Virus record (IMG/VR): IMGVR_UViG_3300023109_000014
Location: 18,462 to 82,461 of that record
Length of the DNA stretch: 64,000 bases
Direction: 5' to 3' (one strand)
Source of the DNA: a virus
Part shown: positions 1-64,000 of the stretch, in pieces
How the letters are laid out: every line of letters starts with the position of its first letter
Numbering within the stretch: the stretch's first letter is position 1
Notes under the pieces: generated by a model
Told to the model about the DNA's origin: nothing
Database searches by the model: none
Seen by the model: the letters and a program-made list of their open reading frames with translations, nothing else
Translations under genes and position numbers: made by a program

Positions 1-108
1 TTAGACTTTGTTAAAACTCCCCAGAAGTTAACATCTGGTCAAATTAACCATTGCAATAAAGCTGCTGATAAGTTGAGTGGTTATTTAAATGCAGATGATA
101 TCTGTTAA
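1..108 (+). CDS. 3' end of an upstream gene (partial, unknown function)
   Basis: Frame 1 is open from base 1 (LDFVKTPQKLTSGQINHCNKAADKLSGYLNADDIC) to TAA at 106-108. Confidence 0.4.
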   Translation, partial: LDFVKTPQKLTSGQINHCNKAADKLSGYLNADDIC

Positions 109-150
109 AAACAAAAGCTAGAATTTTAATATTTAAATATTATCATAGGT

Positions 151-507
151 ATGGCTTTTACCTACTGTCAACACTGCGGAACTAAACACGAATACTCTTC
201 ATCTATACCCAACTTTTGCACGAATTGCGGCACCTCCTTTGGCGCAGCAAGAGCACCTTCAGGCAATTTAAAAAATGAAGAAGAAGAAATTACTAAAAAA
301 CCCTCATCAATTCCAGAGATCAACAAGTTAGATTATGAGATAAAACATAATGATTATCAAGAATCTACAATTGGTTCAGTAATGAAGGAAGAAAAATTAA
401 ATATCTCTACTCCTCGAAGGTCCCGAAAAAGTTTAACTGGAGATTCAGTAAAAGACTGTATTGAAGAATGTAAGCCTGCCAGGGAAGCGAAAGAGATTGA
501 CGGATAA
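151..507 (+). CDS. Zinc-ribbon protein
   Basis: N-terminal CQHCG...FCTNCG double CxxC motif, then a charged tail. Confidence 0.7.
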   Translation: MAFTYCQHCGTKHEYSSSIPNFCTNCGTSFGAARAPSGNLKNEEEEITKKPSSIPEINKLDYEIKHNDYQESTIGSVMKEEKLNISTPRRSRKSLTGDSVKDCIEECKPAREAKEIDG

Positions 508-1204
508 AAATAAAAAATTAACCTACGAAGAATGCCACGATATTGTGGTTGAAGAGATTTTAAAACGTAGGCATAAATGGTTCTTAACTTCTGTTTCGTG
601 GATGGATTTTGACGACGTTACTCAAATTATTTCTTCGCATATATACGTTAAGTGGGATAAGTTTGACCAGTCCAAACCACTAAAGCCATGGTTGAATAAA
701 ACAATCTCGAATCAATTGAAGAATATTCTTCGAAATAATTATTCTAACTTTGTTCGCCCATGCATGAGCTGCCCTTTTAACCTTTCTGGTTCTGGGGGTG
801 ATGATGGAGCTTGTTCATTTACCCCTTCAGGCGCACAAGATTCATCATGCCCGCTGTTTGCAAAATGGGAAAAAACAAAAAAAAGCGCTTATGACATAAA
901 ATTACCTTTATCAATTCACGCAGAAGAAACTGACTATATAGAAATAAAAGACTCTCATGCAGAAATTCAAAACCCAGAGCAAAGACTGCACCTAGAAATG
1001 AAAAAAGTACTTGCTCCTAGACAATACATAATCTATGATATGTTATATATACAACACAAGTCAGAAGAAGATGTTGCATTAAGAATGGGTTATAAAACTT
1101 CAGAAACTGGAAGGAAGGCTGGATACAAGCAAATAAAAAACCTAAAAAAACAATTTAAAGAAAAAGCAAAAATGTTAATTGCAACCAAGGATATTTTCAT
1201 TTAA
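461..1204 (+). CDS. Phage RNA polymerase sigma-70/ECF-like factor with a Cys-rich insert (start may be TTG at 497)
   Basis: Region-2-like DFDDVTQII...WDKFDQSKPLKPWLNKTISNQLKNILR; region-4-like LAPRQYIIYDMLYIQHKSEEDVALRMGY; CxxC..C..C insert between them. Confidence 0.7.
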   Translation: MKNVSLPGKRKRLTDKNKKLTYEECHDIVVEEILKRRHKWFLTSVSWMDFDDVTQIISSHIYVKWDKFDQSKPLKPWLNKTISNQLKNILRNNYSNFVRPCMSCPFNLSGSGGDDGACSFTPSGAQDSSCPLFAKWEKTKKSAYDIKLPLSIHAEETDYIEIKDSHAEIQNPEQRLHLEMKKVLAPRQYIIYDMLYIQHKSEEDVALRMGYKTSETGRKAGYKQIKNLKKQFKEKAKMLIATKDIFI

Positions 1205-2262
1205 TGAATAAAGTTAATTTAACAGAAGACCAAAAACAGTTTATTCAAAAAAACAAAGATAAACTTACCGACCTTGGAGAAATGACTCGGTCTGTATTTA
1301 TGGACGAAAGCCTTGATGGAAGAACTACTGAAGGTAGATCTGTGAGAGAATATTTGATTGAGATAGGTCAAAAGTTCGACACGACAAAAGCTGTACCCGC
1401 TAAAAATATTACTTTATCAGAAGAGCAAAAAAGTTTCATATCTGGCTATGCGAAAGACGGAATGAACGCTTTTCAGATTTCTAAAATTATTTTTGCAGAT
1501 GGAGGCGTAACCCCTTTGAGTAAAGAAACTATCGTTATAGCCGACTTTATTAGAGAGAGTATGCCTGAGGGCTTAGCAGATCAAGATTCTGCAAGAGGGG
1601 TTGAGTACAACCCTCCTTGTTCTGTACTTGCTGCAGTTAAAAAAATTAACTCCGTATCTGGAACAAAATTAAATCAAGAAAAACTCACGAGGCACGAAAA
1701 GCTTTGCGCAGAAAATTTAACTAACCTACTATCTTCTCCAAGGTTCACTTCTCAGATTAATAGTTATACCAGTCAGGGAGATAGGCTTTTATTTGAAGCT
1801 GAGTTTACGAGAGCTTGTTGGGATAAGCCAGACCTTACTCCTGATGAAATAAATATGTATATTAACGTATGTATGGACTATATTAATTTAAAACAGATTG
1901 AGATTCAAAAATTAAAATTGAATGATATGTTTAATGCTGCTGAAGAAGAGACTGATCTTACTATGCGACTTACTGAAATATTAAAAACAAAGAGCGAAGA
2001 ATATAATCAATGCATAAACAGAATTGATAGAGCAATAACCAAGCTGCAGGGAGATAGATCGAAAAGATTACAATCTAGACAGCAAAGTACAGCAAGTATG
2101 CTATCATTAGTTAAACTATTTCAAGAAGAAGAAGAAAGAAATATAATGATTAAAATGGCTGAAATGCAGAAGAAAATAATTAGTGAAGAAGCGGAAAGAA
2201 TGGAGGCCATGCCAGAATGGAAAGCTAGAGTACTTGGAATATCCAGAGATGAAGCAATATGA
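1204..2262 (+). CDS. Hypothetical protein, candidate terminase small subunit
   Basis: Two similar N-terminal helical units (LTEDQKQFI / LSEEQKSFI) and a C-terminal coiled coil; lies two genes upstream of TerL; function inferred from position. Confidence 0.4.
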   Translation: MNKVNLTEDQKQFIQKNKDKLTDLGEMTRSVFMDESLDGRTTEGRSVREYLIEIGQKFDTTKAVPAKNITLSEEQKSFISGYAKDGMNAFQISKIIFADGGVTPLSKETIVIADFIRESMPEGLADQDSARGVEYNPPCSVLAAVKKINSVSGTKLNQEKLTRHEKLCAENLTNLLSSPRFTSQINSYTSQGDRLLFEAEFTRACWDKPDLTPDEINMYINVCMDYINLKQIEIQKLKLNDMFNAAEEETDLTMRLTEILKTKSEEYNQCINRIDRAITKLQGDRSKRLQSRQQSTASMLSLVKLFQEEEERNIMIKMAEMQKKIISEEAERMEAMPEWKARVLGISRDEAI

Positions 2263-3224
2263 TTAATGAAGATAAAATGTATGTATGTAAAGTTTGCGGC
2301 GAATCCTTTAATACTGAACGTAGCCTACACGCGCATTTAAAAAAACATAATTTGACTGTTGCGGAATATTATACCACGCATTTTCCTAAAAAAGATTTAT
2401 TGACAGGAGACCCTTTACCTTTTAAGAATAAAAAAGATTACTTTAATAGAGATTTTTTATCTAGAAACAGATTGATAAAATGGTTAAGCATGCAGTCTAG
2501 GGAGGATGCTGAGGTAAGAAAATATATAATTAATAAACTTGAAAAAAGAATCAAGTCTAAAAATCTACCTCATGCTCCTTGCCATATAGAATTGCAATTA
2601 TGTCAATTACCGCCTATAGAATATTACAAAAAGATATTTGGGAGTTATAGCGAAGCCTGCAAGGAATTGCAGGGCAGCAATATGGAACCTATCTATTCCC
2701 AGAATATTGTATCTGATTTTTTTGAATCCAATAAGCGTTATGACGATGTTGAAGTATTGATAGACACTCGAGAGCAACAACCGTTACAGTTTAACAAATC
2801 AAGAATTTTAAAATTAGACTTTGGCGATTATACTACTGGTGGAGATCAATACTCTTACACTTACGTGGACAGAAAAAGCGAGGCAGACTTTAAGTCAACT
2901 CTTTCAGTTGGTTTCGAAAGATTTAAGAAAGAAATTTGCAGGGCTGTTGAGTTTGACAGTTTTTTATATATTGTTGTTGATTCTAGCATTAATCAAATAG
3001 AAAAGAATAATGGTTTCTCCGCTCATAAAGCTAACCTTGCTTTCATATGGCATAACATGCGATTTTTAATAAATGAATATCCTAAAAATTGCCAATTTAT
3101 ATTTTCTAGCAGTCGAGCAGCTTCTGAATTTTTAATTCCTAGATTACTAATTGAGGGAAAAAACTTATGGGGTTGCGACATGCAGTTTCATATAGACAAA
3201 AGAATAAGAGAAAAGAAACAATGA
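2259..3224 (+). CDS. C2H2 zinc finger + ERCC4 (XPF/Mus81-type) nuclease domain protein
   Basis: YVCKVCGESFNTERSLHAHLKKH; ERCC4 motifs IDTREQ, FGDY and VDRKSEADF. Confidence 0.75.
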   Translation: MINEDKMYVCKVCGESFNTERSLHAHLKKHNLTVAEYYTTHFPKKDLLTGDPLPFKNKKDYFNRDFLSRNRLIKWLSMQSREDAEVRKYIINKLEKRIKSKNLPHAPCHIELQLCQLPPIEYYKKIFGSYSEACKELQGSNMEPIYSQNIVSDFFESNKRYDDVEVLIDTREQQPLQFNKSRILKLDFGDYTTGGDQYSYTYVDRKSEADFKSTLSVGFERFKKEICRAVEFDSFLYIVVDSSINQIEKNNGFSAHKANLAFIWHNMRFLINEYPKNCQFIFSSSRAASEFLIPRLLIEGKNLWGCDMQFHIDKRIREKKQ

Positions 3225-5086
3225 CCTGGGATACTGGAAAACAACTTCAAAGAGAATCGTTTAAAGATATTAACGATATCATACTAAATAAAAAAGGTTT
3301 TTTAGAAGAAAGGGAGGCGAAGTTACTTTTGTATAAATTCTTAAGAAACAATATTACTTTTGCTGCCGATTTACTTGCAGGAGTAAAACTTTTTCCTTTT
3401 CAGCATATGGGTGTTAAGTCAATGTTTCAGACTGATTATTTCTTAGGCGTATGGAGTCGAGGAATGTCAAAATCATGGACTACTGGCGTTTTTGCGTTTC
3501 TCGACGCAATATTAAATCAAGGTGTTCAAATTGGTATTATCTCTAAGTCCTTTAGGCAATCTAAGATGATATTTAAAAAAATTGAAGATATTGCCAACAA
3601 ACCAGAAGCAGCTTTGCTTGCGCAATGTATCACTAAAACTTCAAAGACTAATGATCAATGGACTATGCATATCGGGGAAAGTCAGATTCATGCTTTGCCA
3701 TTGGGTGATGGAGAAAAATTGAGAGGTTTTCGATTTCACAGAATTATTATCGACGAATTTCTTTTGATGCCAGAAAGAATTTATAACGAAGTTATTATTC
3801 CTTTTTTGAGTGTTGTTGAGAATCCCACTCAAAGGGATGATCTTTACTCGCTTGAGACCGAACTTATTAATAGGGGAGAAATGGAAGAAAAGGATAGGTA
3901 TGTTTGGCCAAACAATAAGTTGATTATGCTTTCTTCTGCAAGTTATAAATTTGAATATATGTATAAAGTGTATTCACAATTTGATGAATTGATAAAGACT
4001 GGAAATAAGAAGCCTTCTGAAGCAAATAGGGTTGTTATGCATTTTAGCTATGACTGCGCCCCTACTCAATTATATGATCAAAATTTAATAGATCAGGCAA
4101 GAAGCTCAATGAGTCAATCTCAGTTTGATAGAGAATTTGGAGCCGTCTTTACTGATGATAGCTCAGGTTATTTCAAGACCTCTAAAATGGCAGAGTGTAC
4201 GCTTCCTGAAGGCGCTTCTCCTAGCGTTGAGGTCGCTGGAGAGGTTGGTCAGAAGTATATCCTCTCTTTCGATCCCAGTTGGGCCGAAAGTGAAAGTAGT
4301 GATAATTTCGCCATGCAGGTGTTTAAATTAAGTGATGCAAAAAAACTAGGTACACTTGTTCACAGTTATGCGCTTGCTGGTGCGCCCATGCGGTCACATA
4401 TATTGTATATGCATTACATTCTAACTCATTTTAATATTGTGGGAATGGTTGGAGATTACAATGGTGGCGTACAGTTTTTAAGCGCCGCCAATGAAAGTTC
4501 GATATTTAAAAAAGATGGAATTAATATAAAAATGATTGACGCAGACTTTGATAATATTGAAGAATACAATAAGGCTTTATTGGATGCTAAGTCGCAATAC
4601 GATTTAAAGAGCAAGAGAATATGTATTTTAAGAAAACCTACAAGTGCATGGATTCGAAGAGCTAACGAACTACTTCAGTCAAACTTTGATCATAAGAGGA
4701 TATTTTTTGCCTCTCCTGCTATTGATGATTTTTACGAAGAGCAAAGAAAAAAAAGGATTCCAATTAATAAATTAAAATTTTCAAACGTTATCGATAAAGA
4801 CAATAGTTCTGAGGCGTCGAAAATGATCGACTTTGTTGAGCATCAGGAATCTATGATTTATGCCACAAAGGGAGAATGTTCACTAATTCAAATTACTACT
4901 TCTCCACAAGGAACACAAACTTTTGACTTGCCTCCGTCTCTTAAAAGACAAACTGGCCCAGAGAAGGCTAGAAAAGACAGTTACTCCGCCTTAATCTTGG
5001 GCAACTGGATGATTAAGACATATTATGATTTTTCAAATTCTAAAGATAATACTATTTATACATTTACCCCAATGTTTATTCGTTAA
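3221..5086 (+). CDS. terL: Terminase large subunit (start probably ATG 3221, overlapping the upstream TGA; track start is 3167)
   Basis: LFPFQ adenine-binding motif, Walker A-like SRGMSKS, Walker B IIIDE, LSSA motif III, nuclease acidic residues SFDP and RKDSYSA; directly upstream of the portal. Confidence 0.9.
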   Translation: MTWDTGKQLQRESFKDINDIILNKKGFLEEREAKLLLYKFLRNNITFAADLLAGVKLFPFQHMGVKSMFQTDYFLGVWSRGMSKSWTTGVFAFLDAILNQGVQIGIISKSFRQSKMIFKKIEDIANKPEAALLAQCITKTSKTNDQWTMHIGESQIHALPLGDGEKLRGFRFHRIIIDEFLLMPERIYNEVIIPFLSVVENPTQRDDLYSLETELINRGEMEEKDRYVWPNNKLIMLSSASYKFEYMYKVYSQFDELIKTGNKKPSEANRVVMHFSYDCAPTQLYDQNLIDQARSSMSQSQFDREFGAVFTDDSSGYFKTSKMAECTLPEGASPSVEVAGEVGQKYILSFDPSWAESESSDNFAMQVFKLSDAKKLGTLVHSYALAGAPMRSHILYMHYILTHFNIVGMVGDYNGGVQFLSAANESSIFKKDGINIKMIDADFDNIEEYNKALLDAKSQYDLKSKRICILRKPTSAWIRRANELLQSNFDHKRIFFASPAIDDFYEEQRKKRIPINKLKFSNVIDKDNSSEASKMIDFVEHQESMIYATKGECSLIQITTSPQGTQTFDLPPSLKRQTGPEKARKDSYSALILGNWMIKTYYDFSNSKDNTIYTFTPMFIR

Positions 5087-5110
5087 AGTTAAAAGTCGAC
5101 TTTAACTTTA
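5084..5110. repeat. Near-perfect 27-bp palindrome between terL and portal
   Basis: TAAAGTTAAA-A-GTCGAC-TTTAACTTTA. Confidence 0.7.
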
Positions 5111-5125
5111 CTTTTAAACTTTTTC

Positions 5126-5139
5126 GTGTATAATAATTT
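5126..5139 (+). promoter_or_regulatory. Putative late promoter element GTGTA-N9-ATG (portal)
   Basis: GTGTA at 5126-5130, 9 nt before ATG 5140; same geometry at 7185, 15205, 16077 and 51896. Confidence 0.6.
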
Positions 5140-7179
5140 ATGTCTAGAAAATATACCAAACGTTCAGATTATTGGAAAAAATTTGACCAAACAAACAATA
5201 ACCTTTCCGACCTTACCTCTCAAGATAATCCTGTCGAGCCTAAGTTTTGCGGCACAAACTATTACAGCAAGTCTTCGCAAATATCCAGAAGCCAACCATC
5301 TTCGGGCCGATCTGGCGCAAGCAAAAGCAATTCAACTTTTAAGAAATCAAAGCAGAATAAATATTCGAATATAAGAGAGGGTATTCTTCCTTTTGAGCCT
5401 GGATCATCTGGAGTTTCAATTCAAGATGCTATTGAACTTTGCCAGAAAGCTTATGCAAATATTGCTATATTTCGTAACGCTGTAGATATAATGTCAGAAT
5501 TTGCAAACTCTAATATTCACCTTGAGGGAGGAACTGAGCCCGCTAGGCAGTTTATTGACCGTTGGTTAAATAAAATTAAAATCTGGAATTTAAAAGATCA
5601 ATACTTTAGAGAATATTACAGATCTGGAAATGTTTTCTTGTACAGGGTTGATGGCAAATTTGATAAAGAAGACCTTAAGAAGATTTCTACGATTTACGCT
5701 TCGTCTTTACCTTTAGGGCAAGTACCCGTTAAGTATATATTACTCAACCCCTATGATATTGTAGTAACAAAAACAACCTCTTTTGAAGAAGGAGATTATA
5801 AAAAGGTATTATCTGAGTATGAACTAGATCGATTAAGGAACCCAAAAACTCAAGAGGATAAAGAGTTCTTTAATGCGCTTCCCGAAAAAACTAAAAAAGA
5901 AATTAAAGAAAAAAGATTTTCTCGAGAAGGAATATATGTTCAACTTGATCCAACAAAATTAAATTATAGCTTTTATAAAAAACAGGATTATGAACCTTTT
6001 GCAATTCCTTTTGGCTTTCCCGTATTGGATGATATTAACTGGAAGTTAGAATTAAAAAAAGTTGACCAAGCAATTAGTAGAACTGTTGAAAATGTTATTC
6101 TTTTAATAACCATGGGTGCAGAGCCTGATAAGGGAGGAATTAATCCAACCAATCTAAATGCCATGCAATCTTTATTTATGAATGAAAGTGTTGGTAGAGT
6201 GTTGGTTAGCGACCATACCACAAAAGCAAATTTTATTATTCCAGAAATAAATAAAATTCTGGGGCCAGAAAAGTATGAAATTGTTAATGCCGACATTCGA
6301 GATGCATTACAGAATGTTATCGTCGGACAGGAAAAGTATTCTAATACTCAAGTTAAGGCTCAAATATTTTTAGAAAGACTCAAAGAGGCTAGAAACGCTT
6401 TTATTCAAGATTTTCTACAGCCTCAAATTAAAATGGTCTGCCGCAATATGGGGTTTCGACAATTTCCAGAAGCCAAATTTGAAGATATTGATATTAAAGA
6501 TGAAGTCCAACTGCAAAGAATCGCAACAAGATTAATTGAATTAGGAATTTTAACTCCTGAAGATGGATTACGCACAATTCAGTCAGGCGTTTACCCGACG
6601 ATAGATCAATTAGAGAAAAACCAAAAAGAATATGCAACTCAAAGAGAACAGGGGATGTATAACCCTCTAGTGGGCGGCGTACCTTCTGTAGAACCTCCTG
6701 GAGCAGAAGAAGATCGAAAGATTAACGAAAAACTGTCTAAGGAAAAGATTAAGCAGGATGCAAAAAATAAAAGCGAACAGGTTAAGCAACAAGGAGAGCA
6801 GGCTGGACAAAATCAAAATAAAGTACCTCAAGAAGTTGGTAGGCCAACAGGAGCAACAGCCAGCTATAGTCAAAAAGCAATCCAGGAAACCGTTTATGCT
6901 GTTGAGAGCTTGAGGTCTGAATTAAATAAAACAATGAAAAAGAAGATTAAAAAAAGAAAACTAAACGAACAGCAAGTTGATTCGATAGATAAACTCGTTC
7001 AGTCTGTTGTGGTTTCTTCAAAAATAGAAGATTGGCAAAATACTGGAACTCAATGTATTGAAGATTTTAATAAAATCTCTCAACTTAATATTCTTGATGA
7101 GGTTAGTGAAATATCATCTGCTCACGAATTAGCAGATTATCCTTCAGCGATTCTTTTTCACAGCAAGACAAAAAAATAA
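5140..7179 (+). CDS. Portal protein
   Basis: 679 aa between TerL and protease; portal-like segments (IFRNAVDIMSEF, YYRSGNVFLY, PFGFPVLDDI, KYEIVNADI). Confidence 0.85.
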   Translation: MSRKYTKRSDYWKKFDQTNNNLSDLTSQDNPVEPKFCGTNYYSKSSQISRSQPSSGRSGASKSNSTFKKSKQNKYSNIREGILPFEPGSSGVSIQDAIELCQKAYANIAIFRNAVDIMSEFANSNIHLEGGTEPARQFIDRWLNKIKIWNLKDQYFREYYRSGNVFLYRVDGKFDKEDLKKISTIYASSLPLGQVPVKYILLNPYDIVVTKTTSFEEGDYKKVLSEYELDRLRNPKTQEDKEFFNALPEKTKKEIKEKRFSREGIYVQLDPTKLNYSFYKKQDYEPFAIPFGFPVLDDINWKLELKKVDQAISRTVENVILLITMGAEPDKGGINPTNLNAMQSLFMNESVGRVLVSDHTTKANFIIPEINKILGPEKYEIVNADIRDALQNVIVGQEKYSNTQVKAQIFLERLKEARNAFIQDFLQPQIKMVCRNMGFRQFPEAKFEDIDIKDEVQLQRIATRLIELGILTPEDGLRTIQSGVYPTIDQLEKNQKEYATQREQGMYNPLVGGVPSVEPPGAEEDRKINEKLSKEKIKQDAKNKSEQVKQQGEQAGQNQNKVPQEVGRPTGATASYSQKAIQETVYAVESLRSELNKTMKKKIKKRKLNEQQVDSIDKLVQSVVVSSKIEDWQNTGTQCIEDFNKISQLNILDEVSEISSAHELADYPSAILFHSKTKK

Positions 7180-7184
7180 AATAC

Positions 7185-7198
7185 GTGTATCTATCCTT
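7185..7198 (+). promoter_or_regulatory. Putative late promoter element GTGTA-N9-ATG
   Basis: GTGTA at 7185-7189, 9 nt before ATG 7199. Confidence 0.6.
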
Positions 7199-7393
7199 AT
7201 GATTCAATTTTACAACGTTAGAAAAAAAGAAAAAGTGCAGATTGATCCATCTAAAGTAGAAAAAAAAGTTTATACTAGAACTACTAAAAATGGAAAGATT
7301 AGTGAACGTTATGCATTCGCAGCGGTGGATGAAGATGGAACAAAAATGACTAAATTCTGCAGTAAAGCAGATTACGATAAATTAGAAAACTAA
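7199..7393 (+). CDS. Small basic beta-rich protein, possibly DNA-binding
   Basis: 64 aa, Lys-rich; has its own GTGTA-N9 element; stop overlaps the protease start. Confidence 0.65.
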   Translation: MIQFYNVRKKEKVQIDPSKVEKKVYTRTTKNGKISERYAFAAVDEDGTKMTKFCSKADYDKLEN

Positions 7394-8940
7394 TGAGTAA
7401 GTTTAAATATTCTACGACATTTAATTTTGAAGCAGTCGCTTCAGCTTCTCCAATTTCTAAAACAGAAATATCTAAGGCATCGATTACGAATCTAGAAGGC
7501 TTAATTCCTAAAAATATTGATCTCGAGAGAAATATTGATTTGTTAGGAGTTGCATTTAATGCAGCTGTTGTAAATAAATTCAATAAAAATGGCGACGGTA
7601 TTGATTCTAATACCGCTTTAGCTATAAAAGATTACTTTGTTCACAAACCTACAAACATAGAACATAATAGGGATCAGGTTGTTGGGCATATAGTTTCTTC
7701 TGGTTTTTCTTCTTATGAAGATAGCGTCATAATGTCTGACGAACAAGTAAAATCTCAAGAAGAACCTTTTAATATTTCTTTGGCTGCAGTAGTTTATAAA
7801 AACTCGAGTCCGCAATTTTCAGATCTTTTAGAATCATCTGCAGATGAAAATGGAGATTTTTCCACGATAATATCTACAAGTTGGGAATTGGGGTTTAATG
7901 AGTTTGCTGTATCAATTGGATCTGAAGAGTTAAAAGATAATGAGGTTGTTTACGGCGAAGATATAGAAAAATATAAAGAACATCTTGTGGCATTCGGCGG
8001 TAGTGGAAAATTAGAAGACGGAAGAACTGTTCATCGACTAGTTACTGGCGAAGTTTATCCTCTTGGAGTAGCGTTTACAACAAAGCCTGCTGCGGATGTT
8101 AATGGTGTTTTGCTTGCCGATCGGGAAGAAAATAATCAAGACGCTCCAAGCACTAATGATGCTTTTTTAAATAAAATTCAAGAAAAAAGTTCTCATCTGA
8201 ATAAAAACAATGTAATTCTACCAAAGGAAACAAATTTAGATAATACTATGGAAACAGAAAAAATAATTAATAGCTTAGAAGCTCTTCTTGATGAGAAGCG
8301 TCGTGCAAACGATTTCTCTGATGAAGCCGTGGCTAGCATTTCTAAACTCGTCAATGATGTGATTATAGAAAAGTCCTCAGAATGGAAGTCTCAAGTAGAA
8401 GAAGCTCAAAGTAAAGCTGAGCAACTTGAAAACTCCCAAGCTGAAATGGCTGAAAAATATGATTTACTTCAGAAGGATTTTGAAGATGCTAATAAAAATT
8501 TAGAACAACTGAAAATAGATAATGCCGAAAGAGATGCTCAGGAATCTTTCAATTCTAGAATGGAATCCCTTTCAAGCGATTACGATTTAAGCGAAGAAGA
8601 TCTTAAGATCGTCGCTTCGGAATTACAATCTATTCCTGTTGGTATAGAGGCTTTTGCAGGATACAAAGAAAAATTCATGCAAATTTGGTCTCATAAAAAT
8701 AAAGAAGTTATCGCAACTAAAGAAGCTGAAATTGAGTCTAGAATTCTTGCCGAAGTCGAAAAAAGAACTTCAGGCGAAGAAAAGCAAGACTCAGCAGAAG
8801 TTGTTGATGCTGCGCTCGAAAACGTAGAAGAGTCTGAAGAATTGATTCCAAATAACAATTCCGAATCCTTGGAAGAAGAATCTTTATCAGATCGATTTGA
8901 GAAAGCATTTTCTCAAGAAAACATTTCAATCAAATACTAA
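7393..8940 (+). CDS. Prohead maturation protease fused to a C-terminal scaffold
   Basis: NKNGD, KPTNIEHNRDQVVGHI (His), STSWELGF (Ser), FTTKPAA; acidic coiled-coil C-terminal half; lies between portal and capsid genes. Confidence 0.8.
   Translation: MSKFKYSTTFNFEAVASASPISKTEISKASITNLEGLIPKNIDLERNIDLLGVAFNAAVVNKFNKNGDGIDSNTALAIKDYFVHKPTNIEHNRDQVVGHIVSSGFSSYEDSVIMSDEQVKSQEEPFNISLAAVVYKNSSPQFSDLLESSADENGDFSTIISTSWELGFNEFAVSIGSEELKDNEVVYGEDIEKYKEHLVAFGGSGKLEDGRTVHRLVTGEVYPLGVAFTTKPAADVNGVLLADREENNQDAPSTNDAFLNKIQEKSSHLNKNNVILPKETNLDNTMETEKIINSLEALLDEKRRANDFSDEAVASISKLVNDVIIEKSSEWKSQVEEAQSKAEQLENSQAEMAEKYDLLQKDFEDANKNLEQLKIDNAERDAQESFNSRMESLSSDYDLSEEDLKIVASELQSIPVGIEAFAGYKEKFMQIWSHKNKEVIATKEAEIESRILAEVEKRTSGEEKQDSAEVVDAALENVEESEELIPNNNSESLEEESLSDRFEKAFSQENISIKY
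8183..8216 (+). promoter_or_regulatory. Bipartite putative late promoter AAAAAAGTTCTCAT-N13-ATGTAAT inside the protease gene
   Basis: Identical boxes and spacing recur at 13804-13837 upstream of the tail tube gene. Confidence 0.65.
8248..8940 (+). CDS. Putative nested in-frame scaffolding protein (METEKIINSLE...)
   Basis: In-frame ATG (codon 286) just downstream of the internal promoter-like motif, at the protease/coiled-coil boundary. Confidence 0.55.
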   Translation: METEKIINSLEALLDEKRRANDFSDEAVASISKLVNDVIIEKSSEWKSQVEEAQSKAEQLENSQAEMAEKYDLLQKDFEDANKNLEQLKIDNAERDAQESFNSRMESLSSDYDLSEEDLKIVASELQSIPVGIEAFAGYKEKFMQIWSHKNKEVIATKEAEIESRILAEVEKRTSGEEKQDSAEVVDAALENVEESEELIPNNNSESLEEESLSDRFEKAFSQENISIKY

Positions 8941-8957
8941 TTTAACAAAGATAAAAT

Positions 8958-9572
8958 ATGGCTATTCGAATACTACCATTCCGACAGTACGACGAAAATG
9001 ACGTTGTCAATATGTTCTCTATGGACGTTGCTAACAGCAATCCTAGTGATACAGTTGCCGACGCTGGACTACTCGTCTCCGTGAGTGCGAAAGACATGGA
9101 CAAAGATCCTATCGAGCTTAACGCCGCTGACGGCGGACTGCTCGGAAAGAGAGATTATCCTCATGTTGCTCGCAACTATTACCCTTCAGTTCCACTCAAG
9201 ATTACAGCTTGCGATGGAGGAGTTCCTTTTGGAATTACTTTGGCTCAAACTTTAACTCACGACGAAAACGGCGAAAATCTTCTTCGTTATCCTCAAAAGA
9301 AAGCTGAATTATATGCAGTAACTTCTGGAGAAGCAGTTCCCGTTGCAACCAAAGGAATTTTTACCTTGGCTGAAAGCGCGTTTACAGCCGCTCCATTAGT
9401 CACCGATACATACGTTACAGCTGCTACTGGCAACAATAAAGGAAAATTAACCGCAGGAACCAATGCTTCTGGTGCTGTAGGAAAAATTCTTGGAGTTGGA
9501 AGCAGAACTTCTCAGAATGGAAATGCCGATCAGTTTGAGGGTAAATACGTAGTCGTAAAACTTGACCTTTAA
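8958..9572 (+). CDS. Capsid decoration/cement protein
   Basis: 204 aa, Gly/Ala/Thr-rich, immediately before the MCP; GEAVPVATKGIF...GAVGKILG beta-tulip-like pattern. Confidence 0.6.
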   Translation: MAIRILPFRQYDENDVVNMFSMDVANSNPSDTVADAGLLVSVSAKDMDKDPIELNAADGGLLGKRDYPHVARNYYPSVPLKITACDGGVPFGITLAQTLTHDENGENLLRYPQKKAELYAVTSGEAVPVATKGIFTLAESAFTAAPLVTDTYVTAATGNNKGKLTAGTNASGAVGKILGVGSRTSQNGNADQFEGKYVVVKLDL

Positions 9573-9595
9573 TATAGGAGATAAATTATATAATT

Positions 9596-10735
9596 ATGGA
9601 AATTACACTTAAACATACTGACGAACAGGTAGAACTTGTAAAAGCTATGGCCTCAAACGATAGAGATATCGCTTATGAAGCTCAAGCAGCTTTAGCAAAA
9701 TTTATCGCTCCCGTCCTCGCAGAAGTTGTTAATCAAGCTCCTACGCTTGCTAATAAATTTCAAAGCTTTTCTTTTAATTCTGAAGATAACCCCAGTTTTC
9801 CTCTTGACTTGTACTATGATGTAACTGACGAAGATTACATTCATACTTGGAGTCAAACTCTTGCTGGTGGACTACCAACCAATCAGGTTCAGCCCACTCA
9901 TAGCGAAATGAAGTTTACCACTTATCGTCTTGATAGTGCTATTAGCTTCGAAAAACGTTATGCAGCTAAATCTCGCATGGATGTTATCGGAAAGAGCATG
10001 ACTCGCATTGCCCAAGAAATCATGATCAAGCAGGAAACTACTTCTGCTAATTTGATTCTTGGAGCTCTTGCAGAAGCTAAAACCGATAGCATATCTCATA
10101 TCCACGAATCTACTCATGGCAAGCTCATGTTGGAAGATTTTAATAAGCTTATCACTCTCTCCAAGAGAATTCATAAGTCCTGGTATGGCGGAACTCCTGA
10201 CAGCAGTGCTCGTCGTGGAGTAACTGACTTGTTGGTATCCCCTGAAGTTATCGAAAACCTTCGCTCGCTCGCTTACAACCCTGTTAACACCTCTGCTGGC
10301 GTTAAGGTTGATGGTACTGGTACTGGAGTAGCTGATTCTTCAATCGCTGCTACTGACTCTATGCGTGAAGGTCTCTGGCGTAACTCTGGCATTCCTGAAT
10401 TTTTTGGAATTCGACTTCAAGAGTTCTCTGAGCTTGGTAGAGGTGAGCGTTTCAATAATGTTTTCGCAAGCATGATTACTGCTGCTGGCAACAATAAGTC
10501 TGTATCTTCTTTCACTAGTGCTAGTGGAGCAGGAGATGAGATTGTTATTGGTCTTGACGCGTCTGTAAGTTCTCTTTGGAGAGCTGTTGCAACAGATTCA
10601 GAAACTGGTTCTGAATTCTCGTTGGCCGTGGACGATCAATACAGCGTTCGCCAAGGAAAGATTGGTTACTATGGAAGCCTTGAAGAAGGTCGAGTTATTC
10701 TTGACAATCGGGCTTTATATGGTATAAAGATCTAA
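9596..10735 (+). CDS. Major capsid protein (HK97 fold)
   Basis: 379 aa; canonical position after protease and decoration genes; biased codon usage; followed by a strong terminator. Confidence 0.85.
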   Translation: MEITLKHTDEQVELVKAMASNDRDIAYEAQAALAKFIAPVLAEVVNQAPTLANKFQSFSFNSEDNPSFPLDLYYDVTDEDYIHTWSQTLAGGLPTNQVQPTHSEMKFTTYRLDSAISFEKRYAAKSRMDVIGKSMTRIAQEIMIKQETTSANLILGALAEAKTDSISHIHESTHGKLMLEDFNKLITLSKRIHKSWYGGTPDSSARRGVTDLLVSPEVIENLRSLAYNPVNTSAGVKVDGTGTGVADSSIAATDSMREGLWRNSGIPEFFGIRLQEFSELGRGERFNNVFASMITAAGNNKSVSSFTSASGAGDEIVIGLDASVSSLWRAVATDSETGSEFSLAVDDQYSVRQGKIGYYGSLEEGRVILDNRALYGIKI

Positions 10736-10759
10736 GTTTCTTTGTTCCCCCCACTCCTC

Positions 10760-10799
10760 AAAAGGGTCTGTGCCAAGTGCGCAGGCCCTTTTGTTTTTT
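10760..10799 (+). terminator. Intrinsic terminator after the MCP gene
   Basis: AAAAGGGTCTGTGC-CAAGT-GCGCAGGCCCTTTT stem followed by a T-tract. Confidence 0.85.
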
Positions 10800-10852
10800 C
10801 ACAAGAAATGGACTTTTGTGTATGATATATATATAATATATAAAGGATAACT

Positions 10853-11251
10853 ATGGCAAAATCAAAAAATACAAATAAAAAAATCACCGATCAAGTTCAT
10901 GGAAAAGACGAAAGTCCTAGAGACGAGGTCCAGGCAAGAATTAAATTACAAAAAGATTTAAATGAAATAATGGGAATAAAGAAGAGCAATCCTTACAAGG
11001 TAAACTCTGAGAAAGAGTTGAGCGAAGCTTTATCTTCAATGAATTTATCTGACATGCGGGAGATGGCTGTTTCTGCAGGTATTTTTCCTAGTGGAAATCG
11101 AACTGTTTTAAAGAAAAAGTTAGAAAAAGGATTTTCTGAATATTCCCGAGGAGGTTCTCAAGATGTCAAGACAATACCTATGAATAATTCTGCTCGAGCT
11201 CCTGACTCGAAACTTCAAAAAGAAATTGATGAAATTTGGTCAAGAAAGTAA
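10853..11251 (+). CDS. Hypothetical protein with a Rho-N/SAP-like helix-extension-helix
   Basis: LSSMNLSDMREMAVSAGIFPSGNRTVLKKKL; GTGTA at 10818 and AAGGA upstream. Confidence 0.5.
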   Translation: MAKSKNTNKKITDQVHGKDESPRDEVQARIKLQKDLNEIMGIKKSNPYKVNSEKELSEALSSMNLSDMREMAVSAGIFPSGNRTVLKKKLEKGFSEYSRGGSQDVKTIPMNNSARAPDSKLQKEIDEIWSRK

Positions 11252-11263
11252 TGCTTAAAAATA

Positions 11264-11845
11264 ATGTACAAATTAGATGCTACCTATAATGTCGGCGATT
11301 TGGCTGATGAAATTTTTGAAAATGAATTTGATGGTGATTTAACACTTTCCAATACAACAAGGATTTCTGGCTGGCTGTCTGCAAATATAGGCAAGCTAAA
11401 CAATAGGATTTACACAGAATTCGTTGATGTTAGCGGGCATTTTGCTGCACCCGAAGAACTTGGATATTCTTTCGGTTATGAAGAAGCATCTATTTTTACT
11501 CAGATGTACATGGCAAATTATTACCAAAAATCTTCAAGAAAAACTTTAATGGGTCAAACCATTGAAATTCCGACTGGGGTTAGCGGAGGAACAAGTACAG
11601 GTGGAAGTAGCCAGGTTTATTTGGGAATGAGTGAGTGGACCAAAATACAAGAGGGAGATACAACTATTGAGCGGCAGCCATTATACACGACCTCTTCGGG
11701 AGCCACAGTTACTTCTGCTTCTTCTACCGTAGATATTGACGCTCTAGCTAAAGAATATCGAGGGTTAATGAATGATGCAAAAAGCCATATGGAGCAGTTA
11801 ATTATTGCTTACAATCTTCACGGCGCTAAGCCAAGGCAGACATAA
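11264..11845 (+). CDS. Putative head-tail adaptor
   Basis: Position after the MCP, size, and WTKIQEGDTTIER beta-hairpin pattern. Confidence 0.5.
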   Translation: MYKLDATYNVGDLADEIFENEFDGDLTLSNTTRISGWLSANIGKLNNRIYTEFVDVSGHFAAPEELGYSFGYEEASIFTQMYMANYYQKSSRKTLMGQTIEIPTGVSGGTSTGGSSQVYLGMSEWTKIQEGDTTIERQPLYTTSSGATVTSASSTVDIDALAKEYRGLMNDAKSHMEQLIIAYNLHGAKPRQT

Positions 11846-12297
11846 TGGCAAAAAACCTTATTGATTCAGAAATGAGGTCTCAAATAGAAGAGGCTCTTGA
11901 CGACGTGCATGAAACATTCGCAAAGGAAATTAAAATCTTTCAAAGGAAAACAGAAACATTTGTAGCAACATCTACAAGCACATATAATGCCCTGTACAAC
12001 CGTTTGAAAAACGAGCAAAAAACTTTAGGGAAGGTTACAGAAACTTCTGCTCAAGCTAGAGTTGAGTATATTAACACTACGGAAGATTCTCGGTTATCTG
12101 GAACAAGCGCTCAAACAAATTTAATTTTGCCTGACGGATCTGTTAGACTAAAAATAGATTCGGACGGATATCAAAAAATCAAAAGAGCTTCTAAAGTTGA
12201 AATTGATGAAAAGCTGTACGAGTTAGTTAGCGATTCTGGATTTACTGGACCATTCGAGACAAAGTATCACGTATTGTACCTAAAAAGGAAAGATTAA
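11845..12297 (+). CDS. Putative head-closure (stopper) protein
   Basis: 150 aa, beta-rich, translationally coupled within the neck cluster. Confidence 0.45.
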   Translation: MAKNLIDSEMRSQIEEALDDVHETFAKEIKIFQRKTETFVATSTSTYNALYNRLKNEQKTLGKVTETSAQARVEYINTTEDSRLSGTSAQTNLILPDGSVRLKIDSDGYQKIKRASKVEIDEKLYELVSDSGFTGPFETKYHVLYLKRKD

Positions 12298-12299
12298 TT

Positions 12300-12884
12300 G
12301 TGGCCTGGATTAACATGAAAGGTTTGCAGAGAGAGATATCTAAACAATACTCAATGGGATTCAGAAAAAGGGTTGAGAGAAAAATAAGACAAGATGTTAA
12401 AAAAGCTCAATTAAGAATGATTCTGGCATTTGAATCTCATGAAGTTACCCGAGATCTAGATAAAGGCGCTTCTGGTTCATCTTTTCCTGGGGGAGGAAGT
12501 TTATTTTCCTTTATAGGTTTTAATTCTGGGGATCAACCAACAAACGCATTGAGGCTTTTATTAACTAAAAATATTAAAGTTAAATTTATTAAGTCTGCAA
12601 AGAGCGAAATCGAAGCGACTTTCCAAATTGACTTACCCTCTCGAGAACAAATCGAAATGCTTACTCCAATGCCTTGGGCTTCAGGCAGAAGTTGGGCTAG
12701 GGAAGTTGAGTTTGGTATTCCTGGGCTTGGGCAATATTTAGTAAAAGATTCTCAAGCTAGTCGTTCTGGAAAAGCTATACAGGTAAAAAGTGTAATACGT
12801 ACCGCTCAGTTCGGAGCAAAACCATATATGACAAAAATCCTTTCAACTTTTATTTTGGACTTAACCAAAACATTATCCAAATGA
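12300..12884 (+). CDS. Putative neck/tail-completion protein
   Basis: Basic 194-aa protein with WAREVEFG and AKPYM motifs reminiscent of HK97 gp10-like proteins; position. Confidence 0.45.
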   Translation: MAWINMKGLQREISKQYSMGFRKRVERKIRQDVKKAQLRMILAFESHEVTRDLDKGASGSSFPGGGSLFSFIGFNSGDQPTNALRLLLTKNIKVKFIKSAKSEIEATFQIDLPSREQIEMLTPMPWASGRSWAREVEFGIPGLGQYLVKDSQASRSGKAIQVKSVIRTAQFGAKPYMTKILSTFILDLTKTLSK

Positions 12885-13792
12885 AAGAACAATTTGATCA
12901 TTTATTACAATCTAGTTTTTACTTATGGTTTGACGACCGACTAACTAGGGCTGGCCAGGCTTATACTCAGCCAGTTAATGGGCAGTCGTTTGACGTTGTT
13001 GTGAGGGGAGAAAATGGAGGTGGATTAGATTTACCCACAAATTATGATGCATATTACTGCGCTGATAGACAGCTTGTTGCAAACGGCTCCTCTGAGCCTA
13101 GTGGAATTTATATTAATGGATCGTTTGTAGAACAAGGAGACTTAACGCATAATTTAATCATCGATCACAACGAGGGCAGAATACTAACCAAAGCTGCGTC
13201 GCAAGGCGGTCAAGATTTATCAAGCTCAACAATTAGTGGGTATTTTAAAAAGAAAGAAATTAATGTTTATATTACAAACGAAACAGAAGAACAATTACTT
13301 CTTCAAAATGATTTTATATTAAGTGATATTGCTGGAGAACCAACATATCTTCAGCAACAATCAGACCTTGGCGATAAGAAATATTCTTTGCCAGCCGCTT
13401 TTATCAGTTTAAATTCTTCGTCTAATGAACCATGGGCAATGGGAGGTGTTGATGATACAAGAACAGTTATTAGAGTGGTTGTTATTGCTGATAGTAATTA
13501 TAGCCTTGACGCAACCTTGTCTTTGTTTAGGGACGCGCAAAAAACAAAATTTGACCTCGTTGAGTTTGAAGACTTTCCATTTGGAGAGTTTTTTAGAGTA
13601 AAAGAATTTCCTTATAGTTATCCAGATTTCATAAAAAATAAAAGCCAAAATAGATTTCCAGCGTTTATCGAGAGGGTTTTGGTCTCAAAATTATTTGATC
13701 GTTCAGGAACTCAGATTCCGCAAGGGTTAAGGATTGGATTTATGGACTTTGAGATATCCTCTATTCGAAAACCTAGAAGTGATAGTTATTAA
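12881..13792 (+). CDS. Putative tail terminator protein
   Basis: Directly before the tail tube; LPAAFISLNSSSNEPWAMGG motif. Confidence 0.5.
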   Translation: MKEQFDHLLQSSFYLWFDDRLTRAGQAYTQPVNGQSFDVVVRGENGGGLDLPTNYDAYYCADRQLVANGSSEPSGIYINGSFVEQGDLTHNLIIDHNEGRILTKAASQGGQDLSSSTISGYFKKKEINVYITNETEEQLLLQNDFILSDIAGEPTYLQQQSDLGDKKYSLPAAFISLNSSSNEPWAMGGVDDTRTVIRVVVIADSNYSLDATLSLFRDAQKTKFDLVEFEDFPFGEFFRVKEFPYSYPDFIKNKSQNRFPAFIERVLVSKLFDRSGTQIPQGLRIGFMDFEISSIRKPRSDSY

Positions 13793-13803
13793 TTTTTTTT
13801 AAA

Positions 13804-13837
13804 AAAAAAGTTCTCATTTTAGTTTTGCCTATGTAAT
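13804..13837 (+). promoter_or_regulatory. Bipartite putative late promoter AAAAAAGTTCTCAT-N13-ATGTAAT upstream of the tail tube gene
   Basis: Intergenic; matches 8183-8216 in both boxes and spacing. Confidence 0.7.
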
Positions 13838-13877
13838 ATAGGGTAACCCCTAATCTTACAATCAAAATTTAATAATT

Positions 13878-15149
13878 ATGGCTAGAAACAGAGTAATATA
13901 TCAATCAGAAGCTTTATTCGTAAAAGAGAAAGATCAACATCATCAGTTGTCTTCCGCTGACCAGCTTCTTCGTGTACAAGACATCTCTCATGGTGTTGAA
14001 ATTAATCGTACAGACATCAATGAATTTGGTCAATTGACCGCAATCGAAAGAAAAGTTGTTGAGCCTCCTGTAGTGAACCTTGACTTTAGTTACTATGCTC
14101 ATGGTGGACACAACGAGAAAAATGTCGGTTTTCAATTTACTACCGATCGTGCTGTTGACTCCGCAGATGGCTTAAAGCAAGCACTGTCTGGTTTTATGAC
14201 CGCCGCTTCTGACGACAAAAACTATTACATTAGTGTTGCTTCTTATGGAGACGACAATAATGAGTTGGTAGATGGAGCTCAAGAAGGTGTTATTGGTATC
14301 GGAAATGGTTCTGTTACTAGTTACAGTCTTGAAGCTGCAGTTGGAGATATCGCTACATGTTCCGTAAGTGTTGAAGCAAGTAATATCCTTTTCCAGTCTT
14401 CTGGAACAAACATTGCTAATCCTGCCCTTAATGCTGGAACTGGTGCAACGCTTTATCCTCAAGACGCAGGTGGCGCAGGAAATCTTACGGCTTTCCCTGC
14501 TGGTGCACTTGCTGGATCAAAAGCTGACGACTATGACGTTGCTTGTGTACGTCCTGGTGATATCATCATCAACTTCAATGACGCTGGTAATGCTGGAGCA
14601 AAAGACTCAAGTACTCTTACTGGAAACGCTGCCGCAATGGGTGGTGCATTCATGGAGAGTGATAGTTCCTGCCACATTCAAAGCTTTACTTTGGACGTGC
14701 CAATGTCTCGTACCGCTCTTAATCGTATTGGAAGTGTATTTCCTTATGGTCGTGAGCTTGACACCCCAATGACTCTTACCTTGAGTGTAAGTGCATTGAT
14801 GTCTGATATGGCTGACGGCGCACTTGCCGACTTGCTTTGTTCTGACGCAGAACAGCGTAACGTTCGTATCACACTTCGTGAGCCATGTTCCGCTGATGCA
14901 GCCGATGGTGAAAATGCAGCAAACTCTGAAATTGTTCAAGAATATCTTATCAAGGGATTATCCTTGGATAGTCAAAACTTCTCCGCTTCAATTGGAGATA
15001 ACAAGACTGTCGACTTGGTATTCAGCACACAACAAGGTGGCGCTAATGGTACTGGAAATGGTCTTTACATGTGGAAGACTAGCACCCTAGACTATGCAAT
15101 CGGAGATAATCCGAAGGTTTATGGTCAGGATAAATCAAACCCTAACTGA
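13878..15149 (+). CDS. Major tail tube protein
   Basis: 423 aa with its own promoter-like motif and terminator; biased codon usage; lies before the chaperones and TMP. Confidence 0.75.
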   Translation: MARNRVIYQSEALFVKEKDQHHQLSSADQLLRVQDISHGVEINRTDINEFGQLTAIERKVVEPPVVNLDFSYYAHGGHNEKNVGFQFTTDRAVDSADGLKQALSGFMTAASDDKNYYISVASYGDDNNELVDGAQEGVIGIGNGSVTSYSLEAAVGDIATCSVSVEASNILFQSSGTNIANPALNAGTGATLYPQDAGGAGNLTAFPAGALAGSKADDYDVACVRPGDIIINFNDAGNAGAKDSSTLTGNAAAMGGAFMESDSSCHIQSFTLDVPMSRTALNRIGSVFPYGRELDTPMTLTLSVSALMSDMADGALADLLCSDAEQRNVRITLREPCSADAADGENAANSEIVQEYLIKGLSLDSQNFSASIGDNKTVDLVFSTQQGGANGTGNGLYMWKTSTLDYAIGDNPKVYGQDKSNPN

Positions 15150-15171
15150 TAAGTTAGATAAATCTTAAAAT

Positions 15172-15204
15172 AAAAAACCTCCGTCAATTGGCGGGGGTTT
15201 TTTT
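15172..15204 (+). terminator. Intrinsic terminator after the tail tube gene
   Basis: AAAAAACCTCCGTC-AATT-GGCGGGGGTTTTTTT. Confidence 0.85.
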
Positions 15205-15218
15205 GTGTATATATTACA

Positions 15219-16070
15219 ATGAGAGGGCATAAACACGATACTCAAAATTTATATATCAATCGAGAAAGAATACGAGGGGTTCAATCATGTGCAGTAGGAT
15301 GGTCCGCCGAAGAAACATATGTTAATGCCATCGGAAGAGATGCGGGTTTTTTAGGAGGTGTAGTTGAACAACCCTTAACATCTACGTGTGATATCGAAAG
15401 ATTCATGGTTTCTCCAACAGATCCTATTATTGATTTATTTAATAGCGTGGAAATTTATGGAGAAACAAAATATACAAATGGACAAAATTATATTTTTTCA
15501 AGAGCTCAAATAACAAATTATTCATGCGAATGCGCTGTTGGATCTATACCTACGCTAAATTTCTCCTTGTTGTGTTATGGAAATTCTGGAGGAGATACAG
15601 ATATATTTCTTAATCAATCCCCAGAACGTGATCCTACCATTATGATCGCTAGCCCAGGAAGCGTGTCTTTAAATGTTAAAGGTCATTCCTCTAATAGAAT
15701 TCAATCTTTTAATTTTCAAATTAATGTTGACAGAGATCCAATTTTTAAATTAGGCTCACTAGAGCCTTTAGATTTTCGGGTAGAATTTCCGATACAAGTG
15801 GATTGTCAGTTTGTTCTACATGTAGATGATTATGAATCTAAAAATTTATTTGATTTTATTTGTTCCCCCGAGATTCAAGATTTAACACTTGGTTTTAAAG
15901 ATTGTGAGTCAGGAGAAAATATTAGAAGTTTTTTCATGAAAGATGCTAAATTAATGGATTACAATCAGTCTGGTTCGATTCATGAATTTTTAGAGGCCAC
16001 ATTCTCTTATAAGTCATACATTACAAACATTCAAGACTTAAGAAAAATATTAAATGGTCTTTCTTATTGA
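15219..16070 (+). CDS. Tail-tube paralog (minor tail protein)
   Basis: IQSFNFQINVDRDPIFKLGSLEP aligns with tube IQSFTLDVPMSRTALNRIGSVFP; YSCECAVGSIPT aligns with YSLEAAVGDIAT; GTGTA-N9-ATG at 15205. Confidence 0.65.
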   Translation: MRGHKHDTQNLYINRERIRGVQSCAVGWSAEETYVNAIGRDAGFLGGVVEQPLTSTCDIERFMVSPTDPIIDLFNSVEIYGETKYTNGQNYIFSRAQITNYSCECAVGSIPTLNFSLLCYGNSGGDTDIFLNQSPERDPTIMIASPGSVSLNVKGHSSNRIQSFNFQINVDRDPIFKLGSLEPLDFRVEFPIQVDCQFVLHVDDYESKNLFDFICSPEIQDLTLGFKDCESGENIRSFFMKDAKLMDYNQSGSIHEFLEATFSYKSYITNIQDLRKILNGLSY

Positions 16071-16090
16071 TTTTTAGTGTATTAATAGTT

Positions 16091-16864
16091 ATGGCGATAT
16101 TTTATTCAGATGTGTTAGTTAAGATTGGTGAGCATGAATTTTTTGCTTCGAGCGCAAGCATGAATGCTCAGAAAGGGTACGAAGGAATTCGTAGTGTAGG
16201 TTATAAAGGTACGGTTGGCGTTGTTCCATCTGGCCCATCAGGAGGAGATGCTAATTTTGAAATGGTTGGTTCTGCTCTAGATCCTGAATATTTTGAAATG
16301 CTTAATCCAGAAGTGAATGGAGAAAACATACAGGTCGGAGGAAGTGCTGGCCAGGACGGTTTACTAACAGATCTATCTGTAGATGTTGAACCCAATCAAG
16401 TTGTTACTTCATCCGCTAGTTTTCAATTTTTTGCACCACCTTCTCTAGATCCAAATACCACCCCGAGGGGCGGAGGCATTGAGGTTGCAAATAAAGCGGT
16501 AGTCGGTGGAGATTTGCTTCACGGCGCAGGAGATGGAACTACTGTTGGTTTAGATTCTTTTCGAGCGTCATATAGTTTATCTCAAGGATTCGACTCGATC
16601 TATGGATTGGGAGGTTTTTGTCCAATTTTTAAATATCGTACAGACGGAACAGAAGAGTTAACTATGGAGGGAGATAATTTGAGTGGAGCTATTGGAGATT
16701 GCGGTTATAAATGCCCAGAAATGCAATCTCTTGTTCTAAATCTTGGAGGTCTTTGTGGAGGACAGTGGAAGCGTCAGGTCGATGGATTTATAACTTCTCA
16801 AGGAGTTACAGTGAGTGAAGGTGGCGTTTTAACTGGAACAATGACTGTAACTGATTTTAGTTAA
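16091..16864 (+). CDS. Second, more distant tail-tube-like protein (start revised to ATG 16091)
   Basis: GTGTA at 16077-16081 lies 9 nt before ATG 16091; beta-rich; SYSLSQGFDSIYGLG resembles the paralog motif. Confidence 0.55.
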   Translation: MAIFYSDVLVKIGEHEFFASSASMNAQKGYEGIRSVGYKGTVGVVPSGPSGGDANFEMVGSALDPEYFEMLNPEVNGENIQVGGSAGQDGLLTDLSVDVEPNQVVTSSASFQFFAPPSLDPNTTPRGGGIEVANKAVVGGDLLHGAGDGTTVGLDSFRASYSLSQGFDSIYGLGGFCPIFKYRTDGTEELTMEGDNLSGAIGDCGYKCPEMQSLVLNLGGLCGGQWKRQVDGFITSQGVTVSEGGVLTGTMTVTDFS

Positions 16865-16921
16865 AAATAAATTTAAATTTTTAAATAACTAGATATAATA
16901 GTCTAGTTAAAACTATTTATT

Positions 16922-17791
16922 ATGGCCGTTACTGCAATTAACAAAGAATTATATTCCTTCTCCGTGTCTCTTGAGGTAAACTCTCAAAAAGAAGTTGAAG
17001 TCGAGAAAGAGGTTGAAATTGAAAAAGAAGTTGAAGTCGAAAGAAAAAGAAAAAACAAAGAAACTAAAAAAATGGAAACGGTTCTTGTTACAGAAACAAG
17101 AAAAGTTAAAGAGAAAAAAATCGTCAAAGAAATGCGAGATGTTGTTGAAGAGCAGCCCGTCAGAATTATTTTAAGGAAACCTACTCGTACTCAATTAGAG
17201 GATGGAGATATGTTTTATAGTATTTGGCTAAACAAGTACATTAAGATGGGTTTGCTTACTAGAGCAATGCTAGCCAAGCAACATTTAGATGTTGGTGGGT
17301 CCTTGACGGAAGAAGAAAAACAAAGATATTCTCAGCTTTACGTAAGACTTTACGAAAAGCAACAAGCTGTTCAAAGGTTTAGCTTAAAAACAGAAGAAGA
17401 AAGAACTAACGACGAATCAGAAAGATTAAAGGTCGCTGTAGAAGAATTAGGGATCATCAGGAAAGAATTGACCGATTTTGAAGCTGTGCAGGCCAGTATG
17501 TTTGATCATACCGCAGATATTAAAGCAAGAAATAAAACTATTACTTGGTACCTATTAAGTCTTGCAAATGTTTCTTATGGAGATCAAGATAATTCAGAAG
17601 TTATTCCTTTGTTTCCTGGAGAAACTTACGATGATAAGTATCAATCTTACCTAGAGCTTGACGAACAAAACGATGAAGTTTATTTGAGATCAATTGATAA
17701 AATTAGTTCTCTCGTCACAATTTGGTACATGAGTGGAGTCTCCAATCAAGAAGATTTTGATAGACTGTTAGAAGAGATTGACTCCGAATAA
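16922..17791 (+). CDS. Putative tail assembly chaperone
   Basis: Helical charged protein between tube genes and TMP; N-terminal VEVEKE low-complexity tract. Confidence 0.5.
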   Translation: MAVTAINKELYSFSVSLEVNSQKEVEVEKEVEIEKEVEVERKRKNKETKKMETVLVTETRKVKEKKIVKEMRDVVEEQPVRIILRKPTRTQLEDGDMFYSIWLNKYIKMGLLTRAMLAKQHLDVGGSLTEEEKQRYSQLYVRLYEKQQAVQRFSLKTEEERTNDESERLKVAVEELGIIRKELTDFEAVQASMFDHTADIKARNKTITWYLLSLANVSYGDQDNSEVIPLFPGETYDDKYQSYLELDEQNDEVYLRSIDKISSLVTIWYMSGVSNQEDFDRLLEEIDSE

Positions 17792-17804
17792 CATGCCATG
17801 AAGC

Positions 17805-18881
17805 ATGGTCGAGAAACCTTCTAAAGAAAAAGAGCTTAGTCCAGACAAAATTGAAGAGCTGAATGAAATTCGGCTCCGAAAAGTACTTAGTGCCCTAATT
17901 CAAGGATCTTCTTTGATTAAAATATCTCCCAGTAAAGATAGCGTTATGCATGACATTAGCAGGACAGAGATAAAGTGTTACGCTAAGCATTTCTCGCTTG
18001 CCGATCAAATTCATCTAGATCAGAAATATGAAGAGTTTTTTTCCAAAGCTCAGGCAGGAGAAATTCCTACTAAGCAAGAAGCCTTGCAAAGAATGTACGA
18101 TAATGGGCTATGGACAGAGGAAAATGAAAAATGGGTCGCCGCTCAAAAAGAATTTATTAAAAATCTAGAACAAACAAAGTTAAAATTGACTATGTCTGCG
18201 CAGATTGCTAGCGTCCAAAAAAGCATTGATGGGGTTGAAGGTAAACTTAAAAAGCAGCAAGAAAAACGAGCAAAGCATATAGGAACTACTTGCGAGAGTT
18301 ACGCAAACGTACAAATGAATTCTTATACAATGATTTATTGTTTGTTTTCAGATGCAGAATGTAGCGAGCCCTTATTCTCTAAAGAAGATCAGGATTATTT
18401 ATCTCACGAAGATATTGGTTTGATAGTCATGTCTTACAATCAAGGCATGAAAAATCTTGATATTAGCGCAGTTAAAGAGTTATCTGTTAGCCCTTTTTTT
18501 ACTTCTTATTTTTCTTTAATTGAGGAGTCTCCCGCAGATTTTTTCGGAAGGCCTGTGCATCAGTTGAGTTTTTACCAGTTAAATTTATTAAGCTACGCAA
18601 GAGTTTTGAGATCAATAATTAAAAATACAGCTCCTCCAAAACAATATCACAGAGACCCAGACAAACTATTTGAGTGGGCAGAAAAAGGAGATAAGGCTAG
18701 AAAGCTAATGGAAAAAGCTGGTAACGAAGACAAGGCCTTTTCAATGGTTGGCGCAAAAAAAGAAGATTATGAACAAGCGGGTGTCGAAAGGCAAGGTAAA
18801 GATATTTTTGATTTAGCTAAAAGCAAAAAAGGTAAAAAGTCAGGAACTTTATCAATTATGGATTTCTTGGATGAATCTTAG
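17805..18881 (+). CDS. Putative second tail assembly chaperone
   Basis: Directly upstream of the TMP; coiled coil; FFGRPVHQLSFYQLNLL motif. Confidence 0.5.
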   Translation: MVEKPSKEKELSPDKIEELNEIRLRKVLSALIQGSSLIKISPSKDSVMHDISRTEIKCYAKHFSLADQIHLDQKYEEFFSKAQAGEIPTKQEALQRMYDNGLWTEENEKWVAAQKEFIKNLEQTKLKLTMSAQIASVQKSIDGVEGKLKKQQEKRAKHIGTTCESYANVQMNSYTMIYCLFSDAECSEPLFSKEDQDYLSHEDIGLIVMSYNQGMKNLDISAVKELSVSPFFTSYFSLIEESPADFFGRPVHQLSFYQLNLLSYARVLRSIIKNTAPPKQYHRDPDKLFEWAEKGDKARKLMEKAGNEDKAFSMVGAKKEDYEQAGVERQGKDIFDLAKSKKGKKSGTLSIMDFLDES

Positions 18882-18916
18882 ATAAATAGATTAGTTTAGT
18901 GTAAATACTATTTGAA

Positions 18917-21900
18917 ATGGCGCAAGAAAATATTAGAGTAAGAGTTAAGGCGATTGGGTTAGATCAAGACATCGCCAACCAAGCAAAAATAGGCGAAAAG
19001 AAAATAAAACCTATTAAGCTTTCTTTGAATGAAAAAGGGCTTGTGCAACCTCTCGGTAGAATTACTGGGCAAATGGGAGAATTCGAGAAATCGATGGATG
19101 CTGCGGTTGCTCGTGTATTCGCTTTTGGAGCTGCTGTTTCTGTTATAAATGGAGTATCTAGCGCATTAAAAGCTATGGCGCAATCTGCAATGGAAGTTCA
19201 AAAAGCTTTGAAGGATATCAATGTTATTATGAATATGTCAGAATCTGCTTTGCAAAATTTTGGCGGAGCTTTATTTGATGTTGCTAGAGATACTGCTTCA
19301 TCATTTGATGATATTTCTGCAGCAGCAACTGAATTTGCCAGACAAGGCTTAAGCGCTGACGAAACACTGCAGAGAATTGCTGACGCTATGACCTTAACGA
19401 GATTGTCTGGCATGGACTCTGTAGAAGCTGTAAATGCTTTAACCGCTGCAATTAATGGTTTTAATGACGCAGCAATCAATTCCTCTGATATTGTGAATAG
19501 GCTAGCTAATGTTGATGCCGCATTCGCTGTATCTTCAAAAGATTTAGCTGATGGATTGGCGCGAGCAGGGGCAACTGCCCAAGCTGCAAAAGTAGAATTT
19601 AACGAGCTGCTTGCTGCAGTTACAAGCGTTCAACAGCAAACCGCTAGAGGTGGCGCAGTGATTGGAAACTCTTTTAAAAGTATATTTACTAGGCTTCAGA
19701 GATCGAGCGTAAAAGAAGCTATGGAGGCTATAGGTGTCGCGACCCAGGATGCTTCTGGTTCATTTAGGTCTGGAATGGCAATCTTGCAAGATTATGCTAG
19801 AGGTTATGATAATTTATCTGACTCGCAAAAAGCTGCCACTGACGAATTAGTTGCTGGGGTTTTTCAGGTTAATAATTTAAAAGCTTTGATTAAAGATTTA
19901 AATAGTGAGTTTAGTATATACGATCAAGCTTTAAAAACTGCAAACAGTAGTACAAACGAAGCCACTCAAAGAAATCAAGAATTGAACAAGACTATGTCGG
20001 CTTTGATGACTCAAACTGGTCTATCTATTAAAGAGCTTGCTGCAGGCCTTGGAGAAATGACCCTTGGGCCTGGGATCGAGAAAGTTCTCGAAACAGTAAA
20101 ATCTTTATCTGACGGTTTAAATAACTTAATAGGTGAAGATACTGGCTCAAGCATAGGTAAAACTCTTTTAAAAGGCATTGGTAGTTTTATTAGTGGTCCT
20201 GGGATGGTTTTAATTGGGGGTGCGTTTATTAAATTATTTGCGTTTGTCGCACAACAAGGTTCGAGTGCACTAAAATCAATCTTTTCCATCAATAGCGAAA
20301 CTAAAAGACAAGAAGGTTTGCAGGCAGCAATTCTGCAAATATTAATGAATGAAGAAAGTATTCGACAGAAAATCCTGGGTGGCGCCGCAAGTCAAGCGGC
20401 GAAAGAGCAAACGATTTTAAGCGTTTTAAAAAAGCAAACCATGGAAAGGCAGGCGCAAGATGCGCTTTTAAAAAAAATCGCTGCGTCGTCTACATTAGCA
20501 AATGTCGCAATAAGTAATCAAGGAACCATTGTTCCGCATGGTAGGGGTTCTAGAGCTGCCGCAGGCAGAAAAGATCTTGGAATGTCTAAGGGTTATGTTC
20601 CTCCAGCCACTAAAGATTCTAAATTTATTCCATCTTTCGAGGCTGAACAAAAAGATATAGAGAGAAGGGTTGGAGGCGCAACTAAATCAGCTTCTCCAGT
20701 TTTAATAAAAGGTTTTCAAAAAACTAAAACGCAAAAACAAGATGTCGTCGCTAATACGGACGAGGTTGTTGTTGAAAATTATATGGGTTCGGGCGCTTCC
20801 GCCATTTTAAACAAAAACATGGCTCAAAGGTTTAGTTTTGATAATGGGGTAGAGAAATATTACTCTGCTGCAGAATATGGTTCAAAAAATTTCTATTCGT
20901 CTGGCTATGTTCCTAATTTCAAAGCAACAAATAAGCAGGTAATTAAATTAAATGCAGCTGGACAAGGAATTATAACTGCAGAAGCTGGAAAGTCAGAAGT
21001 TGGTAAAAATCATACAGTTACTGCTTCTTCAGTTTTTGATGGCCCAGTTCCTCCAGCATTTAAAGGTTCAAAATTTGAAGCAAGAAATTTTACAGTTGGA
21101 AGATTAGAACAATCTAAAGGAGGCTTTCATAGTATTGTAGATAAGCATATGACTACTGCATTAAGAGACGTTGCCCAAGATGTTGTTCCAGGTGGAAAGG
21201 TTAAAGGTTCTGGACCCCTGAGTGATTATTTAGATAAATCTGCAGGACCTCAATTTACTGGAAGAATTTTTGAGGCAACCTTAAATTATATTAAAAATTC
21301 AGTAGTTAAAAATGATCCTGGAACAGCTGGCTGGGATTTTCCTGGAGGACAGTTTCAAAAAAATCTAACTACTGCATTTAATCTTGATTCAAGAAAAGGA
21401 AAAAATGTCGATGCAAAAGTGTCATCCAGCAAAAAAAACATAGGAAGCGGCATTAAGAAAATTATTGACTCTAGGGGTGGTTATAAAAATTTAAAGCAGT
21501 ACAAAGATTTTGAAAAACAAAATAAAACTAAAAAAGCTTCTGCAGTTGGAAAACCAAGAGCTTCAAAAGGAATGATTCCATCAAATACCGCAAGTGTTCC
21601 GAATTTTGTATCCACTTGGGGTAAACCAGAATTGCTTAAAAAGATTAGAGAAAAGAATTTATCAAGAGCTCAAAAAGATATTAAAGGTTTTGACGGCATG
21701 AAGGCAACTAATGAATGGAGCGGTCAATTACCTATTATACAAGTCGCCGATAAAAAAACTGGAACAACAACTAGATTTACTTATGGTAAGGGAGAGTATG
21801 ATAACGAAAATAAGACTGACATTTTATATTCAGAAAGAGCTAAAGGGGTAGACGTAAACGATCCTTCTATGAAAGGTGGAGCTAATAGAAATTTTGATAA

Positions 21901-24900
21901 AATCGCAGAGTTTACAGGAAAAAGAAGTTGGAAAAATAAAGAGATTCATAGCACCTTTGACCAAATTCGAGCTTCTTCAGGCAAGACTCCTTGGGAAACC
22001 ATAATCAATTCATTCCCGCAATTAAAACAAAGAGTTAAGCCAGGAATGTCAACCTCGGGAACTTTTCAAATTGGTACTGATGAAATCGAATATAGAAATA
22101 TTAAATCTTTAAAAACTAAAGTTAATAAATGGGTTAAAGAAAATGGTATAGAGTCATTTAATAATTGGTCAGAAGCAAATTTAGGCTTTAATACAAAAAA
22201 CTCAATTTTAAGCGGAACTGCATCTGGCGAATATTTTGCTATGGATGCATATACAAAAATATTAAAAAAAGGAGACAAGCATTTTAATCGAGATGAAAAA
22301 GCTGGCTTTTATTCTCAGGGAACTGTCCCTAATTTTATTATTGATAAGAATACTGAAAGATCTATATTGCTTAAACAATGGCAGGGAAAACTTGATCAAG
22401 CCAGAACTCTCGCTAAATCAGGAAAACCCAGAGCTCAAACAGACCCTCAAATTAGCCAACTGAATGGCGAAGCAAATGGAATATGGAGCCAGATTGTTAA
22501 AATGCAATCCCCTCAAAAGCCAAAAACCAAAAACGAAAAAAGCCACTCTGAAGGTTTGATCCCTAACTTCTCTAGTTATTTAGATGCTGGCAGCAATGTT
22601 GATAAAAGTTTTGGAGGAGGGATTGTTCCTAATTTTGTCAAGGTTGGCGAAACAAATCTAGAGAGAGACCGCCTTTTAAAGCAATGGCAAGGCAAACTTG
22701 CACAAGCAAAAACCTTATCTCAATCGGGTAAACCCAGAGCTCAAATAGATCCTCAAATTAGCCAGCTTAACGCAGAGGCAAATGGGGTATGGAGCCAAAT
22801 CCAAAGTTTAAAAACTTCAAAAAAAGAAAAAACAGGAAAATTAGGAAAAGGTTCTACGCTTAGAAGATCTGAGGGTCTTGTTCCCGCTTTGGCAAAAGGT
22901 GGAATACCAAACTTTAGCGAAGATAAGATGCGTGAAGAAACGTTAAGTAGGACAATATCGAAAATGTCTGAAGGTTTAGTTCCCAACTTTGCTCTCAAAA
23001 GAAATGCTGGACTAAGAAAGTTTTACGATTTTGACGAAACTTTAGGAACGTATTCTAAAAACGTTAAATCTAAGGATTTATTTCAAGCGGAGTCAGCAGG
23101 GCTTGCGAAACCAACCCCTCTCGCAAAAGAACTTGAGGGGCAAGCCGTAACTATTTTAACCGCAAGAGCAAAGCAGTCAACTCCATTTATTGAAGAAAAA
23201 TTAAAGAAGTGGGGTATTAATCCTGAAAAGATTATGACTACTGCGGATATGTTTAATAATCTTAAAATTGCTAATGACGGGTCTGGAAAAATTATTAAGG
23301 CTCAAGGAGGAAGAATCTCTGGTTATAGAAATTTAAAACCTGCCGAGAAAAAAGCTATTCTTCTTGAAAGAATATGGAAAAAACAAGGAGGTCAATACGA
23401 TTTAATTGATGATGCGATTGAAAACATCGAAGCAATTAAAAACTTAAGGAATGAAAATATAACTGGCACTCATTATCAATTTAGTGGTCAGCATTCTGGA
23501 AGAGGTAGTGGGAATGCCGAAGGTTTAGTTCCCAACTTTGTTCAATCAGAAAATACTCAAAAAGATCTTGTCCCCAATTTTGCTGCAAAAAGCATGCCTG
23601 TTCCTGGTTATTTAGAAAAAGTTTCCAGAGAAATTCAGTCTGCAGGGGGTAGTGCTCAAATTGTTGGTGGGGCTCCTAGAGATTTTTTAATGGGAAAATT
23701 TCCTAAAGATTGGGATGTAGAGGTTTTTGGTTTAGAACAAGAAAAGTTGCAAAAAATATTGTCTCCATCTTTAACTAAAGAAGGTTTAGTTGGTAAAGAT
23801 TTTGGAGTATTCAAAGCTAAAAGTGGAGGTCAAGATTTTGAGTTCTCGATGCCAAGAAGAGAAAAGAAAGTGGGTGTTGGGCATAGAGGTTTTGAGGTTG
23901 AAGTAGATCCTAACATGGGGCGTAAAGAAGCTGCACAAAGAAGAGATTTAACAATCAATTCTATTTCTTACGACCCCCTTACAAAGAAATTTATTGACCC
24001 CTTGGGGGGGAGGAAGGATTTACAAGACGGCATCATGAAGCCTACGTCTCCCAGATTTAAAGAAGACCCTTTGAGAGTGTTAAGATCTATGCAGATGGCT
24101 GGAAGGTTTAATCTTTCTGCAGATAAAGAATTGGTCAACTATTCTCGAGAAATGACTGGACAATTTAAAGACCTTCCGAAAGAAAGAGTGAGAGAAGAAT
24201 GGATGAAATGGGCATCTAAATCTACCAATCCAGAAAAAGGTTTACAATTTTTAAAAGAGTCTGGGTGGATAAAACATTTTCCTGAAATTGATCAATTGCA
24301 GGGAGTTCCCCAGTCTCCCAAGCATCACCCTGAAGGAGATGTGTTTAATCACACAAAGCTTGTGACGAATGCAATGGCGAATAATAAAAACTGGCAAATG
24401 CTTCCAGAGAAAGAGAGGGGTAAATTAATGTTTTCTGCTTTGACTCATGATTTTGGAAAAGTTACAAATACACAAATAAGTAAAGATGGCGCTATAACTT
24501 CTTATGGGCACGAGAAAGCTGGAGTAGCACCAATGAAAAGTTTCTTGGGTAGGATTATGTCTCAAGGAGAAGCGAGTAAATTATCTAAAGACTTAACGCC
24601 TTTTGTTGAAAGACATATGTTTCACTCAAATTTTCCTCAGAATTTGACGCAGAAATCTATTAATAGGTTGACTAAGGACGTAGGGGACCTAAGCAAGTTT
24701 CAAATATTGCTTGAATCTGACATGGGTAAAAATTTATCGGATGATGTAACTGCCAGAAAATTTACTCAGGTTGACGAAAAAAATATTAATAAGATGAGTT
24801 CAATCGCAAAAGAAAGTGGAATATATAAAGAGCCGCCTAAGCCGATTGTACAAGGTAGGGATTTGATGCAAGAAAAATTAATAGAACCTGGCCCTCAAAT

Positions 24901-27900
24901 GGGTTCTGTATTAAAACATCTAGAAGAAGCTCAAATAAGTGGAGAGTTTAAAACTAAAAAAGGGGGAATTGAATATTTTAAAAATAACAAAGAAGATATA
25001 TTAAAACGTATTAATAAATTTACCCCAAAAGGTAGAATGTTGAGAGGGAGAGCTAGCGGAGAAGTTCCAGAAAAAATAAATTATTCTCAAGGCTTGGTGC
25101 CTAATTTTGCTAGAATACCTTCTATGTTTAACGTTAAGCAAACTAAAACTGGCAAGGATTACGTAATGCAAAAAGATTTGGAACTTGCTAAGACGCAGTT
25201 TCCTGACGCAACTTTTAAACAATGGGGCAAGAATCCAAAGATGCATTTCATTTCTGGACATAAACCTCAAAATAAAATAACGAAGGACAAGGTATCCTTC
25301 GCGTCTAACGTAGACTTGCAGGAGTTCGGTAGCTTTGCCGCCCAAAAAGGATATCCAGAAGTAATGGGAGCGATTGTTAAGTCAACTCAAGTTAAACAGA
25401 ATTCTTCAGGTAATAGAAATTATGATCGATTGACATCTTGGAAAAACAAAAAAGAAGAAGTTCCTAATCAAATAAATATTAAAGATGCCCAATCTCTCTC
25501 TACTGAAGACTACAAATCTTTTCCAATGGGTAAAGCTGGAGCAGATTTAAAAAGATTATATAATCCTGACAGTTTTGATAATGTATCTAATACAATTTTT
25601 ACTTCTTCAGCACCTCAAAAAGCTCTTGCAAAATCCGCAGAGAAATTCACTACAAATAAGATAGAAAATTCTGAGGATATATTAAATTTTGTTAAGAAAT
25701 CTCGTGGGTCAGAATCAATTTCAACCGAACAAATAAATAAATTATATCAAGAGTTTGCTGAAATGAAAGGTCTTGCAGTTATGTCTGATGGACATGTGCC
25801 TAATTTTGCTTCTCCTGCTTTTAATAAATTCATAAAAGATAATATACATAATAAAAATTATAAAAATATTTCTGATAAAGTAACTAAATTGAATCTATCT
25901 GTTGGCAATGCGTATGGAGTTGGTGGTGATATTCCTCAAGATGTTAAAATTTTAAATCGTTTAACTTCTCAATTATCTAAAGTAACAAACCCGCTCATGG
26001 GTCCAACAGGCAAAGGTTCAAGGGATAGAGTATACGAATCAAAAGAATTTGCGCAGAAATTTAACAAAACTGAGTATGACAAAATCTCAAAAGAAATTAC
26101 AACATTGCAAAAAGAAAAGTTTCAATTAAGTCGCCCATCAAATCCAGACAAAAATCCAGACAGAGTTAAAAAAATTGAGTCTCAAATTTTAAAGAAAAAA
26201 GAGCAGGCAACTAATACGCAATTTTATAAAGCTAAATCTGAAGCGGTGAAGAAAGAAGATCAAGGAATAGAAAGGTTGTTTCAAGAAAAATTTACCGTCC
26301 AAAAAGATCAAATTGTTTCGCCTACAGGTAAAACTGTATCAACTAAAGATTTAAATTCTATTGAAGAAGAGTTTAATGAATATATGTTTGCCAAGCAACA
26401 AAAAAGAACTAATACAAACGAAGAATTAGTCTTGCCCAATTTTTCTGTTACTGCCCCAGAAACAGTCCCAAACTTTGTCAACGTAAAAGCAATGAGAGAG
26501 CTTGCAAAAAGAGGTGCAACTGAAGGAGAGAGAGCTGCCGCTCAAAACATGTTAGCAAAGCATGGGTTTAAGAGTAAAACAATCACATCTAGAAGTTGGC
26601 ACGATAAAATATTTTTAGAAAATTATATTAAAAATAACGGTCCTAAGTCTGACCTTGAGATGTTAATTAAGAAAGGTTATGCTGAGAAAGAATTAGTTTC
26701 CCTAAAAAAACAATATCAAAATGACCCTCAATCTGTTAAAATTGCAAATCACGGTATTGTTCCAAGCTTCTCAAAACAAAAAGACCGAATAAGTGAAGCG
26801 GATTACGAAACCCAATTGTATAAAGAAAACTTTAAAGACTCATCTCAAAAACAAAACGTCAACAATTTTAGCTTTGTCGATGACAGAACAACCTCTTCTT
26901 CAGGCTCTCAAAGTTTTGCAGAGGGTATGGTTTCTAAAGACGTAAGCTCTAGCAGTTCTTCTGTAGACTCCAAAAGTTTTGCAAGTGGAACTGTTTCCAA
27001 TATTTCTTCGCAAGAAACTGAAACTTTAGCAACTGGGTTTATTCCAAACTTTGGTATTCAATCTGACCGAATCAAGGAAGCGAGTCAAGCCTCTCAACTT
27101 TACGGACAAAATGTTGGGTATAAAGATACTCAAGTTAAAAAATTAGAAATTAACGGAAAGAAAGAGAGAGTTGTAGTAAACAATAAAGAAAAATTTTACT
27201 CTACTGGTTCAGAAGTTCAAAAAGCTTTTAGCCTCCCTTTTAAACCTAATGGAGGAATGGTTTTGCCTCCAAAAAATACTAAAGTCGGAAAAGAAAGAAG
27301 TAGAGAGTTTAGTAGTTTGGTTAATTCTTTTTCTAGCGGCGTAACTCCTACTGCCGATTCTTCTCCTCCTACTTTGGCTTATGGAGCTATGCCAAATTTC
27401 GCGGTATTCAGAAAATATTCTCCAAACACCTTAAGGAAATCCAAGATTAAGGATTATTCTAACGAAGAGTTTTCTTCGATAAGTAGAGCTTTATCGGAAT
27501 TTAACCTTATGTCTATGGGGTCTAGAGGAGGTTTGATGGGTCAAAAATTAAAGTCTGAGTCTCGAGCAGAAGGTTTATTTAAGACTAAGACGCAAGAGCA
27601 AAAAGATGATTTTAGACAATTTTTTAATTCAAGAGAGTTTAGAAGCTTAACAAAGAATGTTCAGGAAAAACTTAAAGTTGATTTTCCCGATTTATCCAGG
27701 GGTTACGGTTATAACGTTGACCCTTTTGCTGTGAGGCAACTCGAGAATGTAAGCGCTGGAACAGTTCCAAATTATGCAAATTTAAGTTTATATAGAGGGC
27801 AAAAAAAATCAACTATAGATAAACCCAGCGTTGGTAAAAATATGCCAAGCTTTGGCGGCGCACAAACTCCTCGAGACATTATTAATATAATTCAAAATTT

Positions 27901-30900
27901 TGTTAAGTCTCACGTCAGCGGCCCTCTCTCTGGAAGAAGAGATATTGGAGAGTTAGATAATGTTGCTCCGTCTGGCGCTACCTCATTTAGCACTTCAGAA
28001 ACTGTCGCTAAGAAATTTGCTGGAGGAGGTTTAAATAAGCCTGCAAAAGATAATATACTTTCCACTCAGGTTCCAGAAAAAAATGTATTTAATAAAAAGA
28101 AAATTCTTAAATTATTAAATCGAGGAGCTAATCCAAAAAAAGGCCAATACCCAGAAGTAGAAAAATTTAAAAAAGCGATGGCTTCTGGACAAATTCAAAA
28201 ATGGGCAGAGCAAGCTGGGGGACTTTTCTTGAATGTTTCTGGCAGAAGAAATGATAAGTCTCTTCAGAAATTTAATAAAACGGAATACGGTCGAAAAGAG
28301 TATGATTTTTATGATAGACCTATGAGTTCAATTGTGCCTGAGTCTGATATTGGTTGGAATCCTAGTGGAACTAAACAAATCAGTCCCCACGAGAATGAGG
28401 TTATGCAAATTTTTGACGAAGGAATTGTACCTAATTTTTCTGGAGCAGCTGGTTCTGCAGGCAGGCAAAAAAATAAAGCCTATCAGGACGACCCCGACAA
28501 TATTATAGATTTAAGGCCGTTTACTACATTTGATTATTCTTTATTATTTCCCCAAAGAGGTGCTGGAAAATCTAAAGATGAAACATTAAGAGGGAGTGGG
28601 CCATATGCAAAAAAATATCAAAGTCAATTTCTTGTTGGTTGGAATGCAAAAGGAATAAATCCAAAAATCCCTAAAGAAGCTGATAAGATCGCAAAAATAG
28701 GAGACGCTGTAGAAAGAGATGTTAAAACTATAGTTAAAGCTCATTCTGAAAATTTCGTTAGAGCTTTTGGCGAAGAAAAGATTAGAATACAGGATTCGTC
28801 TGCAATTGATGGAGTTGTTCAAAAACATTTTAACGAAGGAACTTTAACGGCGATGGCTGGGAACGCTTTTGAGGCCGCTGCAAATACAGCTTTTAGCAAC
28901 GTACCTGTAAACGCGGGAGGAGGAGATTTTGATGTTAGAGGCCCAACCGATCAGTTAAGGAGGTTTTTTAATTGGCCTTCTGCTCACGGATCCGTAGGAG
29001 ATTTTAAGGCCAACTCTCAGTCGGGAGATATTAAAGCTAGCATGGCGGACAAGATATTAAAGGAGCTTGATTATAGAGGTTTATTATCTGGACAAGTTGC
29101 AAAAGAAAAAGCTGACTTTGATCAGTATGATAAAGATAAGGCGGCAAAAAACAAAGCAGCTACCATCTCTCGATTTAAAAATGTTCCTGGGTCAAATTCT
29201 TTAAGAGGAGGGATTACCCAAAAAGCTCCAAAAGGTTCAGCACCTTCGGAATCAAACCAGCAACATTCTAAAATCGTCGGCTCTAGTCGATCGGGTCAGG
29301 AACAAGAGGATTTCTACTTTTCTCAAGATAAAAACTTATCTCTCGGTTGGGTTCCAAACTTTAAAATAAATCAAAATCTTGCGGGAGATTCTGTTCCAAG
29401 TTTTATTGATAAACCTAAGGAGCAGTTAAATAATTCGCTAAAAGTTAAAAGCGAAAAAGTTGACTTGCAAAAATCCCTTAAAGCAAAAAAAGGTACTTCT
29501 GTAGATTCTCAGAACGAGCTCAGAAGTCAAAATGTATCTAACGCTTCGGCGAAAAAGTTTGAGTCAATCATTAATAATCGATTTATTGATTCGCAGGAAA
29601 ACAAAAAGTTTTCTTCTAGCTCTTTCGCAGATTCCGCTCAGTCTAAAAGTTTACAATTTTCTCGATCATCCAGCAACCTTTCTTCAGATTTTCTTAATAC
29701 TCGATCTGAAAATAAAGTTTCGAAAGACGCTTCTGTGGATTCGCAAACTTACTCGCAGGGCATGGTGTCGAAAGACGCTTCTGTGGATTCGCAAACTTAC
29801 TCGCAGGGCATGGTGTCGAAAGATAACCAAGTGCCTTCTAAATCTTTAGAAGCCTCTAAATTTGATTTGACTACCATACATAGGCTGAGAGATAAATTTT
29901 TGTCAAGAGAGGAAGCTGTACAGAAAAATATTTCGCCTAGTGAGCGTAAGCTTGCGTTGCCTAAAGGTAAAAAGCAAGAAGGCAACTCTGAGTTAATCAA
30001 TTCAATTTATTCTCACGGCAAAGATTTCTCTGCGGATAGGTTATCTAATGGTTACATTCCTAACTTTGCAATTAATGCAAATAATTATTCAAAGACTAAT
30101 GATGCTTTAGGTTCCGCAATTAAAAGAGAAAATCAGGCGGGAATTCCAATGAATAAAATTAGAGTGGGTCAAAGCAATCGATTGAAAAATGAAAAAAATC
30201 CTGGAGGAGTTGGAGTGTTTAATACAATTGATGAACCAAGAGGTTTAAATCAAGGTATTAGTAGGTCTATATCTCAAGGAATCAATCCTCATAAACATGG
30301 CCTTGTTTCTTCTGGTTATGTCCCCCAACAAACAATTAACGTTCCTAATTTTGTTGGAAGGTTTATTCCTAAAATGTTTAAAGGCGGAAGTAAGGGGGGT
30401 AAAGGTGTTGACGCTCCAATTCCAACTTCGGGTGGAGGTGGAGGCGGAATGTTAGGGGGTGGCGGAGGCTTAATGAATACTATATTTATGGGGCAAATGA
30501 TGTTTGGAGGCATAGAAGGTAAAACTGGTACTGCAGGAGGATATGCGGCAGATGCTACTGGAGACGCTTTGCAGATTGCAGGAATAACATCAATGATCAC
30601 AGATAAAAAGAAGTGGGTTGCTTTAGCTGCAACAGTTGGAGCTTTGAATGGAATGCTTGACCAATATTCAAAAAGCTTAAAAATGCAGGGAGAGCAAATC
30701 CAGAAGAATATTCAAATTAATGGAAAAGCTATTGAGAGCGCAACTCAAGTTGTTTCTGCCCAAACAAGACTTAATTCTGCAATAGAATCTGGCAACACAG
30801 ACAATATATCTAAAGCTATTGAATCCCTCCAAAAAGAAATAGAAAGGTTTCCAACAAATGGAAGCGACGCTATAATTAAACTTCGCAGCGACCTTGTTGG

Positions 30901-33900
30901 CGCTGGTGGAGATGTAGAGATTATGTCGAAAGCTTTAGAATCATTTTCTCAATCTGCTCTTAAGGTTTCTAAATTAGGAGAACTAACAGTTAAAACTCAA
31001 GCTGTTAACGAAAATAGAGAAGGTTTAATTTTTGGAATGGGGCCTTCTCAACTGCCTGAATGGATGGGTGGAGCTAAAGGAGATTTAAAAGAAGAGGGTT
31101 CAAATGAAATTAGGCAAATAGGTAGAGAATCTGTGACTAACTTAGCGCTTGCAGAAGATCAGGTTTCAGCATTTTCTTCTAAAATTTCAAAAATTGATTT
31201 TACAAAAATGTCTCCCGATGATATTAAGTCTACGATTAAAGAGTTTTCTAGAACTTTAGACGAAGAAACTAGAGTTTTGTTCGATCAGATTGTTGATAAT
31301 GTTCCTGATGATGCTGTTGTCGATTTTACCATGGGTATTGGCGAGCAATTAAAGCTAAGAAAATCTTCCATAGAGGCTGGCAAGGCTGTTGGAAAAACAT
31401 CTCAAGCTCTTGGTAATTTAAAAAGTACAATTGTAAATTTATCTACAGCTGTCAGCAGAAGTATATCAGAATTAAATTCTAATATTTCTAAAGCTTTTGA
31501 TATTGCTGAAAACCAATTAAATTCTGAATTGAGTATTATGACAGGGATGAATTATATTAGCCCTAAGGAAGCGAATGAAACTAAGGAACAGTTTGAGGTT
31601 ACAAGAATCGAAAGTGAAGCTGCTGCAGGCACTGAATTTGAGGTATCTAAATTCGTATCTCAATTAATTAAAGATACGAAACTTGACGATGTAGAGGGTA
31701 AGGATGCATCTATTTTTTCTGGAAAACTTGGAAATATTCTTTCAAAAATGGGAGAGCGAGCAAATCCATTGCAAGACGAAGATCCGAGGTTTATGGCAAA
31801 TGAAATAGTTTCTGCTATAAGTCAAATGGATCCAGCAGACCGAACTCAAGGCGAACAAGAATTATTAGATGCAGTCAAGCAGATTGGGGACAAGGCCGCT
31901 TCTCAAATTACTTTATTAAAACAGGCTAACGAATTGGCTTCTAGACAGCAAACAATGCAGAGCAGAATGAACCTGCAAAATGCTCAAATCGATATGGAGA
32001 GAGACGGCGATACGCTATCTCAATTTTCATGGTCTCAAGGCTTAGAACCTAGAACTCAGCTAGATAAAGATATGCAGACTCGCTCTAGTATGGATATGAT
32101 TGGTTTACTTGAGCCTTTATTTGGACCTAGTGAAGATCTGACTAAAATGAAGCAAGACGTAGGCGTTCAAAATGCAATTGGCAATGTACAAAGAATACTT
32201 CTTGGAATGGGTATTGAAAACGATGCTGGTTTTGATGCTGGCGCTAATGAAGATATTAGTATGCAAACAATGATTTCTGAAATGCAAAAAGTTTTAGCTC
32301 AAGGAGATTTAAATAAAGGGCAAGAAAAAATCGTAAACTACATGGTTGGCCAATTAAAAAAGCAGGAGGCCGCTATTTCTGCAACCCCGCAAAATACAGA
32401 AGATCTAAAGAGACAGACTGTTCAGTCTACATCTGATGTTCTCGGTGTTGATTTAAGCGAAGTTGGTATTGATTTAGAGTCTTTGGATTTTAGTTCCCTC
32501 AATGCTATTGCTGATCAACTCGCAGAAGATGGCGTTGAGATAAAATATTTATCAAGCATCGAAGAAAATACGAAAGTTATGGCTGCAAAATTAAATGATG
32601 CCCAAGGAATTACCAAGGAAGATATAATAAGCGCTATACAGAACATACAAATTAAAGATGCTGAAAAAGTAGAGAAAAGAAAGGAAGCTGTTAAGCAAAA
32701 AGAAGACACTCGTAGTAAAATACAAGATATTGCTATATCTGGCGCCGATGTGAAAGTTGAAGGGGGTGCAGATATAAATGTAGGCGGTAGCACTACTATT
32801 AACGCTAACCCTCAAAGTTCTCAACCTCCTCAACCGCAATTTAATCCATTTGTACCTAACTTTGCAAAAGATGAGTCCAGCAATAATAAACAATCTCCAA
32901 TGCGAGGTTTTGTGAAATCCCTTAAAAGAGATAACAATACTGAAAACAGGGGTTTTGAAAAGTTTGATGGAAAAACTTTTACTGGCGGTAAGGCATTGCA
33001 AGTGGCAAATTATTATCCTGGAGCTATCGACTCAATCTATAGAGAAGTTGACGTTTTGGAAAATAGAGGTGTGCAGAATGCTATTAGCAAAATACAGTTA
33101 ACTGTTCCATCTACATCTAACTCGACCACAAAATATCAAGGCCCAGTAGTTACAAATATGATGGACGAAGGAAGCGTTTCTGCCCAAAGCTATTTGAATA
33201 AAATTAACAACGTACATAATTTAAAACATTCTGATTCAAATTTTAGTATTGCTGGCGCAGTTCCTAATTTTGCATCCTCTTCTCAGTCTCGCGGTTCAGT
33301 TAATGCTTCTGTGAGAAATGTTAATGCTAAATCAATTGCAAATAATATTTCAAGAATAAATCAAAAAAGTGATTGGAAGATGGCAAGAGGGGAAGAGAGC
33401 GCTGGAAAAACTTATTCTTCTGGAGCTGCATTAAGGGTTGCGAATTATTACCCAGAAACAAAAGAAATGTTAGACCAGGAAATTTCAATTCTTAAAAGTA
33501 GGGGTATAGATAGCCCATTAAGCCAAGTTCAGTTAACTGTTCCAGACGAAAACACTACAACTTTTCAAAATAAGAATACATTAGATCCTACAATATCGAA
33601 TCGATTTGATGATGGTTCTGTATCAATATCAAATTATACAAAAAAAATTAGGAACGCTCACAAGGTAGGGTTGCTGACTCCCCAGAAACCAGCAAGCGTC
33701 GGAGAGCATGCTCGTGAAAGGGCAAAAAATTTAGTTAATAACGAACAAGCTTTAAGGAATCAGCTGCACGAAAACATTCTTAAGAAAAGAAAATCCGTTG
33801 TTCTCTCCGAGGAGTTAAAATCCAGAAATGAAAGTATAGATGAGCCTGAGGCAAAAAAAATAAATATTACTGAGAAAGAGGGTTTGAAGTATGAAGGAGG

Positions 33901-36900
33901 AACATTTTCTGCGGGAGCTGCTTTGAGGGTTGCAAAATATTATCCTGGAGCAACAGAATCTATATTTAGGGAAATTCGATCTTTGGAAGAAAAAGGCGTT
34001 TCAAGCCCTCTTGATCAAGTCCAGCTTACTATTCCAGAAAAAGGTTCGAAAGAATTTTCTTCTTATAACGGACCAGTGGTTACGAACAAAATTGATGAAG
34101 GAGGAGTAAGTTCTAAAAATTATCTTAATAAAATTAGAAGCGTTCATAAGGTAACTCCTAATGAAGGGCAATTTGCTTCTGTAGGAATGCCTAATATTGA
34201 TGCGAAAAGTCAATATACTAGAGGGGCAATAAATAGCTTTTCTCAATTCGATTATGTTCCTAATTTTAGCAAAACAGAGGGTCGAGCAAAGGGAATTATT
34301 CGTTCTGCTAGAGAGCTAAGTATTGCTATGGAAAAAATGAATGAGCTTCCTGAAAATATTACCCCTTCTCAAATTGCGGAATTTAATCAAAAGGGGTCTG
34401 CCGTATTAGAAAATATTAATAGCTTAGGCAACCCAAACCAGCAAACTCTCACAAAAACACAAAAAGCTCTTGTTTCAAAAATGCAGGATCCAGAAGTTGT
34501 TAAAACTTTTCAGTCCATTGGGATAGATAACTTTAATTCTGATCTTGCTCAATTTGTTAACCCTGACAGTCTTGGAGAACCTCCTCAACCAGCTAGATTT
34601 AACCCTTTAGTTATTCAAAGTGCCGAAACAGGGCGGGCGGTTGAAAGCGGCACAAAGGTACTTCCGAGAGATATTAAGAGCGGTAAGTTTAACGTTGCGC
34701 AAGTTATGCTTAATGATGAAAATTTAGATGAATTTATTGAACCTTCAGAATCTAAAAATATTCAAGCAGTCGTTCAGTCTTCTCAAGACAGCGGGCAAAA
34801 GTTTAACGAAAATAAGAAAAAGTTACAAGAAAAGCGGCCAAATTATGCTAGTGGTAAGGGTACTCGCTATACTGATGAACCTACCGCTCCAAAAGCTGGA
34901 ACACTAACTACCGCAAAGAAAGAAGGTTTTGTTGGTATAGAGTCTCACGGCCCTTCAAAAGCGCTCGCAACCCAAGTGAGAAACGAGGAAAACGCTTTAA
35001 AGAACACTACAAAAGAATTAGTTAAGGATGGTGAAGGAGGATTCATGAGAAATGCTTCCTCTTGGATTCGCAAAAAATTACAAACTATAAGGTTTCTTGA
35101 TGGCAGCTCCAACGAGCAGAAACAAGGGATGTCTATAGAAAAAGAAAATGCTGTATTAAAGCAAATAGAAGATGATGGAATTGTTCGATACCCATCAGAT
35201 GATAGCGCTTCCCCTTTAGAGAAATCGCCAGAATTTAAACAACAAATTTCTGAAGTTTTAGACAATCAAGATTTGTCTTCTCAGGAAAGGGGTACGTCCC
35301 AAATTGAACAGCAAACAGAAACTTGGAGAAAAAGAGAGCACTCTCTTACAGAAAAAATTCAGAGAGCTACAAAAGCAAGACAACTCAAAAGACAAAGAAG
35401 CAGGGCTCAAGAGCTAGGTTCTGCCGAACGACAAAGAAAAACAAATTTAGATGCCAAAAATAAAAGACAAGAAGCTAAAGAAAGAGAGAAGCGGAAGGTT
35501 CGAGAAATCCAAGAAAGGCAAATTGATGAAGGTTTAGGTCGACAGAAAATTGGCACCAATTCAGAAACTGGAAAAAGTATTTATCATTACGATAACCCTC
35601 AACTTAGAGAATTAAGCTCTTGGGATAAGTTGAAGCATCACATGCTAAAATTTGTTGGGTTAGACGAGGGTTCGTATTACGAAGAGGTTGAACGTCAAAA
35701 TAAGATCGTAAGAAACAAACAAATGCAGGATATTGCTACTGGCGGAATTAATACTCAGCAATCTAAGTCTATGTCAACTCTTGAGAAGCTTAAATTAATG
35801 TCTGAACGCGATGTTCTAATTGAGTCTAGCGAGTTTGCAAAAGAAACAGACGGACAAAAAATATTAAGAGGAACTCCAGGCGAGCGAAGAAAATCTTCTT
35901 TGTTTGACATTCAACAAAAAGCAGGGGTCGGCGGAAAGCCTGCGGTTATTAATCTTGCGGGAGATATTTCTAGCCAAACGAATATCGCTGGCAGTTCATC
36001 TAAGTCTAGTAGTTTGACTCAATTATCTCAATCTAGAGCTGCCGAAGCTCAGCCCACGTTAATGGATAAGATAAGGAACGTTAAAAAACAACTGTCTGAA
36101 AAATTTGGAAAAGTAACATTAAGTCCAACAAGCTCGGCCTCTGTTCTGCAAGAGTATGATATTCTTGATTCTAGTGGAAGGGTCGTAGCTAAAATGGGTT
36201 CCAATGGTGAGGTGCTACCTTTTGAAGTTGATAATTCACCTGTTATATATAACGCTCAGGGTCAAAAAATAGGAGCGGATAAAGTAATTCAAGTTCAGGA
36301 GAAACAGTTTGCGTTGCAAAGCTCTCCCATGAATGATGGCCAGTTATCTACAAGCGTTAATCAATCTGACGTGTTAGAACAAAAAGCTTTATTTGATATT
36401 GGTGAAAAAATTAAAAGCGGAGCGCCTATTTCTTCAGCGGAAACTAATTTAGTTCAAAATTGGGCAAATAAAAATTCAGAACTTGTCGGCTCGATTAATG
36501 CAGACGATGTAGATAACGCTCTTTTGTTAGAAAATAACGTTGTCGATAATAAGCAAATTAGAATTGGTAGGATGGGCGAGGAACTTTCAAATTTAACATC
36601 TGTTACGAATGCAGCAAATGCAGAAGCTCAGGTAGAGTCTTTAATTAAAGACCCTCAGTTCGTTGATAGCGCAACTAGGACAATGCCTGGAGATAACTTG
36701 CATTTGCAAAGAGTTTTTGATTCTATAGATGATAAAAATAGGAAAACGAAAAGTACCCCAATCAAAACAGAGACTGCGTTGGATAGGGTTAAGAGCAATG
36801 CTAATATAAATCAAAGAGCAAATGCTTTAAGCAAAGAAATGGTATCTAGAGATATAAGAAAAAATTCATCCCTAGAACTTCAGAAAAGATTAAGACTAAA

Positions 36901-39900
36901 CAAAGGTTTTGATACAACCGAATTAAATACAAAGTTTTCCAACGAAAAATCCAGGCTTGAGGAGTTATTGAAAAATCCAAGTATTCCTTCTGATAAGAAA
37001 GTTGGCCTAAACGAAGATTTAAAAATATTGACAAGAAATCGGAATGAGCATTTAAATACTCTTAGACCTGGTTTTATGGAGAGAAAGGAAATATTAATAA
37101 ACGAACAGTTTAAAAATATTATGAGAGACACTGGTTTAATGTCGTTGACTGGAGGTGGCGCAGACGGAGTTTCTTCTAACGATCCAGTTAATCAGTTTAT
37201 GAAAGATAAGCTTGGGCCGAAAGTTTGGAACATGGATGGAAATTTTGTTAAAACTAAACAGCATTTGGCCAGCGCAATTTTTGGCGAAGAGCATAAATTT
37301 AATAAAGAGTTGACTGAGTCATTAGTTGATAGGCAGTTAAGATCGACAATATTAAATACAAAAAGTGAAACTTTTGGGTTGAGTGATCATATGCGTTCTA
37401 ACCTTATAGACATGGATAAATTTGTAGGTATGGGTTTAGGCGATGAATTTTTGAACAGTGCAAAAAAACAAGGATTACATCAATCAGATATAGGCGTTTC
37501 TAAAATGGTGGACTTTATGGATCTTATGGATCCTGCTGGCAATAAAATTGACGGAGAGGGTAAACAAAAATTAAAAAAACAAGGCATTCAAAAGATATTT
37601 CAAAAAATCCAGAACGGAGAATTATTTTCTCAAACTGCGATTAGAGGAAGAACAGTTCCTATAATACCTAAAGATGCAGAAACTGTCTTAAAGAACCTTT
37701 CTGGAGAAAGTACATCCGCACAAATAAACGCTGCGAGATTAATTGAAAATGAACAGAAGATATCTTCTTTAGCTGCAGAAAAAGGAAGTGGCGTAATTAG
37801 CCAGTCAAATTTAAAAATCGCTGCAAGTGAATTAGAGGCGGGAGATATTAACGAAAATGGTATAGACTTTGACAAAGTTAGGATGAGCTCTGAAGAAATT
37901 TCAAACGTTCAATCTATGATGGATTCTATTGACGCAGACCCCGATCAAAAAACAGATCAAAGAGTTTCTCAATTGTCTGAAGCTCTTGATCCACAATCAA
38001 GCAACGAATCTGTGCGAAGTTTATCTCAATTAAAATCTCTTGAATTAGAGGCTGACAGAGCTGCAGAAAAAGCAGAATTTAAAAAGTTATTAAGTTTGGG
38101 TAGCGGGGCTACTCCTGAAGATGTAGGTAGAATGTCTGACCTGCTTCAGTTACATGACCAAAAAATAGAATTAGGTAGATCTTCTAATTTTGATTTAGAA
38201 GACGTAAATCAAGCGAGAACAACTATTAAAAATACCGCCAAGGAAAAAGTTGCAACAGCTAGCTCCACTATTGGTAAAGAACTTTCTCAAAAGAGTGAGC
38301 CTGGACAAGCACAAAAAAGAGCTATAGAGGAATTAGAAAAAATTGATCAAGCTGATCCTGTTGAGCAGGCTGAAGCTATACGTTCAACAAATCAAGAGGC
38401 AGAGGCAAAGGTTCGGTCAGCGAGTTTGGATCAGGGAGAAGATATAGTTCAACAAACAGTTGATCAGGTCGAAGATGTTGATGAAACATGGAAGGAAACT
38501 AAGGAGTCTCACATGTCTGATCCAGATAGAGCTGCTTCTGCTGGAAGACTGGAAGAATTGGGTGAAAAGTATCGAGCAATAATCCAATCCGCTACAGATA
38601 GTAAAGCATGGAGAACGACAAGGTCATTAACTAAAAATGTTCTAGGTGCTGGAATGGGACTTGTTCATCTTCCAGGAAAAGCTAAAGATTTAACAACTGA
38701 AGCTTATGGAAGCGTTAAGGAAAGAATTGATGCATTTAAAAAGGCTCAGGCAGAGAAATTTAATAAAAGAAAAGCAGAACAAATAAAGCATCCAGACGGA
38801 AAATCTTCAGGAAATTTTGAACAGCAAGAGAAAAGCAGAGTAATTGACGCTAAACTAGCTCAGCTGCCAAACACGAAAACAAGCAGAGGGGATTCAAGCT
38901 TGGACGATAGCCTTCAGAAAACAAAAAGATTTCATATTGATGGAGAAAATATGACACCCTTTGAGCAAGATCTTCATGATAGAATGACTGGCAAAGTTAG
39001 AGTCAAGGATTCTGCAGGCAAAACAGTAGAAACTTTTTACGATAAAAAAATTGCATCAGTGATTACAAACTCAGATGTTGGTAGAATTTCCAGGGTTGAG
39101 GATTCTATTACTGGTAGCTCTTATACTAATCGAGGTTTAAAGTTGAGAAATCTTCTTCCTGGAACTGCAAGTAGAAACATTGAGGGTCGATCTTTTATTC
39201 CTCCAGCTTTGCAGGAGATCGCATCGCTAGGTGGTCTTGATGGTCAAGGTAGCAAATTAAAGCTTGATAAAGAAGGCCTTGCTCAAAGAGCTAAAAATAT
39301 TGGCTCAGAAATATTTACTGGAAAACTTAGCTCTCCCGTTCAGAGCCTTTTTTCTACTAAAGAATTTCAGACTCAACTTGCGGAAACTAAATCTAGCGGA
39401 GCTCATGTAGCAATTCCTGAAGAATTTTCAAAAACCGTAAAATACGGAAAAAAGGGAGAAGCTAGTGTTTTAGATATAGATGGTGCTGCAGATGAACTTA
39501 TAAAAGAAACAAGATTGATTGATCATGTTGGAGATGATGGCAAGCTAACTAGTTTTTCTTCAGATGAATTTCAAGCTTTCAGGGAATCAGAATTTCAAAA
39601 AATAGAACAAAGATTTGCGGGCGTTGATAATCCTGCAGATCCAGTTCAGAACGAACAAAGAATAACTCAAATTAACGAACAAAAAGAAATGTTCGATAAT
39701 AAAATTCTTGCCAATAATGCAGTTGATGAATCTGGCCAAGTTGTTGGTAGAAACACATTAACCTCAGAAGCCGCTCGAAAAAGAATTGCAAACATCCAAA
39801 AAATGTCGGTATCTGATGGTATGATTAGAAAGCAAAAGGCTATTAGTGATGCAGCCAATTTTGGTGGAGGGTCTGCCCGAGGAATGACTGTATCGAGCTT

Positions 39901-42900
39901 GATTAATATAGGAGCAATTGGTTTGGCTCAAACCGAAACTGGAATGTCTACTATTGATTCTCTCGCAGGGTCGTTTGATTTTAGCAGAAAAGATAAATTT
40001 GGCGTAAGGCTAGCTGGCGGCGAACTTGCGACTTCTTCTGGGGTAAGTGTTAAAAGTCAGCAACACTTACTTAACGAAGAAAAAATGAGTCAATTAAAAT
40101 CTATGGCCGAGAGCAAGCGAGATGGAGATCGAGCTGCTACGGAAAAATATAGAACACAAGGCAAAGACTTTTTAGAATCTACTGGCCTTGCAGAAGCTGG
40201 TTCCGCTAAACCAATTCTTTTTGACACAAAAGAAGAGGCAGAACAATGGTCTAAGACTATGACAGACAAACATGGTACTCAATTCGCTGGCACTCAAAAT
40301 TTATCAGCCTCCAAAGACGGACAGAAAATATTGAGAGAAATGGGGGTAAGTTTTTCTCAAGAAGAATTAATTGCTGGTCAGTCGGGCGCAACTGTAGTTG
40401 GCGCTACAGGAGGTTTACTTGCTGAAAGTGGCGCAATGGCTCTAAAGGCTAGAATAGGAATTAATGGAACAAGAATGACTACGGGAGCAGCTTTACGAAT
40501 AGGCGCTACACAGGCTTTCTTGCCTGGTTTAGCTATTGAGGCTGGTATTGCTACAGGAGAACATTTTAGAGATAGTCATTCTGGCCACCTGTTTAGTGTT
40601 GCGGGAATTGATGTCGATGAGGGCGAAGCTTTAGGTCTAGCTGGTTATATGGCAGGAGGCGCTGTTGCAGGAACTTTCTTGGGGGGCCCTATGGGTGCTG
40701 TGGTCGGTGGCCTTGCTGGAGCAGGGGCGTATGGGGCAAGAGTCGCAATTGGTGAGCATGTAAATTTTGACCCAGATGAAATAAATTCTGGAACGTTTAG
40801 AATGAGTCCCGATGAGCTTAAGGCTAGACAACAAGAAATTATAGAACTTGCAAGAAGTAAATCCAACGAAATTAGGAAAATTATGGATACTGCTGCAATG
40901 TCTAATTATACCTCTCGCAATAAAAAAATTAAAAGCGATTTTGTTTCAGAGGAGGGGTTTGAGACGTTTTATGAGAGATCTGAAATGCAAAAACAACAAA
41001 GACTATTGACTGAAAAAGCTTCAATAATAAGAGAGAGTTTTTTACTCGCAGAGAAAATGGACGCAAAAATATTAGCGAACAGAGAATTAAAGCAGAAAGG
41101 GGAGGTTAATGATAATTGGTTTGCTGAAGACGATCCAGTATTTAAGCAGAATTATACTGCTGACGCTATTTCTAAAATTTTAAGTGATACAACCTCTCTT
41201 TATGACCCTAATATGTTTACAGATATTAAGACTATGAGAAAGATGGCTAAAGAAGGAAAAACTCAAAATGAAATTCATGCAGAGATGCAGTCTGCAGATT
41301 TTAAGTTTGAAAGAATAAATCCAGACACTGGACAGATGGAAACTATTATGCCTAACACAGAAGAAGCTTTAGCGCAGAGAGGTATTAAGTCTCAGAAGTA
41401 TTTAAGTGGCTTAGGTAGAATAAATGACTTCAATGCCAAACAAGGCTTAATGAGATCTAGTACTGATTTTGCCTCTGCAAGTTCTGTAGAGGAAGCTATA
41501 GAAATTGGTTCTATGTCTCAAGGCCAGTTTGAGGAAGAAAAGCTTCGCTGGAATCCCAAGTCTGAAGGAAAATTTGCAAAGCTAAAAGACAGAAGACATA
41601 AATTATTTTATTCAGAAGGTAAAAAAATTACCAATCATGATCAGTGGTTAGAAGCTATTCAAAGAGGGCAATTGGATTACGGTCGAATTAACTATCCGAT
41701 GGAAATGGCTCAAGTAATGGGAGTACCTACAATGGAGGGGGAGAGAGTCGTGAAGAATGCTGATATCACTTCTGATGTCAAAAATGCATTTAATTATTTT
41801 CAAGATAAGGGTACTTTGTATAGAAAACCTATTCAGGCTACAGATAGAATTATAGAATCTATGGGAATGAAGAGTAAGGGTTCAGATGATCAGGGAGAGT
41901 CTAAAATTGATGAATGGATGTTAGGAAAGCAAGATGATGGATGGAATGTTCAGTATCATCCTGAATCAAAATCTGTTATGATGCAGCACGAAAAGCACGG
42001 CCTCATTTCTTTTCCAAGAGGAGCTGATCCTAGTGATCCTAGAAGTCTTGAAAGCTTGTATGAGAAATATATGTTTGATATTACAAAGAGTAAGTATGAG
42101 GATGGAATTATTCATAATAATAAGAGTGGGTATGACCCTGCTAATACTGCTGGAATGTCAGATTCTGACCCGCTTAGGGATATTAACTCTTCTGATCAAG
42201 TGGGTTTTTCAAAAAGTAAATTTAAAACATTTGAAGAATTTGATAAAACTATTCCCGAAGAACAGAGAGTTATGCTTTCTGCGATGTCCGCTTTGTTTAA
42301 AAGAGGCGAAGGCTTAAATGATGTTCGAAAAAATAGAGTAAGTACTGGCAATAAAGTTGACGAGTACGCTCAAGCTTTTGAGGATTTGAAAAATGATCAC
42401 AGTATGTATGGAGAATTCCAGAAAGCAATCACAGAAAGAAATATTGGAATAAACACTTCTAAAACAATGATTGGGCAAGCTGGTTTTGATATGCAAAAAG
42501 GTTTGGGTAATACAAGTCAGTTGGAAAATATTAATTCAGAACTTGGTATTAAAGATAAAGCTTATAATTTTAACCTTGGAAACTTAAGCGAAGAAGATCT
42601 TCAATCTTATACAAGTAGGTTTAGCGGAGCTATTGCAAAAAAACAACAAGATTATCAAGTAGTAAAAGAAAAGGTTTCAAGCAGGCAGGCAGAAATATCT
42701 CTCATAAATAAAAAAATAAATAGCGGAGTTAATCAAGACGAGAAAAATAAACTTATAACAAAAAGAACAAAAATTGAAGAAGCTCTAAAACAAACAAAAA
42801 TTAAAAAAGGCAACTTAGAATCTTTTATTACTGCTCCAGAAAAAATTAAACAAGCTAACCAATTAAAGAGAGGTTCTCAATTTAAGTTTCAAGAGAGTAT

Positions 42901-45900
42901 AAATAGGTTATCTAAGAAATTTAATATTGATGAGGGCGCTTCTCTGGGAAGTAAGGTCGCAAGATTGCAGGGTCACTTTGATCGCAATCCTGCACTCCAA
43001 TCAAAAAGTAGTTGGATGGATAGAGAAAAAGCTATTCAAATGAACGTTCTTAAGAACAGAAGACTCGCTAAACAAAAAAGAGATGGCAAGAAACTTTTAA
43101 CAGATCAAGATTTAACGGATGCAAATGGTAACTCTGTAGATAGCCTTGTCGCTCAAAGAGCAAAACGTTTAAAAGAGGGTGGAGCTAAAATGTTAGATAG
43201 TAATCTTTTTGCGTCAGATGTTGGTCGACAAAAACAATTAAAGCAAAATGTTGATGATTGGGCAAATAAAAGAGGCGATTACCACTTAGGCACAGTTGGT
43301 AATGTGAGTTATAGCCCAGAAACACTAAATTTGGAGAAAAAGATGAAGCTTTCTCAAAAACAGAAAGGTATGGTTATCGCTGATTTTGATAAAGAAAATA
43401 TTCATGGAGAAAGAAGAGAAACTGCAATCAAATTGTATGACAAAGAAATTCAAGATTACATGGTTAAATTTGAGGAAAGTAAAGCGAAAGATGTTCTTAA
43501 TTATAAATTAATTAATCCAACTGTAACGAAAAGCGCTGTAGAAGATCAGAAAAAATTCCAAGACCTCCAAAGCAAACATAGTCACTGGGATGAAGTTATA
43601 TCTAGCAACGAGTCTACAGATGATTTCGAATCTCTATATAAACAAAAACAGGAAGCTTTTCAAGATTGGGATTTGGTTCGAGGCTTACCTAATATGATGA
43701 AGCATACCGCTACCATGCAGGCTGCTGGAAGGAAGCAAGCTGGATTTTTCTTAGAGCCAGATGTAGCTGTTGGAGCAATTCCTTACAAAGAGATTAAAAG
43801 CGAAAAAGCTTCCTTAAATAAACATTTAAGTACTGCAGGGCTATCGATGGATTGGTGGCGACAAAAAGATGTTGGCTCCAGACCCGCAGAATTTAATAAA
43901 TTATTAATGCGTAACGCTAGAACTCAATCTAAACTTGTTGGAAAAGATCAAATTTCAGAAGTTGGAGGGGCTAGAATTTCTGGAAATTTAGGTCAAGGCG
44001 TTATAGATGGAGATAGGGCAAAACAAGACTTTACTAATATAGTCGATCCTGATGGAAACCTTGCTCGTTCTGGGCATGATAGGGCTAAGGGAGCCCTCAT
44101 GAAAGTAATCAAGAATGACTGGGACTTATTTGACCTCAATAAAGATGGAAAGTTAACTTCTGAAGAAATATCAATTATGGGTGGAACGTTTGATCCTACT
44201 AAGTTTACTTCTTCCGCTATTACTGGAAAGAATAATGATCCCTATAGCGAGCTGCAAAGAAATATGTTTGGCGCTAGAGCGGGCACAATTACGCCTGAAG
44301 TTTTTCAAGATTTACTTTCTTTTGATAAGGCAGTTAGCGGGGGAAATGAAGACGGCGTACTCGATCGAAATGAAATTTTTGCAAACGATCCAGAGAAGGG
44401 TAATGAAATTATACAAACTAGAGTCAAAGACTTTTTGACAAAAAAATATGTCAAGGAAGTTTCACCTTATGGAGAAACTTTAAAGCACGGGCTTGAGTCA
44501 TATTTCACTGGTTCGGACGAAGGCGGACTTTCCTCAATTAATACGTGGAAAGAATTATCTAATCTTGAGAAATCTAATTTGCCAGAAAATATTAGAGAAG
44601 AGTATTCTTCTGCCAAGACAGAAGCGGAAGCTTTGATTACTTCCGTTCCTTACCATAAAACAATTATTAATAAAGGTTCAAAATTAGAAGAAGACTCTCA
44701 ATCGAAGTTTGGGAAATTGTTTGACATGAAAGAAAGGATAAAGCTTTCTCCTTCAGAAATTGAAGCGGGTGGACAGCTAAACCTTCAGTTAAAAAGTATG
44801 AAGGGAAAAGAGGCTACTCCCGCTTACAAACAAAAGAAAGCTCAGTTTGATTCCTTAATGCAAAGAAAGCAAGATTATAAAAATATAGAAAAAGAACTTA
44901 ATTCATCTTTTACAGAAGATGGAATGATTAAGGGTCGACCATTTAGCTTGCCTCATTTTTTAACTAAAAAAGGTTTGCTTAATTCTGGAGATATTAAACA
45001 AAATCCAAACTGGGCTCCTGCTAGCATAGATGACAATTGGAAAAATTATGATGAAAAATATTTTGGAAATGTTCAGGGTGTTGCCAGACAGATAGATGCT
45101 GTGCAGGCAGCTACCGTAGATTCAAATATTGGTGTATCTGTCGGTGGTGGCGTTGCCGATGCAGAGGAAAATAAATTCTTTAATGAAACCATAAGAAAGG
45201 CGAAGGAAGAAAAAGTTACCAAAGAAAGAGAAAAGTTTCTTAAAGAAAATACCAACGAAAGAGCAAGAAAAATATTTGAACAAGAAATGATTGGAGCAGA
45301 CCCTTCTTCTAGAAACTTGTTTGATCCTTCTGCGAATATTAAGCTTCAGGCGCAAGGTTTTAGAAGTGGAGAAAAGCAGGCGCAGGAAAAGCGTGACGAA
45401 GGCTTAAAACGTATGGTTGATAATGCAAAACAAAGAAATGCGCAGCGTCAAGCTTTTACAGATGTTAGAGATCCGTTGCAGTTTATACAAAATTACAGCA
45501 GCGATTACAACGAAAGAAAAGGTCAGCTCTGGAGAAATGTTGATAGCGCAAAAGAAAACTACGAAGCAAGAACTCGTGATAACGCTCCAGTTGGAACTCG
45601 AGAGGCTGCATTTATTTCTTACCAAGAAGCTTTAAAGAAAGAGCTTGAGCATCGCAAGATAGTAGAGCCAAATTCAACATTAAGTGATGTGGTTAAGAGA
45701 AGTAATTATTCTGACATTTTAAATACAGACTGGTCTTTAGGGGGAGGATACCAACAATTCTTTGATCGTTATCACGAAGAAAAAATTATGATGAAGTCTC
45801 CAGAAGGGGTTGATGTTCCTGTTCAATCTAAAGAAGAAGCTGGTCGTCATTTGTTTAAATTGAGGCAGCAAGAAATCGTTGGGCCAATGAAGCAAAGAGG

Positions 45901-48900
45901 TTTAATGACTGAAGACGGACAGTTTGTTTCTAAGATTGGTGATCAACCCATATCTAAAGAAAAAATATACGAGTTAATTGCTGAGACTACTCCTGGAAAT
46001 AAATACGTTTATAAATCGGGCGATAAATTCTCAAGATTTCAAGAAATTTGGAGTAAGAAGTTTGGCGGCAATTTTACAAAAGGAGCTATGGGTCTTTTCG
46101 GAAACTCTTCCGCAAAGTTTACTTTAAGTAGTTCTGGATCTTTTTCCGATTTAGGGGACACTTCTTTTTCTGGAGAACAAGGGGGAGTATTTGAGGTTCA
46201 GAGAGCAAGGCAGGATGCTGCATTAGGCGCTCAGCCTCAAGCAGAGCCAGAAGTTTTAGGAAGGTATAATATTCTTGACCCAAATGAAAAGCTTATGATG
46301 TCTATACAGCAGAGCGCTAGAAATAATTTTAAAGGGGCGGAAGGCCCAACTGGTTTTAAAAGTATATACGAAGGAATGTCCTTGAGCGCTAGAGAGAGTT
46401 TTAAGAGGAAATATAAAGACCAAATCGAACAAAAGGTTCCGCCTTCTATAGTTAAACAACTTAATAATTATATTTCAAAAGTAGATAAAACTGATTTATA
46501 TGGAGTCGCTAAAGGAGATTTGGTTCCAAATTATCTCAAGAAAAAGATTGAGAATAGGTCTTCTTTAACAAGAGGAGAGAGGGATGAATTAAGAGAATAC
46601 AAAAGAAGAGAAGGCGAAGCTCAAAGAATTGTCCAAGAAAAAAGAAGGACTTCTGGAATATCTAGAGCTGCTGGTCATTTAATTGACCAACATAGTGTTG
46701 ATGAGCCTTTAGCTAGATTTATATCATCCTCTCCTGGTTATCAGTCTTTTAGGCAGTTGAGTAGTGCAGATAAATTAATTAAAGAAGTTCAAGCTGCTGA
46801 TATTTCTGTAGTGTCAAGAAAAATTGGCGGTTCAAGGATATCCTCAGAAAAAGATCGGCGCAAAAAATTAGAAAGTTTGCAAAGACAAAGAACTGCTTAT
46901 TATAATAACTTCAGGGCTAGCGTGGAAAGAGACCCTTCTTCAAGCAAGAATATCATTTTTGATTCTGTTCACCCCAGGGGATTTAGAGCCAACCCAGATA
47001 TTGCACAAATTTCAAATAATGTTATTCGTCGCCCAGTAATTTCTGAACTAAGTGACGCAGAAAAGAAAGCTGCTCTAAGATTGAATATTGACGTGGAAGA
47101 CGAGTTAATTAGAACTGACTCTAATGGTGTCCCAATGTACAAAGAGGAGAGTCGTAATGGAGTTCGTAGATTTGAAGGTACTGGGCCCTTTGATATTATT
47201 ACAAAAACAAACAAATTAGAAGGTGTTCATGAAACTTTTGATTTAGATGTTGTTCAAAAGGCTGCAGCTAATGCAGCTCGAGAGATAAGGGCAAAGAAAG
47301 ATATTCAAACAGAAAAAATTGAAAGCAATATTGAATTCGACCCAGCTTACGATACTAATAATGATGGAAAATTAACTGGAAAAGAGTTAGAAAGAAAAAG
47401 GACTATGGAGGAAATCGCAAAAAGAAACCAAGCTTCTAGTGTGAGGCCGTCTGCAAAAGGTTTTGCCCCTCCTAAAAAGTCAGCTCCTTTTCGACCCAAC
47501 CCTTCGAAACCTAAAAATTTCTCTGCAAAAGCTTCGTTACACCAAGCGTATTCAGAAATTAAGCAGTCCGTGCTCGCCAATTATAAAAAGCCTGTTACTC
47601 CAGATCAAGTTGGTATTGCTAACTTAAGGTCTGGAACAGGGAGGCACGAAAAGAGAGTTGTGAATTCTCAGGAAAAAATGTTTAATTATGGAGGTTTAGA
47701 TTTTGTTGCTCCACCTAAGAATTCAGGAGCTGCAAGAAAATATGCTTCAGATGTAGAATCTGATTTTGGAATTGATCCTTATGATAAAAATATTAAATAT
47801 GCTGCCGAAGGGTTTATTCCAGATAGAGGTCAAGTAGCCAAAGCAGAAAAAAATCCAATTCCTGGAATTAATAAATTAAACGTTAATATAGATTCTTTAT
47901 CAAAAGTTTTAAACACTAAAATGTTTCAAACAAAAGAAGTTCAAACAAATAAACATGAATCTGATTCAAGTGAATTCACGAAAGATAGTGGGTCGACCAG
48001 TTCCTTCGAGAGGAGTTCTGAAACAACAAGTATAATTAAGGGTATTTCTTCTATTGGTCCTGCAGTAGGATTAAGCGTTAGCGCTGCTTTAATCTCTGGT
48101 CTAACTAAAATGAAGGCAGACCAAAAAATTGAATCTAGGTTAAATAATAAAATAGGTTTAGCTCCAAGCGAGGATAATAATACCTCAAGGGAGGCGGTTT
48201 TTGACTTTAGTGCTGATTTTGATAAGCTCCGCGACGGTTTTAAGACACTTGATAAGGCTCCAGTTGGACGTGGAATTGAAGCTGTCGTCACTGGATTAAG
48301 CTCTCTTCTTTCACAATTTTCAGTTGATGGCGGCTCAACTCATTCTAACACTGAATCCGAAGCTATTAATGCACCTAAGGTTATACAAGATACCGTTACA
48401 TCATCCTCTGTCTCCGAGTTAATGGAGAAAGTGGCAAAACAGTTCTTAACTAAGCAGAGCGACAGGTTTAATAATAAAGAAGATAATAAACCTACTGGGG
48501 AAATTATGGACGCAACACTTAGTCCTTTAGTCGAGATCTGGAAAAAGGTTTCAACTTCAATCAAAGAGTCTATGGTTGAAAAGGAAAAAAAATCAAAGAT
48601 AGACGACGAAAGAAAATCAAAAGAAAGGGGAGATTTAAGAAAACAATCTAGCAAACTTGAATCAATGAATCAGGAAACTTCTGATTCTTCTACTGAAGAT
48701 GTTGATAGTTCCGACTCTTCTGAGATTGCTAAGGCATTTAAACCTTTTGATTCCTCTTTGCAAAAATTGATAGCTTTAACTAAGGCGTGTTGCAACGACA
48801 AGTCTTTGTTAAATTTAATTAAAGAGTCTAACACTCAGTTGGATTCAATAGAGTCTCCAGATCTAGATTCCGCCCTAAAGAAAATGATTAACTTTGAAAA

Positions 48901-50230
48901 GTCTGGTGGATCTGTCGACGAGTCTATGCCTAGTTTTACTACAGGTATAATTGAAGCATTTCGAAAAAGCGCCAAGTTACTTGTTCCAACAGGAGGGGTT
49001 AAGGCAGGTATGGAGGCAGCCAGAGCAATTGAGTTTGTTGAACCTAAAATGCCTAAAATTGATTCTGTAATAAATTCCATTGCTGGCGTGGCGACAACTT
49101 TGGGTATTCTTGATAGCTCAGAAAACAAAGAGTTGTCCGAGCAACTTTCTTCAGGTTCATCTATTGATAGTTCTCAGAATATGGTTAAGGAGAATTATAA
49201 GGAATTACAAAATACTAACCGTAGCAAAGAGACATCTGAAGCTTTAGATATTAAAAGATTTTTTGACGGAGAGGTAATGAATAAAAATGAAACTGGCGAA
49301 CCTGAACCAGCAAGAGAAGCTTTAGAGCAGCCAGAAGTAAGCTCAGAAAATGACTCTCTGATTACAGGTTTAGTTTCAGCATTAGGTGATTTTATAAATA
49401 AACTTGCAGAAGTAAGTATAGAGCCTGAAGATCCTTCTATTGTGGCCAATGTAGAGTCTGCTCCCCAAGTAGATATTAAACCCGATATAGATGTAGATAG
49501 AGAAGATTTTCAAAAAAGCACAGAAGCTGCCAGAGAAATAACTGACCAATACTCTGTCGATGGGCAAAGCAATTCCGAAAATTCTATCGACCGTCAATTA
49601 ATGGATGCTCAAACTCTGAGTTCCAATCAACCAACCATAGAAAATCCAGGACTTGTTAATAATTTATTTGATGGACAAACTCAAGAATTGCATAGTCAAT
49701 CTTCAGAGCTTAATTTAGTTGCTCAAATGCCAGAAGGAATAGAAGAATTATTAACTATTAAACCTCCTATAGAATCCCCTGATTTAAACCTGGACCCTTC
49801 TCAATTAAATCTTGCAATAGATCGACTTCAAGAAGTATTAAGAAGCGCTGGAGAAATACAAATTCTGCCTCCTGATAGCGAATCCTTGAGGCTATCCATG
49901 CCAGATAACTCAGAGGAGTTTATGACATTAAAAATGCCAACGGACCAGGAGCGCGTGATTTCTATTGATGCTACAGCTTTTAACGAAGCTATTGTCTCCC
50001 TGAATGAAGCTGTTGCAGGAGCAAGTAATATTACTCAAACTATAGAAACTAAAATAGATACTTCTGGAACAATTAATGTTAGCGCTGATTCTGCCGCACT
50101 TAATAACGCTATTAGACCTGCACTTTCTTCTTTTCAGCAAAACATTATGGATAGTACTGGATCCTTAATGAGTTCAAAGATTGCTCAAGCTATGAATACT
50201 ATTATTCAATTAATAGGAAGGTCAAGTTAA
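18917..50230 (+). CDS. Giant (10,437 aa) tape measure protein / multidomain cargo polyprotein
   Basis: One uninterrupted 31.3-kb ORF in the TMP position; TP901-family TMP core at the N-terminus; internal enzyme domains separated by VPNF motifs. Confidence 0.9.
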   Translation: MAQENIRVRVKAIGLDQDIANQAKIGEKKIKPIKLSLNEKGLVQPLGRITGQMGEFEKSMDAAVARVFAFGAAVSVINGVSSALKAMAQSAMEVQKALKDINVIMNMSESALQNFGGALFDVARDTASSFDDISAAATEFARQGLSADETLQRIADAMTLTRLSGMDSVEAVNALTAAINGFNDAAINSSDIVNRLANVDAAFAVSSKDLADGLARAGATAQAAKVEFNELLAAVTSVQQQTARGGAVIGNSFKSIFTRLQRSSVKEAMEAIGVATQDASGSFRSGMAILQDYARGYDNLSDSQKAATDELVAGVFQVNNLKALIKDLNSEFSIYDQALKTANSSTNEATQRNQELNKTMSALMTQTGLSIKELAAGLGEMTLGPGIEKVLETVKSLSDGLNNLIGEDTGSSIGKTLLKGIGSFISGPGMVLIGGAFIKLFAFVAQQGSSALKSIFSINSETKRQEGLQAAILQILMNEESIRQKILGGAASQAAKEQTILSVLKKQTMERQAQDALLKKIAASSTLANVAISNQGTIVPHGRGSRAAAGRKDLGMSKGYVPPATKDSKFIPSFEAEQKDIERRVGGATKSASPVLIKGFQKTKTQKQDVVANTDEVVVENYMGSGASAILNKNMAQRFSFDNGVEKYYSAAEYGSKNFYSSGYVPNFKATNKQVIKLNAAGQGIITAEAGKSEVGKNHTVTASSVFDGPVPPAFKGSKFEARNFTVGRLEQSKGGFHSIVDKHMTTALRDVAQDVVPGGKVKGSGPLSDYLDKSAGPQFTGRIFEATLNYIKNSVVKNDPGTAGWDFPGGQFQKNLTTAFNLDSRKGKNVDAKVSSSKKNIGSGIKKIIDSRGGYKNLKQYKDFEKQNKTKKASAVGKPRASKGMIPSNTASVPNFVSTWGKPELLKKIREKNLSRAQKDIKGFDGMKATNEWSGQLPIIQVADKKTGTTTRFTYGKGEYDNENKTDILYSERAKGVDVNDPSMKGGANRNFDKIAEFTGKRSWKNKEIHSTFDQIRASSGKTPWETIINSFPQLKQRVKPGMSTSGTFQIGTDEIEYRNIKSLKTKVNKWVKENGIESFNNWSEANLGFNTKNSILSGTASGEYFAMDAYTKILKKGDKHFNRDEKAGFYSQGTVPNFIIDKNTERSILLKQWQGKLDQARTLAKSGKPRAQTDPQISQLNGEANGIWSQIVKMQSPQKPKTKNEKSHSEGLIPNFSSYLDAGSNVDKSFGGGIVPNFVKVGETNLERDRLLKQWQGKLAQAKTLSQSGKPRAQIDPQISQLNAEANGVWSQIQSLKTSKKEKTGKLGKGSTLRRSEGLVPALAKGGIPNFSEDKMREETLSRTISKMSEGLVPNFALKRNAGLRKFYDFDETLGTYSKNVKSKDLFQAESAGLAKPTPLAKELEGQAVTILTARAKQSTPFIEEKLKKWGINPEKIMTTADMFNNLKIANDGSGKIIKAQGGRISGYRNLKPAEKKAILLERIWKKQGGQYDLIDDAIENIEAIKNLRNENITGTHYQFSGQHSGRGSGNAEGLVPNFVQSENTQKDLVPNFAAKSMPVPGYLEKVSREIQSAGGSAQIVGGAPRDFLMGKFPKDWDVEVFGLEQEKLQKILSPSLTKEGLVGKDFGVFKAKSGGQDFEFSMPRREKKVGVGHRGFEVEVDPNMGRKEAAQRRDLTINSISYDPLTKKFIDPLGGRKDLQDGIMKPTSPRFKEDPLRVLRSMQMAGRFNLSADKELVNYSREMTGQFKDLPKERVREEWMKWASKSTNPEKGLQFLKESGWIKHFPEIDQLQGVPQSPKHHPEGDVFNHTKLVTNAMANNKNWQMLPEKERGKLMFSALTHDFGKVTNTQISKDGAITSYGHEKAGVAPMKSFLGRIMSQGEASKLSKDLTPFVERHMFHSNFPQNLTQKSINRLTKDVGDLSKFQILLESDMGKNLSDDVTARKFTQVDEKNINKMSSIAKESGIYKEPPKPIVQGRDLMQEKLIEPGPQMGSVLKHLEEAQISGEFKTKKGGIEYFKNNKEDILKRINKFTPKGRMLRGRASGEVPEKINYSQGLVPNFARIPSMFNVKQTKTGKDYVMQKDLELAKTQFPDATFKQWGKNPKMHFISGHKPQNKITKDKVSFASNVDLQEFGSFAAQKGYPEVMGAIVKSTQVKQNSSGNRNYDRLTSWKNKKEEVPNQINIKDAQSLSTEDYKSFPMGKAGADLKRLYNPDSFDNVSNTIFTSSAPQKALAKSAEKFTTNKIENSEDILNFVKKSRGSESISTEQINKLYQEFAEMKGLAVMSDGHVPNFASPAFNKFIKDNIHNKNYKNISDKVTKLNLSVGNAYGVGGDIPQDVKILNRLTSQLSKVTNPLMGPTGKGSRDRVYESKEFAQKFNKTEYDKISKEITTLQKEKFQLSRPSNPDKNPDRVKKIESQILKKKEQATNTQFYKAKSEAVKKEDQGIERLFQEKFTVQKDQIVSPTGKTVSTKDLNSIEEEFNEYMFAKQQKRTNTNEELVLPNFSVTAPETVPNFVNVKAMRELAKRGATEGERAAAQNMLAKHGFKSKTITSRSWHDKIFLENYIKNNGPKSDLEMLIKKGYAEKELVSLKKQYQNDPQSVKIANHGIVPSFSKQKDRISEADYETQLYKENFKDSSQKQNVNNFSFVDDRTTSSSGSQSFAEGMVSKDVSSSSSSVDSKSFASGTVSNISSQETETLATGFIPNFGIQSDRIKEASQASQLYGQNVGYKDTQVKKLEINGKKERVVVNNKEKFYSTGSEVQKAFSLPFKPNGGMVLPPKNTKVGKERSREFSSLVNSFSSGVTPTADSSPPTLAYGAMPNFAVFRKYSPNTLRKSKIKDYSNEEFSSISRALSEFNLMSMGSRGGLMGQKLKSESRAEGLFKTKTQEQKDDFRQFFNSREFRSLTKNVQEKLKVDFPDLSRGYGYNVDPFAVRQLENVSAGTVPNYANLSLYRGQKKSTIDKPSVGKNMPSFGGAQTPRDIINIIQNFVKSHVSGPLSGRRDIGELDNVAPSGATSFSTSETVAKKFAGGGLNKPAKDNILSTQVPEKNVFNKKKILKLLNRGANPKKGQYPEVEKFKKAMASGQIQKWAEQAGGLFLNVSGRRNDKSLQKFNKTEYGRKEYDFYDRPMSSIVPESDIGWNPSGTKQISPHENEVMQIFDEGIVPNFSGAAGSAGRQKNKAYQDDPDNIIDLRPFTTFDYSLLFPQRGAGKSKDETLRGSGPYAKKYQSQFLVGWNAKGINPKIPKEADKIAKIGDAVERDVKTIVKAHSENFVRAFGEEKIRIQDSSAIDGVVQKHFNEGTLTAMAGNAFEAAANTAFSNVPVNAGGGDFDVRGPTDQLRRFFNWPSAHGSVGDFKANSQSGDIKASMADKILKELDYRGLLSGQVAKEKADFDQYDKDKAAKNKAATISRFKNVPGSNSLRGGITQKAPKGSAPSESNQQHSKIVGSSRSGQEQEDFYFSQDKNLSLGWVPNFKINQNLAGDSVPSFIDKPKEQLNNSLKVKSEKVDLQKSLKAKKGTSVDSQNELRSQNVSNASAKKFESIINNRFIDSQENKKFSSSSFADSAQSKSLQFSRSSSNLSSDFLNTRSENKVSKDASVDSQTYSQGMVSKDASVDSQTYSQGMVSKDNQVPSKSLEASKFDLTTIHRLRDKFLSREEAVQKNISPSERKLALPKGKKQEGNSELINSIYSHGKDFSADRLSNGYIPNFAINANNYSKTNDALGSAIKRENQAGIPMNKIRVGQSNRLKNEKNPGGVGVFNTIDEPRGLNQGISRSISQGINPHKHGLVSSGYVPQQTINVPNFVGRFIPKMFKGGSKGGKGVDAPIPTSGGGGGGMLGGGGGLMNTIFMGQMMFGGIEGKTGTAGGYAADATGDALQIAGITSMITDKKKWVALAATVGALNGMLDQYSKSLKMQGEQIQKNIQINGKAIESATQVVSAQTRLNSAIESGNTDNISKAIESLQKEIERFPTNGSDAIIKLRSDLVGAGGDVEIMSKALESFSQSALKVSKLGELTVKTQAVNENREGLIFGMGPSQLPEWMGGAKGDLKEEGSNEIRQIGRESVTNLALAEDQVSAFSSKISKIDFTKMSPDDIKSTIKEFSRTLDEETRVLFDQIVDNVPDDAVVDFTMGIGEQLKLRKSSIEAGKAVGKTSQALGNLKSTIVNLSTAVSRSISELNSNISKAFDIAENQLNSELSIMTGMNYISPKEANETKEQFEVTRIESEAAAGTEFEVSKFVSQLIKDTKLDDVEGKDASIFSGKLGNILSKMGERANPLQDEDPRFMANEIVSAISQMDPADRTQGEQELLDAVKQIGDKAASQITLLKQANELASRQQTMQSRMNLQNAQIDMERDGDTLSQFSWSQGLEPRTQLDKDMQTRSSMDMIGLLEPLFGPSEDLTKMKQDVGVQNAIGNVQRILLGMGIENDAGFDAGANEDISMQTMISEMQKVLAQGDLNKGQEKIVNYMVGQLKKQEAAISATPQNTEDLKRQTVQSTSDVLGVDLSEVGIDLESLDFSSLNAIADQLAEDGVEIKYLSSIEENTKVMAAKLNDAQGITKEDIISAIQNIQIKDAEKVEKRKEAVKQKEDTRSKIQDIAISGADVKVEGGADINVGGSTTINANPQSSQPPQPQFNPFVPNFAKDESSNNKQSPMRGFVKSLKRDNNTENRGFEKFDGKTFTGGKALQVANYYPGAIDSIYREVDVLENRGVQNAISKIQLTVPSTSNSTTKYQGPVVTNMMDEGSVSAQSYLNKINNVHNLKHSDSNFSIAGAVPNFASSSQSRGSVNASVRNVNAKSIANNISRINQKSDWKMARGEESAGKTYSSGAALRVANYYPETKEMLDQEISILKSRGIDSPLSQVQLTVPDENTTTFQNKNTLDPTISNRFDDGSVSISNYTKKIRNAHKVGLLTPQKPASVGEHARERAKNLVNNEQALRNQLHENILKKRKSVVLSEELKSRNESIDEPEAKKINITEKEGLKYEGGTFSAGAALRVAKYYPGATESIFREIRSLEEKGVSSPLDQVQLTIPEKGSKEFSSYNGPVVTNKIDEGGVSSKNYLNKIRSVHKVTPNEGQFASVGMPNIDAKSQYTRGAINSFSQFDYVPNFSKTEGRAKGIIRSARELSIAMEKMNELPENITPSQIAEFNQKGSAVLENINSLGNPNQQTLTKTQKALVSKMQDPEVVKTFQSIGIDNFNSDLAQFVNPDSLGEPPQPARFNPLVIQSAETGRAVESGTKVLPRDIKSGKFNVAQVMLNDENLDEFIEPSESKNIQAVVQSSQDSGQKFNENKKKLQEKRPNYASGKGTRYTDEPTAPKAGTLTTAKKEGFVGIESHGPSKALATQVRNEENALKNTTKELVKDGEGGFMRNASSWIRKKLQTIRFLDGSSNEQKQGMSIEKENAVLKQIEDDGIVRYPSDDSASPLEKSPEFKQQISEVLDNQDLSSQERGTSQIEQQTETWRKREHSLTEKIQRATKARQLKRQRSRAQELGSAERQRKTNLDAKNKRQEAKEREKRKVREIQERQIDEGLGRQKIGTNSETGKSIYHYDNPQLRELSSWDKLKHHMLKFVGLDEGSYYEEVERQNKIVRNKQMQDIATGGINTQQSKSMSTLEKLKLMSERDVLIESSEFAKETDGQKILRGTPGERRKSSLFDIQQKAGVGGKPAVINLAGDISSQTNIAGSSSKSSSLTQLSQSRAAEAQPTLMDKIRNVKKQLSEKFGKVTLSPTSSASVLQEYDILDSSGRVVAKMGSNGEVLPFEVDNSPVIYNAQGQKIGADKVIQVQEKQFALQSSPMNDGQLSTSVNQSDVLEQKALFDIGEKIKSGAPISSAETNLVQNWANKNSELVGSINADDVDNALLLENNVVDNKQIRIGRMGEELSNLTSVTNAANAEAQVESLIKDPQFVDSATRTMPGDNLHLQRVFDSIDDKNRKTKSTPIKTETALDRVKSNANINQRANALSKEMVSRDIRKNSSLELQKRLRLNKGFDTTELNTKFSNEKSRLEELLKNPSIPSDKKVGLNEDLKILTRNRNEHLNTLRPGFMERKEILINEQFKNIMRDTGLMSLTGGGADGVSSNDPVNQFMKDKLGPKVWNMDGNFVKTKQHLASAIFGEEHKFNKELTESLVDRQLRSTILNTKSETFGLSDHMRSNLIDMDKFVGMGLGDEFLNSAKKQGLHQSDIGVSKMVDFMDLMDPAGNKIDGEGKQKLKKQGIQKIFQKIQNGELFSQTAIRGRTVPIIPKDAETVLKNLSGESTSAQINAARLIENEQKISSLAAEKGSGVISQSNLKIAASELEAGDINENGIDFDKVRMSSEEISNVQSMMDSIDADPDQKTDQRVSQLSEALDPQSSNESVRSLSQLKSLELEADRAAEKAEFKKLLSLGSGATPEDVGRMSDLLQLHDQKIELGRSSNFDLEDVNQARTTIKNTAKEKVATASSTIGKELSQKSEPGQAQKRAIEELEKIDQADPVEQAEAIRSTNQEAEAKVRSASLDQGEDIVQQTVDQVEDVDETWKETKESHMSDPDRAASAGRLEELGEKYRAIIQSATDSKAWRTTRSLTKNVLGAGMGLVHLPGKAKDLTTEAYGSVKERIDAFKKAQAEKFNKRKAEQIKHPDGKSSGNFEQQEKSRVIDAKLAQLPNTKTSRGDSSLDDSLQKTKRFHIDGENMTPFEQDLHDRMTGKVRVKDSAGKTVETFYDKKIASVITNSDVGRISRVEDSITGSSYTNRGLKLRNLLPGTASRNIEGRSFIPPALQEIASLGGLDGQGSKLKLDKEGLAQRAKNIGSEIFTGKLSSPVQSLFSTKEFQTQLAETKSSGAHVAIPEEFSKTVKYGKKGEASVLDIDGAADELIKETRLIDHVGDDGKLTSFSSDEFQAFRESEFQKIEQRFAGVDNPADPVQNEQRITQINEQKEMFDNKILANNAVDESGQVVGRNTLTSEAARKRIANIQKMSVSDGMIRKQKAISDAANFGGGSARGMTVSSLINIGAIGLAQTETGMSTIDSLAGSFDFSRKDKFGVRLAGGELATSSGVSVKSQQHLLNEEKMSQLKSMAESKRDGDRAATEKYRTQGKDFLESTGLAEAGSAKPILFDTKEEAEQWSKTMTDKHGTQFAGTQNLSASKDGQKILREMGVSFSQEELIAGQSGATVVGATGGLLAESGAMALKARIGINGTRMTTGAALRIGATQAFLPGLAIEAGIATGEHFRDSHSGHLFSVAGIDVDEGEALGLAGYMAGGAVAGTFLGGPMGAVVGGLAGAGAYGARVAIGEHVNFDPDEINSGTFRMSPDELKARQQEIIELARSKSNEIRKIMDTAAMSNYTSRNKKIKSDFVSEEGFETFYERSEMQKQQRLLTEKASIIRESFLLAEKMDAKILANRELKQKGEVNDNWFAEDDPVFKQNYTADAISKILSDTTSLYDPNMFTDIKTMRKMAKEGKTQNEIHAEMQSADFKFERINPDTGQMETIMPNTEEALAQRGIKSQKYLSGLGRINDFNAKQGLMRSSTDFASASSVEEAIEIGSMSQGQFEEEKLRWNPKSEGKFAKLKDRRHKLFYSEGKKITNHDQWLEAIQRGQLDYGRINYPMEMAQVMGVPTMEGERVVKNADITSDVKNAFNYFQDKGTLYRKPIQATDRIIESMGMKSKGSDDQGESKIDEWMLGKQDDGWNVQYHPESKSVMMQHEKHGLISFPRGADPSDPRSLESLYEKYMFDITKSKYEDGIIHNNKSGYDPANTAGMSDSDPLRDINSSDQVGFSKSKFKTFEEFDKTIPEEQRVMLSAMSALFKRGEGLNDVRKNRVSTGNKVDEYAQAFEDLKNDHSMYGEFQKAITERNIGINTSKTMIGQAGFDMQKGLGNTSQLENINSELGIKDKAYNFNLGNLSEEDLQSYTSRFSGAIAKKQQDYQVVKEKVSSRQAEISLINKKINSGVNQDEKNKLITKRTKIEEALKQTKIKKGNLESFITAPEKIKQANQLKRGSQFKFQESINRLSKKFNIDEGASLGSKVARLQGHFDRNPALQSKSSWMDREKAIQMNVLKNRRLAKQKRDGKKLLTDQDLTDANGNSVDSLVAQRAKRLKEGGAKMLDSNLFASDVGRQKQLKQNVDDWANKRGDYHLGTVGNVSYSPETLNLEKKMKLSQKQKGMVIADFDKENIHGERRETAIKLYDKEIQDYMVKFEESKAKDVLNYKLINPTVTKSAVEDQKKFQDLQSKHSHWDEVISSNESTDDFESLYKQKQEAFQDWDLVRGLPNMMKHTATMQAAGRKQAGFFLEPDVAVGAIPYKEIKSEKASLNKHLSTAGLSMDWWRQKDVGSRPAEFNKLLMRNARTQSKLVGKDQISEVGGARISGNLGQGVIDGDRAKQDFTNIVDPDGNLARSGHDRAKGALMKVIKNDWDLFDLNKDGKLTSEEISIMGGTFDPTKFTSSAITGKNNDPYSELQRNMFGARAGTITPEVFQDLLSFDKAVSGGNEDGVLDRNEIFANDPEKGNEIIQTRVKDFLTKKYVKEVSPYGETLKHGLESYFTGSDEGGLSSINTWKELSNLEKSNLPENIREEYSSAKTEAEALITSVPYHKTIINKGSKLEEDSQSKFGKLFDMKERIKLSPSEIEAGGQLNLQLKSMKGKEATPAYKQKKAQFDSLMQRKQDYKNIEKELNSSFTEDGMIKGRPFSLPHFLTKKGLLNSGDIKQNPNWAPASIDDNWKNYDEKYFGNVQGVARQIDAVQAATVDSNIGVSVGGGVADAEENKFFNETIRKAKEEKVTKEREKFLKENTNERARKIFEQEMIGADPSSRNLFDPSANIKLQAQGFRSGEKQAQEKRDEGLKRMVDNAKQRNAQRQAFTDVRDPLQFIQNYSSDYNERKGQLWRNVDSAKENYEARTRDNAPVGTREAAFISYQEALKKELEHRKIVEPNSTLSDVVKRSNYSDILNTDWSLGGGYQQFFDRYHEEKIMMKSPEGVDVPVQSKEEAGRHLFKLRQQEIVGPMKQRGLMTEDGQFVSKIGDQPISKEKIYELIAETTPGNKYVYKSGDKFSRFQEIWSKKFGGNFTKGAMGLFGNSSAKFTLSSSGSFSDLGDTSFSGEQGGVFEVQRARQDAALGAQPQAEPEVLGRYNILDPNEKLMMSIQQSARNNFKGAEGPTGFKSIYEGMSLSARESFKRKYKDQIEQKVPPSIVKQLNNYISKVDKTDLYGVAKGDLVPNYLKKKIENRSSLTRGERDELREYKRREGEAQRIVQEKRRTSGISRAAGHLIDQHSVDEPLARFISSSPGYQSFRQLSSADKLIKEVQAADISVVSRKIGGSRISSEKDRRKKLESLQRQRTAYYNNFRASVERDPSSSKNIIFDSVHPRGFRANPDIAQISNNVIRRPVISELSDAEKKAALRLNIDVEDELIRTDSNGVPMYKEESRNGVRRFEGTGPFDIITKTNKLEGVHETFDLDVVQKAAANAAREIRAKKDIQTEKIESNIEFDPAYDTNNDGKLTGKELERKRTMEEIAKRNQASSVRPSAKGFAPPKKSAPFRPNPSKPKNFSAKASLHQAYSEIKQSVLANYKKPVTPDQVGIANLRSGTGRHEKRVVNSQEKMFNYGGLDFVAPPKNSGAARKYASDVESDFGIDPYDKNIKYAAEGFIPDRGQVAKAEKNPIPGINKLNVNIDSLSKVLNTKMFQTKEVQTNKHESDSSEFTKDSGSTSSFERSSETTSIIKGISSIGPAVGLSVSAALISGLTKMKADQKIESRLNNKIGLAPSEDNNTSREAVFDFSADFDKLRDGFKTLDKAPVGRGIEAVVTGLSSLLSQFSVDGGSTHSNTESEAINAPKVIQDTVTSSSVSELMEKVAKQFLTKQSDRFNNKEDNKPTGEIMDATLSPLVEIWKKVSTSIKESMVEKEKKSKIDDERKSKERGDLRKQSSKLESMNQETSDSSTEDVDSSDSSEIAKAFKPFDSSLQKLIALTKACCNDKSLLNLIKESNTQLDSIESPDLDSALKKMINFEKSGGSVDESMPSFTTGIIEAFRKSAKLLVPTGGVKAGMEAARAIEFVEPKMPKIDSVINSIAGVATTLGILDSSENKELSEQLSSGSSIDSSQNMVKENYKELQNTNRSKETSEALDIKRFFDGEVMNKNETGEPEPAREALEQPEVSSENDSLITGLVSALGDFINKLAEVSIEPEDPSIVANVESAPQVDIKPDIDVDREDFQKSTEAAREITDQYSVDGQSNSENSIDRQLMDAQTLSSNQPTIENPGLVNNLFDGQTQELHSQSSELNLVAQMPEGIEELLTIKPPIESPDLNLDPSQLNLAIDRLQEVLRSAGEIQILPPDSESLRLSMPDNSEEFMTLKMPTDQERVISIDATAFNEAIVSLNEAVAGASNITQTIETKIDTSGTINVSADSAALNNAIRPALSSFQQNIMDSTGSLMSSKIAQAMNTIIQLIGRSS
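19085..20100 (+). other. TMP core domain (TP901/PhageMin_Tail-like)
   Basis: ALKDINVIM...LFDVARDTASSFDDISAAATEFARQGL...LANVDAAFAVSSKDLADGLARAG...GAVIGNSFKSIFTRL. Confidence 0.85.
22991..23518 (+). other. HAD-superfamily phosphatase domain inside the TMP
   Basis: Motif I FYDFDETL, motif II ILTAR, Lys motif III (EKK), motif IV LIDDAIEN. Confidence 0.8.
23582..25050 (+). other. Class II CCA-adding enzyme / tRNA nucleotidyltransferase with HD domain inside the TMP
   Basis: IVGGAPRD...KDWDVEV, RRDLTINSI, FKEDPLRVLR, ERVREEW; HD domain HHPEGDVFNHT, LTHDFGK, YGHE, RHM; C-terminal PIVQGRDL...PGPQMG. Confidence 0.92.
27776..28420 (+). other. ADP-ribosyltransferase domain (R-S-E clade) inside the TMP
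   Basis: LYRG (27788), TSFSTSETVAKKFA (27980) and HENEV (28388) in the canonical order. Confidence 0.75.
29720..29823 (+). repeat. Perfect in-frame 48-bp tandem duplication (SKDASVDSQTYSQGMV x2)
   Basis: 29720-29767 is identical to 29768-29815, plus a partial third copy. Confidence 0.95.
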
Positions 50231-50231
50231 T

Positions 50232-51905
50232 ATGGAAGAAAATATTTTAGAGATGGGTTTTTCTGTTAGTCATGAACATGACGCAGGTAAGCTTGTAAAG
50301 ACTTTTAAGAACATCAGCGTAAGAGCTTGGGTTGGAGAATCTGATACAGTTAATTTAGTATATCTCCCTGATATCAATGAAGGATATCAAACAATAACAA
50401 TATTAGGTAGAGAATATATTAATACAAAAATCATTGATAGACAATCCTCTATCGAGGACGGTCAATTGTATTATACATACGAACTTCAACAGCGTATAGA
50501 TAATTTAGATTGTGAAGTTATATCTGGTTTAAAAATTTCAGAAGTTGAGTCTTTTAATCATTCTGTTTCGACTAGTCGAAATAACGAATCTGTTTCTTAC
50601 ACTCGAAGCTTTTCTATACAGCTTGTTGATCAGTCTAATTATATTTCTACTCCAGAATCTGCTAGTGGGTCAGCTTTGATAGATAAGGCAATTAGCGCAA
50701 TTAATACAGCCCTACTTAATGTTCCTGATGATTTTGTATCAATTGATGAAGATATTAATGACTTAATTCAGAATGCTGCCCAGCCTTGCGCAGTGGACGA
50801 AGAAGGTCGTTATGAAAAAAATAGAAACGAACAAATTGATATAGTTAAATGTTCTGTGGAAATCAGCGAAACAACGTCAAAAAGAATTAGCGAAGATGAT
50901 TGCTGTATCACTTCTGATACTATTGGTTTAAGGTGGGATCAAAATGGATTAGTTGGTATAAATATTAATGGCTCAATAAGAGGGGCTTGTCAGAAATATA
51001 GCGGTTGCGAGGAAGAGAGGAAGATTACGAAAACAAAATATGATTTTGCATTAGAATGTTTCGACGAACCCGCAATTCGAGAAAAAATTATAGAACAATA
51101 TGAAAAGCATCAACTCGAGACTTGTGAGACTGACGTATGCCTTGCTTTGAGGGTTACTTCGAAAAGCGTCACTCATTGCCATCAGGCTGGAACGATAAAT
51201 TTTTCTTATAATGCTCAAGAAGAGGAGGTGTTGGATAAAGATAATGAAGCGATAGTTTTTATAGATGAAGACACAAGAAAGGATGGTTGCATTGTTGACT
51301 TGACTTTAAATTTTGATATATCTGCCCCCGTTAACTTTTCTTTCGTTGAAAAAAATCCAGATTATCTCATTGGGGATTGTAGCCATACAGAAGTAATAAA
51401 TACTCCAGAGGAAGCTATTAAAAAGTCAAGAGCGGCTTTCTCTAAAGCTGTGCAGGCTGGAAAATTTAATTCTCCAGAAGGTTTTTTTGGACCTTTAACT
51501 TTCAGCATGAATGAATGCCCATCAAAGGGTACCATTGTCGGATCTTTAAGATTCTCTAATGATTTAAAGTACGACGTAGAAACTAGCGATTCTTTAATTA
51601 AAAAAAGAGTTAGAGAGGAAACTGTTTGCGTTACAGAAATTGCAGATAATAGGTTTCAATCTCCTTGCGCTTGCCCAATAATACAAAAACAGGTTGTTAA
51701 GCCTGGTTATACTGATCATAGCGTATCTGTAGAAGCTTTTCCCTGCGCAACTTTATCTGATTTAAAAAGTCAAATACAAATACCTTTAGAGCAGGATTAC
51801 GTGTTAACTCAATCTTCTAGCTCTTTTAATGTGCAAGAGGGAGCTCTAAGCGCAAAAAGTAGAGCTGTATATCATACTCCAGAAGATTTAAACGAATGTA
51901 GATAA
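50232..51905 (+). CDS. Cys-rich tail-tip/baseplate protein
   Basis: First gene after the TMP; beta-rich; about 19 Cys in 557 aa. Confidence 0.5.
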   Translation: MEENILEMGFSVSHEHDAGKLVKTFKNISVRAWVGESDTVNLVYLPDINEGYQTITILGREYINTKIIDRQSSIEDGQLYYTYELQQRIDNLDCEVISGLKISEVESFNHSVSTSRNNESVSYTRSFSIQLVDQSNYISTPESASGSALIDKAISAINTALLNVPDDFVSIDEDINDLIQNAAQPCAVDEEGRYEKNRNEQIDIVKCSVEISETTSKRISEDDCCITSDTIGLRWDQNGLVGININGSIRGACQKYSGCEEERKITKTKYDFALECFDEPAIREKIIEQYEKHQLETCETDVCLALRVTSKSVTHCHQAGTINFSYNAQEEEVLDKDNEAIVFIDEDTRKDGCIVDLTLNFDISAPVNFSFVEKNPDYLIGDCSHTEVINTPEEAIKKSRAAFSKAVQAGKFNSPEGFFGPLTFSMNECPSKGTIVGSLRFSNDLKYDVETSDSLIKKRVREETVCVTEIADNRFQSPCACPIIQKQVVKPGYTDHSVSVEAFPCATLSDLKSQIQIPLEQDYVLTQSSSSFNVQEGALSAKSRAVYHTPEDLNECR

Positions 51906-51909
51906 TATT

Positions 51910-52191
51910 ATGAGTCAAAAAAACAATAGAAAATATGGCCCCAGTCATGAAAAAAAGACTATAGAGGATACACCCCCTGCGTTTGCCAACCATCAAAAAG
52001 GCAGCTTGGATTATTCTGTGAATTTTGTTAAGCAAATGGGGGGAGCAATTAATTACAATCCTCAAGTTGGTTACTTTTTTCCTCCTCCTGTTGGAACTAA
52101 TCCTAATGAGGTTGAATTTTTAAAAGCAAAAAGTGATCTCAATATAAATTGGGTATTCCGTTGCAAAGGATTACCAGGAAGTCGACCTTAA
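51910..52191 (+). CDS. Hypothetical protein
   Basis: 93-aa ORF filling the gap; ATGTA-N9-ATG upstream. Confidence 0.55.
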   Translation: MSQKNNRKYGPSHEKKTIEDTPPAFANHQKGSLDYSVNFVKQMGGAINYNPQVGYFFPPPVGTNPNEVEFLKAKSDLNINWVFRCKGLPGSRP

Positions 52192-52192
52192 T

Positions 52193-54079
52193 ATGCCAAA
52201 AAAACCTGGAATAGATTATTTTTCTCCTGGAGCTGATAAAGACTTCGAGTACCCACCTTGTGTAGATTTAAGTCTAATTCCAGATGCTAAGCTTGTTTTT
52301 TACAACTCAAATCAGGTGGCTCCTGGTATGCCTCCTCCGAAAGTACAAGTTCAACAAAGAATTGACAAAGGTAGTTGTTCGGGTAAAGATGGGGGTAAAT
52401 ACGGCTCAATAACTATAGAAGGTATTTTTGCTTGTTGTAGTTCGGAAGAAAAAATTTCCTCCAGGGAAGAACTTCTTGATTTATTTTCTGTTGACTGTGG
52501 TACGATAAGAGTCGATGGAAACGTATTTGAGCATGTTAGAGTTAGGCAAGTTAGTGTATCTTCTTCGAATTATTTAGGTAGCGTTCCATATACCGTATCG
52601 CTCGATTGGGTTGATCAAGAATACGGCGTTGCATTTGATGTAGAAAATTTAAGTAGTGTAATCGTTGCAGACGAAGACGAAGAGAAAGTTACTATTACGC
52701 ATTCTGTATCTGCCCAGTCCTCTAGCAAGGGGGAATGTTCTGACTGTACTTGCGATATTTCTAATGCAACAGAGTGGGTATTAGCGGAAATATCTGAAGT
52801 ATGCCCAAGTCCAATAACAATAAAGGTTCCAAGAAACCCTTTATCTCAAACTTTAAATTGTCCAAATATAGAAGAAAATGTTGATTTATCTTCTTGCTCT
52901 CATTCAATTTCAAAAACTTGGTTTATATACAAAAACATAGTCAAGGAAGACGACTGGGATGATAATAATAGTGTGACTAGCACTTATTGCAAAACCATTT
53001 CTGAAGGAAAAAACCAAAGACAAACTATTAATCATAGTGGAAATTTAACCTATAATCTTGTTCCTTCGTGCGATAATCCTCACGACCCAAAATACATGGA
53101 GGTCTTAGAGGGAATATTGGAAAGTGTTTTTGAGAAATATCAGGCGTACTCATCAAAAGTTGACGAAAGGAATATTACTAAATCTGAATCCCCTCCATCT
53201 ATTCAATGGTCAATAAGTTTTCTTCCAGATCCAGTTGAAGACGAAAGGGGGAAAACTATTGATGACTATTGTATGTCTACATCTGTTAGTGGGGATGGCG
53301 TTGTTTCTATATCTATAAATGGAGTTTTAAAAGCTAATGAAAATTATCCATTTTCAACAGTTTCTAGAAACTGTAAGTGCGAGGCCGTTCAAGATGCTTG
53401 GGATCCAAGTAAGTATTTTCCTTTGGCTGAGGAATTCTATATAAGATTTAAGTCTCAACTAGGAGAAAATTTATTAAGGAGATTAATGGGCCCTTGTTAC
53501 GATCTTACCAAGTTAAATCCAAATCCAGACCAAGAAAATGATAAAGAGGGTAAAGATGATTGTTCTAAATCATACAGTTTTGTTTTTACTGACAAGCCTG
53601 AAATTTCTAGAGAGTGGAATTATAGTGTTGACGTAACAGATCCTATAGAACGAGTAACTGTTAACCCCTTATTAAATCTTGATGACGATAATACTTATAA
53701 ATTCTGCGTTGTAAAAACCAGTGAATTTAGCGAAGGTAGGGTGACTGTAAATGGTCAACGAAGGCAAGATTGTCCAGATGATCCAGAATGGGATAAAGAT
53801 GCCGTAGCTTTAACTTTAGCTCAAAATATTCTTCCAGATGTAGATTTATTGGAGGTTGATGATCATTGTAATACTAAAACTGTTTATGAGTACGGTAAGG
53901 AGCATCCTAGTAGTTTCCAGAAATCTTTTAGATTTGAGCATGTTGACGCTTGCCAAAGTGGAGCTAAAGATCCGAGCGTAAGAAAGGGCAGTGTGTTTGC
54001 TATATCTAGGAACGAGGAGGTTGGTGGTACAAAAATAACAAAAGACAGCCATGCAAAGAAAAAAAGGAATTTAGAATAA
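52193..54079 (+). CDS. Cys-rich tail-tip protein, probable paralog of 50232..51905
   Basis: DGVVSISINGVLKA resembles NGLVGININGSIRG; about 22 Cys in 628 aa. Confidence 0.5.
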   Translation: MPKKPGIDYFSPGADKDFEYPPCVDLSLIPDAKLVFYNSNQVAPGMPPPKVQVQQRIDKGSCSGKDGGKYGSITIEGIFACCSSEEKISSREELLDLFSVDCGTIRVDGNVFEHVRVRQVSVSSSNYLGSVPYTVSLDWVDQEYGVAFDVENLSSVIVADEDEEKVTITHSVSAQSSSKGECSDCTCDISNATEWVLAEISEVCPSPITIKVPRNPLSQTLNCPNIEENVDLSSCSHSISKTWFIYKNIVKEDDWDDNNSVTSTYCKTISEGKNQRQTINHSGNLTYNLVPSCDNPHDPKYMEVLEGILESVFEKYQAYSSKVDERNITKSESPPSIQWSISFLPDPVEDERGKTIDDYCMSTSVSGDGVVSISINGVLKANENYPFSTVSRNCKCEAVQDAWDPSKYFPLAEEFYIRFKSQLGENLLRRLMGPCYDLTKLNPNPDQENDKEGKDDCSKSYSFVFTDKPEISREWNYSVDVTDPIERVTVNPLLNLDDDNTYKFCVVKTSEFSEGRVTVNGQRRQDCPDDPEWDKDAVALTLAQNILPDVDLLEVDDHCNTKTVYEYGKEHPSSFQKSFRFEHVDACQSGAKDPSVRKGSVFAISRNEEVGGTKITKDSHAKKKRNLE

Positions 54080-54080
54080 T

Positions 54081-56507
54081 ATGAGTTATACAAATCCATC
54101 TGCATACTCCAATACATATCTACAAGCTTTTTATGATTTTACTAGTGGTCATTATTACAATAATGTTGATAATTTTGATGTGTCAGTTTGGAGCTCTTCT
54201 AACTTAGGTTATGAGAACAGTTACATCTCTGATAAAGCCATTATGTGTGATTTCGAACAATCAAATGATTCTATAGAATTAATCCAAGAGTACGGCATTG
54301 ATGTAGAGCTTTCTTCTATTAATTCTGGAATGTTTATTGGGGATTATTCAAATGTGACTGGACATTTTAATTCTGGTTATAGTAGTCTAGGTGCTAATTT
54401 TCAAGACTGCGCATTATATATTAAGAACTCTAGAAATTTTAATCACGGTTCTTCTACTTTTATTTTTAGTTATACAAAAAAAGACACTAAGCCAGAAATT
54501 CTATTTAGTTCTATAAATAAAGATACTGACATTGGTTTTGAGATAGGGGTTAATTCAGCAAATAAGTTATACCTAGAGTGGCCTGAAGAACATGGCACTC
54601 AGGTTATTACTTTAAATACAGTTAATTATAATAAAAATATTTATGTTATTGATATTGATATTAATATTAATAAGTTGGTGTTAAGTAGGTGGGATGGTTT
54701 TGAGGAGATTTTGTTAAGTAAGGTTGTAAATTTTAAGAATTGCGATTGCTTTAAAGGTGGTAATTTAGACTGGGTTATTGGTTCTGGTGTGTATCGAGGG
54801 GACGAGGGAATTAATTCTCAACCCGAACCTTATAAATGTGAGAGTTATATAGATAAGTTTTTATATTTTAATGGTTTTCTCGCTCAAGATTCTAAAATAG
54901 ATTTTATTAAAAGTTTTTACGAAAAAATTAATTATAATCCTAGATTGTATGAAGATATAAATTCGGGAATCACGGGTTATAATAAAGTTTTAGATTATAG
55001 CGTATCTGGAGTAACTGGATATGCGGATGTTATAACTGGGTATAAGGAATATTCATCTAATTATACATCTTTAATCTCCGAGGAGCTTAGGGGTAACGCT
55101 TCTATTGGAGATACTTATTATGAATTCGATTCTAGTTATCAAGATAATCTAAATGAATTAGGAGGTCCTTTAACGAGTGGAATATATTTAGAAAAAATAA
55201 CAAATTCAAATTTAACTGAAGTCATTACTGGTTTTTCAAGTACTGAATATGATACTGAGTATTCTTGGTCTGACGTTGGAGTCGAGAAAGAGCCTTTGTA
55301 TTATCATTCTGGGGTATCTGGAAAATTGTATGATGTTTATAGGCATGAACCAATATACGCTGATTCACGAGAACAACTTAAGGAAAAGGGTTCATATGTT
55401 ATGTCTGGAATTTTTCCTATCGAACATCTTTATGGAGAGATGGGTTATGGGGCAAATAAGTATACGTATTTAGGAGCAAGAAATAAAAGGACTGATTATC
55501 TTGAACACTTTCAGGGTGTTAATCAGTTTTCTATAGCAAGTTTTGCAGATATAGATATATTTAATGGGTTTACTCTTCCTTTTTCGATTACAATGTCTAG
55601 CGATTTGAGTTACGATTTTAATAAAATTGCTCTGTATATTAATGGAGTAAGCCAATCCTGGGGAGATCTTAAATTTGAGGATGATAAATGTAGCCCTAAC
55701 CAGGATCTTTGGAGCTTGCCTTCTGGTAATTTTGGGATTTATCAATGGGACGAAGATGATATTAAGGCTGGTATAAATAAAATTTTATATAATGATGAAA
55801 ATATTTCTTTGACTGTTGATCATCCAGTGGTAGATGTCCTTACTGACATTCCATCTACAGGCGTTTGGTTGGATTACGAAAAGTATTCATCTTATGAAAC
55901 TAATAATGAGAGTCTTCTACCTGAAGGTAATAAGCTGTTTTTTAATGGGCAAAAATTAATATCTGGGCAATCTTACTATTTTAATCCTGATGGTAACTTT
56001 AGGATAATTGATTCGGATGGTTTTTTCGCTAATGCTTCTGGTTATTTTCATAGCGAGAGTAGTTTTCATGAAGATCTGGACAGTAATTATCGCGAAGTAA
56101 TTAGAGGTCTTGCATCGTACGACATTAATCCTGTTAAAAGTTTTATACCTGGTTCTTGCGTATCTTTTTTAAATGGAGTTAGGCTTGACCCTAAGGCTTA
56201 TTTATATCATTCTGATGTAGATTTAATTAAGCAGGGAGAGGGTTTAATAGTTGAAACTGAGTCGTTTACTGCATATAATAATAGCGTGACAAATCAAGAT
56301 CAATTACCCACTGAAATGGAATTATACGAGCTACCTAAATATGATAAAAATTGGGCGTTAAGAAATGTTCTTGATGAATCGGGTAATATTGTTGATATTT
56401 CTGGCTCAGAGAAAATTATTACAACCCGTAGTACTCGAAGGAGTTCGGCTCGAGATGCAGTGGTGTACGAAAACTCTAAGGAAATATCTGAATTAACGTT
56501 CGATTGA
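54081..56507 (+). CDS. Virion structural protein with a LamG/concanavalin-like N-terminal region
   Basis: ILFSS...GFEIGVNSANKLYLE...WVIG...IDKFLYFNG pattern; repeated L(Y/F)xNG motifs. Confidence 0.5.
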   Translation: MSYTNPSAYSNTYLQAFYDFTSGHYYNNVDNFDVSVWSSSNLGYENSYISDKAIMCDFEQSNDSIELIQEYGIDVELSSINSGMFIGDYSNVTGHFNSGYSSLGANFQDCALYIKNSRNFNHGSSTFIFSYTKKDTKPEILFSSINKDTDIGFEIGVNSANKLYLEWPEEHGTQVITLNTVNYNKNIYVIDIDININKLVLSRWDGFEEILLSKVVNFKNCDCFKGGNLDWVIGSGVYRGDEGINSQPEPYKCESYIDKFLYFNGFLAQDSKIDFIKSFYEKINYNPRLYEDINSGITGYNKVLDYSVSGVTGYADVITGYKEYSSNYTSLISEELRGNASIGDTYYEFDSSYQDNLNELGGPLTSGIYLEKITNSNLTEVITGFSSTEYDTEYSWSDVGVEKEPLYYHSGVSGKLYDVYRHEPIYADSREQLKEKGSYVMSGIFPIEHLYGEMGYGANKYTYLGARNKRTDYLEHFQGVNQFSIASFADIDIFNGFTLPFSITMSSDLSYDFNKIALYINGVSQSWGDLKFEDDKCSPNQDLWSLPSGNFGIYQWDEDDIKAGINKILYNDENISLTVDHPVVDVLTDIPSTGVWLDYEKYSSYETNNESLLPEGNKLFFNGQKLISGQSYYFNPDGNFRIIDSDGFFANASGYFHSESSFHEDLDSNYREVIRGLASYDINPVKSFIPGSCVSFLNGVRLDPKAYLYHSDVDLIKQGEGLIVETESFTAYNNSVTNQDQLPTEMELYELPKYDKNWALRNVLDESGNIVDISGSEKIITTRSTRRSSARDAVVYENSKEISELTFD

Positions 56508-56508
56508 T

Positions 56509-59500
56509 ATGAGCGACGAAGAAAAAATAGGGACTCCTTTTTTTAGCGCTTCGGGTGTTGATGGAAAACATATTGATTTAAATAACAATAGTCAGACAAG
56601 TTCTTTCGGTGGTAAAAATTGTATAATTCCTGGGTCTCTTTTTGGCGCAACCCCTTACGATATAACATTTCAGGGCGGATTTGGTGGAAGACCTGGAACT
56701 CATACTGTAAAATATGTTAATCCTGATGGCAAATATGATATTGATATTACAAATATTGATGTAAATAACCCTATCGAAGTTGGAATTAGTTCCTTGAAAA
56801 GGTCTCAGATTTTGACTGATTTTGAAATTGATAGATCTGTAGGAGGGAAAATTTTAACCGCAAGATTTCAGGATAAGGCAATTGTTGACCTTCAGAGACA
56901 TTTGATTGTTTGTCGACAGATTGTTAAATTTGGAAGCTTTTCTTCTCGATTAATTGGGGACGGTTTAAGTAGAGCTTGCGTGTCTGTATATGGTCGAATG
57001 TTCCATTTAAAACTTGGCGCGCCAAGTCGATTAGATATAGATACTTTAGCATTAGGACCATCTCCTGTAATTTATATTGGTGGAGATGCAAGTGGGAATA
57101 CGGGCGGAAGAAATAGTAGCGGGCCAGCATATAAGAAAGTTTCACAAGAATATGTTTTTTGGAACTCTACCTGGATAGCTAATGATGAAAAGATTTCAAA
57201 ATATATTGGGCCAGGACTGAAGAATCTTTTAAATAATGATAATAATAAAAACTTAAGATTTTTACAGAATAGTGGGAATGCTTTGGATATTATTGTAAGT
57301 TTGGCGGGCGCTTGCGGTTGGTTTCTTTATGCAAACGACGAAGGTAAGCTGGACGCATTAAGCTCGCTACCAAGAATATCCAGAGTTAATGCTTCTAATT
57401 TAGGTTCTCAATGTTCTGTTACTAGCATTAAGGAAAAAGTTTCTATTACTAATACTTTTGATAAAGGTGGTTGGGCCACTTGGAAGCATGATGATAATTA
57501 TGAAGCAGAATTTAAGGCTAATTTTTTGGCTATTGACTTGCTTGGAATACCTATTCCAGTTTGTGATCCTGAAGACCCTTTGGCTGAAAAAGACGACGCC
57601 CAGTCAAGACCACAGAATGCTGGAAATGGAGATGGAGCTGGGGAGGAAGTTGCTATAATTTCGAATTCTAGTTTTGTTTCTATGTATGAAAAAAAGATGT
57701 CAAAGGCGTATATCGCTCAATTAAAAAGATTTTTAAAAATGTCGGTTCTTGATCATTTATGGGAAAATTGGGAAGGGATGACATCCTATATTCATTTAAA
57801 AAGATTAAGAGAAGTTGATGTTGATGGAACTATTAAAGTTTTTACAACTCAAGCACAAAAACATCACGATGGTAAAAATATTAGGACCAACTGTCAGCAA
57901 AAAGGTATTCTACCTGTTAAAGGCGGAGATAAAGAAAAGATTGGGGAAAATGCAGCTGTAAATAAATTATTTCCTTGTCTTTCTCCTGCTGTATTAAATT
58001 TTCCAGTACAAAGAGATGAAGACCAGTGGAATAAAGCTATGTTAAATGATAATGCAAATAAAAACCAAGAAATAAAAGTTCCTCTGGGTGGAGGTCGACA
58101 AATTTTAGTTCTAGATGCTGGCCAGAATTTAGTCTGCGCTAATTTAAAAAATGGTAAAAGCCAGCCAATGCCAAATGGAGATCACGACCTTAAGGGCAAA
58201 GTTCAAGGGGGTAAATGGGCGGGTGGCGCAGCCGCAGATAGAGCTGAATTATTAAAAACTTTAGCTTTAACTATTGGTAGGTGGTGGATTCTTGCTGATG
58301 GTCGTGGAAACGGGGGCGGGGGCGGAGGTCTCATGACCGAAAGACAACATAGTTATAGGAATTACCACCCTGCTCACGGAACTATTTCTTGGTACGACAA
58401 AAGAATGTCAGTAAGAGATACTCCATTTTCAGCAGTATACGAAAGAGTTTACGGAGATAGATTAAGTGAGTGGGAATCAGTTGGTGGAATAAGAAGGGTT
58501 GGTACCCCAAAAGAAGAAGAAGAAAGGGAAGCAGCTTTAAAAGAGGGTAAAGAAGTTAAGGATACGTATGACGAAGTAAAAGATTTAACCATTAGTCAGT
58601 TTCTTCAACTTGCTTACAGGTTAAAATATAGAAATATTTCTGGCGATACGGGTAAAGTTAGCGATGAAGAAATAGAAGAAGAAGCTTTTAAGGGTGGGGG
58701 AGCAATGGATTCGGGAGAAATTGAAACTGCTAATGAAGCTGCTAAAGTATTATGCGCTAGGGGAGAACCTTTAGGTATTGTTATTTGGGATTCAAATATA
58801 AAAGAGCCAGAATTACCTTTGCAAAACGAATGGATGGCTTCTATTGGTGCAGGTATTGAGTCTAAAACAGACAAAATGGGTTCTGATATAGTAAGATGGT
58901 CAATGCAACAAGCAACAATAGGGGTTATTATGAACCCTATGAAGAATTTAAGAAATATGGTCAAGAAAAAAAATGGCGATATTGTAGAGGATGTTGATAA
59001 ACCAGATTCTTTAGATGCTTCGTTGGATAATATTATTCTCAATAGGGATTTTGAATACATTGGTAAAAATAGAGTTAAGAGAATACTTTTTGAATCAAAG
59101 AGAGCTAGGAGGTTTTTTAACCAATATATAGATCTGCCTAGCTGTGAGAATCAAGTTTTTAAATCTCAATTCGCTCACAAAAAAATGGACGGCCAAATAC
59201 TATGGAGGTCTTTAGATTGTTATGGGAATATTGAACCTTGGAGGTATTACAGTGAAGGTTATAATTCAGGAAACGTAAATAATATTTTACAAGCAGAAGT
59301 TTCAACAATGGTTGAGTCAGAACTTGATCCAGAGAGCTCTTATACTGTTACAACTTGCGGTCAGTCTGCGCCTAATTTACCTTCTGTTGGTCAAGGTTTA
59401 CAATCATATACAGTTTCTATTGCAAAAGATGGTTCCGTTATGACAACTTTTCAGTTAAGTCGGGAAGCAATGAGGTCTGGATCTTCTTTTAGTTCTGCTT

Positions 59501-59658
59501 ATTTTCAAAATAATGATTATAATTTAAATTCTCAAAAAGATACTACGGTCCATACTCCTTCTGCGGGATCTTCCAGTTATGACTCAACCTCGTTTGATAT
59601 AAATCAACAAAATTTACAAGCTCCAGTAAGGCTTCATAATGGTCAGTTTTTATTATAA
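56509..59658 (+). CDS. Putative central tail/hub protein
   Basis: 1049 aa within the tail-tip cluster; function inferred from position only. Confidence 0.45.
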   Translation: MSDEEKIGTPFFSASGVDGKHIDLNNNSQTSSFGGKNCIIPGSLFGATPYDITFQGGFGGRPGTHTVKYVNPDGKYDIDITNIDVNNPIEVGISSLKRSQILTDFEIDRSVGGKILTARFQDKAIVDLQRHLIVCRQIVKFGSFSSRLIGDGLSRACVSVYGRMFHLKLGAPSRLDIDTLALGPSPVIYIGGDASGNTGGRNSSGPAYKKVSQEYVFWNSTWIANDEKISKYIGPGLKNLLNNDNNKNLRFLQNSGNALDIIVSLAGACGWFLYANDEGKLDALSSLPRISRVNASNLGSQCSVTSIKEKVSITNTFDKGGWATWKHDDNYEAEFKANFLAIDLLGIPIPVCDPEDPLAEKDDAQSRPQNAGNGDGAGEEVAIISNSSFVSMYEKKMSKAYIAQLKRFLKMSVLDHLWENWEGMTSYIHLKRLREVDVDGTIKVFTTQAQKHHDGKNIRTNCQQKGILPVKGGDKEKIGENAAVNKLFPCLSPAVLNFPVQRDEDQWNKAMLNDNANKNQEIKVPLGGGRQILVLDAGQNLVCANLKNGKSQPMPNGDHDLKGKVQGGKWAGGAAADRAELLKTLALTIGRWWILADGRGNGGGGGGLMTERQHSYRNYHPAHGTISWYDKRMSVRDTPFSAVYERVYGDRLSEWESVGGIRRVGTPKEEEEREAALKEGKEVKDTYDEVKDLTISQFLQLAYRLKYRNISGDTGKVSDEEIEEEAFKGGGAMDSGEIETANEAAKVLCARGEPLGIVIWDSNIKEPELPLQNEWMASIGAGIESKTDKMGSDIVRWSMQQATIGVIMNPMKNLRNMVKKKNGDIVEDVDKPDSLDASLDNIILNRDFEYIGKNRVKRILFESKRARRFFNQYIDLPSCENQVFKSQFAHKKMDGQILWRSLDCYGNIEPWRYYSEGYNSGNVNNILQAEVSTMVESELDPESSYTVTTCGQSAPNLPSVGQGLQSYTVSIAKDGSVMTTFQLSREAMRSGSSFSSAYFQNNDYNLNSQKDTTVHTPSAGSSSYDSTSFDINQQNLQAPVRLHNGQFLL

Positions 59659-61265
59659 TGGCAATATTTTATCAATATTTTGATACTCCTTGTACTGGGA
59701 GTTACTTTGATTATACATTTGATATTGGACCTTTTAAGGATTATGCTGCGTCACAATTAGAGGAGGATTTTTCTTCTAATTTTGAACCCGTAAGTCATAG
59801 GAATCTAGCTTTTGGGTTTGTGAATATTCCAACTGGATATTTAAAAGTTATGGATAGAGATGAGGATTCAGGCTCTGCAGTTATTAAGGATTTTCCTACG
59901 GGAGAATATTATGATTGGGTTAATGGTAATGAATATAAACCTTATTACAGTAATAATTCTGGCTTGGAAACTTCTACTTTTGAAGATATGAGAAAAACAT
60001 TTATCTTGGATCCACGCTTAGATGAAAAACAAATACTTTCTGAGTTAGATTTTATAACTTTTTTTACTGGGGTTAATTGTAGGTTATATGACCAAGATAA
60101 TAATTATGTGTTTTCATATTCCGAAGAAGTTCAAGGTCCAATTAGTATACATGGTAACGTGTTTGAATATAATCAAAATTATTCTATAAATTCTCTGCCA
60201 GTTAATTCCAATGTTAGCAGGGGTTGTAGTAATCACGGGCATGTATCTGGGCTATTTTTTACAAGGTCTGATTTTGAATATAGTACTAGCGTAAGAAGTC
60301 ATGTTAATCTTGATAAATGGACTCCTGCGAATATGGATGATAAGGTATGGTTTAATGAATCAGGTCTATTTCCTTCGCATGTAGATTTACAGGGTAATCA
60401 TTATCCTCAATGGATTGCTAACTCTAGTATTACTGGGGAATATATCAACGATCAAATACTTTATTTAACAAGCGGTAATCGAAACAGTCCCGTGGATCTT
60501 AGAAATTTTCTTGCAGAAGGTTCTACAATAGTTCCAGAAACTGTTTACGAAATCTCTCAAGAAAAATCATGCAAAATGACCAGCGGTTTAAAAAGTGATA
60601 ACTGGGATAATATAACTGCTTGGAGGGGAGAAAATCTTTCTATAAATCTTGGAGAAACTCTGACTCCGCAATTAGGTTTAGTTATGTTAGTTAAGGTTGA
60701 TTCTTCGAGTGATGCTTCTACATATTTTAATGCTACGAGTGACAATAATGACCTTTTGTTTCTCGGCCAAAAAGGTTTAGCTAATAATTTACAAATTGAT
60801 TTTGGGGTAAATGGGGATGATTATGAATTTGATTTTAGTTTTGCTGGAACAAAATCCAAGACCCCTTTAGTTGTGAGTGATAACGATTGGCACATTTTAC
60901 ATTGGATTTATGACGAATTTTCTACTATGTTAAATAGTTGGCTTGATGGCACCAGAGTCGGAAGTGAACTTATAAACGTAAGTGAAACGCTTCCTACTGG
61001 TTTTAATTGTAATTTACAAAACCAATCTTTTATAGAAGTTGCCGAATTATTAATATACCCTCAACAGAGAACTGATGTCGAACTTTTTGATATGGAAAAA
61101 AACTATTTCATAGAGGGGTACTTATCTCATAAATGGAATTTAGATTTATTAAGCGCTAGTCATCCTTTTTACCATGGTTATCCTGCTAATTTAAAAGCGG
61201 GAATGAAGGGAGGGCCTTTAGAGCATTTATATACTGCAACAATCTCTAACCTAACTCATTTTTAA
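59658..61265 (+). CDS. Structural protein with a C-terminal LamG-like jelly-roll
   Basis: WHIL...WLDG...VAELLIY...IEGYLSHKWNL...HPF signature. Confidence 0.55.
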   Translation: MAIFYQYFDTPCTGSYFDYTFDIGPFKDYAASQLEEDFSSNFEPVSHRNLAFGFVNIPTGYLKVMDRDEDSGSAVIKDFPTGEYYDWVNGNEYKPYYSNNSGLETSTFEDMRKTFILDPRLDEKQILSELDFITFFTGVNCRLYDQDNNYVFSYSEEVQGPISIHGNVFEYNQNYSINSLPVNSNVSRGCSNHGHVSGLFFTRSDFEYSTSVRSHVNLDKWTPANMDDKVWFNESGLFPSHVDLQGNHYPQWIANSSITGEYINDQILYLTSGNRNSPVDLRNFLAEGSTIVPETVYEISQEKSCKMTSGLKSDNWDNITAWRGENLSINLGETLTPQLGLVMLVKVDSSSDASTYFNATSDNNDLLFLGQKGLANNLQIDFGVNGDDYEFDFSFAGTKSKTPLVVSDNDWHILHWIYDEFSTMLNSWLDGTRVGSELINVSETLPTGFNCNLQNQSFIEVAELLIYPQQRTDVELFDMEKNYFIEGYLSHKWNLDLLSASHPFYHGYPANLKAGMKGGPLEHLYTATISNLTHF

Positions 61266-61489
61266 TTTTTAGGATTCATTACATCTTTATATTCTAAGTT
61301 TTTTAATATATCAGCTAATAATCTAGAATATTTTGTTTTCATTCTTCTTCTTTTACAACTGGTGCATCCTGGTCCTTGAATTGAATTATTAAAGTCTTGC
61401 CAAAGCTTATCACACTCCTTGAAAGATAAATGCTTGCATCCTTGAGAGAAAAACTGTCTACTGATTTTATAAGAGTCGTACTGTTCCAT
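61262..61489 (-). CDS. Small Cys-containing hypothetical protein
   Basis: 75 aa with GCTSCKRRR; convergent with the structural operon. Confidence 0.55.
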   Translation of the reverse strand: MEQYDSYKISRQFFSQGCKHLSFKECDKLWQDFNNSIQGPGCTSCKRRRMKTKYSRLLADILKNLEYKDVMNPKN

Positions 61490-61491
61490 TG

Positions 61492-61830
61492 TTATTCGAA
61501 TTTTTTAAAAAAATAAAATATAAATACTGGCCAAGAAAGAGCGCAGATTGGTATATACCATAGTGAAAAATTATTTAAATAAGTTATTAGTATTGAAAGA
61601 AAAATAGATAACCAAAATCCTAAGCATAACGGACAAAAAAGTAACTCTGATAATTTTGGATGTTTTTGAGAAATCATTAAAGCTAAGTCATCTATTGTGT
61701 CAAAGCTTTCATCTTTATATATCCATCCTATTGCATGAATACTAATAAAGGAAAAGTTCCATATAGTTATCATGCCTGAAGAGATTAACCCTCCCATAAT
61801 AAAGAATAAAATTTCTATTGAGTAGTCCAT
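61492..61830 (-). CDS. DUF1360-like small membrane protein
   Basis: About three hydrophobic segments and LSELLFCPLCLGFWLS. Confidence 0.65.
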   Translation of the reverse strand: MDYSIEILFFIMGGLISSGMITIWNFSFISIHAIGWIYKDESFDTIDDLALMISQKHPKLSELLFCPLCLGFWLSIFLSILITYLNNFSLWYIPICALSWPVFIFYFFKKFE

Positions 61831-62670
61831 CTAAATCTCTTGATACTCGACGGGTCTATCAATCTTTATTTCGCTATTTTGCGTAAATTTTTTAAGCATG
61901 TCTTCCGCTGCATTATTTGCTTTTTTTTGAAGTTTAGTTTTTTCAATTCTTTTTTGTTCGTTCTTTTCGATAACTTGTTTAGCTTCTTTGCTTTCAGAGT
62001 CTGACCCGAAACTTGCGCTAATTAGGTCTGCGGCCTGCGCTCCTTCTTCAAGTAACTTTACGTAAATTTCTTTATTGTTTTTGTCTTCAGATTCTTCTTG
62101 ATTTTTTAAAGACAGGTATTCTTCAAAAGCTTTGGAAGATTTAAACTCTTCATCTAGCCACACTGATTTGATAACTATTTCTGATAGAGGGTTTTCTGCA
62201 TGAGCTTCTCTTTTTGAAATTTTAGATACTACCTCCATACCTTTTGATACATAACCAAAAATCGTATAACCTGGCTTCTCTGAGCTTGGGTTAGAGTTCC
62301 AGTTGTCGCTCAGGTTTATAAAAAACTGAGTTCTTGCGCTATCTGGCAATCTGTTTCTCGCCATTCCTATTGTTCCAGCCATATTCGATAAGCCGTTGAA
62401 TGATTCATTTTCAATTGTTGGATAATTTAAACAATCATTTGCTTCGTTATGTTTATCTAAAACATCATGCCCGCCGCCTTGAATAATATAATCTGGCATT
62501 ACCCTGTGGAATATTTTGTTTACATAAAAATCATCTATAATTAAATCAATGAATCTACTTACTGAAAGGGGTGATCTCCATGCATCAAGCATAACATCAA
62601 AACCTCCATCATTAGTATCTATTCTTGCTTTAATTAAGTGTTGTTGTTTAATTAATTCTTGTCGATTCAT
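61831..62670 (-). CDS. Cyclophilin-type peptidyl-prolyl cis-trans isomerase with a charged C-terminal tail
   Basis: FHRVMPDYIIQGG, GTIGMAR, SARTQFFINLSDN, GYTIFGYVSKGMEVVSKI. Confidence 0.9.
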   Translation of the reverse strand: MNRQELIKQQHLIKARIDTNDGGFDVMLDAWRSPLSVSRFIDLIIDDFYVNKIFHRVMPDYIIQGGGHDVLDKHNEANDCLNYPTIENESFNGLSNMAGTIGMARNRLPDSARTQFFINLSDNWNSNPSSEKPGYTIFGYVSKGMEVVSKISKREAHAENPLSEIVIKSVWLDEEFKSSKAFEEYLSLKNQEESEDKNNKEIYVKLLEEGAQAADLISASFGSDSESKEAKQVIEKNEQKRIEKTKLQKKANNAAEDMLKKFTQNSEIKIDRPVEYQEI

Positions 62671-62695
62671 AGTAAATAATACTATCGTTTTGGTT

Positions 62696-64000
62696 TTAAT
62701 TTTCTACTATAAAATCTTTTTTACCGATTGTCTTCCAGAAGTTTTCATTCTTTTCGAATTCATCTTTTGATTTTTCAATTAACCTATGATTTCTGAAACC
62801 TAGTCTTGTACCCATTATTAAAAAGTTTATTTTTGAAAAAGTAAATAAATCAAGATCTTCTTTTTTGCATTTAATTAATACTTTTAATTGGTGTTGCTCG
62901 TTATTTGAATTGCTTGAGCCTATTTCTTTGAGGGTGATTTTTTCACTAATAATGTCAAACGCGATTATAATTGGTTGATTGCATGTATAAGACATTACTT
63001 CTATAGAATTTTTCTCGCAAGACTCTACGAAAATTGGGTCTATTTTGAATTCAATGTATTTATCTCCTTTGTTTTGAATAGATATGTTATCGAAAAATAA
63101 AACCTCTGGAGACTCTACGCAAGATAAAGCTCTGAATCCATAATTTTCAGTTTCTATTACGCAGCTTTTTGAACCTGGAGGGCCTGGAGGTCCTTGCGGC
63201 CCATTACCTCCACCTGGAGTTCCTGGAGTTCCATCAGTTCCTGGAGTTCCATCAGTTCCATCAGTTCCTGAAGTTCCATCAGTTCCTGGAGTTCCATCAT
63301 TTCCTGGAGTTCCGTCAATTCCGTTAATTCCGTCAATTCCGTTAATTCCGTCAATTCCGTCATTTCCTGGAGTTCCTGGATCTCCGTCAACTCCTTTGTC
63401 TCCGTCAATTCCTTTATCTCCGTCAATTCCTTTGTCTCCGTCAATTCCTTTGTCTCCGTCAATTCCTTTGTCTCCGTCAACTCCTGGAGTTCCATCAGTT
63501 CCTGGAGTTCCATCAGTTCCTGGAGTTCCATCAGTTCCGTGAGTTCCATCAGTTCCGTGAGTTCCATCAGTTCCGTGAGTTCCTGGAGTTCCATCAGTTC
63601 CTGGAGTTCCATCAGTTCCGTGAGTTCCATCAGTTCCTGGAGTTCCATCAGTTCCTGGAGTTCCATCAGTTCCGTGAGTTCCATCAGTTCCGTGAGTTCC
63701 ATCAGTTCCGTGAGTTCCATCAGTTCCATCAGTTCCGTGAGTTCCATCAGTTCCATCAGTTCCGTGAGTTCCATCGGTTCCGTGAGTTCCATCGGTTCCG
63801 TGAGTTCCTGGAGTTCCATCAGTTCCGTGAGTTCCATCAGTTCCATCAGTTCCATCAGTTCCTTGAGTTCCATCAGTTCCTGGAGTTCCATCAGTTCCTG
63901 GAGTTCCATCAGTTCCGTGAGTTCCATCAGTTCCGTGAGTTCCATCAGTTCCGTGAGTTCCATCAGTTCCGTGAGTTCCATCAGTTCCATCAGTTCCGTG
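62696..64000 (-). CDS. Collagen-like (Gly-X-Y) fibre protein, 5'-truncated by the window edge; includes track ORF 62696..62995 as its C-terminus
   Basis: Frame open from 64000: (GTH/GTD/GTP)n, GID/GDK, GPQGPPGPPG, then SKSCVIETENYGFRALSCVESPEVLFFD..., continuing in frame into MSYTCNQP. Confidence 0.85.
   Translation of the reverse strand, partial: HGTDGTDGTHGTDGTHGTDGTHGTDGTHGTDGTPGTDGTPGTDGTQGTDGTDGTDGTHGTDGTPGTHGTDGTHGTDGTHGTDGTDGTHGTDGTDGTHGTDGTHGTDGTHGTDGTPGTDGTPGTDGTHGTDGTPGTDGTPGTHGTDGTHGTDGTHGTDGTPGTDGTPGTDGTPGVDGDKGIDGDKGIDGDKGIDGDKGIDGDKGVDGDPGTPGNDGIDGINGIDGINGIDGTPGNDGTPGTDGTSGTDGTDGTPGTDGTPGTPGGGNGPQGPPGPPGSKSCVIETENYGFRALSCVESPEVLFFDNISIQNKGDKYIEFKIDPIFVESCEKNSIEVMSYTCNQPIIIAFDIISEKITLKEIGSSNSNNEQHQLKVLIKCKKEDLDLFTFSKINFLIMGTRLGFRNHRLIEKSKDEFEKNENFWKTIGKKDFIVEN
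63170..64000 (-). repeat. 9-bp-unit tandem repeat (GGAACT-GAT/CAC/CCA) encoding collagen triplets
   Basis: Plus-strand units gttccatca, gttccgtga and gttcctgga. Confidence 0.95.

Follow-up and report, generated by a model that had tools for sequence, protein, structure and literature searches.

The window analysed here, i.e. the whole stretch of 64,000 nt, comprises positions 18,462 to 82,461 of the IMG/VR record IMGVR_UViG_3300023109_000014, a contig of 82 kb with a GC content of 36% and an estimated completeness of ~60% (CheckV), and its source is an uncultured marine long-tailed phage. On the plus strand of the window lie a gene for the terminase large subunit (3167..5086; phrog_2, E 7.9e-21), a gene for a tail-tube-like protein (15219..16070; phrog_290 minor tail protein, E 6e-6, and PF18906 at 24.2 bits, under the cut-off of 27), two conserved genes encoding proteins of 289 aa (16922..17791) and 358 aa (17805..18881), and immediately after these the tape measure protein (TMP) gene (18917..50230), a single stop-free ORF with an ATG start that encodes 10,437 aa under table 11. 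The 289-aa and 358-aa proteins are candidate tail assembly chaperones. Homologues of each were present in 60 of 79 loci of the family described below (53 distinct ORFs), and the 30 homologues of the 289-aa gene with listed coordinates all lie upstream of a TMP gene. Neither protein had a family match or a meaningful PDB match, and no frameshift link was found between the two genes. The five genes downstream of the TMP gene received no annotation in the PHROG search. With the tube-like gene and the two conserved genes ahead of it, the TMP gene would fit a place in a tail gene block.

The 10,437-aa ORF is a genuine TP901-type TMP. Its core, aa 26-503 (18992..20425, plus strand), is matched by nine TMP PHROGs, the best at E 5e-50, and by Pfam PF10145 over aa 122-307 at 99.6 bits (cut-off 33.2, E 2.9e-28), and tblastn recovered TMPs from phages of SPbeta and Tsamsa type, so that the TP901-type core claimed for the ORF in the TMP position by an earlier, sequence-only reading of this DNA holds. 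Past the core, tblastn searches with aa 562-1561 and with the modules M and J2 (see below) found no cultured relatives among 50,697 phage records. The protein is very poor in cysteine, with 2 Cys in 10,437 residues versus 111 in the 9,256 residues of 22 other ORFs (1.2%).

Downstream of the core the protein is punctuated by a short peptide, here called the fence, with the consensus h-[S/A]-x-G-Φ-[V/I]-P-N-[F/Y]. The giant TMP contains 22 copies of PNF, 20 of [VI]PNF, 14 of G.[VI]PNF and 11 of the full [SA].G.[VI]PNF, the form in which the sequence-only reading had given the motif; its count of about 27 copies is fair for the relaxed form [VILM]P[NS][FY], of which there are 29 copies, 27 in aa 571-5117 and the remaining two at aa 9203 and 10004. 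One of the 27, at aa 2976, belongs to the interior of a conserved module and is unlikely to be a fence. When the protein was shuffled 2,000 times, [VI]PNF occurred on average 0.10 times (maximum 3, versus 20 observed) and PNF 0.92 times (maximum 5, versus 22 observed). G.[VI]PNF is absent from every other ORF of the contig, which rules out a prohead-protease site common to head proteins. Synonymous codons differ between the copies, which rules out a DNA repeat or a DNA recombination site, and selection on the fence thus acts at the level of the peptide and not of the DNA; self-blastp at 1e-3 revealed no internal repeats in the giant TMP. Across 781 sites the fence is asymmetric, in that the conserved positions are all N-terminal of the junction, F or Y invariably stands last, and the residue that follows is small (A in 49% and S in 17% of the sites). 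Fences often lie close together as pairs, with a spacing of 11-25 aa in the giant TMP and of 7-8 aa in the relative P0017.

The fences delimit a rack of modules at aa 571-5117 (20627..34267, plus strand), in which the 27 relaxed copies separate ~20 modules with lengths from 14 to 837 aa. One of these is a class II CCA-adding enzyme (aa 1556-2064, 23582..25108, plus strand). The enzyme itself, which matches in Pfam, PHROG and the PDB place at aa 1582-2018, sits between fences at aa 1552 and 2061. It is matched by PF01743 (69 bits, cut-off 23), PF13735 (28.6 bits, cut-off 27) and, under the cut-off of 22, PF12627 (19.7 bits), by phrog_2244 over 378 of 392 profile positions (E 3.6e-67) and by CCA and poly(A) polymerases in the PDB (best E 4.9e-20). 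Over aa 1556-2064 the residues of GG..RD, DxD, RRD and EDPLR are intact, as is an H..HD pattern; GG..RD, DxD, RRD and EDxxR are the catalytic motifs of class II CCA enzymes. Despite the H..HD pattern, the Pfam HD model did not match this module at E 0.01. The module is a complete CCA-adding enzyme, and this is the only confirmed function among the ~20 modules.

Ahead of it lies a module with a HAD signature (aa 1359-1541, 22991..23539, plus strand), in which DxDxT, T, K and DD occur in the order that defines HAD phosphatases and do not vary among 4 aligned sequences with identities as low as 30%. It was not recognised as a HAD by Pfam at E 5, where the best hit was DUF2608 at E 0.11, nor by PHROG, with nothing relevant in the PDB or, at E 1, in NCBIfam, and a GapS6a match in the module (18.7 bits, cut-off 90) was dismissed as noise. 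PF13419 and PF11019, searched in the contig, had no match. Module J2 (aa 2954-3174, 27776..28438, plus strand), the segment that had been read as an ADP-ribosyltransferase (ART), carries R, S-x-x-T and E-x-E, and Arg, S-T-S and E-x-E in this order define the R-S-E ADP-ribosyltransferases. It was found in 5 loci and ~13 stored proteins at varying places, with fences on both sides in all of them, and is conserved between different TMPs at E 1e-68 to 1e-124; in the alignment R21 is nearly invariant and S80, S84, T87, E220 and E222 are invariant. However, only ~12 residues lie between ExE and the fence, and the S-to-E distance is ~135 aa. J2 had no match in Pfam (E 5), PHROG, NCBIfam, the PDB or the phage database, a 12-sequence profile of it recovered 0 PDB chains at E 10, and PF03496 and PF18760 had no match in the contig at E 10. 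Thus, the CCA, HAD-like and ART-like segments are all bounded by fences, as the sequence-only reading had it, but only the CCA identity is confirmed; the HAD and ART identities are residue signatures only, which profile searches failed to recognise.

Two further modules are ancestral. Module K (aa 3175-3482, 28439..29362, plus strand), a backbone module with 107 segments in the family, has an E...D...DxK signature, which may be that of the PD-(D/E)xK nucleases, defined by E, D and (D/E)xK in this order. In a sample of 91 sequences G3315, F3318, D3339 and K3364 are conserved at 100%, K3379 at 97%, E3319 at 95% and D3362 at 89%; no profile matched (Pfam E 5, NCBIfam E 1) apart from a weak 'Cytotoxic' hit (E 0.08) that was taken as noise. 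Module M (aa 3718-3812, 30068..30352, plus strand) is an ancestral domain of ~76 aa, fenced on both sides, and is followed by a glycine-rich hydrophobic stretch (30434..30616, plus strand) that was read in the sequence and is kept in 17-47 family members. Kinship of module M with module X was ruled out, since hhalign paired just 7 fence columns at a probability of 46%. In phmmer searches of the PDB the CCA enzyme was the sole match in aa 500-5200, with none in aa 5101-10100, and a single-sequence AlphaFold model of aa 2713-3812 was unusable (pLDDT 34.7).

The C-terminal 5,320 aa (34268..50227, plus strand) are free of fences, lineage-specific and a candidate for the ruler. They show no similarity to ~250 family members at E 1e-4. 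They are collinear with the relative P0001, and their identity to G001 is ~40-52%, yet the lengths are 5,320 and 5,360 aa; fast evolution at a constant length is what might be expected of a ruler. At 0.15 nm per residue the whole protein corresponds to 10,437 x 0.15 nm = 1.57 um, which agrees with the tail near 1.5 um that had been calculated for a pure ruler of this length. The giant TMP takes the ruler rule to an extreme, predicting a tail of ~1.5 um from the whole protein or ~0.8 um from the fence-free half, and a ~1.5 um tail would, to our knowledge, exceed all known phage tails. An EF-hand-like loop is present at aa 8406-8417.

Comparison with relatives shows what the fences mark. On independent contigs, G001 has a collinear ORF of 10,562 aa that gives one alignment across aa 1-9675 and G003 a collinear open frame of 8,172 aa, and further relatives are P0001 (7,181 aa) and P0002 (7,487 aa). 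Of the 14 ends of similarity to P0001, 10 fall no more than 15 aa from a fence, a score reached by 0 of 10,000 random placements, which bears out the earlier claim that the motif marks domain boundaries. Similarly, the identity to G001 changes in steps at the fences, from 93% to 32-60% and back to 94%, and elsewhere from 77% to 32% to 79%; the CCA and HAD modules are 94% identical to G001. In P0002 the CCA module occupies a different place. The alignments show the fences to be the places where relatives have gained, lost, exchanged or rearranged modules, so that the comparison of cassette content between relatives, which the sequence-only reading had itself put forward, gave variable content in shuffled order. 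On a larger scale, 226 non-redundant proteins split at their fences gave 745 segments in 185 clusters; 88.8% of 53,899 homologous segment pairs span at least 60% of both segments, and the clusters take varying ordinal positions between proteins.

The family of fenced TMPs comprises 330 representatives, most of them matches in module M, and 291 IMG/VR stretches. Its ordinary members have ~2,000 aa and 4 fences, and ORF length goes with the number of fences at r = 0.97 over 52 ORFs, which are not independent of each other. Searches of 15 relatives with Pfam returned PF10145 in 6 and PGDYG in 2, and nothing else. The fence is not peculiar to the giant but goes back to the ancestor of this large family of TP901-type TMPs from uncultured phages, and in the family the rack of separately evolving modules sits between the TMP core and a glycine-rich, membrane-active region. 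Only 4 MAG contigs carry module M, 2 of Flavobacteriales type and 1 each of Neomarinimicrobiota and Proteobacteria, and since their binning is uncertain we leave the host unnamed.

We interpret the giant TMP as a rack by which the tail would carry fenced modules into the host, and give this reading a probability of about 0.6. From the established biology of TMPs, the protein would sit extended within the tail tube and be expelled ahead of the DNA, and the ejected modules would reach the envelope and the cytoplasm, where they would act ahead of all phage gene expression. Damaged tRNA 3' ends, for instance, could be restored there by the CCA enzyme. The fence-free half would set most of the tail length, and 'ruler' and 'cargo' are thus compatible with each other. 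Enzymes of ~450 aa, in at least 3 copies, would presumably fit the tail lumen only if unfolded. As to the fence itself, we lean towards a protease site, at which cleavage behind the aromatic residue would free the modules as separate proteins, over a docking peptide, because the conservation is all N-terminal, the last residue is F or Y and the next is small, though we rate cleavage at somewhat short of an even chance. Cutting of the fences ahead of assembly or in its course would, however, part the TMP core from the ruler. The fullest version of the proposal, which we put forward tentatively and think less probable than cleavage as such, is a tail-borne injected polyprotein that is stored as an unfolded chain and cut after F/Y, either by a protease that has escaped recognition or autocatalytically at the invariant Asn/Ser, into up to ~20 free effectors. 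These would be a tRNA 3'-end repair pair (HAD and CCA), an ART-like and a nuclease-like module and a dozen others without an assigned role, reshuffled at the fences as a counter-defence kit whose cost is a tail of up to ~1.5 um.

The release of the enzymes by processing, as had been proposed from the motif, is the part of the sequence-only reading that gained no support. Profile searches found no protease domain in the giant ORF or its conserved neighbours, and no peptidase or MuF profile in the carrier TMP, and in the account of the published precedent, the TMP of phage P23-45, the enzyme is pictured as uncleaved and remaining fused (PMC10770324). These findings suit an alternative in which the fence stays uncut and serves docking or assembly, the modules remaining tethered in a chain of ~1.1 MDa and acting from the entry pore. 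Candidate partners for such docking are the two upstream proteins as putative chaperones, the lumen of the tail tube, or adjacent TMP chains that would be kept in register as a trimer. The fence is hydrophobic and aromatic and resembles a groove-binding linear motif, its close pairs in the giant TMP and P0017 fit avidity better than cutting, and in 60 of 79 loci the TMP gene has with it two unusually large genes that lack a family match. However, a spacing of 80-800 aa between fences is too sparse to hold modules unfolded, and the one-sided conservation and small next residue look more protease-like, so that we consider docking possible but doubtful.

That the protein is essentially a ruler for a ~1.5 um tail, with the modules as passengers or spacers without a role in the host and the fence as an inherited linker or recombination joint, would agree with the linear shortening of the tail by deletions in the TP901-1 TMP (PMC5099701), with the ~800 nm tail that goes with the 5,002-aa TMP of P23-45, enzyme included (PMC10770324), and with the length that the C-terminal 5,320 aa keep at ~42% identity. 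It is nevertheless improbable: conservation is highest in the enzyme modules, with CCA and HAD at 94% identity to G001 versus 40-52% in the C-terminal half, the CCA catalytic motifs are intact, J2 is kept between different TMPs at the E-values given above, and a fence kept as a peptide with varying codons is no DNA recombination site. An assembly chimera or mis-joined genes, which would make the giant ORF unreal, could be suspected from a metagenomic contig that ends in a tandem repeat, the more so as no single contig spans the stretch in the sequencing runs examined and three joints have just 21 letters on one side. These joints were taken as noise, and none lies at a fence. A frame without stops over 31 kb at 36% GC, the collinear 10,562-aa ORF of G001 together with the 8,172, 7,181 and 7,487 aa of G003, P0001 and P0002, and three DNA runs from three other studies (marine metagenomes), in which all 30 bins laid over 20 kb are covered with at most 1 mismatch in the pieces listed, make a chimera hardly credible and dispose of the artefact that the sequence-only reading had named as a danger to its claim. 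Sequencing runs with shares <0.2 were left out as evidence. Separately, one RNA run contained pieces in 18 of the 30 bins, but DNA may be present in that library, and we do not take the pieces as evidence of transcription.

Two kinds of protein to be compared here are already known, the enzyme-bearing TMPs and the polyvalent proteins. SPbeta YomI, which came up as a tblastn match, is annotated as both transglycosylase and TMP, and the TMP of mycobacteriophage TM4 has an embedded wall-hydrolase domain. Like the giant, these have a TP901-type core and an enzyme embedded in the ruler, which in their case aids entry; unlike it, they have one or two envelope-directed domains and no fence, whereas the giant has a long exchangeable rack with putatively cytoplasm-directed enzymes. 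The internal proteins and Alt of phage T4 are ready-made enzymes delivered with the genome, with a short targeting peptide and a protease site for each cargo, but unlike the modules of the giant TMP each has a gene of its own, and they are packaged in the head, where the prohead protease cuts them. Alt is described as an injected head protein (PMC9503650).

The 5,002-aa TMP gp96 of the Thermus phage P23-45 is a virion RNA polymerase in its N-terminal part (PMC10770324). It shares with our protein the principle of a giant, enzyme-bearing TMP in a long-tailed phage, and the P23-45 enzyme works and has been proposed to function on entry, ahead of the expression of phage genes (PMC10770324). It differs in having one N-terminal enzyme, with no fence, module exchange or TP901-type core reported, while the giant has ~20 fenced modules after its core. 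Polyvalent proteins resemble it in being very large, with many unrelated conflict-type domains and mosaic content, ARTs and nucleic-acid enzymes being common among them, and they are virion-borne, with release by an embedded peptidase proposed (Iyer et al. 2017, PMC5512222). They are tied to head packaging (MuF, portal), often with a zincin-like peptidase, and the word 'tape' occurs 0 times in that paper; in contrast, the carrier here is a TMP with a uniform fence and no peptidase found. The TMP-related effectors of Sle1 type in actinobacterial contractile injection systems likewise combine a TMP-derived carrier with an exchangeable module, and are loaded in a tail-like tube and ejected (PMC13277306). 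Those systems are cellular, however, with a single C-terminal module and no fence described (PMC13277306), whereas ours is a phage with a fenced rack. In the article texts searched, neither the fence peptide nor a TMP with many modules is described.

Should the modules indeed reach the host, phages would have in the tail tube a second cargo hold besides the head, and its cargo would be readable from sequence alone, with one peptide marking every module. The CCA enzyme would suggest that some hosts attack tRNA 3' ends early, so that the phage brings a ready-made repair enzyme. The uniform fence and the exchangeable modules could guide the loading of proteins into tail-like delivery particles. 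Almost all of the 185 segment clusters are without known function, and they are candidate early anti-defence or host-takeover proteins.

The tape measure protein (TMP) of this uncultured marine phage is encoded by a single plus-strand open reading frame (window 18917-50230) that begins with ATG, is free of stops under table 11 and specifies 10,437 residues, occupying 38% of the one 82,461-bp contig that makes up the virus record. The sequence-only reading had placed a TP901-type TMP in one ORF, and this is borne out, as the N-terminus of the giant protein matches PF10145 at 99.6 bits and nine TMP PHROGs, and tblastn of this core recovers TMPs from Bacillus phages of the SPbeta and Tsamsa types, which share 26-31% identity with it. 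Assembly chimerism, of which the same reading had warned, is rejected on the strength of relatives and of coverage in other runs. G001, a close IMG/VR relative of 79,989 bp, has a collinear 10,562-aa ORF with a single alignment across aa 1-9675, another relative, G003, has an 8,172-aa open frame, and the ENA relatives P0001 and P0002 are proteins of 7,181 and 7,487 aa. Near-identical DNA is present in seawater or marine metagenome runs from several studies; along 20 kb of the TMP gene, three DNA runs besides the possible source each fill 30 of 30 bins, the listed run pieces carrying at most one mismatch and no single contig spanning the stretch. In a seawater metatranscriptome run (X10), 21 contigs match the gene at 99% identity or more and fall in 18 of 30 bins (window 20500-40499), though they may stem from DNA carry-over.

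Much of the first half of the giant (aa 571-5117, here the rack) is a series of modules set off by a short peptide, the fence. PNF occurs 22 times in the protein, against an average of 0.92 in 2,000 shuffles, and [VI]PNF 20 times, against 0.10. The approximately 27 copies claimed earlier are reached only when conservative variants (PSF, PNY) are included, giving 29 matches, 27 of them in the rack, and one of these 27 falls within a conserved module. Four giant proteins together provide 57 strict sites, with the consensus h-[S/A]-x-G-[L/Y/F]-[V/I]-P-N-F-[A/V/I]; across 781 unique family sites the pattern is A/K, A/S, x, G, F/L/Y, I/V, P, N, F/Y, and the residue after it is small (A 49%, S 17%). 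Since the Pro codons (CCT 12, CCA 4, CCC 3, CCG 1) and Asn codons (AAT 11, AAC 9) vary freely, it is the peptide that is under selection, not a DNA repeat. G.[VI]PNF is absent from every other ORF of the contig. A near copy with S replacing G, YSSSIPNF, lies where the structural block begins, in an ORF of 118 aa (window 151-507), and is the sole such match in another real-length plus-strand ORF.

Comparison with the relatives indicates that modules are exchanged at the fences. P0001 is without aa 1146-1346, 1553-2516, 2830-3160 and 3487-3708 of the giant, the second of these being the CCA enzyme and two modules, and 10 of the 14 similarity ends inside the rack lie no more than 15 aa from a fence, which none of 10,000 random placements equalled; the proposed agreement between motif and domain boundaries is thus upheld here. 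With P0002, four of ten similarity ends are at fences (p ~0.06), and its CCA module has moved to aa 4840-5203, after modules that precede it in the giant. Identity between G001 and the giant steps at fences from 93% (aa 898-1140) to 32-60% (aa 1141-1358) and 94% (the HAD-like module, aa 1359-1541), and later from 77% (module K, aa 3175-3482) to 32% (module L, 221 vs 324 aa) and 79% (module M, aa 3718-3812). G003 has modules A, H, I, J1, J2, K, M, O and P; HAD, CCA, F, G and L were not found in the 5,528 aa of its ORF compared (E 1e-5). Cassette content, the comparison suggested by the sequence-only reading, therefore differs between relatives. Variable module L also holds a perfect 48-nt tandem duplication of 2.2 copies (window 29720-29823).

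The giant belongs to a larger family. Searching 1.84 billion representatives with aa 2713-3812 (E 1e-3) gave 330 proteins, mostly via the 76-aa module M in proteins of 1,000-2,500 aa, and M is encoded on 291 IMG/VR stretches. At least one G.[VI]PNF is present in 131 of 152 matched proteins examined and at least three in 65; some family proteins carry the source name 'TP901 family phage tail tape measure protein', and 26 of 37 hits have a precomputed PF10145 match. Among 80 IMG/VR loci, the typical family TMP is 1,900-2,650 aa with four fences near aa 542, 625, 900 and 975, expanded ones of 3,400-5,040 aa have 8-13, and length follows fence count with r = 0.97 over 52 mutually non-independent ORFs. 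Given the four-fence ordinary members and this graded series, the fence is ancestral and the giant the extreme of the series. When 226 non-redundant proteins were cut at fences, the 745 internal segments no shorter than 60 aa formed 185 clusters (116 singletons); 88.8% of 53,899 homologous segment pairs from different proteins span at least 60% of both segments, and the ordinal position of clusters such as J2 ranges from 2 to 19. Among 50,697 phage records, no cultured phage gave a match beyond the TMP core.

As judged from sequence, the CCA-adding enzyme (aa 1556-2064) is the sole established module identity: it matches PF01743 (69 bits), PF13735 (28.6 bits), almost the full profile of phrog_2244 (E 3.6e-67) and CCA and poly(A) polymerases in the PDB (E to 4.9e-20), shows the complete catalytic motif set and an H..HD pattern, and shares 94% identity with its G001 counterpart. 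In the HAD-like module, DxDxT, T, K and DD are invariant at identities down to 30%, and the module has no profile match in Pfam, NCBIfam or a PDB profile search. J2 (aa 2954-3174) is a conserved mobile module, seen in 5 loci and ~13 stored proteins and fenced on both sides in the copies listed, save one with a degenerate second fence and two fragments without the first; its conserved residues are R, S..S..T and ExE, and nothing matched it in Pfam, PHROGs, NCBIfam, PDB, a phage database or two ART profiles. Thus, of the enzymes first proposed, CCA is confirmed, while HAD and ART are residue signatures only. Module K, of the ancestral backbone, keeps G..FE, FD and DxK at 89-100% (91 sampled of 107 sequences), which we take to be a candidate PD-(D/E)xK nuclease pattern. 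A glycine-rich hydrophobic stretch lies 3' of module M.

The second half (aa 5118-10437, plus strand) has no fences save two lone relaxed matches, no similarity to ~250 family members and, apart from a weak EF-hand loop, no Pfam family. This canonical EF-hand-like loop, DLNKDGKLTSEE (aa 8406-8417, window 44132-44167), is below the Pfam EF-hand cut-offs and is also in P0001. Identity of this half to G001 is 39-52%, against mostly 80-95% for the first 4,300 aa and 44-91% for other genes; its length is 5,320 aa vs 5,360 aa in G001, and it is collinear with P0001. Quick drift with kept length is what would be expected of a ruler. TMPs run stretched out along the tube, determine how long it is and, once expelled, make the DNA channel (PMC5099701; PMC10770324), and TP901-1 tails are shortened linearly by TMP deletions (PMC5099701). 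P23-45 has a 5,002-aa TMP and a tail of ~800 nm, despite a contained RNA polymerase active at entry (PMC10770324). By analogy, the rack would be stored unfolded in the tail, contributing to its length, and would pass into the cell just before the DNA; ruler and cargo are thus compatible. The predicted tail is ~1.5 um, or ~0.8 um if the fence-free half alone measures. Cys is almost absent from the family (in the giant, 2 of 10,437 residues vs 111 of 9,256 in the phage's other ORFs), consistent with an extended chain crossing a narrow channel in oxidising seawater. The giant's only two Cys are adjacent (KACCND, aa 9958-9959, window 48788-48793), and the two proteins directly 3' of the TMP (window 50232-54079) are Cys-rich (19 of 557 and 22 of 628 aa), with no family match.

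TMP-borne enzymes are already known, as are giant multi-domain injected proteins and TMP-derived carriers. The TMP of mycobacteriophage TM4 carries a wall hydrolase, SPbeta-type TMPs likewise carry wall hydrolases, and that of P23-45 an RNA polymerase. Polyvalent proteins are also giant, multi-domain and injected but are tied to head packaging, unlike the TMP carrier here, and the tape measure goes unmentioned in the papers searched (Iyer et al. 2017, PMC5512222, among them). Actinobacterial injection systems have a TMP-derived carrier with a swappable module (PMC13277306). The literature searched describes no TMP in which one peptide sets off a long series of exchangeable modules; the giant adds a confirmed CCA-adding enzyme as TMP cargo and a second half that is free of fences and conserved in length.

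As to what the fence does, we give a probability of roughly 0.4 to a processing site at which the chain is cut. The fence stands at every junction, as in a polyprotein, its conserved positions are all N-terminal of the junction, and its final residue is always aromatic with a small one following. However, no protease turned up in the ORF or its conserved neighbours, any cut made before assembly would split the core from the ruler, close pairs of fences occur, and the P23-45 TMP is depicted as uncleaved (PMC10770324). An uncut docking or assembly peptide is a tentative and somewhat less probable reading. Homologues of the two genes upstream of the TMP (window 16922-17791 and 17805-18881, both plus strand; 289 and 358 aa) occur in 60 of 79 family loci, and these genes are the obvious candidates for a partner reading the fence. 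A simple linker or joint is unlikely, and the small remaining probability falls to some other role.

Upstream of the TMP, where many genes are without family, lie the terminase large subunit (phrog_2, E 8e-21) and, just ahead of it, an ERCC4-type nuclease-like protein (window 2259-3224; phrog_3490, E 5e-9). A tube-like protein (window 15219-16070) matches PF18906 at 24.2 bits, below the cut-off, and may be a distal tail protein instead of the major tube protein, because its homologues are encoded immediately 3' of the TMP in loci L049, L050 and L072. GC of the DNA surrounding the TMP ORF is 32-40%. The contig, of which the window is the final 64 kb, is ~60% complete (CheckV) and open-ended, lacking a terminal repeat and ending inside a tandem array of ~44 copies of 18 nt with a 9-nt sub-period (window 63213-64000), probably the reason that the assembly stopped there. 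The array lies within an ORF on the minus strand (62696-64000) that runs off the contig end; the Gly-X-Y-like triplets that the array would encode there suggest a gene for a collagen-like fibre.

Follow-up and report, generated by a model that had tools for sequence, protein, structure and literature searches.

The short motif that recurs through the giant open reading frame (ORF) of this phage is very probably a junction peptide in a cargo rack that forms part of a tape measure protein (TMP). As predicted originally, it is a signal at the protein level that marks cassette edges: the domain-sized segments that it bounds are gained, lost and reordered as units among relatives. Coordinates below refer to the window, the whole 64,000-nt stretch of DNA that was analysed.

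Results

Tape measure gene and motif copies

Every motif copy lies in a single ORF (18917..50230, + strand; 10,437 aa) that takes up 38% of the 82-kb phage genome. Judged by its sequence matches, its product is a TP901-type TMP with the core at the N terminus: PF10145 (PhageMin_Tail) matches aa 122-307 with 99.4 bits against a cut-off of 33.2, tape measure PHROGs match aa 26-503 with E-values down to 5e-50, and hydrophobic segments (aa 62-80 and aa 424-446) lie on either side of the core domain. Pfam, PHROG and PDB-sequence searches of the giant protein gave no matches beyond this core and a CCA-adding enzyme. Upstream, the ORF at 15219..16070 resembles Phage_tube_2 (24.2 bits, under the cut-off of 27) and a minor tail PHROG (E = 6e-6). 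Two ORFs without a family separate it from the TMP gene, and this gene order is kept in 70-72 of 80 related loci. The first, of 289 aa, has a homologue ~2 kb upstream of the TMP gene in 70 of the 80 loci, and no known family or solved relative was found for it in Pfam, PHROG and structure searches; the second, of 358 aa, is present in 72 of the 80 and has no known family in Pfam or PHROG searches.

The original prediction counted about 23 copies at 20.6-30.4 kb, where we found 24 (Table 1). The core [VILMA]P[NSD][FYW] has 29 matches in the giant ORF, 27 of them within aa 569-5117 (window 20621..34267), and [VILM]-P-[NS]-[FY] likewise gives 27 copies between 20621 and 34267; the literal pattern S.G.[VI]PNF has only 8 matches. 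PNF occurs 22 times vs. 0.9 expected from composition. All the close pairs noticed earlier (22559/22625, 22904/22979, 23528/23570, 26432/26465 and 29351/29393) were recovered, with spacers of 11-25 aa, and such pairs are possible scars of lost cassettes. The half-motifs FAEGMV, FASGTV and YSQGMV (twice) are likewise real and sit in short repeats rich in Ser, at aa 2667, 2688, 3612 and 3628.

The motif is specific to the TMP. When all six frames of the complete 82,461-bp genome were scanned, 4 loose matches turned up beyond the giant ORF, none with G at -2. Across the 80 related loci, the TMPs (202,426 residues in all) hold 359 strict motifs; the remaining + strand ORFs (268,058 residues) hold 4, which all proved to lie in a TMP. 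Literature searches found no description of the motif.

Table 1 Motif copies, modules and neighbouring genes in the window
Feature	Residues	Coordinates	Strand	Remarks
Candidate trans-acting partner gene	289 aa	16922..17791	+	conserved; tail-assembly-chaperone position
Candidate partner gene	358 aa	17805..18881	+	conserved; adjoins TMP gene on upstream side
Conserved tape measure core	1-568	18917..20620	+	two hydrophobic segments; PF10145 and PHROGs
KFIPSF	569-574	20621..20638	+	first fence (M1)
First bracket domain	575-660	20639..20896	+	conserved N..E
GYVPNF	663-668	20903..20920	+	
ASVPNF	892-897	21590..21607	+	
GTVPNF	1135-1140	22319..22336	+	
GLIPNF	1213-1218	22553..22570	+	
GIVPNF	1235-1240	22619..22636	+	
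GGIPNF	1328-1333	22898..22915	+	
GLVPNF	1353-1358	22973..22990	+	
GLVPNF	1536-1541	23522..23539	+	
DLVPNF	1550-1555	23564..23581	+	directly ahead of CCA enzyme
tRNA nucleotidyltransferase module		23582..25090	+	CCA-adding/poly(A) polymerase family; PF01743, phrog_2244
GLVPNF	2059-2064	25091..25108	+	
GHVPNF	2292-2297	25790..25807	+	
LVLPNF	2504-2509	26426..26443	+	
ETVPNF	2515-2520	26459..26476	+	exact resumption point of homology to relative G001
GIVPSF	2613-2618	26753..26770	+	
Half-motifs FAEGMV + FASGTV	2667-2693	26915..26995	+	Ser-rich repeat
GFIPNF	2707-2712	27035..27052	+	
GAMPNF	2823-2828	27383..27400	+	
GTVPNY	2948-2953	27758..27775	+	
Module with conserved R / S-x-S / E-x-E pattern		27776..28420	+	9 homologues; no Pfam match
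Look-alike KNMPSF		27836..27853	+	conserved within R / S-x-S / E-x-E module
GIVPNF	3169-3174	28421..28438	+	
GWVPNF	3477-3482	29345..29362	+	
DSVPSF	3491-3496	29387..29404	+	
Two half-motifs YSQGMV	3612-3633	29750..29815	+	tandem Ser-rich repeat
GYIPNF	3712-3717	30050..30067	+	
Terminal bracket domain	3718-3804	30068..30328	+	RE...NPxGLxVxN..DEP
INVPNF	3807-3812	30335..30352	+	
PFVPNF	4644-4649	32846..32863	+	
GAVPNF	4780-4785	33254..33271	+	
DYVPNF	5112-5117	34250..34267	+	final array copy

Conservation of the peptide

The claim that the motif is conserved as protein and not as DNA holds: synonymous codons vary as they do gene-wide, whereas P, N and F are kept. In the 23 [VILMA]PN[FY] copies, codons track the usage of the whole gene (Pro CCT in 12/23 vs. 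0.51 gene-wide; Asn AAT in 14/23 vs. 0.74; Phe TTT in 19/22 vs. 0.88), and the most frequent 12-nt core is found in only 4 of them. Against a 59%-identical relative, P is kept at 0.96, N at 0.93 and F at 0.89, with flanks at ~0.44-0.67. As the codons vary while the amino acids are kept, selection acts on the peptide.

A motif profile search retrieved 573 representative proteins at E<=1e-3, mostly TMPs of 2,000-5,000 aa; the best 150 of the 573 carry 4-14 matched stretches each, and the tape measure core is common to 128 of these 150. MAG bins of the motif-bearing family span several phyla. For the family the consensus reads [AS]-x-G-[FY]-[IV]-P-N-F-A, and among 1,218 copies G is conserved in 87%, P in 100%, N in 95% (with S in its place in ~5%) and F in 91% (Y in 9%); the residue following the aromatic is A in 62%, S in 10% and G in 4%. 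Acidic residues are almost absent from -4 to -2; at -7 and -5, basic residues are enriched.

Modules and bracket domains

Segments of at least 50 aa between motif copies (n = 983; median 166 aa) fall into 389 clusters, which have many different neighbours, and their order is shuffled among relatives. The giant protein (G000) and its relative G001 differ by whole motif-to-motif modules, with homology resuming exactly at one copy. Across the arrays, 58% of BLAST block starts and 70% of block ends lie within 10 aa of a motif vs. 12% for random positions.

The tRNA nucleotidyltransferase is the only module with a verified family (PF01743, E = 5.9e-19 at aa 1582-1707; phrog_2244, E = 4e-67 at aa 1582-2007); the others have no Pfam match. 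The alignment to solved CCA-adding enzymes begins at aa 1560-1576, opposite their residues 3-23, and extends as far as aa 2027; the motif copies fall outside this alignable region. The module at 27776..28420 would be ADP-ribosyltransferase-like by pattern only.

Homologous domains of ~65-85 aa stand at both ends of the array. The 'E...VxNxxE' domain of the original prediction is real, and is this small domain that brackets it. In 99 of 153 proteins compared, the array ends with a member of the terminal bracket family; the bracket domain has no match among 50,697 phage records. A motif always stands on both sides of the bracket domains, and in minimal family members with one variable module it still fences both of them. 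AlphaFold2 gives the core of the terminal bracket as alpha-beta-beta-alpha with pLDDT 82-90, and both flanking motif copies as pLDDT <50 with no secondary structure. In the two modules tested, the bracket by model and the CCA-adding enzyme by alignment, the motif is no integral strand of a repeating fold, the finding that had been named as fatal to a signal.

Search for a protease

The ORF at 7393..8940, put forward as a prohead protease that reads the motif, has no Pfam or PHROG match to support this role. A weak language-model (Atlas) lead points to YonD_N in 22 of 30 hits and to Peptidase_S77 in 5 of 30, at a score of 0.93 with 147-166 shared features, below the guide value of 170. Moreover, a prohead protease acts inside the capsid whereas the motif carrier is a tail protein, which counts against the motif as its substrate. 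Pfam, PHROG, PDB-sequence and HExxH searches found no protease family or protease-like domain in the giant protein; the HExxH peptidase signature is absent from all three giant proteins searched (G000, G001 and G002) and present in 27 of the 150 family proteins.

Discussion

Our analysis suggests that an exposed linear peptide would be read by one constant factor; given one constant reader of the peptide, any cargo could be plugged in without changing the reader, and the tail may bring a changeable enzyme kit into the host. We infer packaging of the giant TMP in the virion, and its injection, solely from its identity as a TMP.

The mechanism we prefer, which we hold plausible though short of probable, is that the junction peptide is a processing site at which the chain is cut. 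The TMP would first be assembled into the tail and then expelled into the host; cutting would come afterwards, at or beside the peptide, plausibly between the aromatic and the small residue that follows it, and would free the CCA-adding enzyme and other enzymes from the membrane-anchored core. An aromatic followed by a small residue, with acidic exclusion and upstream basic residues, is compatible with the shape of a scissile site, and in multi-cassette precursors (viral polyproteins, polyubiquitin, cyanobactin) the identical peptides that flank each cassette are protease recognition sites. Counting against cleavage, the searches turned up no protease-like domain, and the motif around the brackets in minimal members suggests a function within the TMP as such; were all four sites cut, the core would be severed from the C-terminal part, which means that cutting could only follow assembly. 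Also against cleavage, the family is very wide, with MAG bins from several phyla, so a host protease would need to be conserved across all of them. The exchange of N for S in ~5% of copies would fit recognition better than Asn-based chemistry.

We think it very unlikely that the peptide and the bracket domain, in which E, N and D/E-E are conserved, make up a self-contained processing system of a new kind. In that case the ~60-residue domain would, once outside the tail, recognise the peptides and set off cleavage at P-N|F, possibly by Asn-driven self-cleavage; tetravirus capsids self-cleave at an Asn|Phe bond. If true, the tape measure would be a programmable multi-effector injector, with any protein pluggable between two nine-residue tags.

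The same features may be read as a docking signal without cutting, each copy being a short linear motif to which a constant partner binds, an explanation that we consider somewhat unlikely. Candidate partners are the conserved proteins encoded at 16922..17791 and 17805..18881, the inside of the tail tube, or a universal chaperone of the host that works as a ratchet; such a partner would hold the modules in a loadable or unfolded state, load them into the tail or draw them into the cell. An exposed, unstructured and strictly conserved peptide at each module edge fits docking too; its presence around the brackets even in minimal TMPs suggests a role in assembly or ejection, and the two familyless genes lie directly upstream in 70 and 72 of the 80 related loci. 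Hsp70-type chaperones favour a hydrophobic core with basic, not acidic, flanks, a preference that the motif resembles: its core is hydrophobic, basic residues lie upstream and acidic ones are excluded. In lambda, gpG/gpGT cover the tape measure protein over its full length and offer a parallel. In the available text on Thermus phage P23-45, the TMP-fused polymerase is proposed to stay on the TMP pore (PMC10770324). However, no partner was found, one nine-residue site per ~170-aa module is insufficient alone to hold a module unfolded, and a tag for recruitment in trans predicts separate motif-bearing proteins, of which the 80 loci hold none.

It is decidedly unlikely that the peptide is a structural element and not a signal, with motif copies of neighbouring TMP chains pairing together or with bracket domains as short inter-chain strands that hold register between bulky modules. 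A hydrophobic, aromatic peptide with Gly and Pro is like turn or strand-edge elements, it stands at either side of every bracket domain, and inter-chain pairing would be invisible to monomer predictions; but the motif is unstructured in the monomer model, and its spacing is irregular (3 to >800 aa, with 106 of 1,139 spacings in the family under 30 aa). Hardly credible, and on sequence grounds apparently already disfavoured, is a recombination junction only, in which the coding repeat would be micro-homology for cassette exchange and the peptide functionless: module gain, loss and reordering do break at the motif, but codons vary while amino acids are kept at 0.89-0.96 among 59%-identical relatives and over the 1,218 copies, and the top 12-nt core accounts for just 4 of 23 copies.

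A rack of modules joined by a junction peptide within a TMP was not found described in the available text of the literature, in which enzyme-carrying TMPs and polyvalent proteins are already known. P23-45 gp96 is a 5,002-aa TMP whose N-terminal part is the virion RNA polymerase, a fusion that its authors term "previously unsuspected" (Nat Commun 2024, PMC10770324). Like the protein described here, gp96 is a giant TMP, and it takes a working enzyme into the host within the same polypeptide; its single enzyme is N-terminal, whereas here the TMP core holds that place, the cargo follows and the protein is twice as long. The available text of that paper describes neither an array of unrelated modules nor a junction peptide that recurs (PMC10770324). 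Polyvalent proteins are huge injected proteins of phages and conjugative elements, each with many unrelated effector domains in variable order; cutting of such injected phage proteins into units has been proposed to be necessary, and processing is assigned to a zincin-like metallopeptidase (HExxH) that is frequent but not universal (Iyer et al. 2017, PMC5512222). The giant TMP shares with them variable combinations of unrelated modules in one polypeptide (389 clusters, one with a verified family here) and differs in that the HExxH metallopeptidase was not detected in G000, G001 and G002; 'tape measure' is absent from the main text of Iyer et al. 2017, and the available text of that paper shows no repeated delimiter peptide (PMC5512222).

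YomI of SPbeta (2,285 aa) has a homologous N-terminal core of the shared PF10145 type (30% identity over aa 79-397) and, unlike the giant TMP, no motif copy. YomI carries cell-wall hydrolase domains. The internal proteins and Alt of T4 are virion-borne enzymes injected with the DNA, freed from their leader by a phage protease: the prohead protease gp21 cuts the capsid-targeting sequence in the capsid at L/I-x-E. Those are separate head proteins, whereas here there is a single tail protein with a different motif, and the only candidate protease is unverified. Closer in layout are viral polyproteins, polyubiquitin and cyanobactin PatE-type precursors, for which protease and products are known: as in the giant TMP, different cassettes carry the same short flanking peptide, and there one enzyme processes any cassette. 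In polymorphic toxins, the CdiA VENN and Rhs DPxGL junctions are short peptides between a constant delivery part and swapped domains. Here, too, a short conserved peptide lies at the border of exchangeable domains and is the point of swapping; CdiA and Rhs have one junction per bacterial toxin, of unrelated sequence, whereas the phage structural protein has up to 27.

Results

A peptide repeated within a giant tape measure protein

The window covers positions 18462-82461 of a virus record of 82,461 bp. The giant ORF of this virus encodes a tape measure protein (TMP): residues 122-307 match PF10145 at 99.4 bits against a Pfam cut-off of 33.2, and five tape measure PHROGs are matched by the ORF with E values of 5e-50 to 1e-18. 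The TMP core comprises the first ~500 residues, which include two hydrophobic segments (aa 62-80 and aa 424-446). Beyond the core, the sole recognisable unit is a tRNA nucleotidyltransferase (aa 1582-2018); the rest of the ORF has no match in Pfam, PHROGs or PDB sequences. An open frame of even 10,562 aa is present in the relative G002.

The original prediction held that a motif of the form SxGx[VI]PNF is repeated in this protein, often in close pairs. The repetition is borne out by 8 matches to the literal pattern S.G.[VI]PNF and by 27 matches, between aa 569 and aa 5117, to the looser core [VILMA]-P-[NS]-[FYW]; the remaining 5,300 residues of the ORF contain just two loose matches. All five of the pairs listed in that prediction were recovered, with 11-25 residues between the two copies, and the half-motifs it described are found within short Ser-rich repeats. 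The tripeptide PNF occurs 22 times in the ORF vs. 0.9 times expected; a six-frame scan of the whole genome returned 4 loose look-alikes outside the ORF; and in 80 IMG/VR loci, retained for analysis from at least 512 that encode the core, the strict motif was counted 359 times over 202,426 TMP residues and never in another plus-strand ORF. These counts rule out chance or low complexity as the origin of the motif.

Synonymous codon choice in the motif copies tracks that of the whole gene, and P, N and F are retained at frequencies of 0.96, 0.93 and 0.89 relative to a 59%-identical relative, compared with 0.44-0.67 for the flanks. Both observations place the conservation at the protein level, as had been proposed, and the junction is selected as a peptide.

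Features of the giant tape measure ORF and of other parts of the genome
Feature	Position	Strand	Description
Giant TMP ORF	18917..50230	+	10,437 residues in one ORF; 38% of the genome
Motif copies	20621..34267		Span of the 27 core matches
R/STS/ExE module	27776..28420	+	9 homologues share a conserved pattern of LYRGQ, SFSTS and E-x-E
Motif-bounded units, recent internal duplication	22310..22990		aa 1132-1240 vs. aa 1232-1358, 49% identical
Three ~150-aa repeats, recent internal duplication	32852..34237		Within aa 4646-5107; motif-bounded
C-terminal 5,300 residues	34268..50230		aa 5118-10437; motif copies nearly absent, internal similarity weak
EF-hand-like loop, weak	44114..44170		PF00036, E 4.3e-5, 23.2 bits, below the cut-off of 25.4
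289-aa and 358-aa genes	16922..18881		Adjacent, directly upstream of the TMP, in tail-assembly-chaperone position
Proline-rich repeat (VPSVPEVPSVPGVPSFPGVPSIP...)	~63250..63400	+	Frame overlapping long minus-strand ORFs

Distribution of the motif across the family

A profile of 32 positions, built from 64 motif windows of the giant ORF and two relatives (alignment A1), was searched against 1.84 billion representative proteins and retrieved 573 proteins at E<=1e-3, 97 of them at E<=1e-10. The best 150 of the 573 are 293-4,978 aa long and carry 4-14 matched stretches, and the N-terminal TMP core is common to 128 of these 150; where a source name is given, as for a few of the motif proteins, it reads 'TP901 family phage tail tape measure protein'. 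The consensus of 1,218 copies reads [A 48%/S 32%]-x-G 87%-[F 50%/Y 23%]-[I 54%/V 40%]-P 100%-N 95%-F 91%-A 62%; positions −4 to −2 hold almost no acidic residues, and positions −7 and −5 are rich in basic ones. The stretch I-P-N-F-A resembles the sortase signal LPXTG/LPNTA. A sortase-like reading of the motif was rejected, as F stands where Thr is essential, many copies are internal, and a C-terminal sorting signal is missing.

For cultured relatives, identity to the core does not exceed ~30%, and the motif was not found in one of them, SPbeta YomI. Of 25 contig loci with 38-67% core identity (L089-L113), 9 carry a Flavobacteri* label and the best match carries that of Neomarinimicrobiota; these are labels of MAG bins, and the binning of phage contigs is unreliable. 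Further bin labels include Halobacteriovorax, Nitrospinales, Verrucomicrobiales and Saccharibacteria; that the labels come from several phyla probably reflects phage contigs drawn into the bins. Flavobacteriia are a tentative first candidate for the host group. In a further related locus, L061, the TMP frame is interrupted 37 aa past the fourth motif (12950..13450 of that locus). As the break falls in an A run and the protein is continued in another frame, it is not a gene border; the split is a frameshift or sequencing error and was rejected as natural evidence of cutting.

Layout of the array and its bracket domains

Minimal family members of ~1,700-2,100 aa have four motif copies (M1 to M4), arranged as core, M1, small domain (~75 aa), M2, variable module (~220-270 aa), M3, small domain (~65 aa), M4 and a C-terminal part of ~1,000 aa. 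In larger members, extra modules are inserted between M2 and M3. The C-terminal part has a counterpart of ~1,000-1,400 aa in typical members; in the giant ORF (aa 5118-10437), it has no Pfam, PHROG or PDB-sequence match. If all of this part acted as ruler, the tail would be very long.

The 'E...VxNxxE' domain noted in the original prediction does exist, and corresponds to the small domains that bracket the array. The closing bracket domain (aa 3718-3804 in the giant ORF; RE...NPxGLxVxN..DEP) is the commonest module of all, with 102 copies in 99 proteins, and has 69 kinds of neighbour on its left and just 19 on its right. The opening bracket domain (aa 575-660) aligns with it over 80 columns at an hhalign probability of 97.6% (E 4e-12), a score that is inflated because the flanking motifs were included in both alignments. 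A Pfam search with 32 bracket-domain sequences at E<=1 returned nothing consistent (best family, 2 of 32); the terminal bracket domain gave no Foldseek match in the PDB at E<=1e-3 and no convincing VIA-align match among 48,161 chains (best Z 2.9); and the bracket domain has no match in a collection of 50,697 cultured-phage records.

Modules are exchanged as whole units between motif copies

When 153 proteins are cut at the motif, 983 segments of at least 50 aa result, with a median length of 166 aa. They form 389 sequence clusters, whose members turn up at varying places in the order and beside a wide range of neighbours. Between the giant ORF and its relative G001 (8,166 aa), the differences are of whole modules: six consecutive ones, including the tRNA nucleotidyltransferase (CCA enzyme), are missing from G001, where one other module takes their place, and so are two single modules. 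BLAST homology between the two restarts precisely at ETVPNF (aa 2515-2520), and the module from GWVPNF (3477) to GYIPNF (3712) is cleanly absent from G001. Inside the arrays of 72 proteins, 58% of the starts and 70% of the ends of alignment blocks are no more than 10 residues away from a motif, compared with 12% for random positions; these percentages are raised in part by alignments that the motif itself anchors and by the large number of core alignments terminating at the first motif. Very probably, the TMP contains a cargo rack whose junctions are formed by the peptide.

Ten single modules searched against Pfam at E<=0.5 gave no match above any cut-off. The R/STS/ExE module looks like an R-S-E ADP-ribosyltransferase, by residue pattern only, since the single modules have no Pfam match; a word-based search for stand-alone relatives of 138-440 aa returned none at E<=1e-3.

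The motif lies outside the folds of two modules

Alignments to CCA-adding enzymes and poly(A) polymerases of solved structure start at residues 3-23 of those enzymes, at aa 1560-1576 of the giant ORF, and extend to aa 2027; therefore, the motif copies at aa 1550-1555 and aa 2059-2064 lie outside the complete CCA enzyme. For the closing bracket domain, AlphaFold2 (aa 3700-3830, 32-row alignment) predicts an alpha-beta-beta-alpha core at pLDDT 82-90, and both flanking motifs have pLDDT <50 and no secondary structure. In these two modules, the peptide is exposed and not folded. The R/STS/ExE pattern spans from 5 residues after one motif copy to 8 residues before the next, and the model of this module with both flanking motifs (7-row alignment) has a mean pLDDT of 35.5 and is unusable; here the peptide may have a structural role.

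Candidate factors that read the motif

The search for a protease gave none. In the original prediction, the ORF at 7393..8940 was taken for the prohead protease; neither Pfam nor PHROGs match it, so that identification is unsupported. Its language-model neighbours, a weak lead, are mostly YonD_N-domain proteins and include some Peptidase_S77. No HExxH is present in the three giant proteins (the giant ORF, G001 and G002). The two genes directly upstream of the TMP have homologues in 70 of 80 (289 aa) and 72 of 80 (358 aa) related loci; a PDB-sequence profile search with both returned nothing below E 0.2, and no known family. In the relative L003, the frame of the 358-aa gene opens one codon ahead of its start, and a frameshift fusion of the two genes is therefore unlikely. 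Complex prediction with the two upstream proteins (A4 and A5) and a 32-residue motif window (A1) gave an ipSAE of 0.00 in two runs without controls, a value that weighs neither way on binding.

Discussion

Our results suggest that one constant factor would read the junction peptide, whatever the module beside it. The reading that we prefer, and hold tentatively, is that the junction peptide is a processing site: the TMP would be assembled and ejected, and would then be cut at the junction peptides. We prefer it because, to our knowledge, in every system where unrelated cassettes are flanked by copies of one identical sequence these copies are protease recognition sites, and because the aromatic-then-small residue pair looks like a scissile bond. 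It is also favored because release lets enzymes that act on different targets function better, as is argued in the text of Iyer et al. 2017 (PMC5512222).

Nearly as good, if still doubtful, is the explanation that the peptide is a docking or ratchet motif: even minimal TMPs have it flanking their bracket domains, and in the text of their study the P23-45 authors see the TMP-fused polymerase staying on the TMP pore (PMC10770324). We regard it as unlikely that the peptide is a structural node between chains. A pure recombination junction is very improbable, as P, N and F are kept over the flanks and the codons are those of the gene at large.

If it is the peptide that allows one reader to handle any cargo, the first protein to enter the host would be a plug-in rack for ready-made enzymes. 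Such a rack would be the counterpart, in the tail, of internal proteins packaged in the head and of polyvalent proteins, and would explain how the phage can afford one gene that takes 38% of the genome. The 389 clusters of uncharacterised modules from 153 proteins would then be candidate early take-over or anti-defence proteins with a common context, and the peptide would offer a defined nine-residue tag for probing protein delivery via a siphovirus-type tail.

Our literature search, whose coverage excluded most subscription journals and supplements, found no description of the motif or of motif-fenced TMP arrays. Polyvalent proteins are conceptually the nearest class; the main text of the polyvalent-protein paper makes no mention of tape measure proteins, and the metallopeptidase invoked there is absent from the giant TMP described here (PMC5512222). 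The closest published case that we verified is gp96 of P23-45, in its published text a 5,002-aa TMP with one N-terminal enzyme (PMC10770324); at 10,437 aa, the giant ORF described here is about twice the length of that TMP, which was itself published as 'giant'.

Follow-up and report, generated by a model that had tools for sequence, protein, structure and literature searches.

Tape measure proteins of the mycobacteriophage and T5 types carry peptidoglycan hydrolase motifs that are ejected together with the protein, and to our knowledge the enzymes embedded in tape measure proteins act on the cell wall. CCA-adding enzymes of the E. coli Cca type (NF008137) are built from a nucleotidyltransferase head, a neck and body, an HD domain and a C-terminal tRNA-binding part, and the HD domain of the E. 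coli enzyme is reported to have phosphatase as well as cyclic phosphodiesterase activities. Phages have tRNA nucleotidyltransferases of their own (family phrog_2244), encoded as separate genes that are expressed post-infection; in passages of Iyer et al. 2021 (PMC7824862), these enzymes are proposed as an RNA-repair component of jumbo phages. The polyvalent proteins of phages and conjugative elements, as presented in the main text of Iyer et al. 2017 (PMC5512222), combine many effector domains in one polypeptide that is linked to a component of the virion and whose delivery together with the DNA is predicted. Phage CCA enzymes and polyvalent injected proteins are already known kinds, and the tape measure-borne CCA enzyme described here is a variant. 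The terms 'tape measure' and 'CCA' have 0 occurrences in the main text of PMC5512222, whose supplementary architecture lists could hold cases. A literature search turned up no CCA enzyme reported inside a tape measure protein, consistent with the initial annotation, to which such an embedding was unfamiliar.

The window, that is, the whole 64,000-nt stretch of DNA analysed, belongs to an 82-kb record that is 60% complete, and its source is best explained as an uncultured marine long-tailed phage. Both enzymes are embedded in the ORF of a tape measure protein, as had been claimed (Table 1). This single in-frame ORF encodes 10,437 aa, and its N-terminal core domain PF10145 scores 99.9 bits against a Pfam cut-off of 33.2; at 26-30% identity, tblastn matches are to proteins annotated as tape measure in Bacillus and Lactococcus phages. 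A tape measure gene is expected to follow the gene of the tail tube and to precede those of the distal tail; the ORF at 15219-16070 upstream gives a weak Phage_tube_2 match (24.2 compared to a cut-off of 27). In relatives of the 10,437-aa ORF, the reading frame is open across 7,181-7,702 aa. Two unrelated catalytic domains (HAD, CCA/HD) share one ORF with the tape measure core, and this architecture, including the predicted delivery, is common to the locus and the polyvalent proteins. Distinct from these, which ride on MuF or portal, the carrier here is the tape measure protein, and a conserved motif of six residues marks off its modules from one another. The distinction from the cell wall-acting tape measure enzymes lies in the predicted cytoplasmic RNA or phosphate substrates and in the presence of many modules.

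Table 1. Features of the tape measure ORF and of its HAD and CCA modules (nucleotide positions refer to the window).
Feature	Position	Strand	Basis or remark
Giant tape measure protein ORF, 10,437 aa	18917..50230	+	Single ORF, one terminal stop
Tape measure core domain PF10145 PhageMin_Tail, aa 123-307	19283..19837	+	E 2.2e-28
Left copy of 25-nt direct repeat encoding boundary motif (family D2)	22970..22994	+	
Boundary motif GLVPNF, aa 1353-1358, upstream of HAD module	22973..22990	+	Motif search
HAD-superfamily phosphatase module (predicted), aa 1359-1535	22991..23521	+	Motifs, 12-sequence conservation, PHROG matches
Right copy of 25-nt direct repeat	23519..23543	+	Holds GLVPNF, aa 1536-1541, nt 23522-23539
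Boundary motif DLVPNF, aa 1550-1555, directly 5' of CCA module	23564..23581	+	
Full-length class II CCA-adding enzyme with HD domain (predicted), aa 1556-2058	23582..25090	+	
Nucleotidyltransferase head domain PF01743, aa 1582-1707	23660..24037	+	GGxxRD, DxD, RRD
HD phosphohydrolase region, HHPEGD 1803 and HD 1844	24323..24631	+	Motifs; PDB 3wfo alignment
tRNA nucleotidyltransferase domain 2, PF13735, C-terminal, aa 1975-2018	24839..24970	+	Pfam
Boundary motif GLVPNF, aa 2059-2064, closing CCA module	25091..25108	+	

The recurrent boundary motif, G-h-[VI]-P-N-F, borders each of the two modules, and a six-frame search of the 82-kb record gives 14 matches to it, all inside the tape measure ORF. 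The copies on either side of the HAD module are part of a direct repeat in which 24 of 25 nt are identical and 22 nt are exact. The initial annotation had placed the HAD phosphatase at 22991-23518 and the CCA enzyme at 23582-25050; both stretches are in frame 0 of the ORF (aa 1359-1534 and 1556-2045) and the placement of the modules stands, except that the CCA module ends at 25090 (aa 2058). The modules are consecutive but not directly abutting: HAD is parted from CCA by a 14-aa spacer, which has a boundary motif copy on either side (GLVPNF at aa 1536-1541, DLVPNF at aa 1550-1555).

The CCA module is supported by sequence comparison as a complete CCA-adding enzyme of housekeeping type. It appears to share its domain order with the E. 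coli Cca type and has all the head motifs of the latter, GGxxRD at 1584, DxD at 1598-1600, RRD at 1675 and EDxxR, here as EDxxRxxR at 1716 (EDPLRVLR), together with H...HD. EDxxR is the nucleotide-selecting motif of class II CCA enzymes, and it is kept in all embedded CCA copies aligned. The motifs of the pol-beta-type head (GGxxRD...DxD, RRD) are kept in 6/6 embedded copies and those of the HD domain in 5/6, the copy in P0004 being without the HD region. Pfam recovers PF01743 at 69-72 bits (cut-off 23) and PF13735 at 28.8-30.6 bits (cut-off 27); the Pfam HD model (16.2 bits) is below its cut-off of 22, as is TIGR00277 with 17.4 compared to 27.6, and the HHPEGD/HD region aligns with the HD region of PDB 3wfo. 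The match to phrog_2244, the family of the stand-alone phage enzymes, covers profile positions 7-384 of 392 (E 2e-68), and stand-alone homologues listed at source under the name CCA-adding enzyme show 38-45% identity across 87-98% of the CCA query. The N-terminus of the module (MPVP) is the same start as that of the stand-alone protein P0099, and its end is the next boundary motif. Among NCBIfam models, NF008137, the multifunctional CCA addition/repair protein, comes out best (178.1 bits, profile positions 5-331 of 409); as this falls short of the 451 bits set for equivalogs, the module is a relative, not an equivalog. Since the PcnB model scores 98 bits compared to 178 for the CCA model, and since the nearest homologues are named CCA-adding, the module is probably of the CCA-adding rather than the PcnB type. 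Unlike free bacterial Cca, it is one segment (residues 1556-2058) of a tail protein of 10,437 aa, and unlike the stand-alone phage enzymes, it is located inside an ORF for a structural protein of the virion; the two top GenBank matches inspected are ORFs of their own, with 449 and 639 aa.

The identities of the domains are evident, and so is the modularity of the tape measure cargo. A relative at about 80% amino-acid identity has the identical module order, and contigs of two further marine studies read across the HAD-CCA junction with 0 differences, so that the arrangement is not an assembly chimera. The HAD-CCA block recurs collinearly in P0015 (759 aa, 45% identity). Other relatives have CCA without HAD, HAD without CCA, or neither, and the module positions vary; P0019 and P0020, which contain the CCA modules closest to the window's copy, have no HAD upstream. 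Overall, CCA comes next after HAD in only 2 of the 14 informative HAD contexts, and just 2 of the 7 CCA lineages have HAD in front of CCA. The two are therefore understood as independent cargo modules, not as an obligate kit, and the tRNA-repair kit initially put forward is not supported as a fixed unit; the underlying observation of the two enzymes is confirmed, and its interpretation as a whole is partly supported. The embedded CCA modules (n=6) form one clade in the tree, with an SH-aLRT of 99.

CCA/HD was captured independently by other virion-delivery scaffolds. It is found fused to Phage_Mu_F together with a 2H phosphoesterase (P0031), a pyrophosphatase (P0026) or PBECR2 (P0024), and to ART-PolyVal in P0023, and these MuF and ART-PolyVal fusions occupy separate clades of the tree. 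The independent fusion to MuF head-delivery domains supports delivery with the virion, and the building of both modules into the tape measure protein suggests that tRNA-repair enzymes enter the cell together with the phage DNA.

To the following mechanism, the likeliest, we would give an even chance: the tape measure protein carries two independent cargo modules, of which CCA/HD repairs tRNA ends after delivery. The CCA enzyme would derive from a single capture of a stand-alone gene, with insertion between two G-h-[VI]-P-N-F copies. The tape measure protein would exit the tail before the DNA does, and its modules would enter the cell as parts of it or, alternatively, after cleavage at the boundary motifs. 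There, the CCA/HD module could strip terminal 2',3'-cyclic or monophosphates and rebuild the 3' CCA ends of damaged tRNAs before any phage gene expression. The HAD module would be a separate phosphatase, not bound to the CCA module, which may dephosphorylate nucleic-acid 3' ends. We infer that the cargo zone is present in virions, enters the cytoplasm and refolds, that the substrates are those named, and that the role is one of counter-defence.

Regarding the HAD module, its sequence is best explained as that of a small phosphomonoesterase of HAD type whose family appears confined to motif-bearing giant proteins. The four motifs of HAD phosphatases (DxDx(T/V), T/S, K, DD) are all there, as D1371-x-D1373-x-T (FYDFDETL), T1415 (ILTAR), K1479/K1480 (AEKK) and D1498-D1499 (LIDDxxxN), and in the alignment of 12 HAD-module sequences the corresponding D18, D20, T62, K125, K126 and D146 are invariant, and D145 is nearly so. 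The initial claim of intact catalytic motifs in both enzymes is borne out, with every motif that it names present. The family comprises 14 representatives among 1.84 billion proteins, every one in motif-bearing proteins or their fragments. Searches with 12 members gave no Pfam match at curated cut-off; below threshold are DUF2608 (4/12 members), PF12710 (HAD; 1/12), TIGR01509 (4/12) and, also weak, 5'-nucleotidase. Sequence and profile searches of the PDB returned nothing significant. The likeness to the T4 Pnkp phosphatase family is weak: it holds as far as 7 of 12 members remotely match phrog_415 (best E 5.9e-6), which the T4 Pnkp phosphatase domain likewise matches (aa 154-298, E 3e-24), and the DxDxT-type motifs of this T4 Pnkp/PseT HAD-type 3'-phosphatase do align, but the hhalign comparison of the HAD profile with T4 Pnkp, at a probability of 1.6%, is not significant, and the HAD module, unlike T4 Pnkp, is without a fused kinase domain.

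The HAD module might instead be unrelated to RNA ends, an effector on a small molecule or protein (candidate substrates being a nucleotide, a signalling nucleotide, a sugar phosphate or a protein) whose adjacency to CCA is accidental; we regard this as a serious possibility, if somewhat short of probable. It is consistent with a neighbour other than CCA in 12 of the 14 informative contexts, with the nature of the weak Pfam matches (DUF2608, HAD, 5'-nucleotidase) and the non-significant T4 Pnkp comparison, with the best single PHROG match, phrog_1238, labelled phosphoheptose isomerase (8/12 members, E 1.5e-5), and with the flanking 24-of-25-nt direct repeat, as expected of recent recombinational insertion. 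Opposed to it are the shared matches to phrog_415, the collinear HAD-CCA block that P0015 has kept at 45% identity, and the 2H phosphoesterase that likewise precedes the MuF-linked CCA enzyme in P0031. The fragment P0017, in which the HAD module is followed by a P-loop module for which no family match was found, also argues against an accidental neighbourhood, being reminiscent of a split kinase-phosphatase.

Turning to the CCA module, its task could be the ordinary maturation of phage or host tRNAs without encoded CCA, not the repair of attacked tRNAs, with action after entry or, as part of tape measure protein not yet assembled, in the producing cell. CCA enzymes encoded on their own are common among GenBank phages, with 463 records having a homologue of the module, and complete relatives of the tape measure family carry tRNA genes (21 in G007, 2 in G006). 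The initial annotation had suggested a check of the phage's tRNA genes for encoded CCA. The CCA-bearing relative G005 has a single tRNA-like gene, which contains a long insertion and does not encode CCA, as tRNA maturation would have it, but the window's 82-kb record and the records of 4 close relatives, all of them incomplete, yielded no tRNA gene; the 60% completeness of the window's record leaves space for such genes. We nevertheless consider tRNA maturation unlikely, given that G007, in which no PF01743 enzyme was found, has 21 tRNAs, with CCA encoded in 9 of the 13 examined, and that maturation involves no evident need for the tail location or for the repeated independent fusion (at least three times) to virion-delivery scaffolds.

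Repair after delivery has also to be weighed against the idea that the cargo zone never reaches the cell, being either cut off at the boundary motifs in tail assembly, with action, if any, only late in the producing cell, or ballast that sets tail length. As a rule, about 1.5 angstrom of tail corresponds to each residue of the tape measure protein. By simple arithmetic from that rule, 10,437 aa imply a tail of about 1.6 micrometres, far in excess of a normal tail lumen, so that some of the protein may be taken off or located elsewhere; the majority of related tape measure ORFs have about 2,000-2,600 aa and 4 motifs only, as far as the loci reach. Ballast is argued against by the catalytic residues of both modules, which are kept in copies 35-60% identical, and the independent CCA/HD fusion to MuF head proteins points to delivery, so that undelivered cargo appears distinctly improbable.

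Finally, an offensive nucleotidyltransferase, tailing host RNAs in a poly(A)-like or other manner for their decay or blocked use in host takeover, would suit the frequent association of polyvalent proteins with offensive enzymes noted in the main text of PMC5512222 and the close kinship of class II CCA enzymes to bacterial poly(A) polymerases (E. coli PAP structures match the module in a PDB search at E 8e-18, besides the PcnB score), but it is very improbable in view of CCA models scoring about double PcnB, nearest full-length homologues bearing the name CCA-adding enzyme, and a C-terminal tRNA-binding PF13735 and HD repair domain that have both been kept.

The HAD phosphatase and the CCA-adding/HD enzyme are embedded within one giant tape measure ORF, an arrangement that we find to be real and unusual. 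The two stretches in which the initial annotation had placed these enzymes lie in the frame of this ORF, as aa 1359-1534 and aa 1556-2045, and the catalytic motifs named for them are all present: DxDxT, T, K and DD in the HAD module, and those of the CCA enzyme at aa 1584, 1598, 1675, 1716, 1803 and 1844. With its N-terminus, the ORF matches proteins of large Bacillus and Lactococcus phages that are annotated as tape measures (tblastn, 26-30% identity); the preceding ORF gives a weak tail-tube match and a large terminase of T4 type is found upstream. The IMG/VR record holding the window has 82,461 bases and is 60% complete (CheckV); the GenBank phages offered no DNA-level match to the window. 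Among the matches listed, 20 runs of marine or seawater origin, spread over 13 studies, contain the stretch, one of them possibly being the source of the DNA itself. The HAD-CCA junction is spanned without a single difference by contigs of sequencing runs X2 (23271-23991) and X3 (23431-23776), which belong to two other studies. A metatranscriptome run (X20) contains three identical pieces of the stretch, which is no proof of transcription, and gaps in the coverage by these runs carry no meaning.

Principal features of the giant ORF (positions in window numbering or in residues of the ORF)
Feature	Position	Strand	Remarks
Giant tape measure ORF	18917..50230	+	10,437 aa, no internal stop
Tape measure core PF10145	aa 123-307 of giant ORF	+	99.9 bits, cut-off 33.2
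HAD module	aa 1359-1535 of giant ORF		
CCA/HD module	aa 1556-2058 of giant ORF		

The CCA/HD module matches PF01743 (72 bits), PF12627 and PF13735, each over its cut-off, and the tRNA nucleotidyltransferase family phrog_2244 at nearly full length (E 2e-68). Among NCBIfam models, that of a multifunctional CCA addition/repair protein fits best (178 bits), against 98 bits for PcnB poly(A) polymerase, with all scores below the equivalog cut-offs. Matches in the PDB comprise class II CCA-, CC- and A-adding enzymes together with poly(A) polymerase, and the best of these alignments extends over the HD region. Stand-alone homologues of 441-535 aa, many of them named CCA-adding enzyme by their source, are 38-45% identical across 87-98% of the module. 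Because the module starts with the same MPVP as the stand-alone enzyme P0099 and extends to the following boundary motif, it is, as judged from its limits, a whole enzyme dropped into a tail protein and no fragment. In a quick maximum-likelihood tree that kept 87 of 124 selected proteins, the embedded CCA modules, six in number, group in a single clade (SH-aLRT 99) within a group of stand-alone enzymes, which indicates a probable single capture followed by shuffling. To stay in the tree, a match had to cover at least 380 of the 504 query positions and extend over no more than 650 aa, which removed 37 rows; the stand-alone rows represent every third of the 120 best matches, and P0004, a giant relative of the tape measure protein, sits on a long branch. 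The embedded CCA enzymes have closer relatives than those fused to MuF head proteins: stand-alone enzymes score 330-397 bits vs 291, and the tree places the MuF fusions in a separate clade. For a possible internal translation start at the Met that is conserved in the CCA module, Shine-Dalgarno sequences give no guide, as the phage genes have none upstream. A/T-rich leaders devoid of Shine-Dalgarno precede 24 ORF starts in the window (e.g., 5140, 9596, 18917 and 50232) and hint at a host not reliant on it.

Both modules begin right after, and finish right before, a six-residue boundary motif, G-[FLMIYVW]-[VI]-P-N-[FY]. Scanning the 82-kb record in six frames gave 10 strict and 14 loosened matches, all in the giant ORF and its frame, where a rough estimate for a protein of this size puts the chance expectation at ~0.003 strict matches. 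The copies flanking the HAD module are identical at 24 of 25 nt (22 nt exact). Many other modules are bordered by the motif, both at 20903-30067 of the window (aa 663-3717) and in relatives (proteins P0002-P0018, loci L005-L089). Three giant relatives of 7,181-7,702 aa (P0002, P0003, P0004) have a common tape measure core and 11-19 motifs each: P0002 carries CCA/HD without HAD; P0003 carries HAD (70% identical) without CCA and is collinear with the window save for inserted modules, the CCA among them; and P0004 has its CCA at another position, with the HD region lost. The locus L006 (~80% identical) contains HAD and CCA in the same order, and L005 and L007 contain neither. By profile scan, IMG/VR yields over 111 related tape measure loci, to which three MAG-binned contigs are added. 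The census covered 84 loci up to 10 kb past the N-terminal match, hence at most ~3,900 aa of each, modules beyond that point being invisible and L008 being omitted as the same contig as L006; within this range the strict motif occurs in 77 loci, the CCA module in two (L006, L013) and a HAD match in four, strong in L006 and L010 and weak in the other two. Typical relatives have ~2,000-2,600 aa and four motifs. Candidate roles of the motif are a cleavage site, a docking signal or a translocation signal. A 95-nt direct repeat of 79% identity (22400-22494 and 22706-22800) precedes the HAD module inside the giant ORF and suggests that a short module was duplicated.

Membership of the HAD superfamily is accepted for the first enzyme because of its motifs. 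When 1.84 billion representative proteins were searched exhaustively, only 14 relatives emerged, every one within a protein or fragment bearing the boundary motif in its usual or a variant form, and all 12 sequences of an alignment (34-73% identity to the window) retain the catalytic D, D, T, K, K and D. At the family level, the matches of these 12 members are weak yet consistent, with phrog_1238 (eight), phrog_415 (seven), TIGR01509 (four) and, from Pfam, DUF2608 (four), PF12710 HAD (one) and 5'-nucleotidase (one). Residues 154-298 of T4 Pnkp, its phosphatase half, also match phrog_415 (E 3e-24). In the direct profile comparison by hhalign, motifs I and II of the module align with T4 Pnkp at a probability of only 1.6%; specific homology is not claimed from it, the Pnkp-like role initially proposed is not established, and a Pnkp-like substrate may serve as a lead only. 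Single-sequence and profile searches of the PDB with the HAD module gave nothing below E 0.1, and tblastn against GenBank phages gave one irrelevant match (E 0.06). The fragment P0017 has a Walker A P-loop module (aa 61-142) after HAD, and a similar module is found at L007:13571-14098. The pairing recalls a kinase-phosphatase divided over two modules, but neither P-loop module has a PHROG or PDB match, which leaves a split kinase-phosphatase composed of HAD and P-loop modules unsupported.

The CCA module directly follows HAD in the window and likewise in L006, a close relative, as it does in P0015, whose two-module HAD-CCA block is collinear with that of the window (45% identity, 759 aa). In the other 12 of the 14 informative HAD contexts, a different module comes after HAD. 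Viewed from the CCA side, HAD lies upstream in two of seven CCA-bearing lineages, and the window's nearest CCA relatives (P0019, P0020) have no HAD upstream. By these counts the HAD-CCA pair is recurrent and not obligate, the latter perhaps because the HD domain itself supplies a putative end-healing activity. Of the interpretation given in the initial annotation, a tRNA 3'-end repair kit borne by the virion, the enzymes and their embedding hold; the fixed kit, like the Pnkp-like HAD role, is not established.

An explanation still to be reckoned with is that the CCA module would serve tRNA maturation rather than repair. It stands because the genome of a relative bearing the CCA module, G005, contains a tRNA-like gene without encoded CCA (L091, G005:C1:6991-7115), which has a ~55-nt insertion in the anticodon region, scores 49.6 bits with Rfam and is not called by ARAGORN. 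The window's record and those of four close relatives, all 20-60% complete, gave no tRNA gene. More distant complete relatives have 21 (G007) and 2 (G006) tRNA genes and no PF01743 enzyme; CCA is encoded in 9 of the 13 G007 tRNAs examined.

Regarding repair by enzymes delivered with the virion, the search for longer proteins revealed CCA+HD fused to Phage_Mu_F head-protein domains and one more domain, which is a 2H phosphoesterase in P0031, an inorganic pyrophosphatase in P0026 and a PBECR2 nuclease in P0024. Further fusions involve ART-PolyVal (P0023) and SprT/ART domains (P0036), and these fusions fall in separate clades of the CCA tree. MuF fusions are predicted delivery vehicles (Iyer et al. 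2017, PMC5512222); the main text of that paper mentions neither tape measure proteins nor CCA. The convergent CCA+HD fusions, we infer, lend indirect support to virion delivery of the cargo zone. Delivery and a role in counter-defence both appear plausible, the more so because the MuF fusions are independent. A tape measure protein corresponds to ~1.5 angstrom of tail per residue, and the tail of ~1.6 micrometres that follows for 10,437 aa counts against simple delivery. CCA/HD appears to have been captured at least three times, by virion-delivery scaffolds of different kinds: motif-punctuated tape measure proteins, MuF head proteins and ART-PolyVal proteins. We consider it possible, though doubtful, that injecting a ready-made tRNA 3'-end repair enzyme is a general phage strategy evolved several times, each capture being accompanied by a helper phosphoesterase or pyrophosphatase (HAD, 2H, InPase). 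Fusion of CCA+HD to a cytidylyltransferase-like domain combined with an AAA_33 kinase domain was likewise observed, and the fusions (P0023, P0024, P0026, P0031, P0036 and P0062) look like a broader collection of RNA-end enzymes, each of several domains, that reside in mobile elements.

To our knowledge, phage RNA repair (T4 Pnkp plus ligase, stand-alone CCA enzymes) is known only in the form of enzymes made after infection. Pre-packaged RNA repair would, if true, have its first case in a complete CCA/HD enzyme within a protein that leaves the virion before the DNA, and the independent MuF fusions show that CCA/HD on a virion-delivery scaffold is no one-off. The initial annotation knew of no CCA enzyme in a tape measure protein, and our literature search, which paired tape measure proteins with tRNA nucleotidyltransferase, with CCA-adding enzymes and polyvalent proteins, with injected anti-defence and with polyproteins and cargo, likewise did not find the arrangement. 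Stand-alone CCA enzymes are described among the RNA-repair genes of jumbo phages (Iyer et al. 2021, PMC7824862). MenT toxins are described as altering tRNA acceptor ends, and the abortive-infection toxin AbiEii as a member of the same DUF1814 superfamily. The finding points to an immediate-early barrier in which the host attacks the 3' ends of tRNA, and it would widen the cargo range of tape measure proteins from wall-degrading domains to cytoplasmic enzymes. Were the general strategy true, some hosts would damage tRNA acceptor ends too early for a phage-encoded gene to help, and the tape measure protein bounded by G-h-[VI]-P-N-F would be a modular delivery system for cytoplasmic enzymes. Because the modules are small, self-contained and easily expressed, testing the biochemical claims does not require the uncultured phage.

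No host is claimed, since the three MAG-binned contigs belong to three different phyla and conflict with the Verrucomicrobiota names among the CCA homologues. Adjoining the terminase gene, the ORF at 2259-3224 has a C2H2-type zinc-finger match, unusual in a phage, slightly under the Pfam cut-offs. The modules after the CCA enzyme (25094-28423, 28424-30067) and those of the L013 ORF (aa 910-1207) and P0002 (aa 1047-1311) range from 90 to 550 aa and match no known family; at 27776-28426, too, Pfam and PHROGs gave no hit. Visual inspection shows D...(D/E)xK-like patterns in the modules of L013 and P0002, which could be nuclease-like.
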